Source: an uncultured Candidatus Saccharibacteria bacterium (GTDB lineage Bacteria; Patescibacteriota; Minisyncoccia; Phycocordibacterales; UBA9973). From it: a DNA stretch of 51,381 bases. Made by a program: the position numbers and the translations under genes. The stretch lies in assembly GCA_964362545.1 (NCBI GenBank), contig CAYIEM010000003.1, forward strand, positions 1-51,381. Reading direction: 5' to 3'. The notes beneath the pieces are model-generated. The model did not search any database. It was not told where the DNA came from and saw only the letters and a program-made list of their open reading frames with translations. Below are positions 1 to 51,381 of this stretch, piece by piece (the stretch's first letter is position 1; the number at the start of each line of letters is the position of its first letter).

Positions 1-228
1 GGCAATCTCCGCTACTTTGTTTACGAAATTTATCGCCCCGATGAAATCTTTGAAGTTGTATTCTTTGGAGATTCTCGCTCCGAATTGCACTTGTTCCGGT
101 TTGCGACTCAGGTCTAAAATCAAACTCCAACCAGGAATTTGCGCCAACAATCTCTCTGCCTCGCTTTTGTCGAGAGGTTTGACTCCCCCTTCGCACGGCA
201 CGCACTTTTTATTTAATAAATCATTCAT
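1..228 (-). CDS. phhB: Pterin-4-alpha-carbinolamine dehydratase (4a-hydroxytetrahydrobiopterin dehydratase), 3' end outside window
   Basis: Not in the ORF track. Hand translation from ATG at 228: MNDLLNKKCVPCEGGVKPLDKSEAERLLAQIPGW...ISKEYNFKDFIGAINFVNKVAEIA, with the typical CxPCxGG and F.DF..A..FVN.VA.IA motifs. Confidence 0.85.
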   Translation of the reverse strand, partial: MNDLLNKKCVPCEGGVKPLDKSEAERLLAQIPGWSLILDLSRKPEQVQFGARISKEYNFKDFIGAINFVNKVAEIA

Positions 229-234
229 GCTTAA

Positions 235-1155
235 TTATTGTATCAGATTATCTGACATACTTTCTCGCAACCTGGCTATCTGATAAATACTAAAGACGAG
301 CAGGACAGCCGCGATCCATTGAGTAATAGAAAGCACTGTATGGTTTATAATAAAATCTAACAAAATGGCTACAAAAGGAAAAGTCAGCTCCAAAATCGTG
401 GAGACCCGCACGGGTGTTTTTGCCAACCCTTTATAATAAATCAAAAGCGCGACCATGCCGGTCGAAACGGCAATAAGCGCCAAGAAGCCAAACTGGGTGG
501 CAGAAGGCATCGCCATTCCCCCATTTTGAGCACCCCCGAACAAAAAGAGAACGGGTAAAGCGACTAGCAGAGTTATCAAAAATCTGTAAAACGTACTCAC
601 TTTAAAATCCACCTTACCTAAAAGCATTTTGGAAAAAGTGGTGGAAGACCCCCAGGCAAAAGCGGCGCCGAGCGCCAAAAGAGCGGCTATGACCGTTCCC
701 TCACCTGTTTCTAAATTCACCACTCCGTCCGCAAAAGTAACGAAGTACGCTGAGACCAGCGCCAAGAGGGCCCATTTGATGTATCTTTTATCTAAGTGTT
801 CCTTCAGAAAAATCCTGGCTGTAGTGATAGCAAAGATCGGTTGAAGCTTCTGTAAAAGAAACACAACCGAGATGGAAATAAAATGCACTTTCCCGAGCGC
901 CGCCGTAAACCATATGGTCCCCAAAAGTCCGCTTAAGACGGATACTAAAACGAGTAGCCACCATTCACGTTTCGCTAGCCTTGCTTTTAAAACATGTTTA
1001 AAAACAAAAGGAGATAAAATAATCAGACCTATTAAGTGTTCGAAAAAGATTATCGTGATCGGGGGAAGTGTATACAAATGTTGCCGAATAAGACCATCAA
1101 GAGCCCAGAGCGACGCAGCAATGATTATAAATATAGGACCGGTGTAATTTTTCAT
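235..1155 (-). CDS. EamA/DMT family transporter
   Basis: About 10 hydrophobic segments in two repeats, LQPIF...ARIFLKE motif; start moved to ATG 1155 (MKNYTG). Confidence 0.85.
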   Translation of the reverse strand: MKNYTGPIFIIIAASLWALDGLIRQHLYTLPPITIIFFEHLIGLIILSPFVFKHVLKARLAKREWWLLVLVSVLSGLLGTIWFTAALGKVHFISISVVFLLQKLQPIFAITTARIFLKEHLDKRYIKWALLALVSAYFVTFADGVVNLETGEGTVIAALLALGAAFAWGSSTTFSKMLLGKVDFKVSTFYRFLITLLVALPVLFLFGGAQNGGMAMPSATQFGFLALIAVSTGMVALLIYYKGLAKTPVRVSTILELTFPFVAILLDFIINHTVLSITQWIAAVLLVFSIYQIARLRESMSDNLIQ

Positions 1156-1166
1156 AGGTTTTAAGT

Positions 1167-1541
1167 TTAGCACTTTTTTAAATCTTTCTCTATCTGTTCT
1201 TTTAATTCTTTTTTGGTTTTGAATTTCTTAAATTTTCTAATGAATTTATTAATCTCAAGCGTAACTTTCTCTCCATAAATATCTTTTTTAAAACCAATCA
1301 AATGCGCCTCGATTTTGGGTAAACCCTTTTTATCAAGTGGCCCGATAACAATCCCTGCCTTATATGTTAAACACTCGGTGTTTAACATAGTATTCAGTGT
1401 CGCTTTTCCAGCATACACCCCAAAATTTGGTTTTTCTTTTAACTTCAAAAAATTCCTCCTGTCCAAATTTATTGTCGGATAGCCAATTTTTTTACCATAT
1501 CCTTCTCCTTTTATTATTCTGCCTGAAATTACGTAATTCAT
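1167..1541 (-). CDS. Stand-alone riboflavin kinase (RibF C-terminal domain)
   Basis: GRIIKGEGYGKKIGYPTIN, GVYAG, IEAHLIGF..DIYGE, FIR..KKF motifs; no FAD synthetase domain. Confidence 0.85.
   Translation of the reverse strand: MNYVISGRIIKGEGYGKKIGYPTINLDRRNFLKLKEKPNFGVYAGKATLNTMLNTECLTYKAGIVIGPLDKKGLPKIEAHLIGFKKDIYGEKVTLEINKFIRKFKKFKTKKELKEQIEKDLKKC
1363..1389. repeat. Intragenic palindrome (12-bp arms)
   Basis: TATGTTAAACAC-tcg-GTGTTTAACATA inside the riboflavin kinase ORF. Confidence 0.75.
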
Positions 1542-1552
1542 TACTTATTACA

Positions 1553-2869
1553 TTACGGAGCCAGTCGATTCATGTCTCTTGGGAAAAGCGTCGCTTCTTT
1601 CACATTTGCCAGACCGATAATTTTCTGAGTCAATCTTTCAAGACCCATGCCAAATCCACCTTCTGAGGGCATTCCATATTTAAAAGCCTGAAAAAAATAT
1701 TTGAATCCATCCGAGTCAGGGTTGCCGCCGGCCATTTCTCGAAGTTGCTTGGTAAGAATGTCATAGCGATGTTCTCGCATGCTACCGGTGGCTATTTCAA
1801 CCCCGCGGAAAAGCAAGTCCGCGCGTTCAGCAATTTCCGGATTGTCATCTTTAAATTTATGGTAAAACTTCGCTCCTTCCTTCGGCCAATCAGTCACAAA
1901 AACCGCTTCGCTTCCTAGATTTTCTTTGGCGTATTCGCATATCCATTTCTCCTCATCCGGACGCAAGTCTTTTTCACCTATCGTCTGTTGTTCATTGGCA
2001 GCTGAGTATTTCTGGTGAATCTCCTCCATGGTGATCTGTGGAATCTCCTTGGCTAAAATCGGTTTAGTAGCTTCCCACATTGCGAGTTCTTTCTCGCAAA
2101 TTTTCCAAACATTCTCTATTACAAAGTTCATAAAGCCACTCATCAAATGAAGCAAGTCCTGAAGTTCAATGAAACCCATCTCGACGTCAATCGTCTGAAA
2201 CTCGGTCATGTGACGAGGAGTAGCGCTAGGCTCAGCTCGATAGGTAGAGCCGATTTCAAACACCCTTTCATACACCCCCACCAGTATCTGTTTGTAAAAT
2301 TGAGCGCTCTGGGCTAAAGTGGCTTCTTTGCCAAAATAATCCAGCTTGAAAACTTCAGCGCCCCCCTCAGTCGCGCCCGGAAGAAGTTTAGGCGAACTAA
2401 ACTCTGTAAAATCTTGACTTTTGAGATATTCTCGTACTTGATTTCGAACTTCGGCTTGGATTTTAAATACCGCCCTTTCACGTAAATTTCTAAGTCCTAT
2501 CACTCGATAATCAAACAGAGTGTCCAAATTGTCCGATTTGTGCCCCAAAGGTTTATCTATTTCTATCGGAGAAGCTTCAGTGACCGACAACACCACTGTA
2601 ATTTTAGGATTATGAATTTCCACTCCTTCGGGAGCGCGTGGCTCTTCCGTGACAGTGCCCACTATTTCCAACACTGTACCTATCTGCATTCCTTCCAATT
2701 TTTCAATTTCACTTTTATCCTCAATCAAAATCTGCATGACTCCTCCGCGATCTCGCAACACTAAGAACACCATCCCGCCAAGCGGACGTTTCTTGTGAAG
2801 CCATCCCTGCATCAACACTTCCTCTCCTTTGTGGTCTTTCACTTCTCTAGATAAAATTCTGTTTTTCAT
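1553..2869 (-). CDS. aspS: Aspartate-tRNA(Asp/Asn) ligase, short non-discriminating (archaeal-type) form
   Basis: OB-fold LRDRGG, GATEGGAEVF, LAQSAQFYKQ, YRAEPS.T.RH, motif 3 GGFGMGLER...LFPRD; start moved to ATG 2869. Confidence 0.93.
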   Translation of the reverse strand: MKNRILSREVKDHKGEEVLMQGWLHKKRPLGGMVFLVLRDRGGVMQILIEDKSEIEKLEGMQIGTVLEIVGTVTEEPRAPEGVEIHNPKITVVLSVTEASPIEIDKPLGHKSDNLDTLFDYRVIGLRNLRERAVFKIQAEVRNQVREYLKSQDFTEFSSPKLLPGATEGGAEVFKLDYFGKEATLAQSAQFYKQILVGVYERVFEIGSTYRAEPSATPRHMTEFQTIDVEMGFIELQDLLHLMSGFMNFVIENVWKICEKELAMWEATKPILAKEIPQITMEEIHQKYSAANEQQTIGEKDLRPDEEKWICEYAKENLGSEAVFVTDWPKEGAKFYHKFKDDNPEIAERADLLFRGVEIATGSMREHRYDILTKQLREMAGGNPDSDGFKYFFQAFKYGMPSEGGFGMGLERLTQKIIGLANVKEATLFPRDMNRLAP

Positions 2870-3001
2870 AGTTTTTTTATAGAAGTTTTTGGAAATAGCT
2901 TTTCGCAGGGGTTGCGAGGCTGACGAGCCGAGCATTTCAGAATTTTTTAAGCTTCAAAAAATTCGTACCGAAGAAAAGTTAATTTCCAAAAACTTACTGG
3001 A

Positions 3002-3058
3002 GAAAACAAAAATCGCCTCTCCAAACTTACCTTGGTTGATAAATTTGCAGGGGCGATT
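3002..3058 (-). terminator. T-box intrinsic terminator
   Basis: AATCGCCCCT-GCAAATTT...AAGTTTGG-AGAGGCGATT followed by TTTGTTTT on the minus strand. Confidence 0.8.
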
Positions 3059-3250
3059 CTTGTCGAACCACGGTGCCACCCTACTTCTTGCCCGTCCGAA
3101 GCCTATGGCGTAGGCGGGTGCTTCATTTCAAACTTTAACGCAGTTTCTACGGAGGATTCTACTCGCCTTTCAGCTTTCTTCCCTCGCCTTGTCCCGCAGA
3201 AGCTTGAGCGAAAGCAGGACTCCCCAGTGTCAGCTGGTTCAAAGGCTATT
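3002..3250 (-). promoter_or_regulatory. T-box riboswitch leader upstream of aspS
   Basis: Minus strand AAGTAGGGTGGCACCGTGG (3086-3068) T-box motif, downstream CGCCCCT antiterminator partner, AGTA/GAA Stem II, AAACT-GCGTTAA-AGTTT Stem IIA, and an overlapping terminator. Confidence 0.85.
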
Positions 3251-3311
3251 GTTTAATAATAACACTGTAAACCTAAAAAGCAACAACCAGAAAGATATAC
3301 AGTGTTACCAT

Positions 3312-4031
3312 TTATTTAAATATATTTTTAACCGTTGCGTCCACTAAGATTCTCATTGTATCGTATATTTTAATTCCATTATTATTTTCAGGCATCAATA
3401 ATTGTAAATCAGTGCAAGCCAAGATAACATGTCTAACTTTGTTCTTGGCAAAATCCTTTATTACCTTCATCAATAACTCACGATCCTTATTGTCGTATCT
3501 AGTCGAAACCAGATTGTAGATTAGTTTACCAATTCTGGCCTGTTGTAAACCACTAGGGATAATCTGTTTAATTTTGCTCTGTTTTAAAGATTTCTCATAT
3601 AACTTGTTTCGGATAATTATTGAAGTAGCGATAATTCCAACTTTATCGATTTTTTGCTTATTAAGAAATCTAGATGTTTCTTCTAAGATAGATAAAACCG
3701 GAATCTTGACTGCATTTCTTATATCACCAATGAACACGTGTAAAGAATTGCATGGCAACACCAAAAAGTCGGCACCAGCCTTTTCTAAGTTTTTCGCAGC
3801 ATCAAGAAGATACGGCAAACACTTTTTCTCTCCGACACCTTCAGCAATAGCCTCTTTTTCAATATCAAACGGCAAAGCAATGCTGTTGATTAGAATTTGT
3901 GGGTAATTGGTCTTATTTAACTGTTTGCACGAAAAAATAAGCTCCAAATAAAATTCTGCTGTAGTCTCGGGTCCGAGACCACCAATTATTCCCACAGTTT
4001 TTATTTTGTCTTTATTCTCTGATATCATCAT
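3312..4031 (-). CDS. Asp/Glu racemase family amino acid racemase (RacX/YgeA-like)
   Basis: GIIGGLGPETT, PCNSLH and LACTDL two-cysteine catalytic motifs. Confidence 0.9.
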   Translation of the reverse strand: MMISENKDKIKTVGIIGGLGPETTAEFYLELIFSCKQLNKTNYPQILINSIALPFDIEKEAIAEGVGEKKCLPYLLDAAKNLEKAGADFLVLPCNSLHVFIGDIRNAVKIPVLSILEETSRFLNKQKIDKVGIIATSIIIRNKLYEKSLKQSKIKQIIPSGLQQARIGKLIYNLVSTRYDNKDRELLMKVIKDFAKNKVRHVILACTDLQLLMPENNNGIKIYDTMRILVDATVKNIFK

Positions 4032-4116
4032 ACTAGTATGCTAGCATAAATAAAAAATAAAAGCAAGGACGGTGTAAGCCTACCTGTGGATAAGTATCTT
4101 ATCATACTAGTATGCT
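4027..4116. repeat. Two identical 16-bp palindrome-cored direct repeats (ATCATACTAGTATGCT at 4027-4042 and 4101-4116)
   Basis: Read directly; the core CATACTAGTATG is a perfect palindrome. Confidence 0.75.
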
Positions 4117-4155
4117 GTTATTTATACCTTTTTTACTGTACTTAGAATAACGCTT

Positions 4156-4446
4156 TTAACTGACTTTGAGAAGTTTCAAGGCTCGTCGGAACCCTCCTTC
4201 TTTGTCTTGCATTTCACGGGATCCCCTGGTAACGGTCCCTACCCCTAAATGTAAATCTTCCGCTATGGCCTGATGGTGCTCTCTTTTGGCAAGACGCTTT
4301 ACTATTTGCCACCTGACGCCAATGTTGCCAAATTCACGTGGCGTCAGTATGTCTTCAATAAAATCACCTAGAAGTTCTTTATTTTTAGAGATTTTATAAA
4401 TTACCTCGATTATTTCTCTTTTATATTGTTCAGAATTATTTTTCAT
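4156..4446 (-). CDS. TrpR/YerC family transcriptional regulator
   Basis: DILTPREF.NIGVRWQIVK.L...HQAIAEDLHLGVGTVTRGS TrpR-type HTH; start moved to ATG 4446. Confidence 0.85.
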   Translation of the reverse strand: MKNNSEQYKREIIEVIYKISKNKELLGDFIEDILTPREFGNIGVRWQIVKRLAKREHHQAIAEDLHLGVGTVTRGSREMQDKEGGFRRALKLLKVS

Positions 4447-4513
4447 AATGATTATAGTATACCACAAATATCAGCACAGTGATATGTAGAGCTCTGATTA
4501 ATAAAATAATATC

Positions 4514-5008
4514 CTACTGTGAAATATCTCCTATTTGGGAATTTACTATTTCTTTATAATCTTTTGAGAACATTCCTATCGAGTAGGATCTATCACCTGC
4601 ATTAAATATAATTTTTTCGTTTTCAAAGATATTGAAATCCGCATATATTGGCAAATTAAAAATATTCCCAAAAGGTGGTACTCCCCCTCTTTGCACACCT
4701 TGGGTTATTTCAGATATTTCCATTTCTGTAGCAAGTCTGGTGTCCACAATACTAAAAACATTTTTGAGCTTCTTGGAATCGAATTTCTTGTCTCCAGAAA
4801 CACAAACCATTATAAATTTCTTGCTTTTGTCCGGCATTTTTGCCTTTACAATTAAGGCCTTCACTCCCTGCTTCAGTTGATATTCTGGCCTTTGCCGTGC
4901 TGCCTCTTCACTGGTCGTCACTGGAACATGTTCAAAAGTTTCAAACCAGAATTTTTTTTCAACAAGAATATCTTTGATTTTGTCGACAGTTGGATGATAG
5001 TTTGTCAT
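4514..5008 (-). CDS. YbaK/ProX family aminoacyl-tRNA editing protein
   Basis: H.PV.TSEEAA, VKALIVK, RLAT..E, GGVPPFG, FNAGDR motifs; start moved to ATG 5008. Confidence 0.88.
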   Translation of the reverse strand: MTNYHPTVDKIKDILVEKKFWFETFEHVPVTTSEEAARQRPEYQLKQGVKALIVKAKMPDKSKKFIMVCVSGDKKFDSKKLKNVFSIVDTRLATEMEISEITQGVQRGGVPPFGNIFNLPIYADFNIFENEKIIFNAGDRSYSIGMFSKDYKEIVNSQIGDISQ

Positions 5009-5015
5009 TGAGAAA

Positions 5016-5966
5016 TTAGTAAACTGAAACTCCAACTTTTTGGCGCACCTCTGCCATTTTTTGAGAAGCGACTTTTTTGGCTTTTTCTCCGCCTTCTTTT
5101 AAAATTGCCAACGCACGAGGAATATCTTTTTCAAATTCTTTCCTTTTTTCACGGAGTGGCGCGATGAATTTCTCCAAGTCTTCTATCAACATTTCTTTGA
5201 GCTCTTTATACTTCCCTGCTTTCTCTTCGTAAATTTTCTTTAATTCTTTTTCATCCCGTAAAAGTTTGTGAATGGAAAAAACATTTACAGGGGTTTCACC
5301 GCTGGAATCAGTCACAATACTCATCACGCACTTCTTGATTTCTTCATACTCCGCAAAAAGAGGAATGGTGTTCCCATAACTCTTACTCATTTTGCGTCCA
5401 TCCGTTCCTGGTACAACTGCCAAATCTTTTATAATCTTTGCTTCTGGCAACTTAAATGTTTCGCCGAAAATGTGGTTGAATTTTTCGGCCGTATCGCGAG
5501 TAATCTCTATGTGTTGTTTCTGATCTTGACCTACCGGAACAACATCAGGACTATAAAGTAAAATATCTGTGGCCATGAGCATTGGATAATTAAAAGTGCC
5601 GACATCTATTTCTTTGTTCTTCGCCTCAGCATCCTTAAAGGCATGAGCCCGCATCAGATATGGCATGGTCGTGATAGTATCGAATATCCAAGTGAGTTCA
5701 GTATGCTCAGAAATATCAGACTGCTTAAAAAATACTGCCTTTCTGGGATCCAAACCAATTGCCAGGAAATCCAAAAGAACTGCTATAATATTCCCACGCA
5801 TTATCTTAGGATCTTGCACGGACTTTAAAGCATGATAATCAGCTATCATCATGTAACACTGATACTCGTCCTGTAAATCCAACATTTGTTTCATCATGCC
5901 AAAATAATTGCCAATATGCGGTTTACCTGAAGGCTGAATACCTGACAGTAATACTTTTTTAGACAT
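5016..5966 (-). CDS. trpS: Tryptophan-tRNA ligase
   Basis: SGIQPSGKPHIGNY (HIGH), VPVGQDQKQH, KMSKS. Confidence 0.96.
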   Translation of the reverse strand: MSKKVLLSGIQPSGKPHIGNYFGMMKQMLDLQDEYQCYMMIADYHALKSVQDPKIMRGNIIAVLLDFLAIGLDPRKAVFFKQSDISEHTELTWIFDTITTMPYLMRAHAFKDAEAKNKEIDVGTFNYPMLMATDILLYSPDVVPVGQDQKQHIEITRDTAEKFNHIFGETFKLPEAKIIKDLAVVPGTDGRKMSKSYGNTIPLFAEYEEIKKCVMSIVTDSSGETPVNVFSIHKLLRDEKELKKIYEEKAGKYKELKEMLIEDLEKFIAPLREKRKEFEKDIPRALAILKEGGEKAKKVASQKMAEVRQKVGVSVY

Positions 5967-6070
5967 GGTTCTATATTACCACATTTATTATGAAATTATC
6001 CCCATTTTAGTAACATACTTATGCATTTTAGAACTTTGACTATATTGTTACTATTGCTAGAATGTTTCTA

Positions 6071-7462
6071 ATGGCAAAAACAAGTAAAGCGAACCTACGC
6101 ATCCCTCCACAGAGCATCCCATCCGAACAAGCGGTGTTGGGGTCTATTATGTTGCGAAAAGACGCAATCCACGAAGTGGAAGACATAATAAACGCGGATT
6201 CTTTCTATGCTGAAAAGCATAAAATAATATTCAAGGCCATGCTTGATCTATCCGTCGCCAGTGAACCCATAGACATGCTGTCACTTTCCACTAAGCTGAA
6301 CGAGCAAAAATCCCTTGAGAGAATAGGAGGCAACCAATATTTAGCAGAAATAGTAAACCTAGTACCCTCTTCCACCAACTTAAAACATTACGCTAATATT
6401 GTTCAAAAAAAATACATATTGAGAAGTTTGATAGAAGCGGCGGATTATGTCTCGGAACTTGGTTTCGAGGAAAGCGATGACCATATGGATGACATTCTTG
6501 ACATGGCGGAAAAGAAAATATTTAGCGTGATATCCTCCCCCAAGAGTCAGAAATATACAAACCTTCGAGACGCTCTGCCTGAAGCATGGGAACGTCTAGA
6601 AAAATTGCACGAACACAAAGGATTGCTTCGAGGACTAGCGACGGGCTTCAAAGATCTGGACACCATGCTCTCAGGGCTACAAAAATCCGATTTAATTATT
6701 CTCGCCGCCAGACCTTCGATGGGTAAAACGACACTTGCGCTCGACATAGCTCGCATGTCTTCCGTTATCCATGATAAATCCGTACTGATTTTTTCTCTTG
6801 AAATGTCATCTCAGCAACTCGTAGATAGAATGCTTTCGGCGCAGTCACGAGTGAATGCCTGGAATCTGCGCACCGGACATTTATCCTCCGACAGAGACTT
6901 TTCGCAACTTCGCGACTCGCTGGACAAACTGGCCAAAGCAAAAATATTTATCGATGACCAACCAGGCAATTCTATAGTCAGAATGAAGGCCCTCGCTCGC
7001 AGATTAAAAGCCGAAAAAGGACTCGACCTCATCGTCGTTGACTATCTGCAGCTTATGACGACTTCTAAGAATTACGACTCAATGGTAAACCAAGTGACGG
7101 AAATTTCCAGATCACTAAAAAGCTTAGCAAAAGAACTCGATGTGCCGGTCTTAGCGCTTTCCCAGCTTTCCCGTGCAGTAGAATCGCGTGGTGGCAAGCC
7201 TAGACTCTCAGACCTTCGAGACTCGGGCTCGATCGAACAAGATGCTGATGTGGTAATGTTCATTCACAACGAAGACAGGGGCAAAGACGAATCTGAAAAA
7301 ACAAATATCGCCGAAATTTTAATCGAAAAACACAGAAACGGCCCCACCGGCAAAGTAGATCTTTATTTTGATGTGAAAACCACCACCTTCTTAAATCTCG
7401 AAAAGAGCAACCTTAGCGAATTTTCTGCATCAAAGATAAGCGATGACTTGGAAGAGTTTTAG
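6071..7462 (+). CDS. dnaB: Replicative DNA helicase
   Basis: PPQS..SEQAVLG, AARPSMGKT, VVDYLQL, SQLSR, DLRDSGSIEQDAD, KHRNGPTG; start could be 6062 or 6071. Confidence 0.97.
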   Translation: MAKTSKANLRIPPQSIPSEQAVLGSIMLRKDAIHEVEDIINADSFYAEKHKIIFKAMLDLSVASEPIDMLSLSTKLNEQKSLERIGGNQYLAEIVNLVPSSTNLKHYANIVQKKYILRSLIEAADYVSELGFEESDDHMDDILDMAEKKIFSVISSPKSQKYTNLRDALPEAWERLEKLHEHKGLLRGLATGFKDLDTMLSGLQKSDLIILAARPSMGKTTLALDIARMSSVIHDKSVLIFSLEMSSQQLVDRMLSAQSRVNAWNLRTGHLSSDRDFSQLRDSLDKLAKAKIFIDDQPGNSIVRMKALARRLKAEKGLDLIVVDYLQLMTTSKNYDSMVNQVTEISRSLKSLAKELDVPVLALSQLSRAVESRGGKPRLSDLRDSGSIEQDADVVMFIHNEDRGKDESEKTNIAEILIEKHRNGPTGKVDLYFDVKTTTFLNLEKSNLSEFSASKISDDLEEF

Positions 7463-7464
7463 TC

Positions 7465-8076
7465 ATGAACACCATAGAAAAATTAACTGAAATTTTTAAA
7501 GAATTCCCTGGAATTGGGGAAAGACAAGCCAAACGTTTTGTTTATTTCCTGATGCATAAGAATTCCGCATATGCTGAAAGTTTATGTAGCTTAGTTTCTG
7601 AATTGAGAAAAGAAGTGACCCAATGCAAAGAATGTTTTAGATTTTTCCTATCAAATAAAGACAAAGACGCTGTGTGTGATATCTGCAAAAACCAAAATAC
7701 TGATACTTCCACCTTGATGGTTGTTGAAAAAGATTCAGACCTAGAGAGTATCAGCAAAAGTAGAGTTTATGATGGCAAATATTTTATTTTGGGAGGACTG
7801 GTGCCTATTGTGGAAAAAAATACAAATTCTAGAATCAGAATAAAAGAATTAATCAAAAGAATCCAAAACGAAAAAAATCTGAAAGAAGTAATTTTAGCTT
7901 TTTCTCTAAATCCACAGGGCAACCATACTGATTTTTATATTCGCAATCAGCTCAAACCCATTACCGAGCCACTCAATATAAAAATATCTTCCCTCGGCCG
8001 CGGCCTATCCACTGGCACTGAACTCGAGTATTCGGATAATGACACCTTGAAAAATGCGTTAAAAAATAGACAGTAG
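7465..8076 (+). CDS. recR: Recombination mediator RecR
   Basis: PGIGERQAKR HhH, CKEC...CDIC zinc finger, Toprim VVE, ELEY.D..TL..AL. Confidence 0.95.
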   Translation: MNTIEKLTEIFKEFPGIGERQAKRFVYFLMHKNSAYAESLCSLVSELRKEVTQCKECFRFFLSNKDKDAVCDICKNQNTDTSTLMVVEKDSDLESISKSRVYDGKYFILGGLVPIVEKNTNSRIRIKELIKRIQNEKNLKEVILAFSLNPQGNHTDFYIRNQLKPITEPLNIKISSLGRGLSTGTELEYSDNDTLKNALKNRQ

Positions 8077-8105
8077 TATTAAAATATAAAAACTATCTAA
8101 AATTT

Positions 8106-8885
8106 ATGAGACCTATAGAGAAAAGAATATTTGCAGATGATAGAAAGTCAGTCGCAAAGCAGGTTCGCAAAGCAAGAGAATTAGAAATGGAGAAAGAAGA
8201 ACCATATAAGATGAACAGAAGTGGAAAAGAATATCTTTATGGAATCGGCGGGTTAAAAAATTTATTTGAATATTTAAGAAGTTTACCGTCTCATAAAATA
8301 CTTGATGTCGGAACGGGAAACGGTAATGCGATTAATAAAATCAGCAAAATGCCAATATCTGCTGACCTCGATTTCGAAATAACAGCACTCCATAATTCTC
8401 CTGAACTGCGAAGAAATTTCCAAATCGGGAAAGTGCATATAGCAACAATTGAAACCTTGGAAAGAATAGAACAGGCGTCTTTTGCGGGAATTATCGGGGC
8501 TATTTCAGTTGCATATTCCGACAGCCCAATTCTGGCAGTAAGAAAGGTAGACCAAGTGCTGACACCCGGAGGGGTATTTAAATCTACGTTTAACCGACCT
8601 GGAAAAGAGGAAAAACACCGAGGTACATCTTTAAAAGATGCAGAAAGATTTATGGAAGGGTTTTCCGCTCTCGGTTACGACATTTCTCTAATTAGGGATA
8701 ATAGTTTTTCCCGCCAAGGGAGACTTATACCCATAATAACTAATTCAATTCTCCTTGCTATTAAGCCAGGCAACCCTAGCGCTCCATCTGCTGAAAAATT
8801 GCTATACACAGACTTTGAAAGTCTGAGAAATGATTCAATACGATTCATAGGCGATGTCCCTGTTTTCGATACTGAAGACAAATAA
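8106..8885 (+). CDS. Class I SAM-dependent methyltransferase-like protein
   Basis: ILDVGTGNG motif I and VLTPGG motif; substrate unknown. Confidence 0.65.
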   Translation: MRPIEKRIFADDRKSVAKQVRKARELEMEKEEPYKMNRSGKEYLYGIGGLKNLFEYLRSLPSHKILDVGTGNGNAINKISKMPISADLDFEITALHNSPELRRNFQIGKVHIATIETLERIEQASFAGIIGAISVAYSDSPILAVRKVDQVLTPGGVFKSTFNRPGKEEKHRGTSLKDAERFMEGFSALGYDISLIRDNSFSRQGRLIPIITNSILLAIKPGNPSAPSAEKLLYTDFESLRNDSIRFIGDVPVFDTEDK

Positions 8886-8910
8886 ACCCCGCATATTACC
8901 AGTTAATATT

Positions 8911-9036
8911 TTAAAAACAGCGGTTGAACCGCTGGGAATCAAAATATCCTCTCTCGGCCGGGGTCTTTCCACCGGCACTGAATTAGAGTATTCGGATAAC
9001 GATACCCTAAAAAACGCGCTGAAGAATAGGCAGTGA
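8911..9036 (+). pseudogene. recR: Duplicated 3' fragment of recR
   Basis: Encodes LKTAVEPLGIKISSLGRGLSTGTELEYSDNDTLKNALKNRQ*; the last 32 aa are identical to RecR at about 7978-8076 but with many synonymous differences. Confidence 0.9.
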
Positions 9037-9055
9037 AATGGGATCTATTTTTTCT

Positions 9056-9880
9056 CTACTTTTTATAAGCTCTGAGGCCATAATCTTGCGGATTATCTGG
9101 GTCGAGTTTGGTAGCTCCAAGCTGACTAAAGAATTTGTCTCCAGTCCCGTCCTCGCTAGCCACATCAATAAAACAAAAACCATGTTTCTCCGAAAACACA
9201 AACTCCACATAAATGCTACGTATTTTTTCAAGTTTATCTCTAGAAATATCCGGCGCCAAATACCTAAGAGCCGCGAGCATTATTCTCTGCTCCTTCTTTA
9301 GATCTCCTGATTCTTCTATTTTACCATTTGCCACAGAGGTCAATGCGCCCTGCCACTTAAAACCGATTTGGCCACTTCCTAGGTCTAAGGACGCATGAGT
9401 GAGTTCTCCAGGTCCAGCGCTTCCTATACCAGCATCGCCCTTAGCCAACTCCATCACTATGCGACTTTCATCATCTACAACAATAGAACCGACGTAGTCA
9501 GGCCTCCAATATTCACGCACTTCTATGTTATAACCCCCCTCGCATTTGGGAAGTTTCCTCACGAAAGATTCTGCCTCCTTCCAAGTCACATCCTTGATAC
9601 TTTTCCTGCCCCCTAAAGATAAATCTTTTGGCACACAACGAACATAGAATTTTTCTCCAACTCGCCCCTCTGGTAGTATTGAATCTTTTATAACCTCCAA
9701 TGAATCAGCCGGGCCATGGACTTTAAAAACAGGCAATCTAAGCTCCTCTAAGCGTTTGCGCCTTTTTTCGTTCTGTTTGAGAAAAAAATTAGCACTATGG
9801 TTATCGATAGAGCCAATACCTTTCCTACCGTTTGTCCAATCCCCCATAGCAGCACTTGATCCATTATTTTCGCTAACCAT
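9056..9880 (-). CDS. Hypothetical protein
   Basis: 274-aa ORF filling the gap between the recR fragment and rplU; no family recognised. Confidence 0.65.
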   Translation of the reverse strand: MVSENNGSSAAMGDWTNGRKGIGSIDNHSANFFLKQNEKRRKRLEELRLPVFKVHGPADSLEVIKDSILPEGRVGEKFYVRCVPKDLSLGGRKSIKDVTWKEAESFVRKLPKCEGGYNIEVREYWRPDYVGSIVVDDESRIVMELAKGDAGIGSAGPGELTHASLDLGSGQIGFKWQGALTSVANGKIEESGDLKKEQRIMLAALRYLAPDISRDKLEKIRSIYVEFVFSEKHGFCFIDVASEDGTGDKFFSQLGATKLDPDNPQDYGLRAYKK

Positions 9881-9926
9881 AAATATAGTTGTCTAACTAA
9901 AGTTCAACATCTACTAAAAACCTACC

Positions 9927-10253
9927 TTATTTTATTGAGATAATTTTAACTTTGAAAAATGGCTGACGGTGGCCGTTGCGACGGAGATAACGGGATTTTT
10001 GTTTGTATTTCATTACTAGAACTTTCCTGCCACGCCCTATCTCCATGAGTTCTGCGTCCACTTTAGCGTCTTTTATGTATGGGGTACCTATGGTAGTGTT
10101 TTTACCATCATCAACTAGAAGAACCTTATCAAAAGAAATCTTGTCTCCGACTTTGTATTCTCCCTTCATTTTTTCAATAGAAACAACGCTATCTTTAGAG
10201 ACTTTATATTGCTTGCCACCTGTTTGTATGACCGCGAATTCTTCTTTATCCAT
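9927..10253 (-). CDS. rplU: 50S ribosomal protein L21
   Basis: FAVIQTGGKQYKV, IGTPYI, GHRQPF; start moved to ATG 10253. Confidence 0.96.
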   Translation of the reverse strand: MDKEEFAVIQTGGKQYKVSKDSVVSIEKMKGEYKVGDKISFDKVLLVDDGKNTTIGTPYIKDAKVDAELMEIGRGRKVLVMKYKQKSRYLRRNGHRQPFFKVKIISIK

Positions 10254-10330
10254 ATTGCTCCATATTATACGATTAACCCTCAAAAAGCAAGTATTATTGG
10301 AATAAATCGTGCTATAATCAAAACAAATTT

Positions 10331-12109
10331 ATGAAAAACATTTTAAATAATCCAGTAGTCTACCTCTGGCGTAAGATGTGGACACATGCCGGACTTAGAC
10401 AAAAAAAGATAGTCTTGACCACAATATCATTTGTCTTAGCAGACATAATGGAGGCGGCTCAACCTTTGGTTTTTGCTTATTTTTTAAATTTTATCCAAAA
10501 AAATGGAATCTCAAAGGAAAATTTTTTTAATATATCCCTGATATTGACTGTTTTTCTTGTTGCAGAATTATTATTTTGGGTCTTTCATTCACCATCGAGA
10601 ATTGCTGAAAATAAAACCGCTTTTGCTGTGAAGAAAAATTATAAAGAATACCTGTTGCGTGGAACAATGGCTTTGCCACTCTCTTGGCACACCGACCACC
10701 ATTCGGGAGACACCATAGACAAGGTCGAAAAAGGAAGCAATGCGATTTTTTCTTTCTCCGAAAACACCTTTCAATTTTTATCAGCCTTGGTCAGACTTAC
10801 TATATCCTTTGGCGCCTTAATCTACTTTAATTTTTATACTTCCTTTGTTGCTATCTTTTTTACTCTTTTTACTTTTTATATTATTTTTCTTTATGATAAA
10901 AAACTGATCCCGGGCTATAGTGTTGTCAATAAACTTGAAAATATTATCTCAGCTAAGGTTTTCGATGTAATTAGCAACATAACTACTGTTATCATACTAC
11001 GTATAGAAAATTTAGTTTTCAAATCTATCAGTAAAACAATCAATGCCCCCTTTGCCCAATTTAAAAAGAATATCGTAAATAATGAGTTGAAATGGTTCTG
11101 GGCTGCAATTTTGGGTCAACTGTCTATAGTCCTTACCATGGGGATTTATCTTTTTTCCAACATCAATAGTGGCGAAGCCATTTTGATAGGTTCTATCTAT
11201 GTTTTGTACACCTATTCGTCTAAGGTTAAAGAAACTTTCTTTAGTTTTGCCTATCTTTACAACGATAGTGTTCGATGGCGATCCAACATATTAAATACTG
11301 AGGAAATTTCTAAAGATTTCTCTGAGATAGACGTCTCGGAAAATAATTATCTGCCGAGAGATTGGTCAAAAATATCTGTCAAAAATCTTTCTTTTTCTTA
11401 TAATGAAAATGAAGAAACAAATTTGAGTTTGGATAACATAAATCTTAGTTTCAATAAAGGTGACAAAATTGCCGTCATTGGGGAAAGTGGTGGGGGTAAG
11501 ACGACATTCTTAAAACTTTTCCGCGGACTTTATACTCCCATCCAAATAAATCTGGAAGTTGACGATCAAAAACTCGGAGAGAGTTTTAATCTCATTAGTG
11601 AATCTATTTCCTTAATACCGCAAGATCCGGAAATATTTTCTACTACTATCAGAGAAAACATCACTCTGGGAGTGGATTACACAGATAAAGAGATACACGA
11701 ATTTACAGATATGGCGTCTTTCACTGAAGTGGAAGAAAGGTTGCCGAAGGGTCTCGAATCAAGTATCGTGGAAAAAGGAGTAAATCTAAGCGGAGGAGAA
11801 AAACAACGTCTCGCTCTCGCGCGCGGTCTTTTAGCTTCAAAAGATAAAGAAATAGTGCTTCTTGATGAACCTACATCAAGCGTGGACTTCCATAATGAAC
11901 TCAAAATTTATGAAAACATTTTCTATAATTTTCCAGATAAAACCATTATTTCCTCTATTCATCGATTACACCTTCTTTCATTATTTGATGATATTTATTT
12001 TTTCAAAAAAGGTAAGATCATAGCTCGAGGCAACCTCGAGGAGTTAAAGGAACGTTCGAAAGATTTCCAACGCCTCTGGAAAAAATACCTCAAAACGCAG
12101 AATCAGTAG
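10331..12109 (+). CDS. ABC transporter, fused permease/ATP-binding (exporter type)
   Basis: N-terminal TM domain; GESGGGKT, LSGGEKQR, LLDEPTS, IHRL. Confidence 0.93.
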   Translation: MKNILNNPVVYLWRKMWTHAGLRQKKIVLTTISFVLADIMEAAQPLVFAYFLNFIQKNGISKENFFNISLILTVFLVAELLFWVFHSPSRIAENKTAFAVKKNYKEYLLRGTMALPLSWHTDHHSGDTIDKVEKGSNAIFSFSENTFQFLSALVRLTISFGALIYFNFYTSFVAIFFTLFTFYIIFLYDKKLIPGYSVVNKLENIISAKVFDVISNITTVIILRIENLVFKSISKTINAPFAQFKKNIVNNELKWFWAAILGQLSIVLTMGIYLFSNINSGEAILIGSIYVLYTYSSKVKETFFSFAYLYNDSVRWRSNILNTEEISKDFSEIDVSENNYLPRDWSKISVKNLSFSYNENEETNLSLDNINLSFNKGDKIAVIGESGGGKTTFLKLFRGLYTPIQINLEVDDQKLGESFNLISESISLIPQDPEIFSTTIRENITLGVDYTDKEIHEFTDMASFTEVEERLPKGLESSIVEKGVNLSGGEKQRLALARGLLASKDKEIVLLDEPTSSVDFHNELKIYENIFYNFPDKTIISSIHRLHLLSLFDDIYFFKKGKIIARGNLEELKERSKDFQRLWKKYLKTQNQ

Positions 12110-12122
12110 ATCAATAGATTTA

Positions 12123-12158
12123 GCGAACGGCTCAAATACTGGTATTTGAGCCGTTCGC
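12123..12158. repeat. Perfect 17-bp-arm intergenic palindrome (REP-like element or terminator)
   Basis: GCGAACGGCTCAAATAC-tg-GTATTTGAGCCGTTCGC; no clear U-tract on either side. Confidence 0.75.
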
Positions 12159-12174
12159 CTGTTATACTAAAGCT

Positions 12175-13185
12175 ATGCAAACAAAGATTATTGAAAGATA
12201 TTTTTTCTTTATCTTATTATTCATCACATTCGTTTTTTCTTTCCTGATTTTTCGCCCCTTTTGGATAGTGCTCGTGCTTGGTATTTCCTTCGCCATAGTA
12301 CTCTACCCCATTTACGAGTGGCTCAATAAAAAAATGCCAAACTCGCTGGCTGCCCTTTTGACCGTAATTTTGTTTATTTTAATAGTGGGAGTTCCTCTTT
12401 TCGGCATTGGTGCACTTGTTTTCAATCAAAGCCAGACCGCTTATCACGCAATAGTAAGCAATGTGGACTCCATATCTTTCCTAGATTCAATAAATAATAG
12501 GATAAACAAGATACTACCTGAAAATATTTCATTTGATTTGTATGAAAAAATTTCAGGTTCCATTTCTTTTGTGTCGAAAAATATAGCAAGTATCTTCACC
12601 TCAACCCTATCCACCATGTTTTCCTTAGTTCTTACTCTGTTATCCATTTTCTATTTCTTAAAAGATGGCGAGCGTTGGAAAAAAGCGTTGGTTGTACTCT
12701 CTCCGCTCGGAGATGTTGACGATAAAAAAATCATAAGCAAATTAGCGCGCGCAGTGAATGGAATAATAAAGGGATATCTTTTTATTGCTCTTATTCAGGG
12801 AATATTGCTTGGGCTAGGATTAGCCCTATTTGGAGTGCCGAATCCTGCGCTCTGGGGATTGGTGACTATAATAACAGCGCTCGTACCTACCGTCGGCACT
12901 GCAATAATTTCAATCCCAGCTATAATATTCCTCCTAGTAATAGGACAAACGATCGAAGCTGTCGGATTTACATTTTGGGCAATAGCAATAGTAGGAACAA
13001 TCGACAACCTACTCTCTCCATACATTATAGGCAACAGAATAAATCTGCCTCCGCTTTTGATTCTGCTTTCCGTACTGGGAGGAATCTCTCTCTTGGGTCC
13101 AGTCGGTATCTTGGTAGGACCTCTAACCATAAGCTTGCTTTATACTCTCATTTCTTTATACAGAAACGAGTTTCAACAAAAATAA
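12175..13185 (+). CDS. AI-2E family transporter
   Basis: Highly hydrophobic; FYFLKDG, IDNLLSP, GG...GPVGILVGP motifs. Confidence 0.9.
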   Translation: MQTKIIERYFFFILLFITFVFSFLIFRPFWIVLVLGISFAIVLYPIYEWLNKKMPNSLAALLTVILFILIVGVPLFGIGALVFNQSQTAYHAIVSNVDSISFLDSINNRINKILPENISFDLYEKISGSISFVSKNIASIFTSTLSTMFSLVLTLLSIFYFLKDGERWKKALVVLSPLGDVDDKKIISKLARAVNGIIKGYLFIALIQGILLGLGLALFGVPNPALWGLVTIITALVPTVGTAIISIPAIIFLLVIGQTIEAVGFTFWAIAIVGTIDNLLSPYIIGNRINLPPLLILLSVLGGISLLGPVGILVGPLTISLLYTLISLYRNEFQQK

Positions 13186-13241
13186 AGAAAAGATTTGACA
13201 ACCGCCAGGGATAATTCTCTGCTATAATAATCGATACGAAT

Positions 13242-14624
13242 ATGCCATTAAGATTTTACAACACGCTAACAAGAAAAAAGGAGGAATTTGTTCCGATCAA
13301 TCCGGAGGAAGTGCAAATGTACACTTGCGGACCGACGGTATATGACTTCGTTCACATAGGCAATCTTCGCGCTTACCTTTTCCCGGATATCTTGGTTCGA
13401 ACCTTAAGATATTCCGGACTAAGGGTGAAGCAAGTAATGAATCTAACCGACATTGGACACCTGTCAAGCGACGCCGATTCGGGAGAGGATAAAATGACCA
13501 AAGGATTGTTACGAGAAGGGAAAGAATTGACGCTAGAAAATATGCGCTGGCTTGCCGAATTTTATACAGAAAAATTCAAGGAGGATGCAAGGGCGCTCAA
13601 CATAAAATTGCCTGATGATATGTACTTCGCGAGTGATTATGTGAAAGAAGACGTAGAACTTGTTAAAAAACTCGAAGAAAAAAAATACACATACAAAACA
13701 AGTGACGGCGTCTATTTCGATATTTCAAAGATGCCCGATTATGGGGAACTCGTCGGAGGGAAAAGAGATTGGAATAAAGAGGGAGCCAGGATAGCGGAAA
13801 ACCCGGAGAAAAAACAACCTGAGGATTTCGCGCTTTGGAAATTTAACGACAAAATAGGATTTGAATCTCCATTCGGAAAAGGATTTCCCGGATGGCACAT
13901 AGAATGCTCTGCTATGGGTATTAAATTTCTTGGTGAGCAATTCGACATACATACCGGCGGAATAGATTTAATTCCAACACACCATACAAATGAAATAGCT
14001 CAATCGGAATGCGCAACCGGTAAAAAACCTTTTGTGAGATTCTGGTTGCACAGTGAACACGTAGATACTGGAGGAGAAAAAATGGCGAAATCTACAGGAA
14101 ATTTTCTTAAAATGGGTAGCTTGAAGGAGAGGAATATTAACCCCGTCGCATATCGGTTTCTACTGCTAATGGCAAGCTATCGAACTAAAGTAAATTTCAA
14201 CTGGGAAGCCCTGGAAGGGGCAGAAATAGCGTTAAAACGTCTTTACAGACTTTATGTAGAGCTCGGAGATACTAAAGGAAACATAGACCTAGGATACCAA
14301 AAAAGGTTCAGGGAATACCTAGAGGACGACATGGATACTCCAAGGGCCTTGTCTTTGCTTTGGGACCTCTTGAAAGACGAAAGGGTCTCTGCCGCAGATA
14401 AAAAGGCAACAATGCTTGATTTTGACCAAGTACTTGGGCTTGGTTTGGAGAGTTTGAAAGAAAAAATAATCCCAGAAGAAATATTGAAGCTCTCGACAGA
14501 GCGCGAAGAAGCCCGTAAAAATAAAGATTTCAAAAAATCAGATGAGCTCAGAGAAAAAATCAATGCTCTGGGGTACGAAGTAAAAGATTTGTCTGATGGA
14601 AGTCAGGAGATTCCGAAAATCTAG
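13242..14624 (+). CDS. cysS: Cysteine-tRNA ligase
   Basis: YTCGPTVY, HIGN, DFALWK, PGWHIECS, HTGGIDL..THHTNE, KMAKS. Confidence 0.96.
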   Translation: MPLRFYNTLTRKKEEFVPINPEEVQMYTCGPTVYDFVHIGNLRAYLFPDILVRTLRYSGLRVKQVMNLTDIGHLSSDADSGEDKMTKGLLREGKELTLENMRWLAEFYTEKFKEDARALNIKLPDDMYFASDYVKEDVELVKKLEEKKYTYKTSDGVYFDISKMPDYGELVGGKRDWNKEGARIAENPEKKQPEDFALWKFNDKIGFESPFGKGFPGWHIECSAMGIKFLGEQFDIHTGGIDLIPTHHTNEIAQSECATGKKPFVRFWLHSEHVDTGGEKMAKSTGNFLKMGSLKERNINPVAYRFLLLMASYRTKVNFNWEALEGAEIALKRLYRLYVELGDTKGNIDLGYQKRFREYLEDDMDTPRALSLLWDLLKDERVSAADKKATMLDFDQVLGLGLESLKEKIIPEEILKLSTEREEARKNKDFKKSDELREKINALGYEVKDLSDGSQEIPKI

Positions 14625-15541
14625 ATTTTCTTCGGAAAAATAACCGACAAAATCAGAGAAAGAAACAAAACAAACATAATAACAGAAAAAGACACCATGG
14701 AAGACAAATGCAATCCGAATATCCCTAGAAGCATTTTGCCTCCGACAAACACCAGTATTACGGAAAGTCCTTTTTGTAAATGATGAAATTTATGCAAAAC
14801 ATTTTCTATCAAGAAGAAAAGTGCTCGGAGTCCCATAACAGCGAAAATATTTGAAGTAAATATTATAAATGTATTTTGGGTAATAGAAAAAGCCGCTGGT
14901 ATCGAATCTATCGCAAAGACTATGTCGGTGCTTTCTACGATCAAGAGCACCATAAACAATATGGTGGCATGCCACTTCCCGTTCTCTTTTAAGAAGAACT
15001 TCCCTTCACTCGGAGCCGTAGTGAAAGGCAGAAAATGCCGGGCAAATTTTATCATCCTGTTTTCGTGAAAATTGATATGTTCTTCTTTTTTGTCAAAAAA
15101 CAACTTAAAACCCGTATATATTAAAATAGCCCCGAAAATATAAAGCACAAAATGAAACTGGCTTATTATTAAAGAACCAATGCCTATAAACAATGCTCGG
15201 GAAATAATGGCCCCCAGAATTCCCCAGAATAAAACTTTATGGTGGTATTTTTCCTCCAATTTAAAGAAGCTGAAAATAAGAAGTATGACAAAAAGATTGT
15301 CCACCGAGAGCATCTTTTCGGTAACGTAAGCGCTCAAAAACTCTACTGCCAGAATCTTGTCCATAAACAAGAACAAGCCAAGTGCGAACAAAAGCGCCAA
15401 GAAAATCCAAAAAATAGATTGCGCCAACGCTTCTTTTAATTCTATCCGGTGAGCTTTTTTGTTTAAAAATCCTAAATCAAAAACAAGGAATCCTATTATC
15501 AGGACCGTAAAAACAATCGAAAAAATACTTTGAATTTCCAC
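14621..15541 (-). CDS. TerC/Alx family metal homeostasis membrane protein
   Basis: EKMLSVDNLFV, DIVFAIDSIPA, TSNIFAVMGLRALFF. Confidence 0.93.
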   Translation of the reverse strand: MEIQSIFSIVFTVLIIGFLVFDLGFLNKKAHRIELKEALAQSIFWIFLALLFALGLFLFMDKILAVEFLSAYVTEKMLSVDNLFVILLIFSFFKLEEKYHHKVLFWGILGAIISRALFIGIGSLIISQFHFVLYIFGAILIYTGFKLFFDKKEEHINFHENRMIKFARHFLPFTTAPSEGKFFLKENGKWHATILFMVLLIVESTDIVFAIDSIPAAFSITQNTFIIFTSNIFAVMGLRALFFLIENVLHKFHHLQKGLSVILVFVGGKMLLGIFGLHLSSMVSFSVIMFVLFLSLILSVIFPKKI

Positions 15542-15578
15542 CTTTAAATGATAACACGCGCTACACTATAAACACAAT

Positions 15579-16628
15579 TTAGATTGCGGGTTGTTGTTGG
15601 GTCATGCAATGAATCGCCCCACCGCCATAAATGATATCAGTACAATCTATACCAATGACACTTTTATCCGGAAAAAGCGACTGCCAAATTTCCAAGGCCT
15701 TACTGTCGTTTTTATCCTTAAAAGTCTGGGTTAAAATAACTTTGTTCCCAATATAACAATTAGTATAAGAGACTGGGGCTTTTGTTCCATCATCAAATTT
15801 AACATGAGGTATTGGAAGCTTTATAACTTCAAATGACGTACTATCCTGATCGGTGGCATCTTTTAAAATTTCGTAATTAGTTTTAAGGATTTCGAAATTC
15901 TCATCAGCAGAATCTTCTTCATATGCACAAACTATTTTATTCGCAGCTACAAATCTTGCTATCTCATCTACATGTCCATCAGTATGGTCGTTGATCAAAC
16001 CCTGCTTAAGCCAAATTATTTTACTGACACCTAAATAATTTTCCAAATTTTTTTCAATTTGTTTTTTGCTGAGATGCGGATTGCGATTTACATTGAGTAA
16101 GCACTGCTCTGTGGTGATTAGTGTGCCTCGACCATTAACATCCACAGAACCATTTTCTAAAACCATATCCACCTTAAATTTCTTGCCTTCTGGAGTAAGT
16201 ATATTAAAAACATTCCTATCTTTTAGCACAGGGGTAAAATACGGGTCTTCGGCCTTGCCATAGGCATTGTAGTCAAATTTAACCCAGCCAAGAATTTTGT
16301 CCTTGCGATTTACTAGAAAAAAAGGCCCGTAGTCTCTGATCCATACATCTTGAAAATTTATAATATGTAAATTGACCCGAGCCAAGTCGATATCTGCGTT
16401 TCCCAGCATGCGAACAACTTTCTCTTTCATTGTGTTATCGAGAACCAACAATTCCACATTTTCACTGGTGTGAATCGCAGAGATTATTTCTATAAATCTT
16501 TGCTCCACTTTCTCCACACGCTCAGGGAAAGTAGTATCGTCATAAGGCCATGCAAGCCAGACAGCTGAATGTTCTTCCCACTCAGCAGGCATAATGAAAC
16601 CTAGTTGTTTCGGAGTTTGTGAAGACAT
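15579..16628 (-). CDS. aguA: Agmatine deiminase
   Basis: MPAEWE.H, DVWIRDYGP, DHTDGHVD, GGGAIHCMTQQQP. Confidence 0.93.
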   Translation of the reverse strand: MSSQTPKQLGFIMPAEWEEHSAVWLAWPYDDTTFPERVEKVEQRFIEIISAIHTSENVELLVLDNTMKEKVVRMLGNADIDLARVNLHIINFQDVWIRDYGPFFLVNRKDKILGWVKFDYNAYGKAEDPYFTPVLKDRNVFNILTPEGKKFKVDMVLENGSVDVNGRGTLITTEQCLLNVNRNPHLSKKQIEKNLENYLGVSKIIWLKQGLINDHTDGHVDEIARFVAANKIVCAYEEDSADENFEILKTNYEILKDATDQDSTSFEVIKLPIPHVKFDDGTKAPVSYTNCYIGNKVILTQTFKDKNDSKALEIWQSLFPDKSVIGIDCTDIIYGGGAIHCMTQQQPAI

Positions 16629-17573
16629 TTATCTTTTACTTATATTTTTACCTAAGGATTTTTTAATGTTTTTATAGTGTGCAATATTTTTAAGTTTTTT
16701 TGTTTTTTCCACAAATTTGTTCGTCAGTAACATTTTGTAAGTGTCGGGTCGGCGGTTACGCAAAAATCCCCAACCTTCAGAGATAAATTTATTCATAGAA
16801 AGATCCACTTTCACAATTACAACCTCTTCTTTGTCAGGGGTTGCCCTTTTGATAACCTTGCCAAAAGCATCAGCAACGAACGACTGACCCCAAAATTTGC
16901 TATTACCCTCTCTCCCTATTCTATTAACTGCAGCGACTACCACGCTATTAGCGATAGCATGCCCTCTCATGACTGTCTCCCAAGCATTCTGCCAATGCCC
17001 TTCAGGAGGCACATAATCTACGATGTCAGCAATAGCTGTAGGATAGAAAATTATCTCCGCTCCAGACAGCCTCGCAACTCTAGCCGCCTCAGGAAACCAT
17101 TGATCATAACAGATTAAAACGGCAAAACTGCCAAATTTAGTCTTGAAAACCTTATAGCCATCTTTTCCGTGTTCGAAATAATCTTTTTCATAGAAGCCCG
17201 GATCTTGGGGAATATGGACTTTGTGATATTTGCCAAGCATTTTTCCTTTTTCGTCAACAACCAAAGCTGTATTGTAATATCTACCGTCTTTGGCTTTTTC
17301 AAACAAAGGAACAATGATGACTATCCCGAGTTCTTTTGCCAATCTTATTATTGTCTCTGTCGTCGAACCTGGAATGGTCTCGGCGTATTTGTCTTTATCT
17401 TGGCCTTGACGCTGGGGAAAATAAGGTGTCTGGAAAAGTTCTTGCAAACAAATAATTTGTGCATCGTTTTTAGCAGCCTGACGAATCATTTTCACAGTTC
17501 TTTCGACATTATTTTCTGTATCTGCCGATACCCTACTTTGAATCAACCCAATTGTTACAAATTTATTTTTCAT
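16629..17573 (-). CDS. aguB: Carbon-nitrogen hydrolase, probable N-carbamoylputrescine amidase
   Basis: CLQELF, KYHKVHIP..PGFYEK.YF, ICYDQWFPE, FYPTAI; abuts aguA. Confidence 0.85.
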   Translation of the reverse strand: MKNKFVTIGLIQSRVSADTENNVERTVKMIRQAAKNDAQIICLQELFQTPYFPQRQGQDKDKYAETIPGSTTETIIRLAKELGIVIIVPLFEKAKDGRYYNTALVVDEKGKMLGKYHKVHIPQDPGFYEKDYFEHGKDGYKVFKTKFGSFAVLICYDQWFPEAARVARLSGAEIIFYPTAIADIVDYVPPEGHWQNAWETVMRGHAIANSVVVAAVNRIGREGNSKFWGQSFVADAFGKVIKRATPDKEEVVIVKVDLSMNKFISEGWGFLRNRRPDTYKMLLTNKFVEKTKKLKNIAHYKNIKKSLGKNISKR

Positions 17574-17745
17574 ACGTAAAATGATAACATTACTGGACGA
17601 AAAAACAAACAGAATTAGACCGTTTTAATTCTGAAAATTCTTTTACGGTAAATAAAACAAATTTCAATAACATTGGCTAATATAAAATATATCGAATTAT
17701 GGTGGTAAAAATAGTGATGTAAATAATATTTTCTGGAAGCATGAC

Positions 17746-18846
17746 CTATATCCCCTCTTTTTTGAGTTGTTCGACTAGCTCGCGGGATTTGTGAGATAAT
17801 TTTCCCGGAAGTTTTATTTTTAGTTTGATTAGCAAATCCCCTCGCTTGCTTTTTGAAGAAGGCACACCGTGTCCCTTCACGCGAAGAATTTCGCCCACAG
17901 ATACCCCTTCCGGAATTTTAACTTTTATTTCACCATCCAGAGTTTTTATAGCGTATTCCGTACCCAAGAGAGCATCTGAGAGTCTCAAATCCAAATTCAT
18001 TACCAGATCATTGCCATCCCTTTTAAACACCGCGTGTGCTGCGACATTTACTTTTATATACAAATCGCCAGATGTTCCCCTTGATACTGCTTCACCCCCA
18101 CCCGTCATCCTTATCATTTCGCCATCTCGCATTCCAGCTGGCACATTTATAGTTATTTCTTCCTCGCGTCGAAATACTCCTTTGCCTTTACATGTCTCGC
18201 ATTTTTCTTTTGGTACCTCTCCCGCGCCAAGACATTCCTCGCAAGTTTTTGTGCTTGAAATAGTTCCTAAGATTGTTCTTTTGGCTTCACGGATTTTTCC
18301 CTGACCGTTACAATACTTACAAGTTTCCATCTTCGTACCTACCTTTGCCCCGGAACCACTGCAGGCAAAGCAATTTGAAGTTTTGGTGATTAAAATTTTC
18401 CTGCTTACTCCAAATACAGATTCAGCGAAAGAAATTTGAATCTCGGTGGAAATATCGCGCCCACGCCTCGCTTCCCTTCTGCCTCCCCCCATTCCTCCCG
18501 TAAAAAAGTCACTAAAAATGTCGTTTAAGTTTCCGAAATCAAAATCAGCACTCCCATTCTGAAAACCAGAAAAATCGAAACCAGAAAAGCCCTGCTGTGA
18601 GCCACCGAAGCCCCCGGCGGAGGCGCTTCCCATATTTTCAAAACCAGAGCCAAATTGATCGTATTTTGAGCGTTTAGTGTCATCAGAAAGCACCTGATAA
18701 GCTTCGTTTACTTGTTTAAATTTTGCTTCATTCCCCTCTTTTTTATCCGGATGGTATTTGTGCGCCAATTTATAAAAAGCCTTTTTAATTTCGTCCTTAG
18801 AAGCGCCTTTATTTACGCCCAAAATTTCATAGTAATCTTTTGACAT
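17746..18846 (-). CDS. dnaJ: Chaperone DnaJ
   Basis: J domain with HPD, G/F region, four CxxCxGxG repeats. Confidence 0.97.
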
Positions 18847-18870
18847 ATTTTTATTTTACTTGGCTTGCCA

Positions 18871-20367
18871 TTATATCATGGGCTCAGCTTCCGCGGCAAC
18901 TTTAGTTTGCCCGACTCCCCCAGTACCTTCTTCATTCGTCCCTTCGCTACCCTCCTCTTTTTTTCCTTTACCTTCAATGATCGCTTTCTCCTCCGCGCTT
19001 CTGATAATCGTCGCTTCTTCTTCAGCTATGAGTTTAGCCGCATCATCTCTCGATATCGAAAACTTTCTGCGAGAAGAGGCAATAATATTTTCCCTATACG
19101 ACGGGTGTGTAGGTGGTAGAACCCTCAAGGTCTCAGCAGAGAACGGATCGTAGGATTCACCATCGATTGTCATTTTGACATAAAATTCCGCAACTGCTAG
19201 GTTGATCATGTCTTTCACATCGAACAGTGGCGCAAATTCCGGCTTCATTTTCACCGCGTCTTCTCCACCGATGCGGAAAGTAATGATACTACCGCAATTA
19301 CCCAAGACCGCTTGGTGAACTTTGGGCAAAATTTGTCCCACATATTGATGCGCCATTGTTAAGTTTAATCCGTATTTTCTGGCCTCTGACAAAATATTTT
19401 CGAAAGTTTGCGTAACCACGTTTTGAAACTCATCCACGTATATATAAAAATCTGTACGATCTTTTTCTGGGATTGCCGCACGTTCCATTCCCGCCTGTTT
19501 TATTTTTGTCAAAAATATTGAACCAAGAAAAGATGAATTTTCTTCTCCGAGACGACCCTTTGAAAGATTAATAAGAATGATTTTCCCTTCATTCATCAAT
19601 TTGCTTATGTCTATTTTATTTTGCTTTTGACCGAAAATGTTTCGAAGTAGCGGATCGGATAAAAACTGCCCAAGTTTGTTTACGAGCGGAATGATAGCAT
19701 CCGTGTCAAATTTCTCCGACCAGTCGGCAAACTCGATAGCGAAGAATCTTTTAACCATATCATCCGTAATATATTCCACTACTTTTTGTCTATAATTTCT
19801 ATCAGTAAGCATTGAGATCATCCCGCGCATAGTAGCATGCGGATAGTCAAGGAGCGCCAAGCAAGTAAAACGAAAAACGTGTTCAAGTCTTGGCGTCCAG
19901 TTGGCTCCGAATTGTTTTTGAAAAACTTCAATCAATCCTTGGGTAAGTTGGAATTTAAACATTGGATCCACATTTGCTAGCGGATTGAATGATGCCGGAA
20001 AATCAATATCAGGAGGATCTATAATGCATACATCCTCAATGCGCTCTTCTGGAATGTAATCAAGCATAGCCTCTATGACATCCCCGTGCGGATCAATTAG
20101 ACATAAACCGTGGTTATATGTTATGTCTTGTCGCAAAAAAAGCTCTAGTAATTTTGTTTTTCCGACGCCAGACTTTCCGATAATATACAGATGTCTACGT
20201 CTATCGACGCGCTTAATACCGAAAATAAATTTTTTTTCTTCCAGAGAAGCGACGTAGTTAGTACGTCCGATGAAAGAAACATCTTCGGGTTTTACCTTTC
20301 CAAAAACAGGCAATTCTGGTGGAGGCGGACCATATTTGATTATTTGAACTCGATTTGGCTTCGGCAT
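18871..20367 (-). CDS. VirD4/TraD-HerA superfamily (DUF87-like) P-loop ATPase
   Basis: DRRRHLYIIGKSGVGKT Walker A, IDPHGD, SFNPL, YIYVDEFQN Walker B, SEARKYGL...AHQY. Confidence 0.85.
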   Translation of the reverse strand: MPKPNRVQIIKYGPPPPELPVFGKVKPEDVSFIGRTNYVASLEEKKFIFGIKRVDRRRHLYIIGKSGVGKTKLLELFLRQDITYNHGLCLIDPHGDVIEAMLDYIPEERIEDVCIIDPPDIDFPASFNPLANVDPMFKFQLTQGLIEVFQKQFGANWTPRLEHVFRFTCLALLDYPHATMRGMISMLTDRNYRQKVVEYITDDMVKRFFAIEFADWSEKFDTDAIIPLVNKLGQFLSDPLLRNIFGQKQNKIDISKLMNEGKIILINLSKGRLGEENSSFLGSIFLTKIKQAGMERAAIPEKDRTDFYIYVDEFQNVVTQTFENILSEARKYGLNLTMAHQYVGQILPKVHQAVLGNCGSIITFRIGGEDAVKMKPEFAPLFDVKDMINLAVAEFYVKMTIDGESYDPFSAETLRVLPPTHPSYRENIIASSRRKFSISRDDAAKLIAEEEATIIRSAEEKAIIEGKGKKEEGSEGTNEEGTGGVGQTKVAAEAEPMI

Positions 20368-20402
20368 TTATCGCTTTATTTTACTACTTTTTTAGCTTGT
20401 TT

Positions 20403-21599
20403 TCAATATAAATGTTGGGTATTTTGATACAAGCCTTTTCTATATTTCCGAGCCACATAAAAATACACCGGCAAAAGAGCTGAAAAAAACAAGACTCCTA
20501 AGAGCAGAAAACCATATTGATAAGACAAGCGTTCAATCAAAACACCTAAAACAAAACTAAAAAACGCCGTAGCCACGTGTTCTATTTGCTTACCGACGGA
20601 AAGCAAGGTAGCTTTAAACTTGCTGGATTTTATAACCTCAAGCTGATATCCCTCGTCTATTTTAGATAACCCCCAAAAGAAAGCGTTAACAATAATAAAA
20701 ACAGCGACTATGATCCGTGCGTCGGAAGTAATCGCCAATATGGCCATGAAAACAATATACAAAACAAGCTGAATTCTGAAAAACGAAAGCATTGTTAGGA
20801 ATTTTTTAATTCTGCCTGAAAAATAAAGCATCATTGAAGCAAGTCCCCTGCCTAGGCCAAAGAAAACTCCATACCAAATGACTGGTATCTCAAGAAAAAC
20901 TTGATACGGGGCGCGAAAAGCCCCTATGGCAAACAATGTTCCGCCCACAATTCCAGAGAAAAGAGCTACTGAGAAATAGTTAAGCTTTGTGGCTTCCTGT
21001 AATACTTGTCTAAAATTTGTCACTCGTATTTCTTCTGTCTCTTCTTGCGACACCATCGGAGTAACCAAGGAAATCGCAGAAATCAAACCTACCGTATCAA
21101 TCACTAGGGACACAATAAAAGGAAGTTTGTAGCTTATTCCAACCAAAAAAGGAATGAACACTGCCAGTGCCGCCGGTATAGCGAAACCTATAGCACTCGC
21201 TTTACCCATTACCTTAGAGTAATCACCTTCTCTGCCTAAACTTCTTAAAGTCTCATGCATAAAAGCGCTGCCCGTGCCAGAAATAAAAGCATGCCCCGCA
21301 CTTAAAAATACAGATCCGAGTACCAAAAGAAAGGTATTTTTGGCAAGAATAAAAAGGAGTGTTGAAAAGAAGAGAAGTGTAAAAGACAAAATAATTGTCT
21401 TTTTATGTCCGAGTTTATCTGAAGCGTATCCACTCGGAATTTCAAACAAAAAACCGGAAAGGCTCCCAGCCAGTGTGATCATTCCGATAACTTTGGCTGT
21501 AACATCTGGTATGGTAAGAAAGTATGCCCCCAAGATAGCTATGAAAACTCTTTTGTTTGATACCAAAAGAAGAGTGTATTTCCAAAGATTGCCTTTCAA
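20403..21599 (-). CDS. MFS transporter
   Basis: About 12 TM segments; FEIPSGYASDKLGHK motif A. Start uncertain: TTG 21599, or an out-of-frame GTG at 21613. Confidence 0.88.
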   Translation of the reverse strand: MKGNLWKYTLLLVSNKRVFIAILGAYFLTIPDVTAKVIGMITLAGSLSGFLFEIPSGYASDKLGHKKTIILSFTLLFFSTLLFILAKNTFLLVLGSVFLSAGHAFISGTGSAFMHETLRSLGREGDYSKVMGKASAIGFAIPAALAVFIPFLVGISYKLPFIVSLVIDTVGLISAISLVTPMVSQEETEEIRVTNFRQVLQEATKLNYFSVALFSGIVGGTLFAIGAFRAPYQVFLEIPVIWYGVFFGLGRGLASMMLYFSGRIKKFLTMLSFFRIQLVLYIVFMAILAITSDARIIVAVFIIVNAFFWGLSKIDEGYQLEVIKSSKFKATLLSVGKQIEHVATAFFSFVLGVLIERLSYQYGFLLLGVLFFSALLPVYFYVARKYRKGLYQNTQHLY

Positions 21600-21657
21600 T
21601 TTTTTTGATTCACTTTTTATCCTTAAATTGTAAGACTATTTTACATTTTTTGCAATC

Positions 21658-23343
21658 TTAATATACTTCTTTATTATAGCAACTCTCGCAATACACTATT
21701 TCCGGTCTCTCTGGGGTATAAGACGTTGAAAACTCATTACCACAACCTCCTTTCATGCATTTGTGATGCCATAATTTTGTTGGATTTTTAAAATTTATAC
21801 GCCAATTATTGCGACAGTAAAAACATTTTCGAGGAATAGGAATTGAACATTTTCTATAAAAAATTAACTCATTTTCAACTATTTTGTAATTTCTCCTGCA
21901 CTCAATACAATACAATATCTCATTTAGAATACTATCTTTAACATCTAAAATTGAATCTGAAATATCCTCCGGTTTTAAAGTTTCTTTTCCTGTAGTTATT
22001 TGTAGTTTATCCCACCATTTGTACCCTTTTTTTTCTGCCTCCTTCCTGGAAAATGGAAAATACTCATGGGCCATGGTCTCGTTATAACCAAAATGAGACA
22101 TTTTACTTGGGAAAAATTCCCCATACTCGCCCCAATTCTTCATATGCTCTATTAATTTGTCTCTTAGTGTAAAATATTCCTCCTTGGAATATTCTTTGTT
22201 TAAAATACAATATTGTCCATGTCTAATGCCAGAACAACCAAAAAGGTGTTTTGAAGAATGACAATTTTCGACATAACTTACTTCTTGATTCTTAAAAGAA
22301 AAGATGGCAAAAAGAGCGCGGTAATCGTAATCCGCAGTGAGCGCCTCGTAACATTGAGAACTCTCCCCGCCCGGTGTCAAATCGTAGCTATCCTTTATAT
22401 TAGTCCCGTGCAGTAAAAATCGTACATCCTCGCAACCTATCGCTACAAAGGCATTTTTAAGATTCTTACAGTTCAATAAATAATCTCCTGTACAGTTTAC
22501 GCTGTTTCGAATGTTAGCAAATCTTCGTGCTTGTTTTGAAAGAAACTGCGTAAACTCAGCTTCAGCACGTTTAATTCCAGAGTAGGTATCCAGCCGATAA
22601 CTTTTAATTATTTTCTCGTATTCTTCCTTGGTATGTTGTTTATTTAAAATACAATACTTTTGCTGGCGTAAATTTACACACATGAAGCAACTCGAACATC
22701 CTTTACAGTCATAACAAAAGATACAATCAGTAAGACCCGAGGAAAAATAACAATTGCGACAATTGTAACAATGCTCTAGAAATATAGAGTCATAGATAGT
22801 TTGTGAACAATAAAAAAGATCGAGGCAATCCACGATATCGCGAGTGTTCGGTCCATCAATATGATAATAATACATTAAGTCTTCGGTTCTCCATGTCATC
22901 GCTCCCATATAACAATTTTTGGCATAAGTGGTATTTTGGGTATACTCGCAGTTTACACTACCTATATCGTTATCGTTAATTAAAGATAATAAAGGCACTT
23001 TATCTTGGAGTTCTCGGAACTGTTCAAAAAAGGAACGAGAAAAGTCGATTTCTTTGCCATAAGATTTGGGGTCCCATTTATCACTCCACCAACATCTATT
23101 ACAATACACTGTAAGCTTTTTATCTTTATGGTAGAGAGAAATAATGTTTTTACCGCATAAGTCACAACTACGATTATAGAAAGTTAGATCATTGCGCCAA
23201 CAAAGTCTTCGAATTAAGCGACACTCCGAACAAAACGTCGGTGGAGGGACTTGTATCTTTTTGTAAAACCTAAAATCATCTGGCTCGATAATAAAATCCT
23301 TTTTACAATTCTTACATGTTTTGTTTTCACTTTTGTATTCCAT
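21658..23343 (-). CDS. Cys-rich multi-zinc-ribbon protein, paralogue 10
   Basis: N-term CKNC..PPPTFCSECR, CxxC-x17-CxxC, Cys/Asn/Ser repeats, GEFFP, C-term PERPEIVYCESCY; 39 Cys by hand count. Confidence 0.9.
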   Translation of the reverse strand: MEYKSENKTCKNCKKDFIIEPDDFRFYKKIQVPPPTFCSECRLIRRLCWRNDLTFYNRSCDLCGKNIISLYHKDKKLTVYCNRCWWSDKWDPKSYGKEIDFSRSFFEQFRELQDKVPLLSLINDNDIGSVNCEYTQNTTYAKNCYMGAMTWRTEDLMYYYHIDGPNTRDIVDCLDLFYCSQTIYDSIFLEHCYNCRNCYFSSGLTDCIFCYDCKGCSSCFMCVNLRQQKYCILNKQHTKEEYEKIIKSYRLDTYSGIKRAEAEFTQFLSKQARRFANIRNSVNCTGDYLLNCKNLKNAFVAIGCEDVRFLLHGTNIKDSYDLTPGGESSQCYEALTADYDYRALFAIFSFKNQEVSYVENCHSSKHLFGCSGIRHGQYCILNKEYSKEEYFTLRDKLIEHMKNWGEYGEFFPSKMSHFGYNETMAHEYFPFSRKEAEKKGYKWWDKLQITTGKETLKPEDISDSILDVKDSILNEILYCIECRRNYKIVENELIFYRKCSIPIPRKCFYCRNNWRINFKNPTKLWHHKCMKGGCGNEFSTSYTPERPEIVYCESCYNKEVY

Positions 23344-23349
23344 ATTTTA

Positions 23350-23375
23350 ATCTACTTTAGTTTAGTAAAGCAGAT
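23350..23375. repeat. ATCTAC...AGAT intergenic hairpin upstream of paralogue 10
   Basis: ATCT-a-CTTTA-gtttag-TAAAG-c-AGAT (G-U pair on the minus strand). Confidence 0.55.
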
Positions 23376-23383
23376 AAATATAA

Positions 23384-25048
23384 TCAATAAATTTCTTGTT
23401 GATAGCATGTTTCGCAATACACTATTTCCGGCCGATCGAGAGCGTAGTTTGTGGTGATCTCTTTTTTGCATTTATCACAAACACGCTTCCAGAATTTATA
23501 GGAACCGCGACATGCTATACGATCTTTGTGCCTGCAATAGAAACATTTTCTCGGTATAGGTAAAATCATTTTACGATAAAAAGAAAGTTCTTGGTTTGTA
23601 ATTTTGTAATTACGGTTGCAATCTATACATTGTAATATTTCGTCTGTTACTGAATCGGGTATATCCTTGATATGGTCTTGAATTTCTTCTTGTTTCATTG
23701 TTTCCTTTCCTTCCGTCTTTTGAATATCATCCTCCCATCTGAAACCTTGCTCTAGTACCTCTTTCTTGGTAAGCGGCATATTATCTTGCGCAATTGTTTC
23801 GTTATAAGCAAATGGAGCAAGCTCTACCGGCATCATAAGACCATATAAATCTTTTTCTCTTAATTCTTCAACAATATGCGTTTTAATTTCTTCATATTTT
23901 TCTTTCGTGTATTGTTTATTTAAAATGCAATATGAGACATTCCTCAATCCATCACAACCAATACAATCTTTACAATTCCTGCATTGGAAGGAATAAAAAA
24001 TATTTTGTGAATTTTCAACTGCATAAGAACCCATGACATTTGAGGAATAGCCAGTTGCAACACATTCAAGTAACATTCCACTCTTGAATCCATAACCGAT
24101 AGTACCCATAGAATCTTTTATTTCTTTACTTGAAAATAAGTATTTGCAATTTTCGGCACGGGCAATTTCAAAACTTTCCTTCACATCTTTGCACTCAAAA
24201 AGATAATCACCTGTTGAATCCATTGTTTTCAAATTATTATTCTCGCGTCTCGGAAATTGTAAAGAAAATTGATTGAACTTTTCTTGTGCCTCTTTCATTT
24301 TAGAATAACTGCCTATGACCTCTTCTAGGCGTTTCTTGTATTCTTCGCGAGTAAGTTGTTTGTTAAAAATGCAATAAGATTTATTGAGTAAGTTCACGCA
24401 ACAAAAACAATCATTAATGTTGCGACAATTCAAAACTAAACTCGAGTTAAAAGAATCAAAAGTATTTTTTCCGAAAAAAATATGATTAGATTCTGAAACA
24501 TTCACGCATTCATAACAATTTTCAAGATTGATCCCAAAATAACAATCACTGATGTCGCGAGAATTGCGAACTCCGCGAGAATACATTATCTCTTCCCCAG
24601 GACCACTATTAAACACTAAATAAGAATTCTTCAGACCTCCAGCTTGATTTACATAATCGCTATTTATGTTAGAACCCGAACCCAAACTGGCATATGTTGT
24701 TGCTTTTGGAACATCGACCAACAATTTCCCAAGTTGTCCAAAAAAAGGTTTTGATTGGTCGTAATCTGTTTTATAAAAACCTGCATCCCACCTGTCACTT
24801 CTGTAGCACTCATTACAATAAACAACATAAGGCAACTTAGGATTATACATCGTCACAATATTTTTCTGACACAAACCGCATTTTCTGCCTGAATACAAAC
24901 TTGTTTCGTTTCGCCATATTGCTCGCATTTTAAAACGACAATCCGGACAAATATTCGGGACTGGTACATCCATTTTTTCGTAAAAATTAAAATCATCACC
25001 ATCTAGTGAAAAATCTAAGCCGCATTTTTTACATTGTCTTGTCTCCAT
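23384..25048 (-). CDS. Cys-rich multi-zinc-ribbon protein, paralogue 9
   Basis: Same architecture; ends CDKC-x17-CETCYQQEIY. Confidence 0.9.
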   Translation of the reverse strand: METRQCKKCGLDFSLDGDDFNFYEKMDVPVPNICPDCRFKMRAIWRNETSLYSGRKCGLCQKNIVTMYNPKLPYVVYCNECYRSDRWDAGFYKTDYDQSKPFFGQLGKLLVDVPKATTYASLGSGSNINSDYVNQAGGLKNSYLVFNSGPGEEIMYSRGVRNSRDISDCYFGINLENCYECVNVSESNHIFFGKNTFDSFNSSLVLNCRNINDCFCCVNLLNKSYCIFNKQLTREEYKKRLEEVIGSYSKMKEAQEKFNQFSLQFPRRENNNLKTMDSTGDYLFECKDVKESFEIARAENCKYLFSSKEIKDSMGTIGYGFKSGMLLECVATGYSSNVMGSYAVENSQNIFYSFQCRNCKDCIGCDGLRNVSYCILNKQYTKEKYEEIKTHIVEELREKDLYGLMMPVELAPFAYNETIAQDNMPLTKKEVLEQGFRWEDDIQKTEGKETMKQEEIQDHIKDIPDSVTDEILQCIDCNRNYKITNQELSFYRKMILPIPRKCFYCRHKDRIACRGSYKFWKRVCDKCKKEITTNYALDRPEIVYCETCYQQEIY

Positions 25049-25063
25049 AATTTATAATTTCGT

Positions 25064-25085
25064 ATCTACGTACTAGTACGTGAGA
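25064..25085. repeat. Intergenic palindrome upstream of paralogue 9
   Basis: Perfect ACGTACTAGTACGT (25068-25081) within ATCTACG...GTGAGA. Confidence 0.65.
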
Positions 25086-25097
25086 AGTTATGGTTTA

Positions 25098-26783
25098 TTA
25101 ATACACTTCCTGCTGGTAACATTTCTCGCAGTAAACAATCGGGAATTCTTTTTCTTTGTACACGCTTTTAACCGGCAAACTACATCTCCCGCAAATTCTG
25201 TCCAAGAGTTTCATGTGCTCACTTATAAAACGTAACCTGTCTCGATGGCGGGCAAAAGGACTCTTGGCGGGTACAGGAAAATTAAACCTTTTATAAAAAT
25301 CCAGTTCTGACTTAGTAATTCTAAATAATTTTCCCGTTACTTCACATTTTATTGCCTTATTTAATATGGAATCGTCAACACCCCCGATTGAATCCGGCGG
25401 AATTACAACCTCCACATCATAATTAATATCGACAGAATGATCTTCGGATCTGAATCCCTCTTTTTCAATGTCTTTTTCGTTCAGCGGGAAATATTCATTG
25501 GCTACCGTCTCGCTATAACTGAAAGGAGAAACTTCGTACGGGAAGAATTCTCCGTATTTGTAGACTCGGCCTTTTTTGTCCGTGAATGGCGTATCATCCA
25601 TTTGTTTTTTTATTTTCTCCACCAGAGATTTATATTCTTCGGGCGAATACTTTTTGTTCAGGATAGAATATTCCCCTTTTCTCATGTTTGAACAGCCAAA
25701 ACAGTTATTGGAATTAACCATCACGCCGGAATAATTTATATCGGAAGAATGGTCTATCACCTGCCAAGAACAAAGCACCCTCGAGAGAGCTGTCACGCCT
25801 GCAATAACCTCATACATAAGCTCTCCGTTCCATACGCTGGTAACGTCCGCGGAATCTTTCATGTCCAGGTCAAAAAACATATATGCAACATTGTCGGATT
25901 TTTCAGTGTTATAAACTTCGCGACAGTTTCTAGAATCTTTTATTACATTGCCGGTGCAATTCACACATCGCTCTATAAAAAGAGCTCTTTGGGGAAACTT
26001 TTTCCATGAATCTTCCGATTTTTTCTTTACCTCCGCGAATTTTTTTCTGGAACCATTTAAATTTTCAAAAACAAATTTTTCGTACTCTTCTTTCGAAACA
26101 GGGATGTTGAAAATGTGATGTTTTTTATACCGCAAACCGGAGCACCCGATGACATTGGAACAATTCCGGCAGTCAAAGGAAAACCATGTATCTTGGCACT
26201 CAAAACACAGAATAGAACCGACATTTTTGTATGCGTTTTCGCAAAGAATATTTTCGTAACAAAACTCCCCCTGAATTAGCCAGAAATTATCAAGTGAATC
26301 TCTAGACTTCAATGCATACTGATTGAACGCGCAATCTTGGTTGAAATGTCCGCCGACATTTAGATAGCAATTCTTATCGTCCGTTTCATAATTCACCCAA
26401 GCGCTATTCACATTGTTTTTTTGAAACAAAGCAATATGTGGAATTGCCTTGTCTAAATCCAAAAATTGTTCAAAAAAATTTCTTGAAAAATCGTAATTTC
26501 GTCCATAGGAATTCGCATCCCATTTATCGCTATACCAGCATTTTGGGCAATACACAGTATAACGATTCTTCGGAGAATAAGCTGATATCACGTTTTCTCC
26601 ACACATATCGCATTGCCTCTTGTAAAGCGTACGCTCGTTCCGGAAGGCAAGCCTCCGTCTTAAACGACACTCCGGACAAAAGGTCGGCGACGAAACTTTC
26701 AATTTATCGTAAAGAGTAAAATCTTCCGGATATATCATGAAAGTCTCTTTACAACTCTGACAAATTTTCTTTTCGTTTTGCAT
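25098..26783 (-). CDS. Cys-rich multi-zinc-ribbon protein, paralogue 8
   Basis: Same architecture; ends IVYCEKCYQQEVY. Confidence 0.9.
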   Translation of the reverse strand: MQNEKKICQSCKETFMIYPEDFTLYDKLKVSSPTFCPECRLRRRLAFRNERTLYKRQCDMCGENVISAYSPKNRYTVYCPKCWYSDKWDANSYGRNYDFSRNFFEQFLDLDKAIPHIALFQKNNVNSAWVNYETDDKNCYLNVGGHFNQDCAFNQYALKSRDSLDNFWLIQGEFCYENILCENAYKNVGSILCFECQDTWFSFDCRNCSNVIGCSGLRYKKHHIFNIPVSKEEYEKFVFENLNGSRKKFAEVKKKSEDSWKKFPQRALFIERCVNCTGNVIKDSRNCREVYNTEKSDNVAYMFFDLDMKDSADVTSVWNGELMYEVIAGVTALSRVLCSWQVIDHSSDINYSGVMVNSNNCFGCSNMRKGEYSILNKKYSPEEYKSLVEKIKKQMDDTPFTDKKGRVYKYGEFFPYEVSPFSYSETVANEYFPLNEKDIEKEGFRSEDHSVDINYDVEVVIPPDSIGGVDDSILNKAIKCEVTGKLFRITKSELDFYKRFNFPVPAKSPFARHRDRLRFISEHMKLLDRICGRCSLPVKSVYKEKEFPIVYCEKCYQQEVY

Positions 26784-26795
26784 ATTTTTTGTCTG

Positions 26796-26829
26796 GTGGT
26801 GAATTTTAGCATATGCTAAGATTCACCAC
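26796..26829. repeat. 34-bp palindrome upstream of paralogue 8
   Basis: GTGGTGAATTTTAGCAT|ATGCTAAGATTCACCAC with one G-T mismatch; homologous to 32548-32583. Confidence 0.85.
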
Positions 26830-26843
26830 ACTGCACATCCTGT

Positions 26844-28619
26844 TCAGTAAACTTCTTGCTGATAACACCTTTCACAGTAAACGATTTCTGGTCTGTCGGG
26901 AGAATATGACGTTTCAAATTCATTTGGACAAGGAGAAATTCCATGTGAATGCTCTATAGTATTTTTATATTTACCATTGGAAGAGGAGACTCCGAAACAC
27001 TGGCACATACTATGCCATAACTTGTAAGGATTTCTCTGTTTTAATCTTTTATAATGACGACAATTAGGACAATATCGCGGCAAGGCTATGTTGTTGTTTC
27101 TTAAAAAATCTAATTCCGGTTTTATAATTTTGTAAGCGCCGGTGCATTGGGTCAGCTCGCCACCATTATTGGGACAAGAAATTACTTCTTCTAGAATCGA
27201 CTCTGAAACATCTTTCATATGATCGGGTAGATTTTCAGGCAAAATTGTCGGTTTGTAATCTTTTTCCGTTGCAGTTCTATATGTGTATCCAGTTTTTATA
27301 ATCTCTTCTTTCGTTTTTGGAAAATATTCTTGCGCTATGGTTTCGTTATAAGCGAAAGGTGATAATTCGCTCGGGAAAAATTCTCCGTATTTGTAAATTA
27401 TCCCTTTCTTGTCTTTGAAAGGAATGGTATTCATGTGCTCTATTATCTTGGGCACTAGCTTGAAATATTCTTCCTTGGTGTATTGTTTATTCAAAATGCA
27501 ATACTCTTTGCCTCGCAGTCCTATACAGCCAAATAAATTTTTATTATTAAAACACATATAGGTGTAACGAGTATCCAAGCAACTGTGCGTAAGAACTGAG
27601 AAGAATTGACTTCCTGATTGCTTGCCTGCGTCAACTCCTTCATACATAAGAGAAGCTATCGCCCCGCCGCCGTATATGTCGTAGCTATCTTTCATACCTA
27701 AAATATGAATCAGGTACTTTGAATCTTCTACGTCTCCAAAAATGTCAAAACAATGTTTTACATTTTTAGAATTCATTATGTTGTCTCCTAAAGCTCGATC
27801 TGATTTTATTATGTTTGCGTATTTATTCGGAAAACCTAAGGCAAATTTTTCATACTTCTTTTCAAACTCAGAAAGAACCAAAAAACTCCCGAAATTAAGT
27901 TCTTTTTTCTTCTTTTCATAATCCTCCTTTGTGTATTGCGCATTTAAAATACAATGACTCTTGTTCCTTAGATTCACGCAACCAATACAGTCTTGTAAGT
28001 TTTTACAATGCTTTAAGAAAAAAGAATTTATGGACTCGTCGGTATCGTAAGAAAAATGGCATTTATAAAGACCCGCACAAAGGGTAAATCCGTAAGAAAG
28101 TTCTGAATCTGCGCCGCCATAAATATCGATACAGTCTTTCAAGCCTACTGCACCATGGGAATAATGCGTTCTCTCATTATTGTAAGAAGCGTAAAGAAGA
28201 TAACAATATTTGCAATCAGCATTATGGTTGCCGTAAGGACTACCTAAACAATTATTGTTTCCTAAATTAGCTAGAGGAACTTTTTTTATCAATTCCTCGA
28301 ACTGTTCAAAAAACGGCCGGGAGAAATCGTAATCCTTTCCGTAACTAGTCGGATCCCATTCGTCACCCCACCAAACATCGTGGTCATAAACGACAACATC
28401 GGCATCCGGATGAAACATTGTTATTATTTGCTTTCCTGTTTTTCCGCAAGGCCTTTTAAAAAGAGAACGCTCATTACGCCACGTCATGCGACGAATAATC
28501 CTGCATTCCGGGCAGAAGGTTGGCGGAGGGACATTTATTTTTTCGTAAAAATTAAAATCCTCTTGTTCTATGACAAAATCTTTTTTGCAATTCTGGCATT
28601 TTTTTATTTCCTGTTTCAT
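26844..28619 (-). CDS. Cys-rich multi-zinc-ribbon protein, paralogue 7 (His/Cys insert subtype)
   Basis: Same architecture plus CQC...HSHG..C insert in the last knuckle. Confidence 0.9.
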   Translation of the reverse strand: MKQEIKKCQNCKKDFVIEQEDFNFYEKINVPPPTFCPECRIIRRMTWRNERSLFKRPCGKTGKQIITMFHPDADVVVYDHDVWWGDEWDPTSYGKDYDFSRPFFEQFEELIKKVPLANLGNNNCLGSPYGNHNADCKYCYLLYASYNNERTHYSHGAVGLKDCIDIYGGADSELSYGFTLCAGLYKCHFSYDTDESINSFFLKHCKNLQDCIGCVNLRNKSHCILNAQYTKEDYEKKKKELNFGSFLVLSEFEKKYEKFALGFPNKYANIIKSDRALGDNIMNSKNVKHCFDIFGDVEDSKYLIHILGMKDSYDIYGGGAIASLMYEGVDAGKQSGSQFFSVLTHSCLDTRYTYMCFNNKNLFGCIGLRGKEYCILNKQYTKEEYFKLVPKIIEHMNTIPFKDKKGIIYKYGEFFPSELSPFAYNETIAQEYFPKTKEEIIKTGYTYRTATEKDYKPTILPENLPDHMKDVSESILEEVISCPNNGGELTQCTGAYKIIKPELDFLRNNNIALPRYCPNCRHYKRLKQRNPYKLWHSMCQCFGVSSSNGKYKNTIEHSHGISPCPNEFETSYSPDRPEIVYCERCYQQEVY

Positions 28620-28646
28620 TCCAATGTTCTATAGAATGTTAGAATG
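28617..28646. repeat. Imperfect palindrome overlapping the start codon of paralogue 7
   Basis: CATTCCAATGTTCTA|TAGAATGTTAGAATG. Confidence 0.6.
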
Positions 28647-28663
28647 ATAATATACTGTACAAA

Positions 28664-30840
28664 TTATTCCAGAATTTTACGCAAAACATCTTCAGGTACT
28701 TCTTTAATTTTTGTTTTTGGTGTTTGCGCTGGTACAGGTGTAACAACCGGCTCTGGTTTAAATTCGGGCTCGGGTTCAGACTCGGGCTTAGGTTCTGGTT
28801 TGGGTTCTGGTTTGAATTCGGGCTCTGGCTGTTTTGGTTCGGGCTCGTGTTTTTTGACTTCACTAGCGCCACCTGCGACTATGCTTGTTGTCTCAATAAA
28901 ATTCTTCAACTTATTCATGTCTTCGACACTTGCCGCGCGATCTTTCGTTAACTTGTCTTTAGAAAATAAAGCGGGAGAAGTCCTAATATCACCACCCAAC
29001 ACGCTAAGTGGCACGGGAGAAGGAATATCAGGAACAGAAGGAGCGACACCCGGCACAGGAGAGGTTGATACGTTAAGCGTTTTACTTAAAACTTCTCTTA
29101 ATGCCAAATTCTCCCCGCCCACACGACTGGGCTTTGCGTTATCCTTGGTAAATACTTTTTTAATTCTGGAAAACAAGGGAATCTTTTTATCAAATTCTTT
29201 GGAAACAGGTTTGTCAATTCTCTCCGGATATCTTTCCGGCTCTATGTTTTTATGCTTATCCTCTGGCCTATTCACTACTGTATTACTCGAAGGGAATTCT
29301 ATTCCTAAGTCCGCTAGTGGTTTTACAAATTTGGCTTCATCACGTTTTATTTGTTTTATCGAACCGCTGATTGGTTTTATTTCACCGGATTTTATCTTGG
29401 CTATGCAATCCTTACAGTACACCGGCCTATTTGCCTCCGGCTTAAAAGGCACCATCGTATCTTTTTTACAAACGGAACACTTGGCTTCAAATTTTCCTGC
29501 GTCGGCCGAATCGCCATTATTACCCCCGAGCAACATTCCGCTCCAATCATTTATTTCTCGCTCCACTACTTCTCTCGGCCTGCAATACAAATCGCGGGAC
29601 GATTTAATAACTTCTTCCTCGATTTTCTTGTCGCCTGATTTTACTATCGGCGGAAGAGTCTTGGCAGAAAAAGGACGAGAAGACACTCCGTCTATCATTA
29701 GTTTTAGATAGACTTTATAGTTCGGCAAGTTCACGATGTCCTGCGGGGTAAATTCCGGCTCGAATTCTTTTTCCAAAAACTCCGCGTCGTCAGCGCCCAC
29801 GCGAAACACTATCATGGTGCCGACGTTTCCGAAAATAGCGTCTCTCACGCTAGAATCTTTGTCGGCGATAAGCTGGGCTGTGTACTGATGCGCCACGGTA
29901 AGGTTTAATCTGTATTTCCTCGCCTCGGAAAGTATTCCGGCAAAAGCCTCCGTTACGAAATTCTGGAATTCATCTACATAAAGGTAAAAATCTTTCCTCT
30001 CCGCTTCCGGAATGCGCACTCGCTCCATCGCCGCAAGCTGTATCTTGGTGATTATCATTCCGCCCAAGAGAGATGAATTATCCTCGCCAATGCGCCCTTT
30101 GGAGACGTTCACTAAAAATATCTTTCCTTCGTTCATTATGTCGAACACGTTGATGGTGCTTTTGGACTGACCGACAATGTTTCTTATAATGGAAGTAGAT
30201 AAGAACTGTCCGACTTTGTTTTGTATCGGCGCAATAGCTTCATTTCTGAACTTATCCTGCCAAGCTTCGTACTCGTGAATCCAAAAAGCTTTATTACCGG
30301 ATCTTTCAGATTGGCTATTATTTTCTGGCGGTAGTCTTTGTCCACCAGCATTCTCGGAATACCGAGCATAGTCGAACCCGGAGTGTCAAGCAACGCCAGA
30401 ATCGCGTTGTTTAAAATATATTCCATTCTGGCACTCCAGGCGTTTGCCCATATCTTAGTAAATATACCCATGAGTCCAGAAGCCACCAGGTGCTTGTATT
30501 TAGGGTCTATAAGCTCTAACACATTAAATCCTATATGATGCTCGCTATCCGCCGGATTGAAATAAACTACGTCTTTCATGCGGTGCGGCGGAATAGCCGA
30601 TAGGATAGCTTCGACATTTTCTCCGTGCGGGTCAACCATACAAACTCCGTCTCCATTTTCTATGTTTTGGACAATCATGTTGAACATCAGCGCAGACTTA
30701 CCTGTACCGGACTTTCCGAGAATATAAACATGCTGACGCCTGTCTTTGCGCTTTATGCCAAAAAGAGTATTTTTATCCCGATAAGTAGTGAGACCAATAT
30801 ACGTAATTTCCTTATTTTTGGGTATCCCCTCTAGTTCCAT
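28664..30840 (-). CDS. VirD4/HerA-like ATPase with CxxC-x17-CxxC domain and Pro/Glu/Lys-rich tail, split by a 1-nt frameshift near 30290
   Basis: Walker A GKSGTGKS is in ORF 30184-30840 and Walker B YVDEFQN in ORF 28664-30148. Shifting frame at ATA AAG CTT restores KAFWIHEYEAWQDKFRNEAIAPIQNKVGQFL, collinear with the 18871 paralogue. Confidence 0.85.
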
Positions 30841-30868
30841 ACCTAGAATTATACAATAAAATTGAATT

Positions 30869-32536
30869 TTAATATACTTCCTGCTGATAACACTTCTCGC
30901 AGTACACTATTTCCGGTCGGTCAGGAGCATAACTGGTTTCAAATTCATTCTCGCAACCTTCCTTCATGCATTTGCGGTGCCAAACACGAGAGGGGGTGCG
31001 AAGGGAAAAACGTTTTTCTAAACGACAATAAAAACAATGTCTCGGTATGGGAATTTGCCATTTTTTATAGAAAGAAAATTCGTTTGGTATGATTTTGTAA
31101 TTTCTTTTACATTTAGTACATTCTAAAATCTCATTTATAATATTGTCTGAAACATTATTAATGTTATCTGAAATTTCTTTTAGTGTAGTTTTTCCTTTTG
31201 TTTGTTGTAAATTTTCTTGAAAATGAAACCCGGAACTTAGTATCTCTTCTTTTGTCATTGGGAAAGATAGATTTGCCATTGATTCATTATAAGCAAACGG
31301 CGAATATTTCATAGGAAAAAATTCTCCCCATTCTCCAGTTTTTTTCATATATTCAATTATTTTTTCTTTCAGTTTAAAATACTCAACTTTTTCATACTGT
31401 TTATTGAAAATTGAATATTCGTCGTGTTTCAACGCAATACATCCAAAACAATTTTGTGAAGATTGACAAGATTCGGAATATGCCACATCAACACATCTCC
31501 AAGTATATATAACAAACAAAGCTCTATTTGAATGGTCTGGGGTCAATCCTTCATAACACTCTACGAGTTCCCCTCCAACGGATAAATCATAACTGTTTTT
31601 TTGAGTATCGCCATTCTCTAAATACTTGCTGTCTTCCGCTCGACGCCCATGAAAAACATTTTTGGAATTTTTACTATTCGATAAGTTGTTTCCTGTACAA
31701 TTAACACAATTTTTAAAAGAAGCGTATTTCCTTGGTTGAGTTAGTAAGAAATTTTCAAATTCAATTTTTGCTTTTTCATTCCCGCTATAAGTTTCAAGTT
31801 GATAACTTGCTAAAATTTTTTTGTATTCTTCTTTAGAATATTGAACATTTCTTACACAATATTTTTTGTTACGCAAATTAACACATAAAAAACAAAACTC
31901 GCACCCACTACAATCATAACAAAAAGAGCAATTCATTAGAGTCGAAGAATAGTACACATTCCTGCAAGCAAAACATTTTTCACTATACATTGATTCGTAA
32001 ATTCCCTCTCCTGTTCCCCAAATACCCATCGAATCAACAGTGCCTTTTGCATCAGCGGCATAACAAAGATACATGCAGTCTTGGATTTTCCAAGCTACCA
32101 TACACATGAAACAATTTTTACCAAAGGCAAAATCCTGGGTGTATTCACAATTCTCGCTTCCGATATTGTTGTCATTAAAAAGGGCGAGAGCCGGTACTTT
32201 TAGACGAAACTTGGCGAATTGTTCAAAAAATGATTTAGAAAAATCAAAACTACAACCATAAGATTTTGGGTCCCATTTATCACTCCACCAACATTTGTTG
32301 CAATAAATAATTTGAGGGCTATCGGGAGAATAAACTGAAATTATACTTCTTTTACATAAATCGCAAATGCGATTATAAAAATTAAAATCATTCCGCCACG
32401 CCAATCTTCTCTGTCTGCGACAACCCGGACAAAATGTCGGCGGAGGTACTTTGATTTTCTCGTAAAACCCGAAGTCATCCGGCTCTATGGTGAAATCTTT
32501 TTTGCAGTTTTGACAATTTCTTGTTTCGTTTTGCAT
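30869..32536 (-). CDS. Cys-rich multi-zinc-ribbon protein, paralogue 6
   Basis: Same architecture; ends FETSYAPDRPEIVYCEKCYQQEVY. Confidence 0.9.
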   Translation of the reverse strand: MQNETRNCQNCKKDFTIEPDDFGFYEKIKVPPPTFCPGCRRQRRLAWRNDFNFYNRICDLCKRSIISVYSPDSPQIIYCNKCWWSDKWDPKSYGCSFDFSKSFFEQFAKFRLKVPALALFNDNNIGSENCEYTQDFAFGKNCFMCMVAWKIQDCMYLCYAADAKGTVDSMGIWGTGEGIYESMYSEKCFACRNVYYSSTLMNCSFCYDCSGCEFCFLCVNLRNKKYCVRNVQYSKEEYKKILASYQLETYSGNEKAKIEFENFLLTQPRKYASFKNCVNCTGNNLSNSKNSKNVFHGRRAEDSKYLENGDTQKNSYDLSVGGELVECYEGLTPDHSNRALFVIYTWRCVDVAYSESCQSSQNCFGCIALKHDEYSIFNKQYEKVEYFKLKEKIIEYMKKTGEWGEFFPMKYSPFAYNESMANLSFPMTKEEILSSGFHFQENLQQTKGKTTLKEISDNINNVSDNIINEILECTKCKRNYKIIPNEFSFYKKWQIPIPRHCFYCRLEKRFSLRTPSRVWHRKCMKEGCENEFETSYAPDRPEIVYCEKCYQQEVY

Positions 32537-32547
32537 GGTTTTTTATC

Positions 32548-32583
32548 TGTGGTGAATTTAAGCATATGCTTAAATTCACCACA
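32548..32583. repeat. Perfect 36-bp palindrome upstream of paralogue 6
   Basis: TGTGGTGAATTTAAGCAT|ATGCTTAAATTCACCACA. Confidence 0.9.
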
Positions 32584-32591
32584 CCTAATAC

Positions 32592-34328
32592 TCAATACAC
32601 TTCCTGCTGATAGCATTTTTCACAATACACAATTTCCTGTCGGTCGGGAGCGTAAGAGGTCTCAAACTCGTTTGAACATTTATTTTCATGTCCATGACTT
32701 GTTTTGTCGCACATGCAAGGTCGATGCCAAAGCTTGAATGGATTCCTTTTCTTCAATCTGTTCGTGTACCTGCAATAAAAACATCTCCTTGGTATCGGAA
32801 TTTGCATTTTTTTGTAAAAAATAAGTTCGTTCTGAACGACCTTGTAATTTCTTTCACATTCAATACATTTCAGTACCTCATTAGCTATACCATCTGAAAT
32901 ATCTTCTATCGAATCAAGAATGTTTTCCGGCAATAGTGTTTCTTTCCCTATTGTACGTTGGGTATTATCCTGCCAATTATATCCAGAGTCTTTTGCTTCC
33001 TCTTTGGAAAGATACATAATTTCTGGAGCATAAGTTTCGTTGTAACCAAACGGGGAAAATTCTATAGGATAAAACTCTCCGTACTTATAAATGGCACCTT
33101 TTCTGTCGACATACGGCATCTCATTCATATGGCTAATTATTTTGGGTACTAGTTTTTCATATTCTTCCTTTGTGTATTGTCTGTTGAAAACGCAATAACT
33201 TGCATTGCGAAGCCCGACACAACCAAAACAATACTTACAATTATGGCAATGCTGGCAATATTTTATATCTTGACTTTTTACGGAAAAAACCCCGAAAAGA
33301 TTAAGTTGGGAATGATCTCCAACAACACACTCATAACATTCCGAAGATATACCTGTGGTCGTTATGTCATAACAGTCTTTGGTGGGACTTTTACTGTCTC
33401 CGGAAAAATCTGAGTATCTGCAATTTTCGGCGTTTTTTAACACAAAGCTTTGTTTTGAGTTCTTGGAATCAGAAATCATCTCTCCTGTGCAATTCAAGCT
33501 ATGAAAAATCTCGGTATAACGCCTTGGATATTTCAAAACGAACTCATAATACTCTTTTTGCGCTTTTTCTGCCCCGGAAAACGTGTTTAGGCGATACTTT
33601 GTCAAAATTTTTTCATAATCTTCTTTTGAATATTTTTTGTTTTGAAAATGATACTTTTTATTTCGAAGACCGGCACACATAAAGCAGTCATTGCAATCAA
33701 AACAATCATAAAGAAATTGCGAATCGAGGCAATTAAGACAAAATTGGGAGTACTTTAATTGATAGCAATTCTTAGTGATCATGCACTCATAAAGCCATTC
33801 ATTCTTGGACCTTATAGACATGCAGTCCATCATGTCTCTACCGGCAAGGATAAAAAAGCTGTACATAACATTTTCTGCGTACCAGCCGGAAAAACACATA
33901 TAACAATTCTTGGAAAACCACCAGTCTTGAGTATATTCACAATTTAAACTGACAATACCATCGTCATTTACAACTGACATTTGTGGAACTTTTTGTAAAA
34001 GTTCCCTGAATTGAACAAAAAAAGATTTCGAGAAATCGTAATCTCTGCTGTAAAATTTTGAGTCCCATTTGTCGCTCCACCAGCATTTGTTGCAGTATAT
34101 GATAAACCCTGAATCTGGAGAGTAGAGCGAGACAACAGGCTTGGCGCACAAATCGCACTTACGCGAATAGAGCGACATGTTGTTCCTCCAAGCCCAACGT
34201 CTTTGCCTTCTGCACTCCGGACAAAAAGTCGGAGGAGGCACTTTGATTTTTTCATAAAATCCAAAATCATCAAGTTCGATCGTGAAGTCTTTTTTACAGT
34301 TTTGACATTGTCGAGTTTCGCTTTGCAC
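32592..34328 (-). CDS. Cys-rich multi-zinc-ribbon protein, paralogue 5 (short His/Cys insert)
   Basis: Same architecture; CMCDKTSHGHENKC in the last knuckle; GTG start with TATAAT 6 nt upstream. Confidence 0.9.
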   Translation of the reverse strand: MQSETRQCQNCKKDFTIELDDFGFYEKIKVPPPTFCPECRRQRRWAWRNNMSLYSRKCDLCAKPVVSLYSPDSGFIIYCNKCWWSDKWDSKFYSRDYDFSKSFFVQFRELLQKVPQMSVVNDDGIVSLNCEYTQDWWFSKNCYMCFSGWYAENVMYSFFILAGRDMMDCMSIRSKNEWLYECMITKNCYQLKYSQFCLNCLDSQFLYDCFDCNDCFMCAGLRNKKYHFQNKKYSKEDYEKILTKYRLNTFSGAEKAQKEYYEFVLKYPRRYTEIFHSLNCTGEMISDSKNSKQSFVLKNAENCRYSDFSGDSKSPTKDCYDITTTGISSECYECVVGDHSQLNLFGVFSVKSQDIKYCQHCHNCKYCFGCVGLRNASYCVFNRQYTKEEYEKLVPKIISHMNEMPYVDRKGAIYKYGEFYPIEFSPFGYNETYAPEIMYLSKEEAKDSGYNWQDNTQRTIGKETLLPENILDSIEDISDGIANEVLKCIECERNYKVVQNELIFYKKMQIPIPRRCFYCRYTNRLKKRNPFKLWHRPCMCDKTSHGHENKCSNEFETSYAPDRQEIVYCEKCYQQEVY

Positions 34329-34357
34329 TCTTTAATTATAACAAAAATTCACTGAAC

Positions 34358-34397
34358 AAAGAAACGCAAAAGAAATGTCGACCTGGCAGGTCGACAT
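34358..34397 (-). terminator. Probable dnaK terminator
   Basis: ATGTCGACCT-ggc-AGGTCGACAT (34375-34397) followed on the minus strand by TTCTTTTGCGTTTCTTT. Confidence 0.7.
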
Positions 34398-34418
34398 GTT
34401 TTGGAATTTTTTTAATTT

Positions 34419-36335
34419 TTACTGTTTAGACGCTTCGTCTTCTGGTTTACCACCTTCTTTAAATTCGGCGTCTTTGACCTCTGGTGGTTGTTCTTCGGGT
34501 GTAGAAGATCCTGAGCTAGCTCCAGGATTAGCTCCCGCCTTTTGTATAGCTTCTCCTATTTTAGACATTTCGGCAGAAAGTTCTTCGGTTGCTTTTTTAA
34601 TTTTGTCTATGTCGTCACCATCTTTGGCCCCGCGTAAAGCTGTTATCTTTACATTAACGCTATCTTTTATATCAGCAGGAATCTTAGCCTCATTGTCTTT
34701 CAATGCTTTTTCGGCAGTATATATAATCATCTCAGCAGTGTTTTTGATATCTACATTTTCGCGTTTCTTTTTGTCTTCCTCGGCGTGAAGCTCCGCATCT
34801 TTTTGCATTTTCTCAATATCTTCCTTTTTTAATCCCGAGCTTGCTTCTATTTTTATAGATTGGGCCTTACCGGAAGCTTTATCCATGGCTTTCACATTGA
34901 GTATTCCGTTCACGTCAATATCAAAAGTGACTTCCACTTGAGGCATACCACGAGGCGATGGTGGAATGCCGTCCAATATGAACCTGCCGAGCGATTTATT
35001 GTCGGAAGCCATAGGGCGTTCTCCTTGCACTATGTGAATCTCAACAGAAGTTTGGTTATCAGCCGCAGTTGAAAATACTTGTGATTTGGAGGCCGGAATA
35101 GTGGTGTTTCTTTCGATCAATTTTGTCCCGACTCCACCCAATGTTTCAATACCAAGGGAGAGTGGTATGACATCAAGCAAAAGCACATCTCGCACATCTC
35201 CTGCGAGTACTCCGGCTTGTACTGCAGCGCCTAAAGCCACCACTTCGTCAGGATTGATTGACATATTCGGTGTTTTGCCAAAAAGATTTTTCACCGCTTC
35301 TACTATTGCCGGCATTCTAGTTTGTCCGCCGACCATTATGATTTCATTTATCTCACTCATCTTGAATGGTGAAGCTTCCAGTGCTCTTTTGATAATTTCA
35401 ATAGAGTGGTCTACATATTCTTTCGCCAGACTTTCTAATGTGGCGCGCGACATCTTCAAAAGCAGATGTTTTGGTCCAGAAGAATCAGAGGTGATAAATG
35501 GAATGTTTATTTCTGCTTCCATCGTGGTAGAAAGTTCGTGCTTCGCTTTTTCTGCCGCTTCCTTTAATCTCTGATGAGCAAGCGGATCTTTCCTCACGTC
35601 AATGCCAGATTCTTTTTTGTATTCTTCGGCAATCCAAGCAATGATTTTTCTATCAATATCACCTCCGCCCATGTGACTATCGCCATCTGTTGATTTGACC
35701 TCTATGACATCATCGCCTATCTCAAGAACTGAGACGTCGAAAGTTCCACCACCGAAATCGTAAACGACTATCTTTTCATTTTTCTTTTTGTTAAATCCAT
35801 AAGCAAGTGCCGCTGCGGTAGGTTCATTAATAATACGTTTTACATCAAGACCGGCGATCTGCCCTGCGTCTTTTGTTGCCTTCCTTTGCGCATCATTGAA
35901 GTATGCAGGGACAGTGATCACTGCCTCTGTTATTTTTTCTCCCAGTTTGGCTTCAACGTCGGATTTTATTTTTTGCAAGATCATAGCAGAAATCTCTTCT
36001 GGTCGATAAAATTTATCTGACATCTTCACCTTCACTCCGCCATCTTCGCCACTCTCGATTTTAAAAGGAGCGGTTGATTTATCTTTCTGGACACCTGGGT
36101 CATCGAATCTATGCCCCATGTAGCGTTTTATTTCAGAAATTGTGTTTTCCGGGTTAGTGACTGCTTGCCTCTTAGAGAGGAGCCCGACTATACGATCGCC
36201 ATTTTTTGTTATAGCGACAATGGAAGGCGTAGTGCGATTGCCTTCGACATTTTCAATAATTTTAGGGCTTCCTCCCTCAATGAAGGCAACTGCCGAATTT
36301 GTTGTACCCAAATCTATACCTATTATTTTACTCAT
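34419..36335 (-). CDS. dnaK: Chaperone DnaK
   Basis: [39 protein letters not shown]. Confidence 0.98.
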
Positions 36336-36397
36336 AATTTTTTTGATTTAAATCCCGATCCGATAATCGGGGACTAATAATTAAGTTTAATAAATAC

Positions 36398-36477
36398 ATA
36401 CTACACTTATATTTTATATTTTGCAAGTTTTTCGCGACCGCGAAATACTTGTCAAAAGATAGTATCTATTATAATAT
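36398..36477. promoter_or_regulatory. Back-to-back sigma70-like promoters for dnaK and the PaaX-like gene with a central palindrome
   Basis: Minus strand TTGCAA-17-TAGTAT; plus strand TTGTCA-17-TAATAT; CAAGTtTTTCGCG-ac-CGCGAAAtACTTG (36424-36451) spans the two -35 boxes. Confidence 0.55.
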
Positions 36478-36483
36478 ATATCT

Positions 36484-37011
36484 ATGTCAAGAAAAACGCC
36501 CCCAAATAGCTATTCTAGCAAGATACTTAATATTTTAGACGGAAAACCAGCGATCCCGCTAGATTCAATAAACAATAACAGAAACACAAAAACGGGTTAC
36601 GCCTTGACTCGTTCAATAAAAAACTTGGTAGAAGCTGGATGTGTAGAGGTAGTTTGCTCAGATAATAAAAGCTATTTAAAATTAACAAAAAAAGGAAAAA
36701 GGAAATTGGATTACATCAAACTCGAAGGCAGTGGCGTCCTCATATCTACTGTCTGGGATGGATTGTGGAGAATTATAATTTTAGATATCCCAGAAGAAAG
36801 GAAAAGTGAACGCGACGCGCTACGCTATCTTCTAAAAAAAGCAGATTTCAAATGTATAAAAAATACTGTTTGGGTATCGCCTCACCCATACGAACACCTT
36901 TTTACAAATATAAAAAAAGATCTGGGACTGGGAACTGAACTCATGATAATAATTACTGATAAGTTAGACGAAAAAACAAAGCTTGCTTTTTTGGAAAGTT
37001 CAAAAAGATAA
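36484..37011 (+). CDS. PaaX-like transcriptional regulator (wHTH plus Cas2-like central domain)
   Basis: LTRSIKNLVEAG.V....LKLTKKG wHTH; WDGLWRIIILDIPEE...RDALR.LL....F..IKNTVWVSP. Confidence 0.8.
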   Translation: MSRKTPPNSYSSKILNILDGKPAIPLDSINNNRNTKTGYALTRSIKNLVEAGCVEVVCSDNKSYLKLTKKGKRKLDYIKLEGSGVLISTVWDGLWRIIILDIPEERKSERDALRYLLKKADFKCIKNTVWVSPHPYEHLFTNIKKDLGLGTELMIIITDKLDEKTKLAFLESSKR

Positions 37012-37023
37012 AATATTTAATTT

Positions 37024-37329
37024 TTAAACAACTTCTTCCATCATCCACTCCTTATAAGCTCTATTTATCCTCCTCACATCTACCCCAGCGATGAGAGGAG
37101 TAGAATAAGAGTGATGGTTAGAAATTAGATCGTTCACAGTCTCCAATTTAGATTCAAAAGTGGCAATAATAAGCATCATTTCGGATATTTTTTTATACTC
37201 GCCCTTCCAATTATACATGGAGTGGATAGGCCAGTAATCTATACAAGCGCCGAGCTTTTGCTCTAAAATTAGTTTCCCTAAACGCTCTGCTTCCTCAGAA
37301 GTCGCGCAAGTCGTGTAAATAAATACCAT
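37024..37329 (-). CDS. cutA: Divalent-cation tolerance protein CutA
   Basis: IYTTC...EEA...G...LGAC, SMYNWKG, HHSYSTP. Confidence 0.9.
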   Translation of the reverse strand: MVFIYTTCATSEEAERLGKLILEQKLGACIDYWPIHSMYNWKGEYKKISEMMLIIATFESKLETVNDLISNHHSYSTPLIAGVDVRRINRAYKEWMMEEVV

Positions 37330-37396
37330 AGAAAAATAATATTCATTATTTTCGACCTTTACTCTATTGTACCACTTTTAGAAAAGCAAGTACACT

Positions 37397-39070
37397 TCAA
37401 TATACTTCCCCCTGGTAACACTTCTCACAATAAATTATTTCAGGTCTCTCCGGAGCATAGGAAGTTTCAAATTCATTGCCGCACCCTTCTTTCATACACT
37501 TCCGGCGCCAAAGTTTGCGGGGCAGTCTGGACATGACCCTCCCTTTGTATCGACAGCTAAAACAAAAATGCGGAATTGGAATGTTTTCACGCTTATAAAA
37601 TGTGAGCTCCGCAGGCACAACATTATAATTTTTTTCACATTTTTCACATTTTAATATCTCTTTGATGATAGAATCCGGGGTATTTTTTATATCGTCTGGT
37701 ATATCCTTCGGTAAAATAGTTTCTTTGCCATAAGTTCCCGGCACATTTTCCTCCCATCGCAAGCCTTTATGCAGAACTTCCTCCTTACTGAGCGGCATGT
37801 ATACTCCAGCATGAGACTCGTTGTACGCGAAAGGTGAAAGTTTGCTTGGAAAAAATTCGCCATACTCTCCTGTTTTTTGCATATGTTCGATAATTTTTTC
37901 TCTTAGTTTCTGATATTCTTCCTTCCCATATTTTTTGTTGAAAACCATATAACTCCCCTTCTTGATGCCACAACACCCGAATAAACTACTGCTGTTATGG
38001 CAAGAATCGCAATACTGTATTTCATTATTGTCGTAAGACAGATGGGTAAATAAGACATTTTGGGAACGAACGATGGCGTGACATTCATACATCAGCTCAC
38101 AATTAAAACCGGCATGATAGACATCCATCGAATCTTTCATGTCGGGAATAATAATCCCGTATTTAGTATTTTCTACTCTGTCTGAATCAAAAACCTGCCG
38201 AGCGTTTCGGGAATTATAAATCATATTACCAGTCGAATTTACAGTATTTTCCATAATGGCAAACTCGTGAATGGCTTTTTCTTCGACTAAGTCTTTAAAA
38301 TCAGCAAACAGTTTTTTTCTTGACTCAAAAGAACCCAAATTGAATTCTTTTATTTTTTCTAAATACTCGTCTCTCCCATATTTTTTATTAAGAATAAGAT
38401 AACTTTGATTTCTTTGGTTGCAGGACAGAAAACAATTCTGGCAATTCGTCATATCGTAACAATAAAGACAATCGGTACAATTCTTCAAAAGAGTGGAAAA
38501 CTGGCAACGATAAATGTCGGAACAATTTATGCATTCATAAGACAAAACGCCGTTTTTCATAATCATGTAGCAATCTGACAAATCTTGACCTTTTTCCCAG
38601 ATATTGTTTGAATACATGATGTTCTCCGAATAAAAAGTGGAGACACTCATATAACAATTTTTATTGTCTCCGGAGTGGTTGGTATATTCTGAATTTACAC
38701 TGTTCTTCGTCAAGAGCGCTATTCTTGGAATTTTGAGTTGCAATTCATGAAATTGTTCAAAAAAGGGTCTGCTGAAATCAAACTCCTGGGTTATTTCCCT
38801 GGCATCCCATCCGTCTCCCCACCAACACGGAGGGCAATAAACTTTGTAGGGGCTTTTAGGAGAATAAATCGTCACGCTACTTTTCCCGCAAAGATCACAC
38901 GGTCTCCTATAGAGTGTAATTTCATTGCGCCAAGCATACCGCCTCTGCTGTCTGCATTCCGGACAAAAGGTCGGAGCCGGCACTTTCATCTTTTCATAAA
39001 ACTTAAAATCCTCCGGCTCGATGATGAAAATTTGTTGACAATTCTTACAATTCTTGGTTTCGCTATGCAT
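37397..39070 (-). CDS. Cys-rich multi-zinc-ribbon protein, paralogue 4
   Basis: Same architecture; start moved to ATG 39070 (MHSETKNC) by alignment with the paralogues. Confidence 0.9.
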   Translation of the reverse strand: MHSETKNCKNCQQIFIIEPEDFKFYEKMKVPAPTFCPECRQQRRYAWRNEITLYRRPCDLCGKSSVTIYSPKSPYKVYCPPCWWGDGWDAREITQEFDFSRPFFEQFHELQLKIPRIALLTKNSVNSEYTNHSGDNKNCYMSVSTFYSENIMYSNNIWEKGQDLSDCYMIMKNGVLSYECINCSDIYRCQFSTLLKNCTDCLYCYDMTNCQNCFLSCNQRNQSYLILNKKYGRDEYLEKIKEFNLGSFESRKKLFADFKDLVEEKAIHEFAIMENTVNSTGNMIYNSRNARQVFDSDRVENTKYGIIIPDMKDSMDVYHAGFNCELMYECHAIVRSQNVLFTHLSYDNNEIQYCDSCHNSSSLFGCCGIKKGSYMVFNKKYGKEEYQKLREKIIEHMQKTGEYGEFFPSKLSPFAYNESHAGVYMPLSKEEVLHKGLRWEENVPGTYGKETILPKDIPDDIKNTPDSIIKEILKCEKCEKNYNVVPAELTFYKRENIPIPHFCFSCRYKGRVMSRLPRKLWRRKCMKEGCGNEFETSYAPERPEIIYCEKCYQGEVY

Positions 39071-39075
39071 ATGGT

Positions 39076-39183
39076 TTAGAAAAGCCTGCGCCACAAAATT
39101 TTAAACCTAAACTTGATTGTCTGCCAAAGCATTATAAAAACATATTTAAAGTACTCTAATTTTGATTTTATTTTCTTGGTCAT
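39076..39183 (-). CDS. Possible 35-aa basic/hydrophobic small protein
   Basis: MTKKIKSKLEYFKYVFIMLWQTIKFRFKILWRRLF fills the gap between paralogues 3 and 4 almost exactly. Confidence 0.3.
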   Translation of the reverse strand: MTKKIKSKLEYFKYVFIMLWQTIKFRFKILWRRLF

Positions 39184-39184
39184 A

Positions 39185-40969
39185 TTACACAAATTCGGCC
39201 TGATAACACTTTTCACAGTATACAATCTCAGTTCTATCTTGGCTAATAGCCGTCTCGAACTCATTCGGACATGTGTCTTTGCCATGCATATGTTCAATGG
39301 TGTTTTTATATAACTTATCTTCTGATTCTACACCGTGACACATACATTTCCTACGCCATAGTTTCGGCGGATTTTTCATTTTAATTCGCTCCCCATAGCG
39401 ACAACTTGGGCATAATCGAGGCAAGGCTACCTGCATAGCCCGAAGAAACTGCAGTTCATTTGAAAGAATCCGGAAAGCGGTAGTGCATTCTTGTTTGCAT
39501 TCTATACCGTTGTGTTCGCATTCTATCACTTCGTTCAAAACAGAATCAGGAACGTCTTTAGTATTGTCTGGTAAATCCCTGGCTTTAATGGTTATTTCAT
39601 AATCTCGGTCTTTTTGCTCATACCAGTTAAAACCTTGAGATAACGCCTCTTCTCTGGTAAGCGGAAAATATTTTTGCGCAACCGTTTCGTTATAAGCCCA
39701 AGGAGAGAAAACACTTGGGAAAAATTCTCCGTATTTGTAAACTCTTCCTTTTCTATCTACATAAGAAATATTAAGTATTTGTTGTTTTATTTTGGGCAGT
39801 ATATCTTTATATTCTTGTTCACTATATTGTTTGTTTAAAATACAATATTTTTTGTTTCTTATTTCTGTGCAACCAAAAACATAAGAACAGTTATAAACCT
39901 TATGAGAATACTCGACTTCTTGGGAATCATGACATGCGCGGTTAAATAAACTTCGTCTGGATTTAATACATCCGTTAGTTTCATAAATCAATTCGGACAT
40001 ATCACCACCGTAAGTCACATCGTGACTGTCCTTTAAAAGTAGTCCGCCAAGATGCACATACTTGCAGTTTTCCACACCATTAAGAGCAGAAAAACAAACC
40101 TTGCAGTTCTTTGCGTTTTTTATATCATCTCCTGAAACGTTTGTAGAATTAGTTATAGAAGCAAATCTCCTTGGTGTTTTGTAATAAAGTTCAAAAAATT
40201 TATTTTTAATTTCTTGAATGGTTTTGTAACTTCCCAAATCAAACTTTTCTATCTCTTCCTTGTATTCTTCTTTTGTATATTTTTTGTTAAAAATACAGTA
40301 TTTTTGATTTCTTAGATTTATGCAACCGAAACAATCCGAACACCCTATGCAGTTAAAAAGAAAAGAGGAGTCTAGACATTCATCTGAAAAATAAACAAAC
40401 TTGGTATTATAGACTCCAGTAGAATAAAGTGTTTCATAAACGTGATCGGCATTCCAAGTACCATCAGAATCCATAGAGTTACGAGTAAAAACCGGAACTT
40501 GGCAATTAAAACAATCAGCGGACTCAAAACCGTCAAAACAAAGTGTTAAGTTTTTGCAACGCATATTGCCATTTGAATACGTACAATCTACTGAGTTTTT
40601 TTGAGCTGTTGATTGGTGTGGGACGACTCTCACCAACTCGTTGAATTGTTCGAAAAATGACTTGGAAAAATCATACTCCCTACCGTAATCTGTCGCATCC
40701 CAGCTGTCTCCCCACCAGCAGGAGGGACAATACACAACAAGCTTTTTTTCTCTACTATAGATGCTGATAATTTCTTCGCCACATTTATCACATTTATCCT
40801 TATATAAAGGCCTATCTTCACGAAAAGCAAGCCGTCGTATGAGTCTGCACTCCGGGCACCACGTCGGCGGAGGAACTTTCATTTTTTCGTAAAAGTTAAA
40901 ATCTTCAGATTCTATCGTGAAGTCTTTTTTACAGTTTTGACATATTCGATTTTCACTTTTATTTTCCAT
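39185..40969 (-). CDS. Cys-rich multi-zinc-ribbon protein, paralogue 3 (His/Cys insert subtype)
   Basis: Same architecture plus CMC...YKNTIEHMHG..C insert. Confidence 0.9.
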   Translation of the reverse strand: MENKSENRICQNCKKDFTIESEDFNFYEKMKVPPPTWCPECRLIRRLAFREDRPLYKDKCDKCGEEIISIYSREKKLVVYCPSCWWGDSWDATDYGREYDFSKSFFEQFNELVRVVPHQSTAQKNSVDCTYSNGNMRCKNLTLCFDGFESADCFNCQVPVFTRNSMDSDGTWNADHVYETLYSTGVYNTKFVYFSDECLDSSFLFNCIGCSDCFGCINLRNQKYCIFNKKYTKEEYKEEIEKFDLGSYKTIQEIKNKFFELYYKTPRRFASITNSTNVSGDDIKNAKNCKVCFSALNGVENCKYVHLGGLLLKDSHDVTYGGDMSELIYETNGCIKSRRSLFNRACHDSQEVEYSHKVYNCSYVFGCTEIRNKKYCILNKQYSEQEYKDILPKIKQQILNISYVDRKGRVYKYGEFFPSVFSPWAYNETVAQKYFPLTREEALSQGFNWYEQKDRDYEITIKARDLPDNTKDVPDSVLNEVIECEHNGIECKQECTTAFRILSNELQFLRAMQVALPRLCPSCRYGERIKMKNPPKLWRRKCMCHGVESEDKLYKNTIEHMHGKDTCPNEFETAISQDRTEIVYCEKCYQAEFV

Positions 40970-40976
40970 TTTTTCT

Positions 40977-41022
40977 TTAATTTGCTAGATTTTCTGCTAT
41001 CGCAGAAAATCTAGCAAATTAA
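40977..41022. repeat. Perfect 21-bp-arm inverted repeat between paralogues 2 and 3
   Basis: TTAATTTGCTAGATTTTCTGC-tatc-GCAGAAAATCTAGCAAATTAA; includes the stop codon of paralogue 2. Confidence 0.88.
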
Positions 41023-42722
41023 TACACCTCCTGATTGTAACATCTCTCACAGTAGATGATTTCTGGTCTATCAGGAGCATAAGAGGTTTCAAATTCATTG
41101 GAGCAATCTGGTTTCATACATTTCCTGTGCCAAAGTTTCCTCTGATTACGCAACTTGAATCTATCTTGTCTTCGACACGGAAAACATTTTTCGGGAATGG
41201 GGATATTAAGAATTTTATATAGAGATAATTCGAGCGGCGTTATTTTAAACGCAGTAGCGCACAAAGAATAATTCTCGGTATCTTTCTCGGAAAGTTGCAT
41301 AGAACACTGTATAGTCTCATCTACGATATTGTTTGATGTCTCTTCCAGCGTTCTTGGCAAATCTTTCGAGAAAATAGTTGTTTTGTAATCTCGAACCGGT
41401 CTGTCGTACCACAAATATCCTTTTTGTGTAACTTCTTCCCTTGTAAGTGGAAAATAATCCATTGCCATCGATTCGTTGTAAGCAAATGGAGAAAATCTCA
41501 CGGGAAAATATTCACCCCATTCTTTTGTCTTTCTCATATGCTCAATAATTTTTTCCTTTAACTTGACATATTCTTCTTTAATGTACTGTTTGTTTAAAAT
41601 ACAGTATTGTTTTTGTTTAAGGCCGAAGCATCCAAAACAGTCCTGAACACCAAAGCACATATCGCAATAACAAGAATTTGTGATGGTGCTCGTGCAACTT
41701 CTTGCCACAATAGTTTTATATGGAGAATCCACACCTTGAATTTCATACGAGAGCTGACCTTTATCGATTTCTGTACAATCTCTACAATCTTCGGTCTGCA
41801 ACCAAGCATCTTGCATATACGCAGTATCTTTATGGTCTCGGCAATTAAATAATAAACGGGAACGTTCCATGTTTTCCATATAATCACCCGTAGAATTTTC
41901 TGCGCGTGAACCGTGGTAATACTTAAAGGGAAATTTTAGTCTAATAAGCCCAGATTTCTTTTTTGCATCATGAATGGATTGTCTATCCCATATAAACGAG
42001 TTAAATTTTTTCTTATATTCTTCCTTCGTTAATTGTTTATTAAACCAATAATTACTTTTGTTTCTTATACTCACGCACCCGAAACAATCAGTGCATCCTT
42101 TGCAATCGTTACTAAAATACATATTCACACAGTCAGAGCAATCTTGAGACCAGGCACAATGAGAACACTTCGTTAGGTTTATACATTCATAACAATATTC
42201 ACTTTTTTGTACCATGTAGCAATCAGAACAGAAAAAACTACTTTCATGCCAACTTCCGTACATACATTTCTCACAATTCCCACTGGTAACTAGCATATAG
42301 CAATCCTTATTGTCTTGTGATTGGTTAGTGTATTCACTATTAATACTGTTCGAATTAACCATAGCGATGTGGGGAACCACGGAACGAAGTTCTTCAAATT
42401 GTTCAAAAAATGGTCGTGACAAATCAAAATCTCTTCCATATTCCGTGGCATCAAATTTATCCGATTTCCAATATTCCTGTTTGTATACTGGGAATAAAAC
42501 GTCATCTCTGTAAATAGAAATTACATCCCCGCCGGTCGCATCACATTTTCTTTTATAAAGATTATACTCGTTGCGATCCAAAAGCCTACGTATGTAGCGA
42601 CATTCCGGACAAAGCGTCGGCGGAGGCACTTTCATTTTTTCATAAAACTTAAAATCCTCCGGCTCGATGGTGAAATCTTTTTTACAATTCTGACATATTC
42701 GATTTTCTATACCTTTATTCAT
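41019..42722 (-). CDS. Cys-rich multi-zinc-ribbon protein, paralogue 2
   Basis: Same architecture; ends EIIYCERCYNQEVY. Confidence 0.9.
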   Translation of the reverse strand: MNKGIENRICQNCKKDFTIEPEDFKFYEKMKVPPPTLCPECRYIRRLLDRNEYNLYKRKCDATGGDVISIYRDDVLFPVYKQEYWKSDKFDATEYGRDFDLSRPFFEQFEELRSVVPHIAMVNSNSINSEYTNQSQDNKDCYMLVTSGNCEKCMYGSWHESSFFCSDCYMVQKSEYCYECINLTKCSHCAWSQDCSDCVNMYFSNDCKGCTDCFGCVSIRNKSNYWFNKQLTKEEYKKKFNSFIWDRQSIHDAKKKSGLIRLKFPFKYYHGSRAENSTGDYMENMERSRLLFNCRDHKDTAYMQDAWLQTEDCRDCTEIDKGQLSYEIQGVDSPYKTIVARSCTSTITNSCYCDMCFGVQDCFGCFGLKQKQYCILNKQYIKEEYVKLKEKIIEHMRKTKEWGEYFPVRFSPFAYNESMAMDYFPLTREEVTQKGYLWYDRPVRDYKTTIFSKDLPRTLEETSNNIVDETIQCSMQLSEKDTENYSLCATAFKITPLELSLYKILNIPIPEKCFPCRRQDRFKLRNQRKLWHRKCMKPDCSNEFETSYAPDRPEIIYCERCYNQEVY

Positions 42723-42728
42723 ATCAGT

Positions 42729-42780
42729 ATTTAAATCATGATTTAAATCAGTACATCCAATCTACGCCATGACGTAGATT
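42729..42780. repeat. Two adjacent palindromes upstream of paralogue 2
   Basis: ATTTAAATCA|TGATTTAAAT (42729-42748) and AATCTACG-ccatga-CGTAGATT (42759-42780). Confidence 0.8.
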
Positions 42781-42784
42781 AAGT

Positions 42785-44446
42785 TCAGGCTATGTTTTGT
42801 TTGTAACATTCCTCACAGGCTATTTTTTGATAATTCCATTCGGGAAGATAGTAAGCTTCTATATTTTTCTTACAGTAAAAACAAACATATGAATATGATT
42901 GCAAAACAGTGAGGTACTTCAAGCGACCTTTTGTGCGAACATCAAAATGCTTGCGCGGTAGAGGAATATTATTTTCCCTATAAAAAGAAAGCTCGTTTTG
43001 GGCTATATTAAAACGCCAGCCAGTCTCCGGACAAATAAGAGCTTTTGTTGTGATATCGTTAGAAACATCTTTTATATCATCAGGCAATTCACTGGCAAGC
43101 ATTCCCTCTATGTTGCCTTCATCTATATCTTCCCAATAACCACCAAGTCTTAAAATATCTTCTTTTTTGGTCTCCGAAAAGTACGGAAAACCAGTGGAAA
43201 AGTTAAAGGGTCCAGCGCTCATAGCATACGGCAGAAATTGCCCGTACTCTCCTCTTTTTCTCATACCAGAAATAATTTCACTTTTTAGGTCCTCATATTC
43301 TTCCTTTGTATACTGTTTATCTAAAATGCAATATTTCTTTTTCTTTAGACCCACGCAACCAAAACAATATTCGCACTCAAGGCATAAGTCTAAATATTCC
43401 GAATATCGCGAGGAAGACCAAACTGAGTATTTAAGAGCAAAAGAATTAACACAATCAGCGCAGTTCCCTATCAATTCAGAATACCAGCAACCATTGGCGT
43501 CAATAGTTGATTTTTCGCGCATGGCTCTAATACAGTTAAAACAATCTTCGGAATCGTTGATGGTGTTGCAGTTGTGGCAATCTTTTACGTTTATCAGATA
43601 ATTGCCACTGGCGTTATATGCTTTTAGATTAAAATTTTCCCTATGCACTACTTCTTTTTGGGCTATTTCTTCAAAGCATTTTTTATGAACCTGAATAGAA
43701 GGGTATGACCCCAGATCAAATGACTTTAATTTTTCTTGATATTCTTCTCTCCCATACTCAACATTTTCTATGCAGTAAGATTTCCCTCGCAAGTTCCAGG
43801 ACATAAAGCAATTTTGGCAGTTGCGACAATCATATAAAAAATAGGAGTCTATGCAATCCCGAGAATGTTGGGAGTAAAAAAGTTTGTAGGAGTGGTGACA
43901 ATCCGAGCAGTCGTAACATTTTTCACAATTGAAACAAATTGTCACGTCTATAGAATTCTTGACCCTTATGTTTCTATACGAATAATATAAATCCTCGCAT
44001 TCTTCCATAGAACGAGAGAGGTAACAGTTTTTAGAATTCCAGACATCATCGCACCAATCACATCCTGTATTTTTACTGCCATTTTGATGTGGGTGAGGAA
44101 TTTTCTCTTGGAGAGTTTGTAGTTGTTTAAAAAAAGGCAATTCAGGGTTATAGTCCATGCCAAAATTCATTGCATCCCATTTGTCACTGTGCCATTCAGA
44201 AAGGGTATATATCGGGTATCTATTTTTTTCTGGCAAGACTGTAATTAAACTCTCCCCCGATAGATCAGATTTGCCTTTGCGAAACTTGCCAAACATCCAA
44301 AAAGACAAGTGGAGTTTGATACGACAGTCACGGCAAATTGTTGGCAATTCAATCTCAACCTTTTTATACAAAGACAACTCCCCCTCAGTTATACTGAATT
44401 CTTTTTTACAATGTTCGCAAGTTTTATTTTGCTTCTGTGGGTCCAT
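42785..44446 (-). CDS. Cys-rich multi-zinc-ribbon protein, paralogue 1 (divergent, overlaps grpE)
   Basis: Start moved to ATG 44446 (MDPQKQNKTCEHC); same overall architecture with a degenerate second knuckle. Confidence 0.88.
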   Translation of the reverse strand: MDPQKQNKTCEHCKKEFSITEGELSLYKKVEIELPTICRDCRIKLHLSFWMFGKFRKGKSDLSGESLITVLPEKNRYPIYTLSEWHSDKWDAMNFGMDYNPELPFFKQLQTLQEKIPHPHQNGSKNTGCDWCDDVWNSKNCYLSRSMEECEDLYYSYRNIRVKNSIDVTICFNCEKCYDCSDCHHSYKLFYSQHSRDCIDSYFLYDCRNCQNCFMSWNLRGKSYCIENVEYGREEYQEKLKSFDLGSYPSIQVHKKCFEEIAQKEVVHRENFNLKAYNASGNYLINVKDCHNCNTINDSEDCFNCIRAMREKSTIDANGCWYSELIGNCADCVNSFALKYSVWSSSRYSEYLDLCLECEYCFGCVGLKKKKYCILDKQYTKEEYEDLKSEIISGMRKRGEYGQFLPYAMSAGPFNFSTGFPYFSETKKEDILRLGGYWEDIDEGNIEGMLASELPDDIKDVSNDITTKALICPETGWRFNIAQNELSFYRENNIPLPRKHFDVRTKGRLKYLTVLQSYSYVCFYCKKNIEAYYLPEWNYQKIACEECYKQNIA

Positions 44447-45059
44447 TGTATTCAAAAACATTGACTCGGGCCGCTCGAAGAACATTGTGCCCCAGCTTGT
44501 ATCCCTTTTGAATTACATCAGAGACTTTATGGTTTTCTTTGATTTTGTCAGTCGGGGTCATCTCTATGGATTGATGAATGTTCGGATCGAAATCCTCGCC
44601 AACTTTTCCTATTTCTTTCACTCCATATTCCTCAAAAATAGCACTGAGTTGAGTATAAATATATTCAACTCCTTTGCGCCAATTTTCATCCACCTTGTTC
44701 CATGTGTCTTTATTGGAAAAAGCCATATTAAAACTATCAAGTACCGTTAAAAACCTAGTAAGTATGTGCTCTCGCATCGATTCCGATAAGTTGGCTCTTC
44801 TGTCATCTTCTTGTTTTTTGTAATTGACAAAATCTGCACGCTCCTTTTGCCAACCATTTAAGTACTCCTCTTTTTCGGCAATACAGCGTTTTAAATCAGC
44901 CCTGAGTTTCTTGAGAGTCTTTTTCAGGTCTTCCTCTCCATCTTCATTAAATTCAAATAATTCAACAGAATCATCTCGAGTATCTTCGAGGGATTCAACA
45001 ACCTCTGAGTCTTCAGGTTCAGACGCAGTGTCATCTTCTTTTTTTTCTTCTTCATCCAT
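44424..45059 (-). CDS. grpE: Nucleotide exchange factor GrpE
   Basis: RADFVNYKK, LTVLDSF, FDPNIHQS, QKGYKL...LRAARV. Confidence 0.96.
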   Translation of the reverse strand: MDEEEKKEDDTASEPEDSEVVESLEDTRDDSVELFEFNEDGEEDLKKTLKKLRADLKRCIAEKEEYLNGWQKERADFVNYKKQEDDRRANLSESMREHILTRFLTVLDSFNMAFSNKDTWNKVDENWRKGVEYIYTQLSAIFEEYGVKEIGKVGEDFDPNIHQSIEMTPTDKIKENHKVSDVIQKGYKLGHNVLRAARVNVFEYNGPTEAK

Positions 45060-45069
45060 AGACGTATTT

Positions 45070-45112
45070 TAGCATAAAAAAATCCTCTTTTAAAGAGGAT
45101 TTTTTTATGCTA
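45070..45112. terminator. Bidirectional-type terminator after rpsI
   Basis: Perfect 21-bp arms TAGCATAAAAAAATCCTCTTT-t-AAAGAGGATTTTTTTATGCTA with A7/T7 tracts. Confidence 0.8.
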
Positions 45113-45541
45113 GCGTTTACTCCACTGTGGAGCTTTTCTTGCTTTCTTTAATCCGAATTTTCTGCGCTCCTTGGCTCTAGGATCACGTTTCAAATAACCC
45201 AGGGTTTTTAGTTTCGAACGTAATTCCCCGTCAAAAGAAACTAACGCTCGAGCAAGACCATGGCGTATAGCTTCAGCTTGTGAATGACTTCCCCCACCAG
45301 ATACTTTTGCCTCGACTTTCCATTTATGCTCTATTTTTTCTTTATTATCAATTCCTTTTATTATCGCGTCAGAAACCAGACGACGAGTCTCTTCTGTTTT
45401 AAAATAATCTTTAAAGTCTTTTCCATTTACAATGAAACTTGATTTTGCAGCTTGCCAGATACGCACTCTAGCAGTAGAAGTTTTTCTTCTGCCTATTGCC
45501 TCAATATACCTCGAATCTTCTTTAGTTACTTTTTTATCCAT
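45110..45541 (-). CDS. rpsI: 30S ribosomal protein S9
   Basis: GRRKTSTARV, GGG..QAEAIRHG, ERRKFGLKKARKAPQWSKR. Confidence 0.97.
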   Translation of the reverse strand: MDKKVTKEDSRYIEAIGRRKTSTARVRIWQAAKSSFIVNGKDFKDYFKTEETRRLVSDAIIKGIDNKEKIEHKWKVEAKVSGGGSHSQAEAIRHGLARALVSFDGELRSKLKTLGYLKRDPRAKERRKFGLKKARKAPQWSKR

Positions 45542-45556
45542 GTTAAATATTAACTA

Positions 45557-45922
45557 TTAATCTTCTATATTTAAATTTTTCATCATCGTTCTCCTCAACT
45601 TGTTTCCTGGAAGCATATGAAAAATAGCAAGTTTTATTAGTTCCTTCAAACCTTTCTTTTCGGCTGTTTCAGTGCCTTTTAAAACACGGAGTCCGCCTCG
45701 AGACCCTGAGTATCTGGTGTGGCTTATTTCCTCTAGTTTCTTTGCAGTGATTTTGAGTTTTGAAGCATTTACAACTTTCACGTTTAATCCTGAGTATATA
45801 TGTCTTTCGTAAGAGGGCCTGGTCTTGCCCATAAGATAAGTCGCCACCTCACTGGCAACTCGGCCTAATGTTCTTCCCTCGGCGTCAATTGTTTTTTCTT
45901 CTATTTTTTTAATGTTTTTCAT
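45557..45922 (-). CDS. rplM: 50S ribosomal protein L13
   Basis: IDAEGRTLGRVASEVA..LMGK, VVNASK, MLPGNKL. Confidence 0.95.
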   Translation of the reverse strand: MKNIKKIEEKTIDAEGRTLGRVASEVATYLMGKTRPSYERHIYSGLNVKVVNASKLKITAKKLEEISHTRYSGSRGGLRVLKGTETAEKKGLKELIKLAIFHMLPGNKLRRTMMKNLNIED

Positions 45923-46272
45923 ATAAATTCTATTTGGGCCATGAGAACTCCATCAGCCTTTCTGATTCCTAACTTTAAAATCCTCGTATAACCGCCGTTT
46001 TTATCTTTATATTTTGGAGCAATCACTTCAAAGAGTTTCTTCACTTCCTTACTACGATTTGAAAGTTTAGAAATAATTGTTCTGCGTGTAGCCATATCGC
46101 CACCTTTTGCCTTCGTCACGAGTTTCTCGATAAAAGGACGCAATTCCTTCGCTTTAGGCATGGTTGTTTTTATTTTATTCCGCACAATCAAATTGAGCGC
46201 TAGAGAACTCAATAAGGCCTTCCTCTGATTCTTGTCCCTCCCGAATTTTCTTTTAGTATTGTGGTGTCGCAT
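45919..46272 (-). CDS. rplQ: 50S ribosomal protein L17
   Basis: MRHH...KFGR, IKTT.PKAKELR, GGYTRILK. Confidence 0.97.
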   Translation of the reverse strand: MRHHNTKRKFGRDKNQRKALLSSLALNLIVRNKIKTTMPKAKELRPFIEKLVTKAKGGDMATRRTIISKLSNRSKEVKKLFEVIAPKYKDKNGGYTRILKLGIRKADGVLMAQIEFI

Positions 46273-46300
46273 ATATTTAAATTACTTTTTCAAGCGCGTA

Positions 46301-47290
46301 TTACTCTTTTAAATTAAGACCGAACTTGCTGAGCACTTTCTTAATTTCACTGATCCCTTTCTCTCCTATACCTTCAATCTCTAACAAATCTTCCCTCTTT
46401 TTTCTTGCGAGGCCTCCTAGTGTTCGAATGTTTGCAGCGGTAAGTGCGTTTAGCGTTCTCGTAGATAGATCCAGTCCGTCGGTGCGAGTTTTCAAAACAT
46501 CTGTGAAATCATCGGTCTTTTTATTTTCTCCCACTTCTTCGGCATCAGCCATAGCGCCACGAGCTGATTTTTTATCTTCTTTCTTTATTACTTCTTCTGG
46601 TTCTTTGAAATCAATAACAGCCTTAAGTTGAAGAATCATTATCTCGATAGATTTCAAAAATGCATCGCGTGGAGTAAGGGTGCCGTCTGTCTCGATAGAC
46701 ATTCTTAAGCGATTATAATTCGTATTATCGCCAACGCGCATATTTTCAACCTCATAAGACACGCGACGGATCGGAGTGAAGATCCCATCGACAGCGATAG
46801 TGCCGATGTCAACTTTTTCTTTCTGCAAAGTCTCCTTCGGAACAAAACCCAAACCCTTTTCAACCTTCATTTCAATATTTAAATTAACTTTGCCGGTAAC
46901 CTCAACGATATGCAATTCTGGATTTAAGATCTCCACCTGTCCGCCTGTTTTTACATCCATAGCTCTCACTTCTTTGGGACCCTTGATGGAAATTGTCACC
47001 ATTTGTGGTTCATCTGAGATCATTTTGTAACGAACTTTTTTCAAATTTAAAATCATAACTATCACGTCTTCTTTTATGCCATCCATAGTCTGAAATTCAT
47101 GAGAAACCCCGTCTATCTTGATAGAAGTAACGCTAGCGCCTGGAAGCGAAGAGAGAATAATCCTCCTTAGACTGTTGCCTAGGGTGTGGCCATATCCGGG
47201 ATATAATCCGTCTATCTCAAACACTCCCTTATTATCTTCTTCTAAAACAATTCTAGGTTTAGAAGGTATAACTATTTTATATTCAGGCAT
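46301..47290 (-). CDS. rpoA: RNA polymerase alpha subunit
   Basis: GYGHTLGNSLRRIILSS, HEF, alpha-CTD LSTRTLNAL...GIGEKG. Confidence 0.97.
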   Translation of the reverse strand: MPEYKIVIPSKPRIVLEEDNKGVFEIDGLYPGYGHTLGNSLRRIILSSLPGASVTSIKIDGVSHEFQTMDGIKEDVIVMILNLKKVRYKMISDEPQMVTISIKGPKEVRAMDVKTGGQVEILNPELHIVEVTGKVNLNIEMKVEKGLGFVPKETLQKEKVDIGTIAVDGIFTPIRRVSYEVENMRVGDNTNYNRLRMSIETDGTLTPRDAFLKSIEIMILQLKAVIDFKEPEEVIKKEDKKSARGAMADAEEVGENKKTDDFTDVLKTRTDGLDLSTRTLNALTAANIRTLGGLARKKREDLLEIEGIGEKGISEIKKVLSKFGLNLKE

Positions 47291-47358
47291 TTTTTTATAA
47301 TCTTGTTTTTTAATCTAATAATTTCCGCCTAAAGCGGACCCGGGCTTATGACTCTAAA

Positions 47359-47964
47359 TTAACGGCTATAAAACTCAAGCACAGCGTTCAAATCAAGGAA
47401 GGTCTCTATGTTCTTTGGTTTGGATAAAATAAGTCCTTCCATTTTATTCACATCAAATGTCACCCAAGGCGGAGGATTGTAATCTTTAGTTTTTTCGGCC
47501 AAATTTTCAAAAATCTTCTTGATCTTAGAACCTTCTCGTACTTTTATAACATCTCCCTGTTTTACCTCGTAAGAAGGAACAGTAATTTTATTATTATTTA
47601 CAATGAAATGACCGTGGGAAACCATCTGTCTTGCGGCTCTTCTGCTTCGAGCAAGACCCATCCTATAGACCACATTGTCGAGACGAAATTCGAGCTCCTC
47701 GTAGAATTTCTCTGCCGTACCTGCCCCCTTTATATGAGATGCTTTCTTGACGTAATTCCCGAGTTGGCGTTCTGTAATACCGTAAGAGAAACGGATTTTT
47801 TGTTTTTCGATAAGTTGTATGCCATATTCCGTGAGAGCCTTCGGGCGACGCGCCATAGGACCCGCAAACTTACCGGATGAAGAAGAAAATTTGGGAGTCT
47901 GGCACTTGTCGTACACCCCAGCTCCTAATCTTCTTCCTATTTTAAATTTTGGTTTGCTTATCAT
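47359..47964 (-). CDS. rpsD: 30S ribosomal protein S4
   Basis: EYGIQLIEKQK, LEFRLDNVVYRMG, ARQMVSHGH, EFYSR. Confidence 0.97.
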   Translation of the reverse strand: MISKPKFKIGRRLGAGVYDKCQTPKFSSSSGKFAGPMARRPKALTEYGIQLIEKQKIRFSYGITERQLGNYVKKASHIKGAGTAEKFYEELEFRLDNVVYRMGLARSRRAARQMVSHGHFIVNNNKITVPSYEVKQGDVIKVREGSKIKKIFENLAEKTKDYNPPPWVTFDVNKMEGLILSKPKNIETFLDLNAVLEFYSR

Positions 47965-48004
47965 TTTTAGAATTTACAATTTGTAATTAACTATTTTTAG
48001 CTTT

Positions 48005-48481
48005 TTATACTCTTCGAGGCTTTTTAGCTTTTGGTCCGTTATGAGGCACTGGTGTTGCGTCTTTTATGGAAGTTATTTCTATTCCGTGAGCCATGAAAGC
48101 CCTTATGGCTGGTTCGCGTCCAGAACCAACGCCTCGCACCACTACGCCCGAATCTTTGACACCAAGTGTGACTGCCTTGTCTCCGATCAAATCGCCTACT
48201 TTGGAAGCCGCAAAGGGAGTGCCTTTCTTCGCTCCTCTAAAACCGAGCGCTCCAGCGCTTGACCAAAACAATGTGTTACCCAATTTGTCTCCAAAAAGAA
48301 CTTTGGTATTATTGAAGGTAGCTTCAACATACAAAATCCCGGACACCACCTTCTTTTTAGGTACTTTCGTAACTGCCTCCTTCTGCAAAACACCATCGCT
48401 CAAAGACGAAGAAGCTGGTTTTGTCGCTGTCGTTCCTTTCGAAACTTCTTCCTCTTTAGTTGTAATTTTCGTCTTTCCCAT
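48005..48481 (-). CDS. rpsK: 30S ribosomal protein S11 (N-terminal extension)
   Basis: ATFNNT, GFRGAKKGTPFAA, G.GSGRE.AIRA, TPVPHNG. Confidence 0.97.
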   Translation of the reverse strand: MGKTKITTKEEEVSKGTTATKPASSSLSDGVLQKEAVTKVPKKKVVSGILYVEATFNNTKVLFGDKLGNTLFWSSAGALGFRGAKKGTPFAASKVGDLIGDKAVTLGVKDSGVVVRGVGSGREPAIRAFMAHGIEITSIKDATPVPHNGPKAKKPRRV

Positions 48482-48490
48482 TTTAAAATA

Positions 48491-48871
48491 TTATGTCTTA
48501 CTTTCTTTTCTTTTACCGGAAGCCATTGTTTTCCTTACATTGCCTCTGATAGTCCTCGAATTGCTCTTAGTACGCTGACCTCTTACAGGCAATCTCTTGA
48601 TATGTCTTATACCTCTGTATGTTTTAATATCTTTCAATCTTTTAATATTTGCGGAAATCTCTCTTTTTAAGTTTCCCTCAATTTTCATTCCTTCGATGAT
48701 TGTACGAATTTTATTTTCTTCATCTGGTGTTAAATCTTTGGCCTTTTTTCCCACATCAATGTTTACCTGTTTTAAAATTTTGCGGGCAGTCGAAATACCA
48801 ATACCATAAAGAATGGTCAATCCAATCTCAAGCCTTTTTTCATCTGGTACTGTTATTCCAAAAATTCTCAT
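48491..48871 (-). CDS. rpsM: 30S ribosomal protein S13
   Basis: YGIG, EGNLKR, YRGIRH...LPVRGQRTK. Confidence 0.97.
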   Translation of the reverse strand: MRIFGITVPDEKRLEIGLTILYGIGISTARKILKQVNIDVGKKAKDLTPDEENKIRTIIEGMKIEGNLKREISANIKRLKDIKTYRGIRHIKRLPVRGQRTKSNSRTIRGNVRKTMASGKRKESKT

Positions 48872-48877
48872 AGTAAA

Positions 48878-48988
48878 CTATTGTTTCTGCTTGTGTTTAG
48901 GGTTAGAACAAACGACGTGCAAATGCCTGGCGCGTTTTACCATTTTACAATTATCACATATTTTTTTTACAGTTGACCTGATTCGCAT
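48878..48988 (-). CDS. rpmJ: 50S ribosomal protein L36 (zinc-binding form)
   Basis: Below the ORF track cut-off; hand translation [36 protein letters not shown] between infA and rpsM. Confidence 0.95.
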
Positions 48989-49123
48989 AAAAAAACAAAC
49001 GACACTAAAGCAACAACAAGCATTATTAAACATAAGACAAAAACAAAGGGAAAACCCTTATATTTTCAATGTTTATGCCCTTTTATAAACCGTAAATAAT
49101 ACTATACACCATTCTTAAAAAAA

Positions 49124-49357
49124 TTACAACCTTTTTATTATCCTTCCCTTTCCACCATAAGGGTCGAGTACCACTTCGACACTGTCTCCTATTAAAACTT
49201 TAATCCGATGCATGCGCATCTTGCCTCCTAAGTAAGCTAAAATTTCTTTTTCGTTTTCTGTCTTGTCTTCTATTCTTACTCTAAACAAAGTAGAAGGCAA
49301 TGATTCGGTGACAACACCTCTTGCCGTTAAAATTTTTTCGTTTTTTTGGTCGCTCAT
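49124..49357 (-). CDS. infA: Translation initiation factor IF-1
   Basis: GVVTESLPS..FRV, LGGKMRMHRIKVLIGD, GRIIKR. Confidence 0.96.
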   Translation of the reverse strand: MSDQKNEKILTARGVVTESLPSTLFRVRIEDKTENEKEILAYLGGKMRMHRIKVLIGDSVEVVLDPYGGKGRIIKRL

Positions 49358-49407
49358 TAAGTCTAGTAATAATACTAAATTATAACCATTAGGTCAATAT
49401 ATAAATG

Positions 49408-49547
49408 TTAATATACTTCTTGTTGGTAACATTTCTCGCAGTAGACTATTTCCGGACGGTCTGGAGCATAAGAAGTCTCAAACTCTCTTCAGGTTCTATG
49501 GCAAAATCATTTTTACAATTTTGACAAGATTTTATTTTGCTTTTCAT
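49408..49547 (-). pseudogene. Internally deleted remnant of the Cys-rich paralogue family (N-terminus joined out of frame to C-terminus)
   Basis: Hand translation MKSKIKSCQNCKNDFAIEPE + 2 nt + EFETSYAPDRPEIVYCEKCYQQEVY*. Confidence 0.9.
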
Positions 49548-49553
49548 TTTTAC

Positions 49554-49617
49554 ATCTACGCTATAGCGTAGATTCGCAAATTACCTAACTTTTCCGACCG
49601 GTAGAGTTAGGTAATTT
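49554..49617. repeat. Two palindromes upstream of the remnant
   Basis: ATCTACGCTA|TAGCGTAGAT (49554-49573) and AAATTACCTAACT...AGTTAGGTAATTT (49578-49617). Confidence 0.8.
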
Positions 49618-49641
49618 TTATGTTATCAACTTGTTAATAAC

Positions 49642-50901
49642 TTATTCTGGATAATTGACAATTACCTCTATGCTCTCGCCTTCTTCTGGAAAATAGGTTT
49701 TCCAGAAAGGACGAAGGACTAATTCCGCAGAATCAATGTTAGGATGTTTTGATAGAATTTCATTGAAATCTTTCTTTTTTTTACCTAAAATATCAGCAAC
49801 AAATTTACCCTCATCAACTTTCCAGATAATCTTAGGAGTGCCAGAAAGAGTGAAGCTGATACTCCTCACATCTGCGAAAGAGGGACTTCCTCTGTCGGAG
49901 AGAGAGAAAACCAAGTCTCTTATGTTGGGCATATAAACTTCACTTCCATCATATTGGTCTATTATGTCTTCTGCTATTTTTTTTGTTAATTTTTCTTCAT
50001 CAAAGAGAAACCCGTAAACCGATCCTTTAATGCTGACCAACATCGTGTCATCTTTATTGAGAGTAAAACTCACGTCTTCATCTTTAATATCTAGAAATAT
50101 CGCATCTTTAAATAAAACGAACCCGCCTGGAATCTGATCCGCTACTTTCTTTTGAAGCTTAGCCCTTAGTATCACCCCCAACTCGCTCGTTGCACTCGCT
50201 TTATCGAGCGAAGAGACAGAAGGAGACATTCCTTTAAATCCACCAACTATTTCACCCTTTGATCTAGCATAAAACTTAGCATATTTAGGAGTACCTTTAA
50301 AACCAATAATCTTAAAATCGAGAGGAGTACTGTTGTACTCCGGTCCTGCCACTCCCCCATATATGCCGACCTCCGCGCTTCCCGGCTTGCCATCTTTTGT
50401 CATTCCAGGTATAGTTATTTTTTTGTTCGTTTTGTAAATTTTACCATTTGATCCTTCGAGTCTCGTGTCTACATCTAAATTCTGAGAAGACGAACTGTAA
50501 CTATTATAAATAACGACACTTCCACTAGCAACTATAGAAACTTCCTTCATTTCACCGCCCTCAATTGTTTTACTTTCTTCTCCAGATATTACTACCAAAT
50601 CAAAAGACAAACCGGGTAAATTTCCGTCTTTGGTGGCGGATAAATTTTCTTTTACGGGTATATCCCTTACCTTTGGAACCAGGATAATCTTCGCTCCAGA
50701 GAATAGAAAAGATAGGGCAAAAAGAAGGAACACGATAGATATCAAAGCAACAAGATAAATCCTGTATTTCGATCTATCTTTGCTTTGTCCTTCCACATTA
50801 TAGATTTCTTTACTTTCTGTTCTTTCTTTTACAAACACAGGCCTGTACGCGTCTCTAGACCTTTTTGCCTTTACCATATCTTGTAGAAATTGTCTTGACA
50901 T
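49642..50901 (-). CDS. Single-pass membrane protein, tentatively with a baseplate-J-like extracytoplasmic domain
   Basis: One TM helix (IYLVALISIVFLLFALSFLF), then ASGSVVIYN..., IPG....PGS..V....GPEYN, I.GG; start moved to ATG 50901. Confidence 0.6.
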   Translation of the reverse strand: MSRQFLQDMVKAKRSRDAYRPVFVKERTESKEIYNVEGQSKDRSKYRIYLVALISIVFLLFALSFLFSGAKIILVPKVRDIPVKENLSATKDGNLPGLSFDLVVISGEESKTIEGGEMKEVSIVASGSVVIYNSYSSSSQNLDVDTRLEGSNGKIYKTNKKITIPGMTKDGKPGSAEVGIYGGVAGPEYNSTPLDFKIIGFKGTPKYAKFYARSKGEIVGGFKGMSPSVSSLDKASATSELGVILRAKLQKKVADQIPGGFVLFKDAIFLDIKDEDVSFTLNKDDTMLVSIKGSVYGFLFDEEKLTKKIAEDIIDQYDGSEVYMPNIRDLVFSLSDRGSPSFADVRSISFTLSGTPKIIWKVDEGKFVADILGKKKKDFNEILSKHPNIDSAELVLRPFWKTYFPEEGESIEVIVNYPE

Positions 50902-50911
50902 AAATTTTATT

Positions 50912-51381
50912 TTAACAAATAAAACGATTAATATAAATAGACTCGATGATGACAAACGGGTCACGGTCTACATTGTCCCCGAAAGATGTAACGCCGTGGA
51001 GAGTTTTTGTGTCCAAAAAGATAATTCTGAATTCCGATTCAGCCAAGGTGTATTGATTAAACTGCTCTGTCTTGATAATTTCTGAGAAAAAGTCAGCTAG
51101 GTCTTGGTCTACCGTTATAAAAATGGTAGCGGGGACCGAAATATCTTCTGATATGTTTACCAAGGATCGCTGGAATTCGTTGAGCCATTCCTTTTTTAGA
51201 TCAGTTATAATCGGCTCTAGCTTTTTCTCTACTGATTTCAACGCATGTCCATCTTTATAGAGCGATAAAAAAGATCGAGCTTCGTTTAGAGTGGTATTGA
51301 GACCCTCCGCAACCCTACGAATCATAAAGTTGCGCCCCAAAGGAAAAGATATGGAGTTACTAAGCACGCTCTTTTTTATAA
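50912..51381 (-). CDS. FtsA/PilM-like actin-fold protein, 5' part outside window
   Basis: SFPLGRNFMIRRVAEGLNTTLNEARS resembles the FtsA/PilM xPxGG..I...IA..L.....EAE segment; the ORF is open to the window edge. Confidence 0.5.
   Translation of the reverse strand, partial: IKKSVLSNSISFPLGRNFMIRRVAEGLNTTLNEARSFLSLYKDGHALKSVEKKLEPIITDLKKEWLNEFQRSLVNISEDISVPATIFITVDQDLADFFSEIIKTEQFNQYTLAESEFRIIFLDTKTLHGVTSFGDNVDRDPFVIIESIYINRFIC

Follow-up and report, generated by a model that had tools for sequence, protein, structure and literature searches.

The window analysed here, a stretch of 51,381 nt, carried on its minus strand an amino-acid racemase gene (4031–3312; TIGR00035, 160 bits), an aspS gene (2869–1553) and, between the two, a T-box leader of aspS at 3247–3003. 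The aspS product was an AspRS of the archaeal, non-discriminating type and scored 470.2 bits against NF003483 (aspartate-tRNA(Asn) ligase; cut-off 353). The gene likely starts at ATG 2869 and not at the first ATG of the open reading frame (2935), because the NF003483 match began at residue 23 of the long frame and the protein start in a related genome, G015, corresponded to ATG 2869. The racemase (P0002) was found by tblastn in 0 of the 17 other aspS loci searched.

All elements of the leader were read on the minus strand. The 5' strand of the Stem I base helix, GCC (3246–3244), paired with GGC (3188–3186), and UU 3243–3242 could add two further pairs with AA 3190–3189, the 3' strand as a whole being AAGGC (3190–3186). 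Inside this helix a K-turn-like 5' strand (3243–3238) was composed of a UUU bulge, G and A (3240–3239) and a further A, with UGAA at 3241–3238; its NNUGAN pattern was conserved across the aligned leaders. The specifier hairpin CCAG-CUGACA-CUGG (3237–3224) followed with 4 bp and a 6-nt apical loop, in which GAC (3231–3229) occupied the specifier position and A3228 was the purine on its 3' side. The K-turn-like 3' strand, GGA (3223–3221), placed G3222 and A3221 opposite A3239 and G3240, and GGA or UGA stood at this position in most insertion-free leaders. The K-turn, and the S-turn described below, were assigned by motif. A hairpin of the form GUCCUGC...GCGGGAC, with 7 bp and a 16-nt loop in the predicted fold, was inserted at 3220–3191. 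Stem I measured 3 to 5 bp plus 4 bp; a long Stem I, with its specifier in an internal loop and an elbow-binding platform at the distal end, was absent.

Stem II (3185–3152), aligned to the RF00230 Stem II consensus, contained an S-turn motif made up of AAGAAAG (5' side) and GAGUAGAA (3' side). The RF00230 alignment placed the Stem IIA/B pseudoknot at 3151–3130, with GCGUUA as an F-box-like sequence. The preliminary description had named AAACU...AGUUU Stem IIA, but these strands (3146–3142 and 3134–3130) form the IIB helix, AAACU lying within the IIA loop, and the true IIA helix is CGU 3151–3149 with GCG 3141–3139. The IIB strands varied in sequence between aspS leaders and kept their complementarity, as judged by a heuristic comparison that has no control. 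Stem III (3118–3091, CCCG...CGGG with an inner hairpin) was present in the predicted fold; it was missing in the leaders of G015, G012, G036, G040 and G027 and found in others, such as L052 and L114.

The conserved T-box stretch AGUAGGGUGGCACCGUGG (3085–3068) aligned with the core of RF00230 at high posterior probability and included the T-box core GGGUGGCACCGUGG at 3081–3068. The antiterminator spanned 3084–3047 with helices A1 (GUAGGG with CCCUGC) and A2 (GUGGUU with AAUCGC), helix A2 having one G-U pair in place of G-C, and its 7-nt bulge UGGCACC (3078–3072) held UGGC at 3078–3075. The terminator hairpin (3058–3011) used the 3' half of the antiterminator (3058–3047) as its 5' arm and ran into the U-run UUUUUGUUUU at 3012–3003. 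The elements of an Asp T-box listed in the preliminary description were each located on the minus strand at these coordinates. The whole leader folded with −88.3 kcal/mol (z −2.73), a stability reached by 2 of 200 shuffles.

An Infernal search with the Rfam T-box model, which had been proposed as a check, gave a weak match that missed the threshold: RF00230 gave the leader 24.9 bits, where the gathering score is 93 (E 0.0015 over 601 nt and 4.9e-4 over the genome), and at the gathering score there were 0 matches within the window. The Rfam model presupposes a long Stem I, and in its alignment Stem I of the leader appeared as a short helix plus a large unaligned block. RF00230 gave three further weak matches in the genome of the window (G000; 0.82 Mb, 46 contigs). 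The ileS leader (143 nt, 40.6 bits on RF00230) carried GGG-ACCAUCAA-CCC with AUC in the loop, the thrS leader carried GUGG-CUACCAA-CCAC with ACC, and both terminated in a hairpin and U-run. The third match, L004 (G000:C1:80578-80738, 20.6 bits), was rejected as a T-box, as its core was imperfect (GGUGGCAUCCUG) and neither a specifier hairpin nor an adjoining aminoacyl-tRNA synthetase gene was seen by eye.

AspRS relatives were searched in 41 genomes and their loci were then scanned for the T-box core, which yielded five more leaders upstream of aspS-like genes. In each, the base helix measured 3 bp and was followed by NNUGAN, by a hairpin of 4 bp closing a 6-nt loop, and by GGA or UGA. Model R1, built from 7 sequences and a hand-drawn structure, had matches at E ≤ 0.01 in 84 of the 151 genus genomes, and in 64 of the 113 that were of good quality. 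Leaving aside two unpublished genomes, G075 and G146, on which no other claim here depends, the genus count is 82 of 149. Across a sample of the phylum R1 matched in 46 of 151 genomes and 42 of 131 genera. For further analysis 105 of the 110 genus matches listed were taken as leaders; three from G075 and G146 and the ileS and thrS leaders of G000 were left out.

Eighty-six ileS and aspS-like leaders were aligned on R1 (alignment A2), with 23 loci excluded (20 of the thrS type, L135, L137 and L138). The statistics of this alignment overstate the support, because the rows had been fitted to R1 and come from related genomes; with that proviso, 94.5% of its cells were paired against 77.7% in shuffles, double-sided changes occurred at 22 of 27 pairs, and none of the five measures was reached by any of 500 shuffles. 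When partners were slid as a control, pairing fell to 30–51%. The Stem I base (helix 1) was 96.9% paired with double-sided changes at 3/3 pairs, and the specifier hairpin (helix 2) 97.3% paired with such changes at 4/4. For Stem II (helices 3 and 4) the values were 93.2% and 89.6%, respectively, with double-sided changes at 8/8 pairs. Covariation across leaders, proposed earlier as a check, was seen in the 86 leaders for every pair of the short hairpin and of Stem II, with figures that lean high; helices 6 and 7 of A2 correspond to the antiterminator.

Model R2 was derived from 53 leaders taken from named records and excluded the window sequence. It matched the window with 64.6 bits (E 4.2e-14), the sole match at E ≤ 1 over 51,381 nt and both strands. 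As R2 was built without the window sequence, the assignment of the leader to this family is not circular, and the leader stands well above chance. R2 placed the 3' strand of the specifier hairpin at CGGG within the insertion, with one non-standard pair, and the thermodynamic fold paired CCAG and CUGG perfectly; this disagreement leaves the register of the insertion ambiguous, and GAC was unpaired in both.

Compared with the leader of G015, whose AspRS is 85% identical, the window leader had 32 extra bases after GGA and ahead of the closing strand of the base helix, namely the 30-nt hairpin (3220–3191) and AA; further extras were Stem III and, past the terminator, a spacer of some 130 nt, the spacer in G015 being short. 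A longer alternative Stem I, raised in the preliminary description, depends on this hairpin. In that reading the leader would belong to the canonical T-boxes and have a long Stem I, 3220–3191 would be the distal part of that stem, and a second GAC-A at 3194–3191 (in GGGACAAGGC) would be the specifier in an internal loop. The second GAC, followed by A, does lie just 5' of the closing AAGGC, and the large unaligned block of the RF00230 alignment falls at the same place. However, the hairpin was missing in G015 and the other 17 parsed aspS leaders, in which the apical GAC or AAC was kept. Moreover, the minimum-energy fold pairs the second GAC within the hairpin stem, a hairpin of 7 bp and a 16-nt loop falls far short of a distal Stem I in length, and by eye neither an AG bulge nor a distal-loop T-loop pair was seen. 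We consider a long Stem I hardly credible for this leader; on comparison of the sequences, the hairpin is a lineage-specific insertion and not a distal Stem I.

The specifier, taken as the three bases ahead of the final loop base, was parsed in 82 leaders; L067, L094, L107 and L118 were dropped for alignment gaps. The classes of the downstream genes came from clustering of their proteins and NCBIfam, independently of the leaders. All 61 leaders before an IleRS gene had AUC, and all 18 before an AspRS gene had GAC (14) or AAC (4); three leaders at contig ends had AUC or GAC. The base on the 3' side of the codon was a purine in 82/82 (A in 76, G in 6), and loop positions 1 and 2 took many values and were unconstrained. 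The thrS-type leaders showed ACC within a 7-nt hairpin loop in 20/20 cases by eye, and a valS leader elsewhere in the phylum showed GUC. At the window locus GAC-A (3231–3228) stands ahead of aspS, the codon fitting the amino acid of the downstream gene. The proposal that GAC at 3231–3229 is an apical Asp specifier is supported by the 18 aspS leaders, and loss of the GAC loop from orthologous leaders, which had been named as a refuting point, was not what we found: a short hairpin with an apical codon was retained in orthologous and analogous leaders alike.

The variable base of the UGGN sequence was compared with the discriminator base of the tRNAs. The ileS leaders had UGGU in 61/61 cases and tRNA-Ile(GAU) of G000 had A73; the thrS leaders had UGGA and tRNA-Thr(GGU) of G015 had U73. 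Among aspS leaders, UGGC was present in 13 of the 14 with GAC, and those with AAC had UGGU (three) or UGGC (one); tRNA-Asn(GUU) had G73 in both G015 and G317. At the level of sequence, UGGN complements the discriminator base for Ile, Thr and Asn in the genus. G73 is a general feature of tRNA-Asp identity. The earlier claim that UGGC fits G73 of tRNA-Asp and tRNA-Asn stood for tRNA-Asn in the two related genomes, and for tRNA-Asp the gene itself was not found in the four genomes searched.

The tRNA-Asp(GUC) gene was sought in G000, G015, G012 and G317 with RF00005, and also with ARAGORN (default, with introns and relaxed). The tRNA matches numbered 31, 43, 43 and 38 for the four genomes, respectively, and tRNA-Asp was detected in none of these sets. 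In G317, a closed chromosome of 994,774 bp, all 38 matches were typed and covered 19 amino acids without Asp. An orphan T-arm scan of G000, three pattern searches and an inspection of the leftovers also gave no tRNA-Asp. The missing gene could be non-canonical or interrupted.

These data raise the question of whether the leader senses tRNA-Asn besides, or in place of, tRNA-Asp. GAC could pair with a GUU anticodon by a G-U wobble at the first position, UGGC fits G73, and G73 tRNA-Asn is present in G015 and G317, where, as in the other two genomes, tRNA-Asp was not found. The enzyme matches the Asp-tRNA(Asn) ligase family, and G000 has gatB (374.7 bits, split across two contig ends) and no asnS above the cut-off. 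AAC, in 4 of the 18 aspS leaders, occurred ahead of both AspRS types. However, if the wobble were sufficient, the relatives would have little reason to switch between GAC and AAC, and the reading of GAY codons requires tRNA-Asp. We therefore hold sensing of tRNA-Asn by this leader to be unlikely and retain tRNA-Asp as the probable ligand. An AAC-specifier T-box stands ahead of a non-discriminating aspS/gatCAB operon in Clostridium acetobutylicum. The likeness lies in an AspRS that also serves tRNA-Asn under T-box control and in the AAC of 4/18 relatives; that T-box differs from the window leader in its canonical long Stem I and in its AAC in place of GAC.

Two types of AspRS were found behind the leader. 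Archaeal-type aspS genes with a leader were present in G015, G081 and G027, and bacterial-type genes of about 465 aa with a leader in G012, G156, G148, G077, G036 and G040. The bacterial-type proteins matched in two stretches, so the insertion domain seems to be missing. Among the loci of the 68 closest AspRS homologues (52–85% identity), which were mostly labelled Saccharibacteria or Saccharimonadales, R1 matched upstream only in L151. Co-inheritance of the leader with this type of aspS was rejected on this count (1/68). The window terminator nevertheless nearly matches the one ahead of the bacterial-type aspS of G012, and in the simplest reading the aspS coding sequence would have been replaced behind a resident leader.

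The output of the leader was examined in the leaders with enough downstream sequence (three of 105 were excluded as having too little). In 100 of these 102, a hairpin ending at a U-run contained 8 or more of the final 13 antiterminator bases in paired form. On inspection the two exceptions also had a hairpin and U-run; in L112 the model match had stopped early and L135 belonged to another type. For the window leader, the terminator at 3058–3011 had −23.3 kcal/mol alone and −34.6 kcal/mol with the flanking A-rich and U-rich bases, and the antiterminator alone had −14.3 kcal/mol with the bulge unpaired. Bases 3058–3047 belong to both helices, which are mutually exclusive, and the minimum-energy fold of the whole leader includes the terminator. 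ATG 2869 lies 133 nt past the U-run, and no sequestrator helix masking a Shine–Dalgarno sequence was seen. With the start codon at this distance, masking of the ribosome site is unavailable as an output. The terminator output postulated earlier and its combination with an ultrashort Stem I, called a hybrid architecture, agree with the relatives, whose leaders keep both.

Against a terminator it may be argued that the leader works through translation or through the stability of the RNA, or that it is a decaying relic left after replacement of aspS. A simple consensus scan of 2850–3400 called 0 promoters and 0 terminators, the spacer of about 130 nt past the U-run is far longer than in G015, and ultrashort-Stem-I T-boxes are described as translational and as masking the ribosome site, as stated for Actinobacteria in PMC7583486. 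A leader was also present at only one (L151) of the 68 closest homologue loci. But the scan missed the hairpin because of two stem mismatches (its upper stem is A/U-rich), the start codon is too distant for masking, and hairpin and U-run recur in 100/102 leaders. In addition, all motifs are intact, the terminator is almost identical to those of the G012 and G015 leaders, and the leader has 64.6 bits on the independent model R2. We regard an output other than termination, or a relic, as very improbable and continue with transcription attenuation.

Our main reading, to which we give a probability of about 0.85, is that the leader is a tRNA-sensing T-box which has an 'ultrashort Stem I' decoding module and regulates aspS through transcription attenuation. 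Observed were the motifs, covariation, the agreement of codon with gene, the fit of UGGN to the discriminator base for Ile, Thr and Asn, and the overlap between two alternative helices. From them we infer tRNA binding, charge sensing and termination as follows. The decoding pocket (GAC) would pair with the GUC anticodon of tRNA-Asp, and the 3' end of uncharged tRNA-Asp (expected to be G73-C-C-A) would pair with UGGC in the 7-nt bulge. Uncharged tRNA bound at UGGC would stabilize the antiterminator (3084–3047), and RNA polymerase would continue into aspS. With the tRNA charged or absent, the more stable hairpin (3058–3011) would form ahead of the U-run and transcription would end.

Actinobacterial ileS T-boxes with an ultrashort Stem I were reportedly described by Sherwood et al. 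in 2015. In the relevant parts of PMC7583486, which cite the structures 6UFG and 6UFM, such T-boxes have an ultrashort Stem I whose apical loop holds the specifier and a purine after it; a K-turn lies at the base, Stem II has an S-turn, a IIA/B pseudoknot and a 7-nt UGGN bulge are present, and the elbow-binding distal domain is lacking. The aspS leader shares with them the apical specifier and purine, a K-turn-like motif, an S-turn motif, IIA/B, the UGGN bulge and the lack of the elbow-binding domain, and differs in its terminator and U-run, its Asp codon, its Patescibacteria host and the additional hairpin at the K-turn. With the canonical RF00230 T-box it shares the core, the antiterminator/terminator switch, Stem II, the F-box and a specifier matching the gene, and it differs by lacking the long Stem I, the internal specifier loop and the distal T-loop platform. 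Its expression platform is of the class I kind. By the features that define the mechanism the leader is a T-box, and it lacks one defining trait of either class, the long Stem I of class I and the ribosome-site masking of class II.

Transcriptional T-boxes generally need a long Stem I with an elbow-binding motif according to passages of PMC7583486, which give a kinetic reason: the long Stem I allows fast capture of the tRNA before the polymerase reaches the terminator (section 6.2). The contrast between long-Stem-I transcriptional and ultrashort translational T-boxes was repeated in 2024 in the corresponding part of PMC11297988. For the translational ileS T-box of M. tuberculosis, however, parts of a 2025 paper (PMC12647780) describe co-transcriptional, kinetic control, which makes a transcriptional ultrashort T-box less paradoxical. 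The portions of PMC7778990 on model use state that the TBDB class II model was applied to Actinobacteria and to class I matches with a truncated Stem I.

A lineage not usually associated with T-boxes had been suggested for this leader, and the strong matches in named records agree with this. Among the matches listed, 40 in named records reached at least 68 bits, and these carried Patescibacteria-type labels (Saccharibacteria, Paceibacteria, Parcubacteria, Nomurabacteria, Kaiserbacteria, Adlerbacteria, Taylorbacteria and Minisyncoccia) or no taxon, except for two MAGs labelled Bdellovibrionota and Nanoarchaeia. Domibacillus loci gave 24–28 bits over about 130–200 nt. Actinobacterial look-alikes were rejected: among the 80 pattern matches listed, 27 had no R1 match, including all Actinobacteria-labelled loci. 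The leader belongs to a large CPR family that is apparently undescribed. A literature search pairing T-box riboswitches with CPR, Patescibacteria, Saccharibacteria, Parcubacteria or Minisyncoccota found no report, key subscription papers and supplements lying outside its scope.

A tentative and rather doubtful extension is that ultrashort-Stem-I T-boxes with terminators may be the standard T-box of Patescibacteria (Ile, Asp, Asn, Thr and Val), some dropping Stem II, with leaders of 85 nt, or adding K-turn hairpins, and that the Asp ligand may itself be unusual, given that a canonical tRNA-Asp gene was not detected even in a closed chromosome and that a tRNA-Trp-like gene of a relative has an inserted hairpin of the kind seen in these leaders. 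If this were true for the whole phylum, co-transcriptional tRNA sensing would be possible without elbow contact. The family combines a short decoding module with a terminator, and as a large, natural and covariation-rich set it makes the kinetic argument directly testable. It would serve five or more tRNA specificities across bacteria whose genomes measure roughly 0.4 to 1.4 Mb, and its very small natural T-box scaffolds, 85 to 140 nt long, could be used for engineering. Standard annotation at the Rfam gathering score misses this candidate amino-acid-responsive regulation in the genomes of CPR bacteria, commonly presumed to be regulation-poor. In the aspS relatives, the same kind of enzyme would be keyed to tRNA-Asp or tRNA-Asn by species, which bears on the product balance of a non-discriminating AspRS in organisms without AsnRS.

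The inserted hairpin interrupts the continuity of the base helix at the K-turn and is modelled to convert the K-turn to a three-way junction. A K-turn elaborated to a three-way junction is known as the k-junction of TPP riboswitches; compared at the level of secondary-structure topology, the likeness lies in a third helix inserted in the non-bulged strand beside the G-A pairs. A GC-rich hairpin at the same site was present in 13 ileS leaders, often with UUC replacing GGA. A regex scan of G000 gave 14 hairpin-like matches (7 sites, both strands), none resembling the insert, and the insert was rejected as a high-copy repeat. A tRNA-Trp-like gene of G015 carried a 28-nt GC hairpin beside the anticodon, which resembled the hairpins inserted in T-box Stem I.

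In a comparison with the homologue loci L151-L218, the AspRS of the window (1553-2869) showed 52-67% identity to proteins that came mostly from records labelled Saccharibacteria or Saccharimonadales, and the T-box was absent from these records. In genus-mates of the window's genome, a nearly identical leader preceded a bacterial-type AspRS. Taken together, the T-box-less AspRS relatives and the near-identical leader in front of a different AspRS type suggest that the aspS gene may have been replaced behind a resident leader. The bacterial-type AspRS was only ~465 aa in the genomes of L025, L032, L035, L039, L052, and L104 and gave two separate matching stretches on the 590-position profile, a pattern expected if these proteins lack the insertion domain typical of the bacterial enzyme.

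The U-run of the window's leader is separated from the aspS start by a spacer of ~130 nt (2870-3002), whereas the equivalent spacer in the genus relative G015 is short. Additional GC-rich hairpin-like stretches were observed in the window spacer. Two minus-strand ORFs upstream of the racemase gene gave scores below their cut-offs, namely a weak TrpR-like ORF (4156-4467; 39.8 bits) and a YbaK/EbsC-like deacylase ORF (4514-5035; 49.9 bits).

Stem II was absent altogether from five aspS leaders (L101, L104, L106, L114, and L120), the shortest being L104 with 85 nt (G077:C12:46603-46687). Their layout was an ultrashort Stem I, a short linker, the T-box, and the terminator, with a Stem I loop of 5 or 7 nt that was mostly CUGACAA. 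According to a review (PMC7583486), tRNA binding by a truncated Stem I barely occurs without Stem II. On this view, these five leaders are more minimal even than that of the window.

Leaders of thrS formed a distinct sub-type, comprising L003 of the window's genome (G000:C12:5103-5263) and 20 loci within L113-L139. Their ACC lay in a 7-nt apical loop, the hairpin of which was placed inside a multi-branch stem (AGAGAUU...AAUCUAU); the AGUAGAA S-turn was absent, and the UGGA bulge fits U73 of tRNA-Thr(GGU). The ileS type was the most frequent member of the family (61 parsed copies), and its representative in the window's genome, L001 (G000:C4:33353-33495), is a 143-nt ultrashort-Stem-I T-box with AUC, UGGU, and a terminator. 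Five ileS leaders (L077, L078, L082, L096, and L110) held an additional GC-rich hairpin, inserted within the specifier loop directly 5' of AUC.

ARAGORN, the Rfam tRNA model, and pattern searches found no tRNA-Asp(GUC) gene in the whole genomes of G000 (that of the window), G015, G012, and G317. For G317, the only closed chromosome of the four (0.99 Mb), the remaining 19 amino acids were all covered. In G015, a tRNA-Trp(CCA)-like gene at L232:36-135 (G015:C4:35185-35283) was interrupted close by its anticodon by a GC-rich hairpin of 28 nt, and a normal tRNA-Trp followed ~250 nt downstream. The inserted hairpin was similar to the T-box Stem I inserts of leaders L062 and L112.

Follow-up and report, generated by a model that had tools for sequence, protein, structure and literature searches.

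A cysteine-rich zinc-finger protein family of Patescibacteria recurs beside soluble VirD4/TrwB-type ATPases and fills a grpE-dnaK-dnaJ locus

Introduction

In a groundwater bacterium with a small genome (G000; assembly of 821,712 bp in 46 contigs), ten copies of an uncharacterised Cys-rich zinc-finger family, here labelled P (P1 to P10), lie between grpE and dnaJ, together with dnaK and two ATPase genes. The locus was studied in the window, which means the whole stretch of 51,381 nucleotides that was analysed. What does such a family do, and are its partners the chaperones that surround it here or the ATPases that lie among its copies? Patescibacteria have very small genomes, yet 4.6% of this one is a single unannotated family. 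Such investment and turnover usually mark genes at the interface with the host, viruses or the environment, and this interface is the main question on these largely uncultured episymbionts.

Structure of the locus

The genes are arranged in the order grpE, P1 to P4, cutA, a divergent gene with a PaaX_M domain, dnaK, P5 and P6, ATPase A, P7 to P10, an MFS transporter gene, ATPase B and dnaJ. The features of the window are as follows.

44424..45059, minus strand: grpE, from its ORF and translation; orthologues at 60-74% identity in G006, G012, G203 and G268
42785..44485, minus strand: P1; orthologues at 71-78% in G006 and G012
41019..42722, minus strand: P2, 567 aa
39185..40969, minus strand: P3, 594 aa
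37397..39094, minus strand: P4, 565 aa, GTG start
37024..37329, minus strand: cutA (CutA1 family; Pfam CutA1, E 1.2e-26)
36484..37011, plus strand: small regulator-like PaaX_M protein (Pfam PaaX_M, E 5.9e-19), divergent from dnaK
34419..36335, minus strand: dnaK; orthologues at 74-93% identity within the genus
34375..34397, minus strand: hairpin with a 10-bp stem and a T-rich tail, behind the dnaK stop and ahead of the P5 start
32592..34328, minus strand: P5, 578 aa; GTG start, consistent with the family N-terminus
30869..32536, minus strand: P6, 555 aa
28664..30840, minus strand: ATPase A, soluble VirD4/TrwB-type NTPase (Pfam and NCBIfam), frameshifted near 30289
26844..28619, minus strand: P7, 591 aa
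25098..26783, minus strand: P8, 561 aa
23384..25048, minus strand: P9, 554 aa
21658..23343, minus strand: P10, 561 aa; the paralogue chosen for the AF2 model
20403..21599, minus strand: MFS transporter (Pfam MFS_1, E 8e-18)
18871..20367, minus strand: ATPase B, 498 aa, soluble, with the fold of type IV coupling proteins (T4CP) and without a zinc finger (Pfam)
17746..18846, minus strand: dnaJ; orthologues in related backbones
49411..49625 (upper coordinate approximate), minus strand: decayed P remnant; profile match to positions 506-555, 3 stops

The ten copies, which a first reading from the sequence alone had described as intact, co-oriented paralogues at these places and in this order, are indeed all minus-strand ORFs, and the flanking genes are backed by Pfam and NCBIfam. 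P1 to P10 code for 5,692 aa (about 17.1 kb). In frame translations the remnant shows two pieces, one N-terminal and one with a C-terminal finger, whose frames differ. The hairpin behind dnaK is a possible attenuator or terminator, in a scan that overall stayed at chance level (9 hairpins found, 9.1 expected). The PaaX-like protein has only sub-threshold matches for an N-terminal HTH (DUF4364, E 6e-4; TIGR02277 PaaX, far under the cut-off).

ATPase A is split in the window by a one-base frameshift into ORFs of 218 aa (30184-30840) and 494 aa (28664-30148). An extra T behind 30289, present in the contigs of the public runs X1, X3 and X5 and absent from that of X2, gives a single ORF of 725 aa.

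Comparison with congeners indicates how the locus came to its present size. A compact backbone of grpE, the PaaX-like gene, dnaK, ATPase A, ATPase B and dnaJ occupies about 10 kb in G203 and G268, which have no P, and the same backbone is filled with P copies in G006 and G012. Because the P-less congeners hold this backbone, the locus is truly expanded, as the sequence-only reading had proposed. The PaaX-like gene is a member of the backbone in all four of these genomes, and the MFS gene has no match in any of the four. ATPase B is intact at 88-89% identity in G203 and G268, so its function cannot depend wholly on P.

A diversified family with conserved ends

The P1 to P10 proteins are 554-594 aa long with pairwise identities of 28-54% (median 39%), and the family profile matches each of them at E 1e-222 to 1e-262, far beyond chance. 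They contain 28-40 Cys each (4.9-7.0%); the figure of about 7% that had earlier been counted in one protein is the top of this range. The mean fraction of the commonest residue among paralogues is 0.55-0.77 at the ends vs 0.33-0.53 in the middle, which bears out the earlier description of conserved termini and diverged middles. Also, with a window of 19 residues, hydropathy stays at or below 1.6 throughout the ten proteins and ATPases A and B, while the MFS control has 92 windows above this value; the proposed absence of transmembrane helices from P therefore stands.

Two zinc-finger modules are found at each end, a CxxC-x24-CxxC finger resembling zf_Tbcl followed by a finger with CxxC-x17-CxxC spacing. 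Finger 2 of P10 reads C60-x2-C63-x17-C81-x2-C84, and finger 4 is a Cx4C-x17-CxxC variant; the C-terminus is a folded finger with a net acidic charge. The stretch between the finger pairs holds two repeat regions, both variable and studded with Cys. Each is followed by one and the same conserved motif (CF.C..LR...YCI.NKQY.KEEY) and by a helix, a pattern that points to internal duplication. The AF2 model of P10 reaches pLDDT 85.8 and pTM 0.86, with pLDDT 62-77 in the middle region, and the repeat regions of the model may be beta-solenoid-like, their solenoid neighbours being at noise level (Foldseek E >=0.1, TM <=0.1; VIA Z 2.2-3.6). Of the variable solenoid proposed earlier, the variability has thus been retained, and the solenoid fold is faintly suggested by the P10 model.

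The four paralogues scanned against Pfam and NCBIfam (P1, P3, P7 and P10, out of ten) gave no match, and the two scanned against PADLOC-DB 2.0 (P5 and P10) matched 0 families. A 75-row family profile containing all ten (A2) found no match by sequence in the PDB. The P model had no Foldseek match in the PDB at E <=1e-3 and none in BFVD, and its best VIA match reached Z 3.6 (rmsd 3.0 over 124 residues), in a whole-protein model with a middle of pLDDT 62-77. No enzymatic or toxic domain was detected in P. Without a match in Pfam, NCBIfam, PADLOC or the PDB, the family has no described function, as had been supposed.

The ten copies are real but are not the whole family. The genome holds 23 P ORFs (21 of full length and 2 truncated at contig ends; 37,662 nt, 4.58% of 821,712 bp), and 13 of them lie outside the locus, scattered among housekeeping genes and away from any chaperone or ATPase gene. 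These occur as singles or small groups beside the genes of ArgRS, thymidylate kinase, the CCA-adding enzyme, methionine aminopeptidase and others. The profile has 0 to 26 matches in each congener genome, a figure that does not give exact copy numbers, and first-look candidates in other classes number up to 35. The family comprises at least 5,339 clusters at 50% identity, and all usable taxon labels of its records are Patescibacteria. The relatives of P5, P10, P6 and P4 elsewhere are 63-78% identical to them, those within their own genome at most 62%. P1 is the most divergent paralogue within the genome, yet it is the one conserved between genomes. Sequence comparisons indicate that the P subfamilies are old and that the family evolves by birth and death.

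The recurrent neighbour is an ATPase

The neighbourhoods of 78 P loci were compared; because their ranking used similarity to P1, P1-type genes are over-sampled, and related genomes are not independent observations. The ATPase is the largest non-P gene cluster in this set (33/78 loci), whereas grpE, dnaK or dnaJ occurs in only 16/78. A VirD4-type ATPase is present in 29 of 55 loci of at least 12 kb; the gap has a median of 66 bp, and of 42 ATPase ORFs 41 run in the direction of the P genes. Loci with an ATPase and without a chaperone include some labelled Peregrinibacteria, Peribacteria, Abawacabacteria and Gracilibacteria. Further, in 301 genomes of the class, P and a B-type ATPase (at least 60% identity) occur together in 35, the ATPase alone in 5, P alone in 5 and neither in 256; seven other sampled genomes of the order have neither. 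In the five P-positive genomes of other families, P lies within 11 kb of ATPase B in all and less than 1 kb away in three, and dnaK is within 10 kb of P in one. The phylum-wide recurrent neighbour of P is the ATPase, not the chaperones. The link to VirD4-type ATPases that had been proposed for this locus is upheld beyond it, by short gaps and common orientation in the compared loci and by co-occurrence with the B-type in the class sample. Other neighbours in the arrays, found by clustering, are TrmB-like, ABC-transporter and housekeeping genes, with wHTH regulators interspersed.

This pattern bears on the reading of P as stand-alone zinc-finger regulators or nucleic-acid binders, with a neighbourhood produced by operon hitch-hiking in a compact genome. 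Classical regulators are few in such genomes. The 13 of 23 copies in unrelated housekeeping operons agree with this reading, as do the four terminal fingers and the Arg-rich stretches that adjoin them. However, adjacency to the ATPase at short gaps recurs across classes, the B-type ATPase co-occurs with P, and a rough chance expectation of less than 10% of 20-kb windows (2-3 ATPase genes in about 0.7-0.8 Mb) compares with the observed 29/55. A protein of 570 aa with two large Cys-rich repeat regions would also be unusual for a simple regulator, and we regard this reading as improbable.

Chaperone linkage is lineage-bound

P is linked to dnaK only in this lineage and some others. Among the P matches listed (87 more lie beyond the list), at least 18 of 24 congeners have one no more than 10 kb away from dnaK. 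They include G019 and G002, the only two genomes with a single full-length P match; the sole match in G018 is weak. Five closed or near-closed genomes without P have dnaK at a long distance from either ATPase, so the ATPase-dnaK link is found only where P is or was present. The linkage to chaperones described in the sequence-only reading is not general, in view of the 16/78 loci, the one in five genomes of other families and the 13 copies without chaperone or ATPase. The survey of copy number and linkage that it had suggested thus returned scatter for part of the family, linkage to ATPases, and a chaperone linkage bound to lineage.

If P nevertheless had its role in proteostasis or in the handling of metals, its partners would be the DnaK system and CutA, P proteins would act as zinc or redox buffers or as co-chaperone-like holdases, and the ATPases would be mere neighbours. 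P1 overlaps the 3' end of grpE by 62 nt (gap table), and its orthologues in other genomes immediately follow grpE or a B-type ATPase (upstream-neighbour tally), with grpE immediately upstream in 6 of 21 tabulated P1-type genes. The closeness to dnaK in congeners, the recurrence of cutA (6/78 related loci) and the 28-40 Cys per protein fit as well. We consider this reading improbable as well, since dnaK is unlinked outside the lineage, and P lacks a J-domain and does not resemble the zinc-finger region of DnaJ with its CxxCxGxG repeats (hhalign of A2 against the DnaJ of the window: E 0.12, probability 0.5%, 13 columns). There is no obvious chaperone gap to fill, as a ClpB-like gene scores 1190.9 bits (just under the 1232-bit cut-off) and ClpP is over its cut-off. 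A buffer would need neither a diversified middle nor 23 distinct old subfamilies.

The ATPases resemble coupling proteins without an anchor

ATPase B and the N-terminal ORF of ATPase A pass the Pfam models DUF87, TrwB_AAD_bind and T4SS-DNA_transf, and ATPase B and the C-terminal ORF of A pass TraG-D_C. Walker motifs are intact in both (GKSGVGKT and VDEF in ATPase B; GKSGTGKS and VDEF in ATPase A). The AF2 model of ATPase B (pLDDT 86.4) finds TrwB as its best Foldseek match (E 4e-14, TM 0.64, about 420 aligned columns), with a helical block at residues 135-245 placed as the all-alpha domain insertion of coupling proteins. ATPase A carries in addition a CxxC-x17-CxxC zinc finger, above threshold for zf_Tbcl_2 (PF23477; E 5e-12, 45.7 bits, cut-off 27) and TIGR04272 (49.8 bits, cut-off 36), and a long Pro/Glu/Lys-rich tail. 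An N-terminal transmembrane anchor is absent from ATPase B and from both pieces of A, and the NCBIfam conjugation models are all far under their cut-offs.

No virB4 or relaxase gene lies beside the ATPases, within an assembly of 46 contigs in which physical distance is only partly known; a VirB4-like ATPase above the curated cut-off is encoded at C10:4931-6562, and the ATPases sit on C3 and C5. VirB4 occurs in 291 of 301 genomes of the class and does not discriminate. The ATPase type itself is near-universal (296/301), usually in 2 copies. A third ATPase of the genome lies within the secY-adk-map housekeeping cluster, which hints that the type may have a core cytosolic role. The available part of a published survey counts 5,713 VirD4-type homologues in 2,918 genomes of Patescibacteria, of which 148 are near virB4, and raises their possible exaptation (PMC12102498).

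Probable clients of a motor, and possibly its cargo

Taken with the linkage, we put the probability that P works with the ATPases at roughly 0.6. In the leading model, P proteins would be clients or adaptors of the soluble TrwB/VirD4-fold ATPases, with the conserved finger ends as a common handle and a target that differs from copy to copy through the variable middle. ATPase B, as the coupling-protein paralogue found together with P, would present P to a monoderm-type type IV secretion system (T4SS) encoded elsewhere, and the exported proteins would reach the host cell as a diversified repertoire. In this lineage, P proteins expressed from the DnaK operon would have chaperones at hand that keep proteins of 30-40 Cys competent.

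This fuller version, a diversified repertoire of ATPase clients exported through a T4SS, is tentative and on balance unlikely. Passage would need unfolding or a metal-free state because of cross-bracing by at least four predicted zinc sites. Also counted against it are the lack of a transmembrane anchor, the location of virB4 elsewhere, the non-discriminating distribution of VirB4, the retention of ATPase B without P and the third ATPase in a housekeeping cluster. The 13 of 23 copies without an ATPase, the folded acidic C-terminus in place of an unstructured signal and the failure to detect an enzymatic or toxic domain weigh in the same direction.

Several of these features would suit a cytosolic recognition repertoire, in which P proteins are not exported and, as variable sensors or adaptors, bring foreign nucleic acid or proteins to the hexameric ATPase for loading, in a surveillance or defence-like role or in DNA or RNA handling. 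The ATPases are soluble and anchor-free, HerA translocases, including anti-phage HerA complexes, rank next after TrwB in the fold search with ATPase B, and PADLOC gives the ATPases weak matches to mad8 (2e-11, ATPase B) and HerA models. The finger modules of P are mildly basic (+0 to +9), and modules of this kind often occur in nucleic-acid binders. The range of matches among congeners and the interspersed wHTH regulators also agree. Neighbour clustering, however, revealed no effector domain such as a nuclease, Sir2 or TIR, either within the arrays or next to them; P5 and P10 lack a PADLOC match; many copies sit in housekeeping operons rather than islands; and the subfamilies are old and conserved, not rapidly diverging. 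This reading appears rather doubtful.

Client or adaptor roles beside the ATPases, as preferred here, also allow a broader proposal, which we hold to be similarly doubtful: P and a dedicated soluble coupling-type ATPase could constitute an unrecognised ATPase-coupled recognition system of Patescibacteria, whose hexameric motor loads P for injection into the host or for survey of the cytoplasm, and which would be a major, hitherto unnoticed determinant of episymbiosis. An invariant four-zinc-finger scaffold would then display a diversified binding surface, with up to dozens of old subfamilies per genome of 0.6-1.4 Mb.

Patescibacteria were already noted to have roughly two 'orphan' VirD4-like ATPases per genome, and P is the first partner that genomic evidence offers for them. 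ATPase B with a P1-type protein makes a concrete, expressible pair for biochemistry and structure. If exported, P would make up a large effector repertoire, the first in the group; if intracellular, it would represent an ATPase-coupled recognition module of a new kind. Under either reading, the models predict a fold combination without a solved counterpart.

Comparison with known systems

The closest known proteins to ATPases A and B are TrwB of R388, VirD4, Cag-beta and DotL, with which they share Pfam domains and Walker A and B motifs, and ATPase B the TrwB fold with an all-alpha-like insertion. Canonical type IV coupling proteins are membrane-anchored, whereas these ATPases are not and do not lie beside virB4 or a relaxase; ATPase A differs further by its finger and its Pro/Glu/Lys-rich tail. 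Anti-phage HerA ATPases and mad8 of MADS belong to the same P-loop translocase superfamily as ATPase B, which here has no partner nuclease or Sir2.

CxxC-x17-CxxC proteins (TIGR04272 / PF23477) include ATPase A above threshold, and fingers 2 and 4 of P are alike in spacing, although P fingers are below the threshold of the zf_Tbcl_2 Pfam model (E 0.0026 to 2.4) and the finger of ATPase A aligns with P finger 2 at an hhalign probability of only 6%. Two small proteins of this kind from Methanosarcina mazei bound zinc by ICP-MS, according to the available part of the report (PMC12704099). These are single-domain proteins, whereas P has about 570 aa, four fingers and a large middle. The only neighbours of that middle, at noise-level scores, are beta-solenoids (left-handed beta-helix acyltransferases, gamma-carbonic anhydrase, and insect and plant antifreeze proteins), and P has no hexapeptide-repeat Pfam match. 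Insect antifreeze solenoids, too, are rich in Cys.

Some T4SSs have effector repertoires served by dedicated adaptors of the coupling protein, for example the Legionella Dot/Icm substrates with DotL-IcmSW. P differs from such repertoires in its soluble ATPase, in its folded zinc-finger ends in place of disordered signals and in having no recognisable enzymatic domain, but it resembles them in its diversified, cytosolic paralogues without signal peptides, in their varying number and in the tie to a coupling-type ATPase.

Locus organization and operon expansion

Ten members of an uncharacterised Cys-rich protein family (P; copies P1-P10) and two soluble VirD4/TrwB-type ATPases (A and B) are encoded between grpE and dnaJ in a genome of 821,712 bp (46 contigs, completeness score 100%). 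The sequence-only reading had described this locus correctly, with three amendments: ATPase A is frameshifted in the assembly, the family exceeds ten copies and a decayed remnant is present.

Features of the locus and its surroundings (window positions)
17746-45059, minus strand save one gene: nineteen genes, in transcription direction grpE, P1-P4, cutA (CutA1, E 1e-26), a divergent PaaX_M-domain gene (175 aa, E 6e-19), dnaK, P5-P6, ATPase A, P7-P10, an MFS transporter gene, ATPase B and dnaJ
30283-30292: short homopolymer with a one-base frameshift that splits ATPase A
34375-34397, minus strand: hairpin with a perfect stem of 10 bp and a T-rich tail, located after the dnaK stop and ahead of the P5 start
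about 49411-49625, minus strand: P remnant, a ~20-aa N-terminal piece and a C-terminal finger in different frames, with stops

Intergenic spacing is 12-148 nt, P1 overlaps the 3' end of grpE by 62 nt, and rpoA, rplM and rpsI lie immediately upstream of grpE. ATPase A is not a dead gene, and its break is either an artefact of assembly or a minor variant: the contigs of three of four public groundwater runs (X1, X3 and X5, not X2) carry an extra T behind 30289 that restores a single 725-aa ORF. Transcription of the downstream P and ATPase genes may be partially uncoupled from that of dnaK by the hairpin; a promoter and terminator scan of 34000-47500 gave chance-level counts (41 against 37.4; 9 against 9.1).

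That the grpE-dnaK-dnaJ locus has been expanded, as first proposed from the sequence, is borne out by congeners. Two genomes without P (G203 and G268) have a backbone of about 10 kb, made up of grpE, (cutA), an oppositely oriented PaaX-like gene, dnaK, ATPase A, ATPase B and dnaJ. Two P-bearing genomes (G006 and G012) share this backbone, and their P genes interrupt it at the three positions that P genes occupy in the window. In 18 of 24 congeners, at least one of the listed P matches is no more than 10 kb from dnaK; this is a lower bound, since 87 matches are unlisted. One genome has no dnaK match. The 18 include two genomes with a single, full-length match (G019 and G002), and the single weak match of another (G018) is at an unlisted position. 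At least seven more PaaX_M-type paralogues were found in the genome by tblastn (contigs C4, C5, C7, C12, C14 and C31), so that these small regulator-like proteins are an expanded family themselves.

Family size, spread and turnover

The ten copies first recognised are indeed in the locus, but the family is not limited to them: the genome holds 23 P ORFs, two of them cut by contig ends, which amount to 37,662 nt or 4.58% of its DNA. Of 5,596 candidates, 3,220 proteins matched a ten-sequence profile at E <=1e-3. All source names in the 120 rows listed were 'hypothetical', 'uncharacterised' or uninformative, most rows were nameless and none had a Pfam domain; the sources named there were Nomurabacteria, Paceibacterota, Staskawiczbacteria, Minisyncoccia and 'Patescibacteria group'. 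Exhaustive searching with HMMER through 1.84 billion cluster representatives yielded 5,339 matches at E <=1e-3, 3,822 at <=1e-10 and 2,266 at <=1e-30.

Genomes with P, by taxonomic sample
Genus, first draw: 24 of 24; 1-26 matches each
Genus, later draw: two more complete congeners (G203 and G268); zero P
Other families of the order: 0 of 16; one genome each
Class: 40 of 301; at least 13 families
Phylum: 21 of 401, 19 of them in other classes; at most 35 first-look candidates per genome

Typical P arrays were also seen in loci labelled Burkholderiales (L106, which has ATPase A, ATPase B and dnaJ as well) and Woesearchaeota (L082). These labels probably reflect mistakes in binning or naming and not P outside Patescibacteria; many TPA records called 'uncultured Candidatus Saccharibacteria' look no more reliable. 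An origin of P in phages or other mobile elements was set aside after a tblastn search with P10 found no match in 50,697 phage and 72,556 plasmid records, which is weak evidence as Patescibacteria elements are few or absent in both collections.

Sequence comparison indicates high turnover among congeners. Against G006, whose DnaK is 91% identical, clear orthologues exist for P1 (78%) and P3 (65%) only, and against G012 for P1 (71%), P2 (66%) and P4 (57%) only; the other copies match at 34-47%. The paralogues themselves are old, because P5 (78%), P10 (74%), P6 (72%) and P4 (63%) are nearer to relatives in other organisms than any two copies within the genome are to each other (closest pair 62%). 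P thus evolves by birth and death of old subfamilies, not by hypermutation. Synonymous sites are too diverged for dN/dS in both paralogues (<=62% identical) and orthologues (57-78%). In the remnant at 49.4 kb, the loss of a family member can be seen directly.

Architecture of the P proteins

The ten proteins are 554-594 aa long, share 28-54% pairwise identity (median 39%) and contain 28-40 Cys each (4.9-7.0%). None has a hydrophobic segment fit for a signal peptide or membrane helix, in agreement with the sequence-only reading. Twenty-four Cys columns are kept in at least seven of the ten paralogues, and sixteen of these make four CxxC...CxxC sets.

Cys sets of P (P10 numbering)
Finger 1: Cys 10, 13, 38, 41; CxxC-x24-CxxC
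Finger 2: Cys 60, 63, 81, 84; CxxC-x17-CxxC
Finger 3: Cys 479, 482, 507, 510; CxxC-x24-CxxC
Finger 4: Cys 529, 534, 552, 555; Cx4C-x17-CxxC

When scanned as separate pieces, fingers 1 and 4 gave sub-threshold matches to zf_Tbcl (E 0.005) and zf_Tbcl_2 (E 0.0026), respectively. Together with the spacings, these matches point to the same pair of treble-clef-type fingers at both ends of the protein. The Cys of finger 2 are absent from P1, P2 and P7, and those of finger 3 from P1 and P8. Between the ends, the consensus motif CF.C..LR...YCI.NKQY.KEEY followed by a helix occurs twice, which indicates that the middle arose by internal duplication.

The AlphaFold2 model of P10 (75 sequences) is confident overall (pLDDT 85.8, pTM 0.86), with lower pLDDT (62-85) in the Cys-studded middle regions (about 120-235 and 270-380). 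The variable solenoid first proposed for the middle can be kept as a tentative label only: the sole structural neighbours of these regions are indeed beta-solenoids (LpxA, LpxD, GlmU, gamma-carbonic anhydrase and antifreeze proteins), but their scores are at noise level. Foldseek gave E >=0.1 and TM <=0.1, VIA against 48,161 chains gave Z <=3.6 and BFVD gave no match; as modelled, the overall fold is without a solved counterpart. Two other ideas about P were dropped, namely DNA mimicry, as the net charge of the repeat regions is only -5 to +4, and DnaJ-like fingers, on profile comparison.

A search for longer relatives returned no informative domain fusion and a single protein (P0121, 1,727 aa, from a 9-kb contig), whose length and score suggest some three copies joined by fusion or read-through, or else another genetic code. 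Several genomic regions encode the C-terminal double-finger module (profile ~455-555) as an ORF of its own right behind a truncated P body (G173:C2:225403-227204; G173:C1:268429-270247; G311:C12:26118-27880). Unless these split ORFs are frameshifts, they suggest that the module is autonomous.

Genomic partners of P

Neighbourhoods were compared in 78 loci containing P, drawn from GTDB at one genome per species; the sample is biased by its ranking on similarity to P1. At least two P ORFs occur in 58 of these loci, with 11 in 21 kb in one of them (L091), and 248 of 254 P ORFs lie on one common strand. The commonest non-P neighbour is a VirD4-like ATPase, the largest gene cluster (33 of 78 loci); by a stricter tally it is present in 32 of 78 loci. 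ATPase ORFs are co-oriented with P in 41 of 42 cases, at a median distance of 66 bp to the nearest P ORF. Linkage to both chaperones and ATPases had been expected: the ATPase part holds (29 of 55 loci of >=12 kb), and the chaperone part is lineage-restricted, with grpE, dnaK or dnaJ in only 16 of 78 loci. The ATPase occurs without a chaperone gene in 23 loci, many of them labelled Peregrinibacteria, Peribacteria, Abawacabacteria or Gracilibacteria.

ATPase homologues as such are found in 296 of 301 class genomes, usually as two copies at about 38-46% identity. B-type ATPases (orthologues of the short ATPase B, >=60% identical, about 490 aa) are confined to 40 genomes of the class sample, including the genome studied here; the seven other genomes of the order in this sample have neither B-type ATPase nor P.

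Co-occurrence of B-type ATPase and P in the class sample (not a formal test, as related genomes are not independent)
B-type and P: 35 genomes
B-type without P: 5 genomes (G203, G268, G065, G163, G108)
P without B-type: 5 genomes (G073, G097, G154, G210, G314), three at most 84% complete
Neither: 256 genomes

Among five P-positive genomes drawn from four further families, the distance from a P gene to ATPase B is 45-680 bp (G173, G137 and G102), 7.7 kb (G134) or 10.3 kb (G311), and dnaK lies within 10 kb of a P gene in G102 only. In five closed or near-closed genomes without P, dnaK is separated from both ATPases by 20 kb or more, or lies on a different contig. P1-type genes are the conserved subfamily; their immediate upstream neighbours vary (n = 21 tabulated: grpE 6, B-type ATPase 5, another P gene 5, something else or nothing 5). 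The recurrent ATPase adjacency, the co-occurrence of B-type ATPase and P and the rarer chaperone linkage show that the core association is that of P with the ATPase, and that in this lineage and some others the module is housed in the chaperone operon. For P itself, a role centred on chaperones or metals, for which the operon and the high Cys content could speak, is quite improbable beside this pattern.

Other genes recur at such loci. In Peregrinibacteria-type loci, genes for TrmB-family wHTH regulators of about 250 aa lie within the P arrays (24 ORFs; 14 of 78 loci, including L055, L070, L071, L077, L079 and L057); 16 of these ORFs adjoin a P gene, 8 of them divergently at the head of a P run. 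Similarly, a divergent TrmB-family regulator lies upstream of the P copy on contig C18 of the present genome (C18:11263-12042). cutA is within or adjoins P/ATPase modules of several lineages (6 of 78 loci: L035, L036, L040, L050, L064 and L101), and it also belongs to the backbone of G203, which has no P.

The ATPases and possible mechanisms

Walker A and B motifs are intact in both ATPases. The model of ATPase B (pLDDT 86.4) has a helical insertion at 135-245, like an all-alpha domain, and places the protein in the coupling-protein fold class. ATPase A has in addition a bona fide CxxC-x17-CxxC finger, which aligns weakly with finger 2 of P (E 0.0059, probability 6%), and a Pro/Glu/Lys-rich tail. 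Array ATPases of other classes are about 750 aa long, with a soluble N-terminal extension of ~300 aa and without the finger; the Peregrinibacteria-type extension has no Pfam match and no similarity to P (hhalign E 0.1). Replacement of a missing ClpB/Clp system by the ATPases was discarded, as the genome encodes ClpP and a ClpB-like protein whose score (1190.9 bits) falls slightly short of the cut-off; a search with TIGR00763 found no Lon.

Our confidence is high in the description of the locus and family and low in any function. We infer that the P proteins work with the ATPases (probability about 0.6), and that the conserved finger ends are the common handle and the variable middle confers specificity. 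The single likeliest mechanism, itself tentative, is that the B-type ATPase, as a coupling-protein paralogue, would present the P proteins to a type IV secretion system. The P proteins would be a diversified host-directed set, with the DnaK system of this lineage keeping them competent. A complex prediction of ATPase B (1-438) with P10 scored 0.00 in two runs without controls and speaks neither for nor against binding. A VirB4-like ATPase over the curated cut-off is encoded on contig C10. VirB4 is uninformative as a discriminator, being present in 291 of 301 class genomes.

Several observations stand against presentation to a secretion system. Neither ATPase A nor B has a membrane segment, so that the membrane anchor is missing, and virB4 lies on another contig. 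A purely cytosolic, ATPase-coupled recognition or defence-like module would suit the missing anchor and is a possible, if slightly less likely, alternative; PADLOC returned no match for P10 or P5. The P termini are folded and zinc-braced, and ATPase B persists without P in G203 and G268. Further, a third VirD4-like ATPase of the genome (920 aa, with a long N-terminal extension; C5:18226-20988, L126:6226-8988) has a core housekeeping context (secY / PaaX-like / adk / adk / amino-acid-kinase-family gene / map / ATPase / ABC1 kinase). One of the PaaX_M paralogues is 4 kb away from it. Finally, scattered P copies occur without an ATPase, as they might if P proteins were stand-alone zinc-finger nucleic-acid binders with incidental neighbours, a reading that the recurrent ATPase adjacency leaves improbable.

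Comparison with known systems

One study (PMC12102498) gives 5,713 as the number of VirD4-type homologues across 2,918 Patescibacteria genomes, with virB4 close to only 148 of these. It describes the homologue as dispensable for the epibiotic growth of a single cultured species, with exaptation as a possibility. The orphan VirD4-like ATPases of Patescibacteria now have a recurrent genomic partner in P.

The sequence-only reading knew of no described function for the family, and no described family was matched here either. Whole P1, P3, P7 and P10 gave nothing over threshold in Pfam and NCBIfam, and neither these collections nor PADLOC have a model for P. PDB sequences gave nothing meaningful against the 75-sequence profile (best E 0.034), and a protein atlas placed P in unnamed clusters only, besides one zf_Tbcl lead at 0.83. 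In the full-text literature searched, the family and the P-ATPase module are undescribed; P may be an anonymous member of published CPR protein-cluster catalogues.

Among known systems, ATPase B is best superposed on the coupling protein TrwB (E 4e-14, TM 0.64), followed by HerA, Cag-beta and DotL. Treble-clef fingers, a possible solenoid and a coupling-type ATPase are building blocks of known kinds. What is judged new, at the level of family and module, is P itself, the way its folds are combined and the fact that it is paired with a dedicated, soluble ATPase of coupling type.
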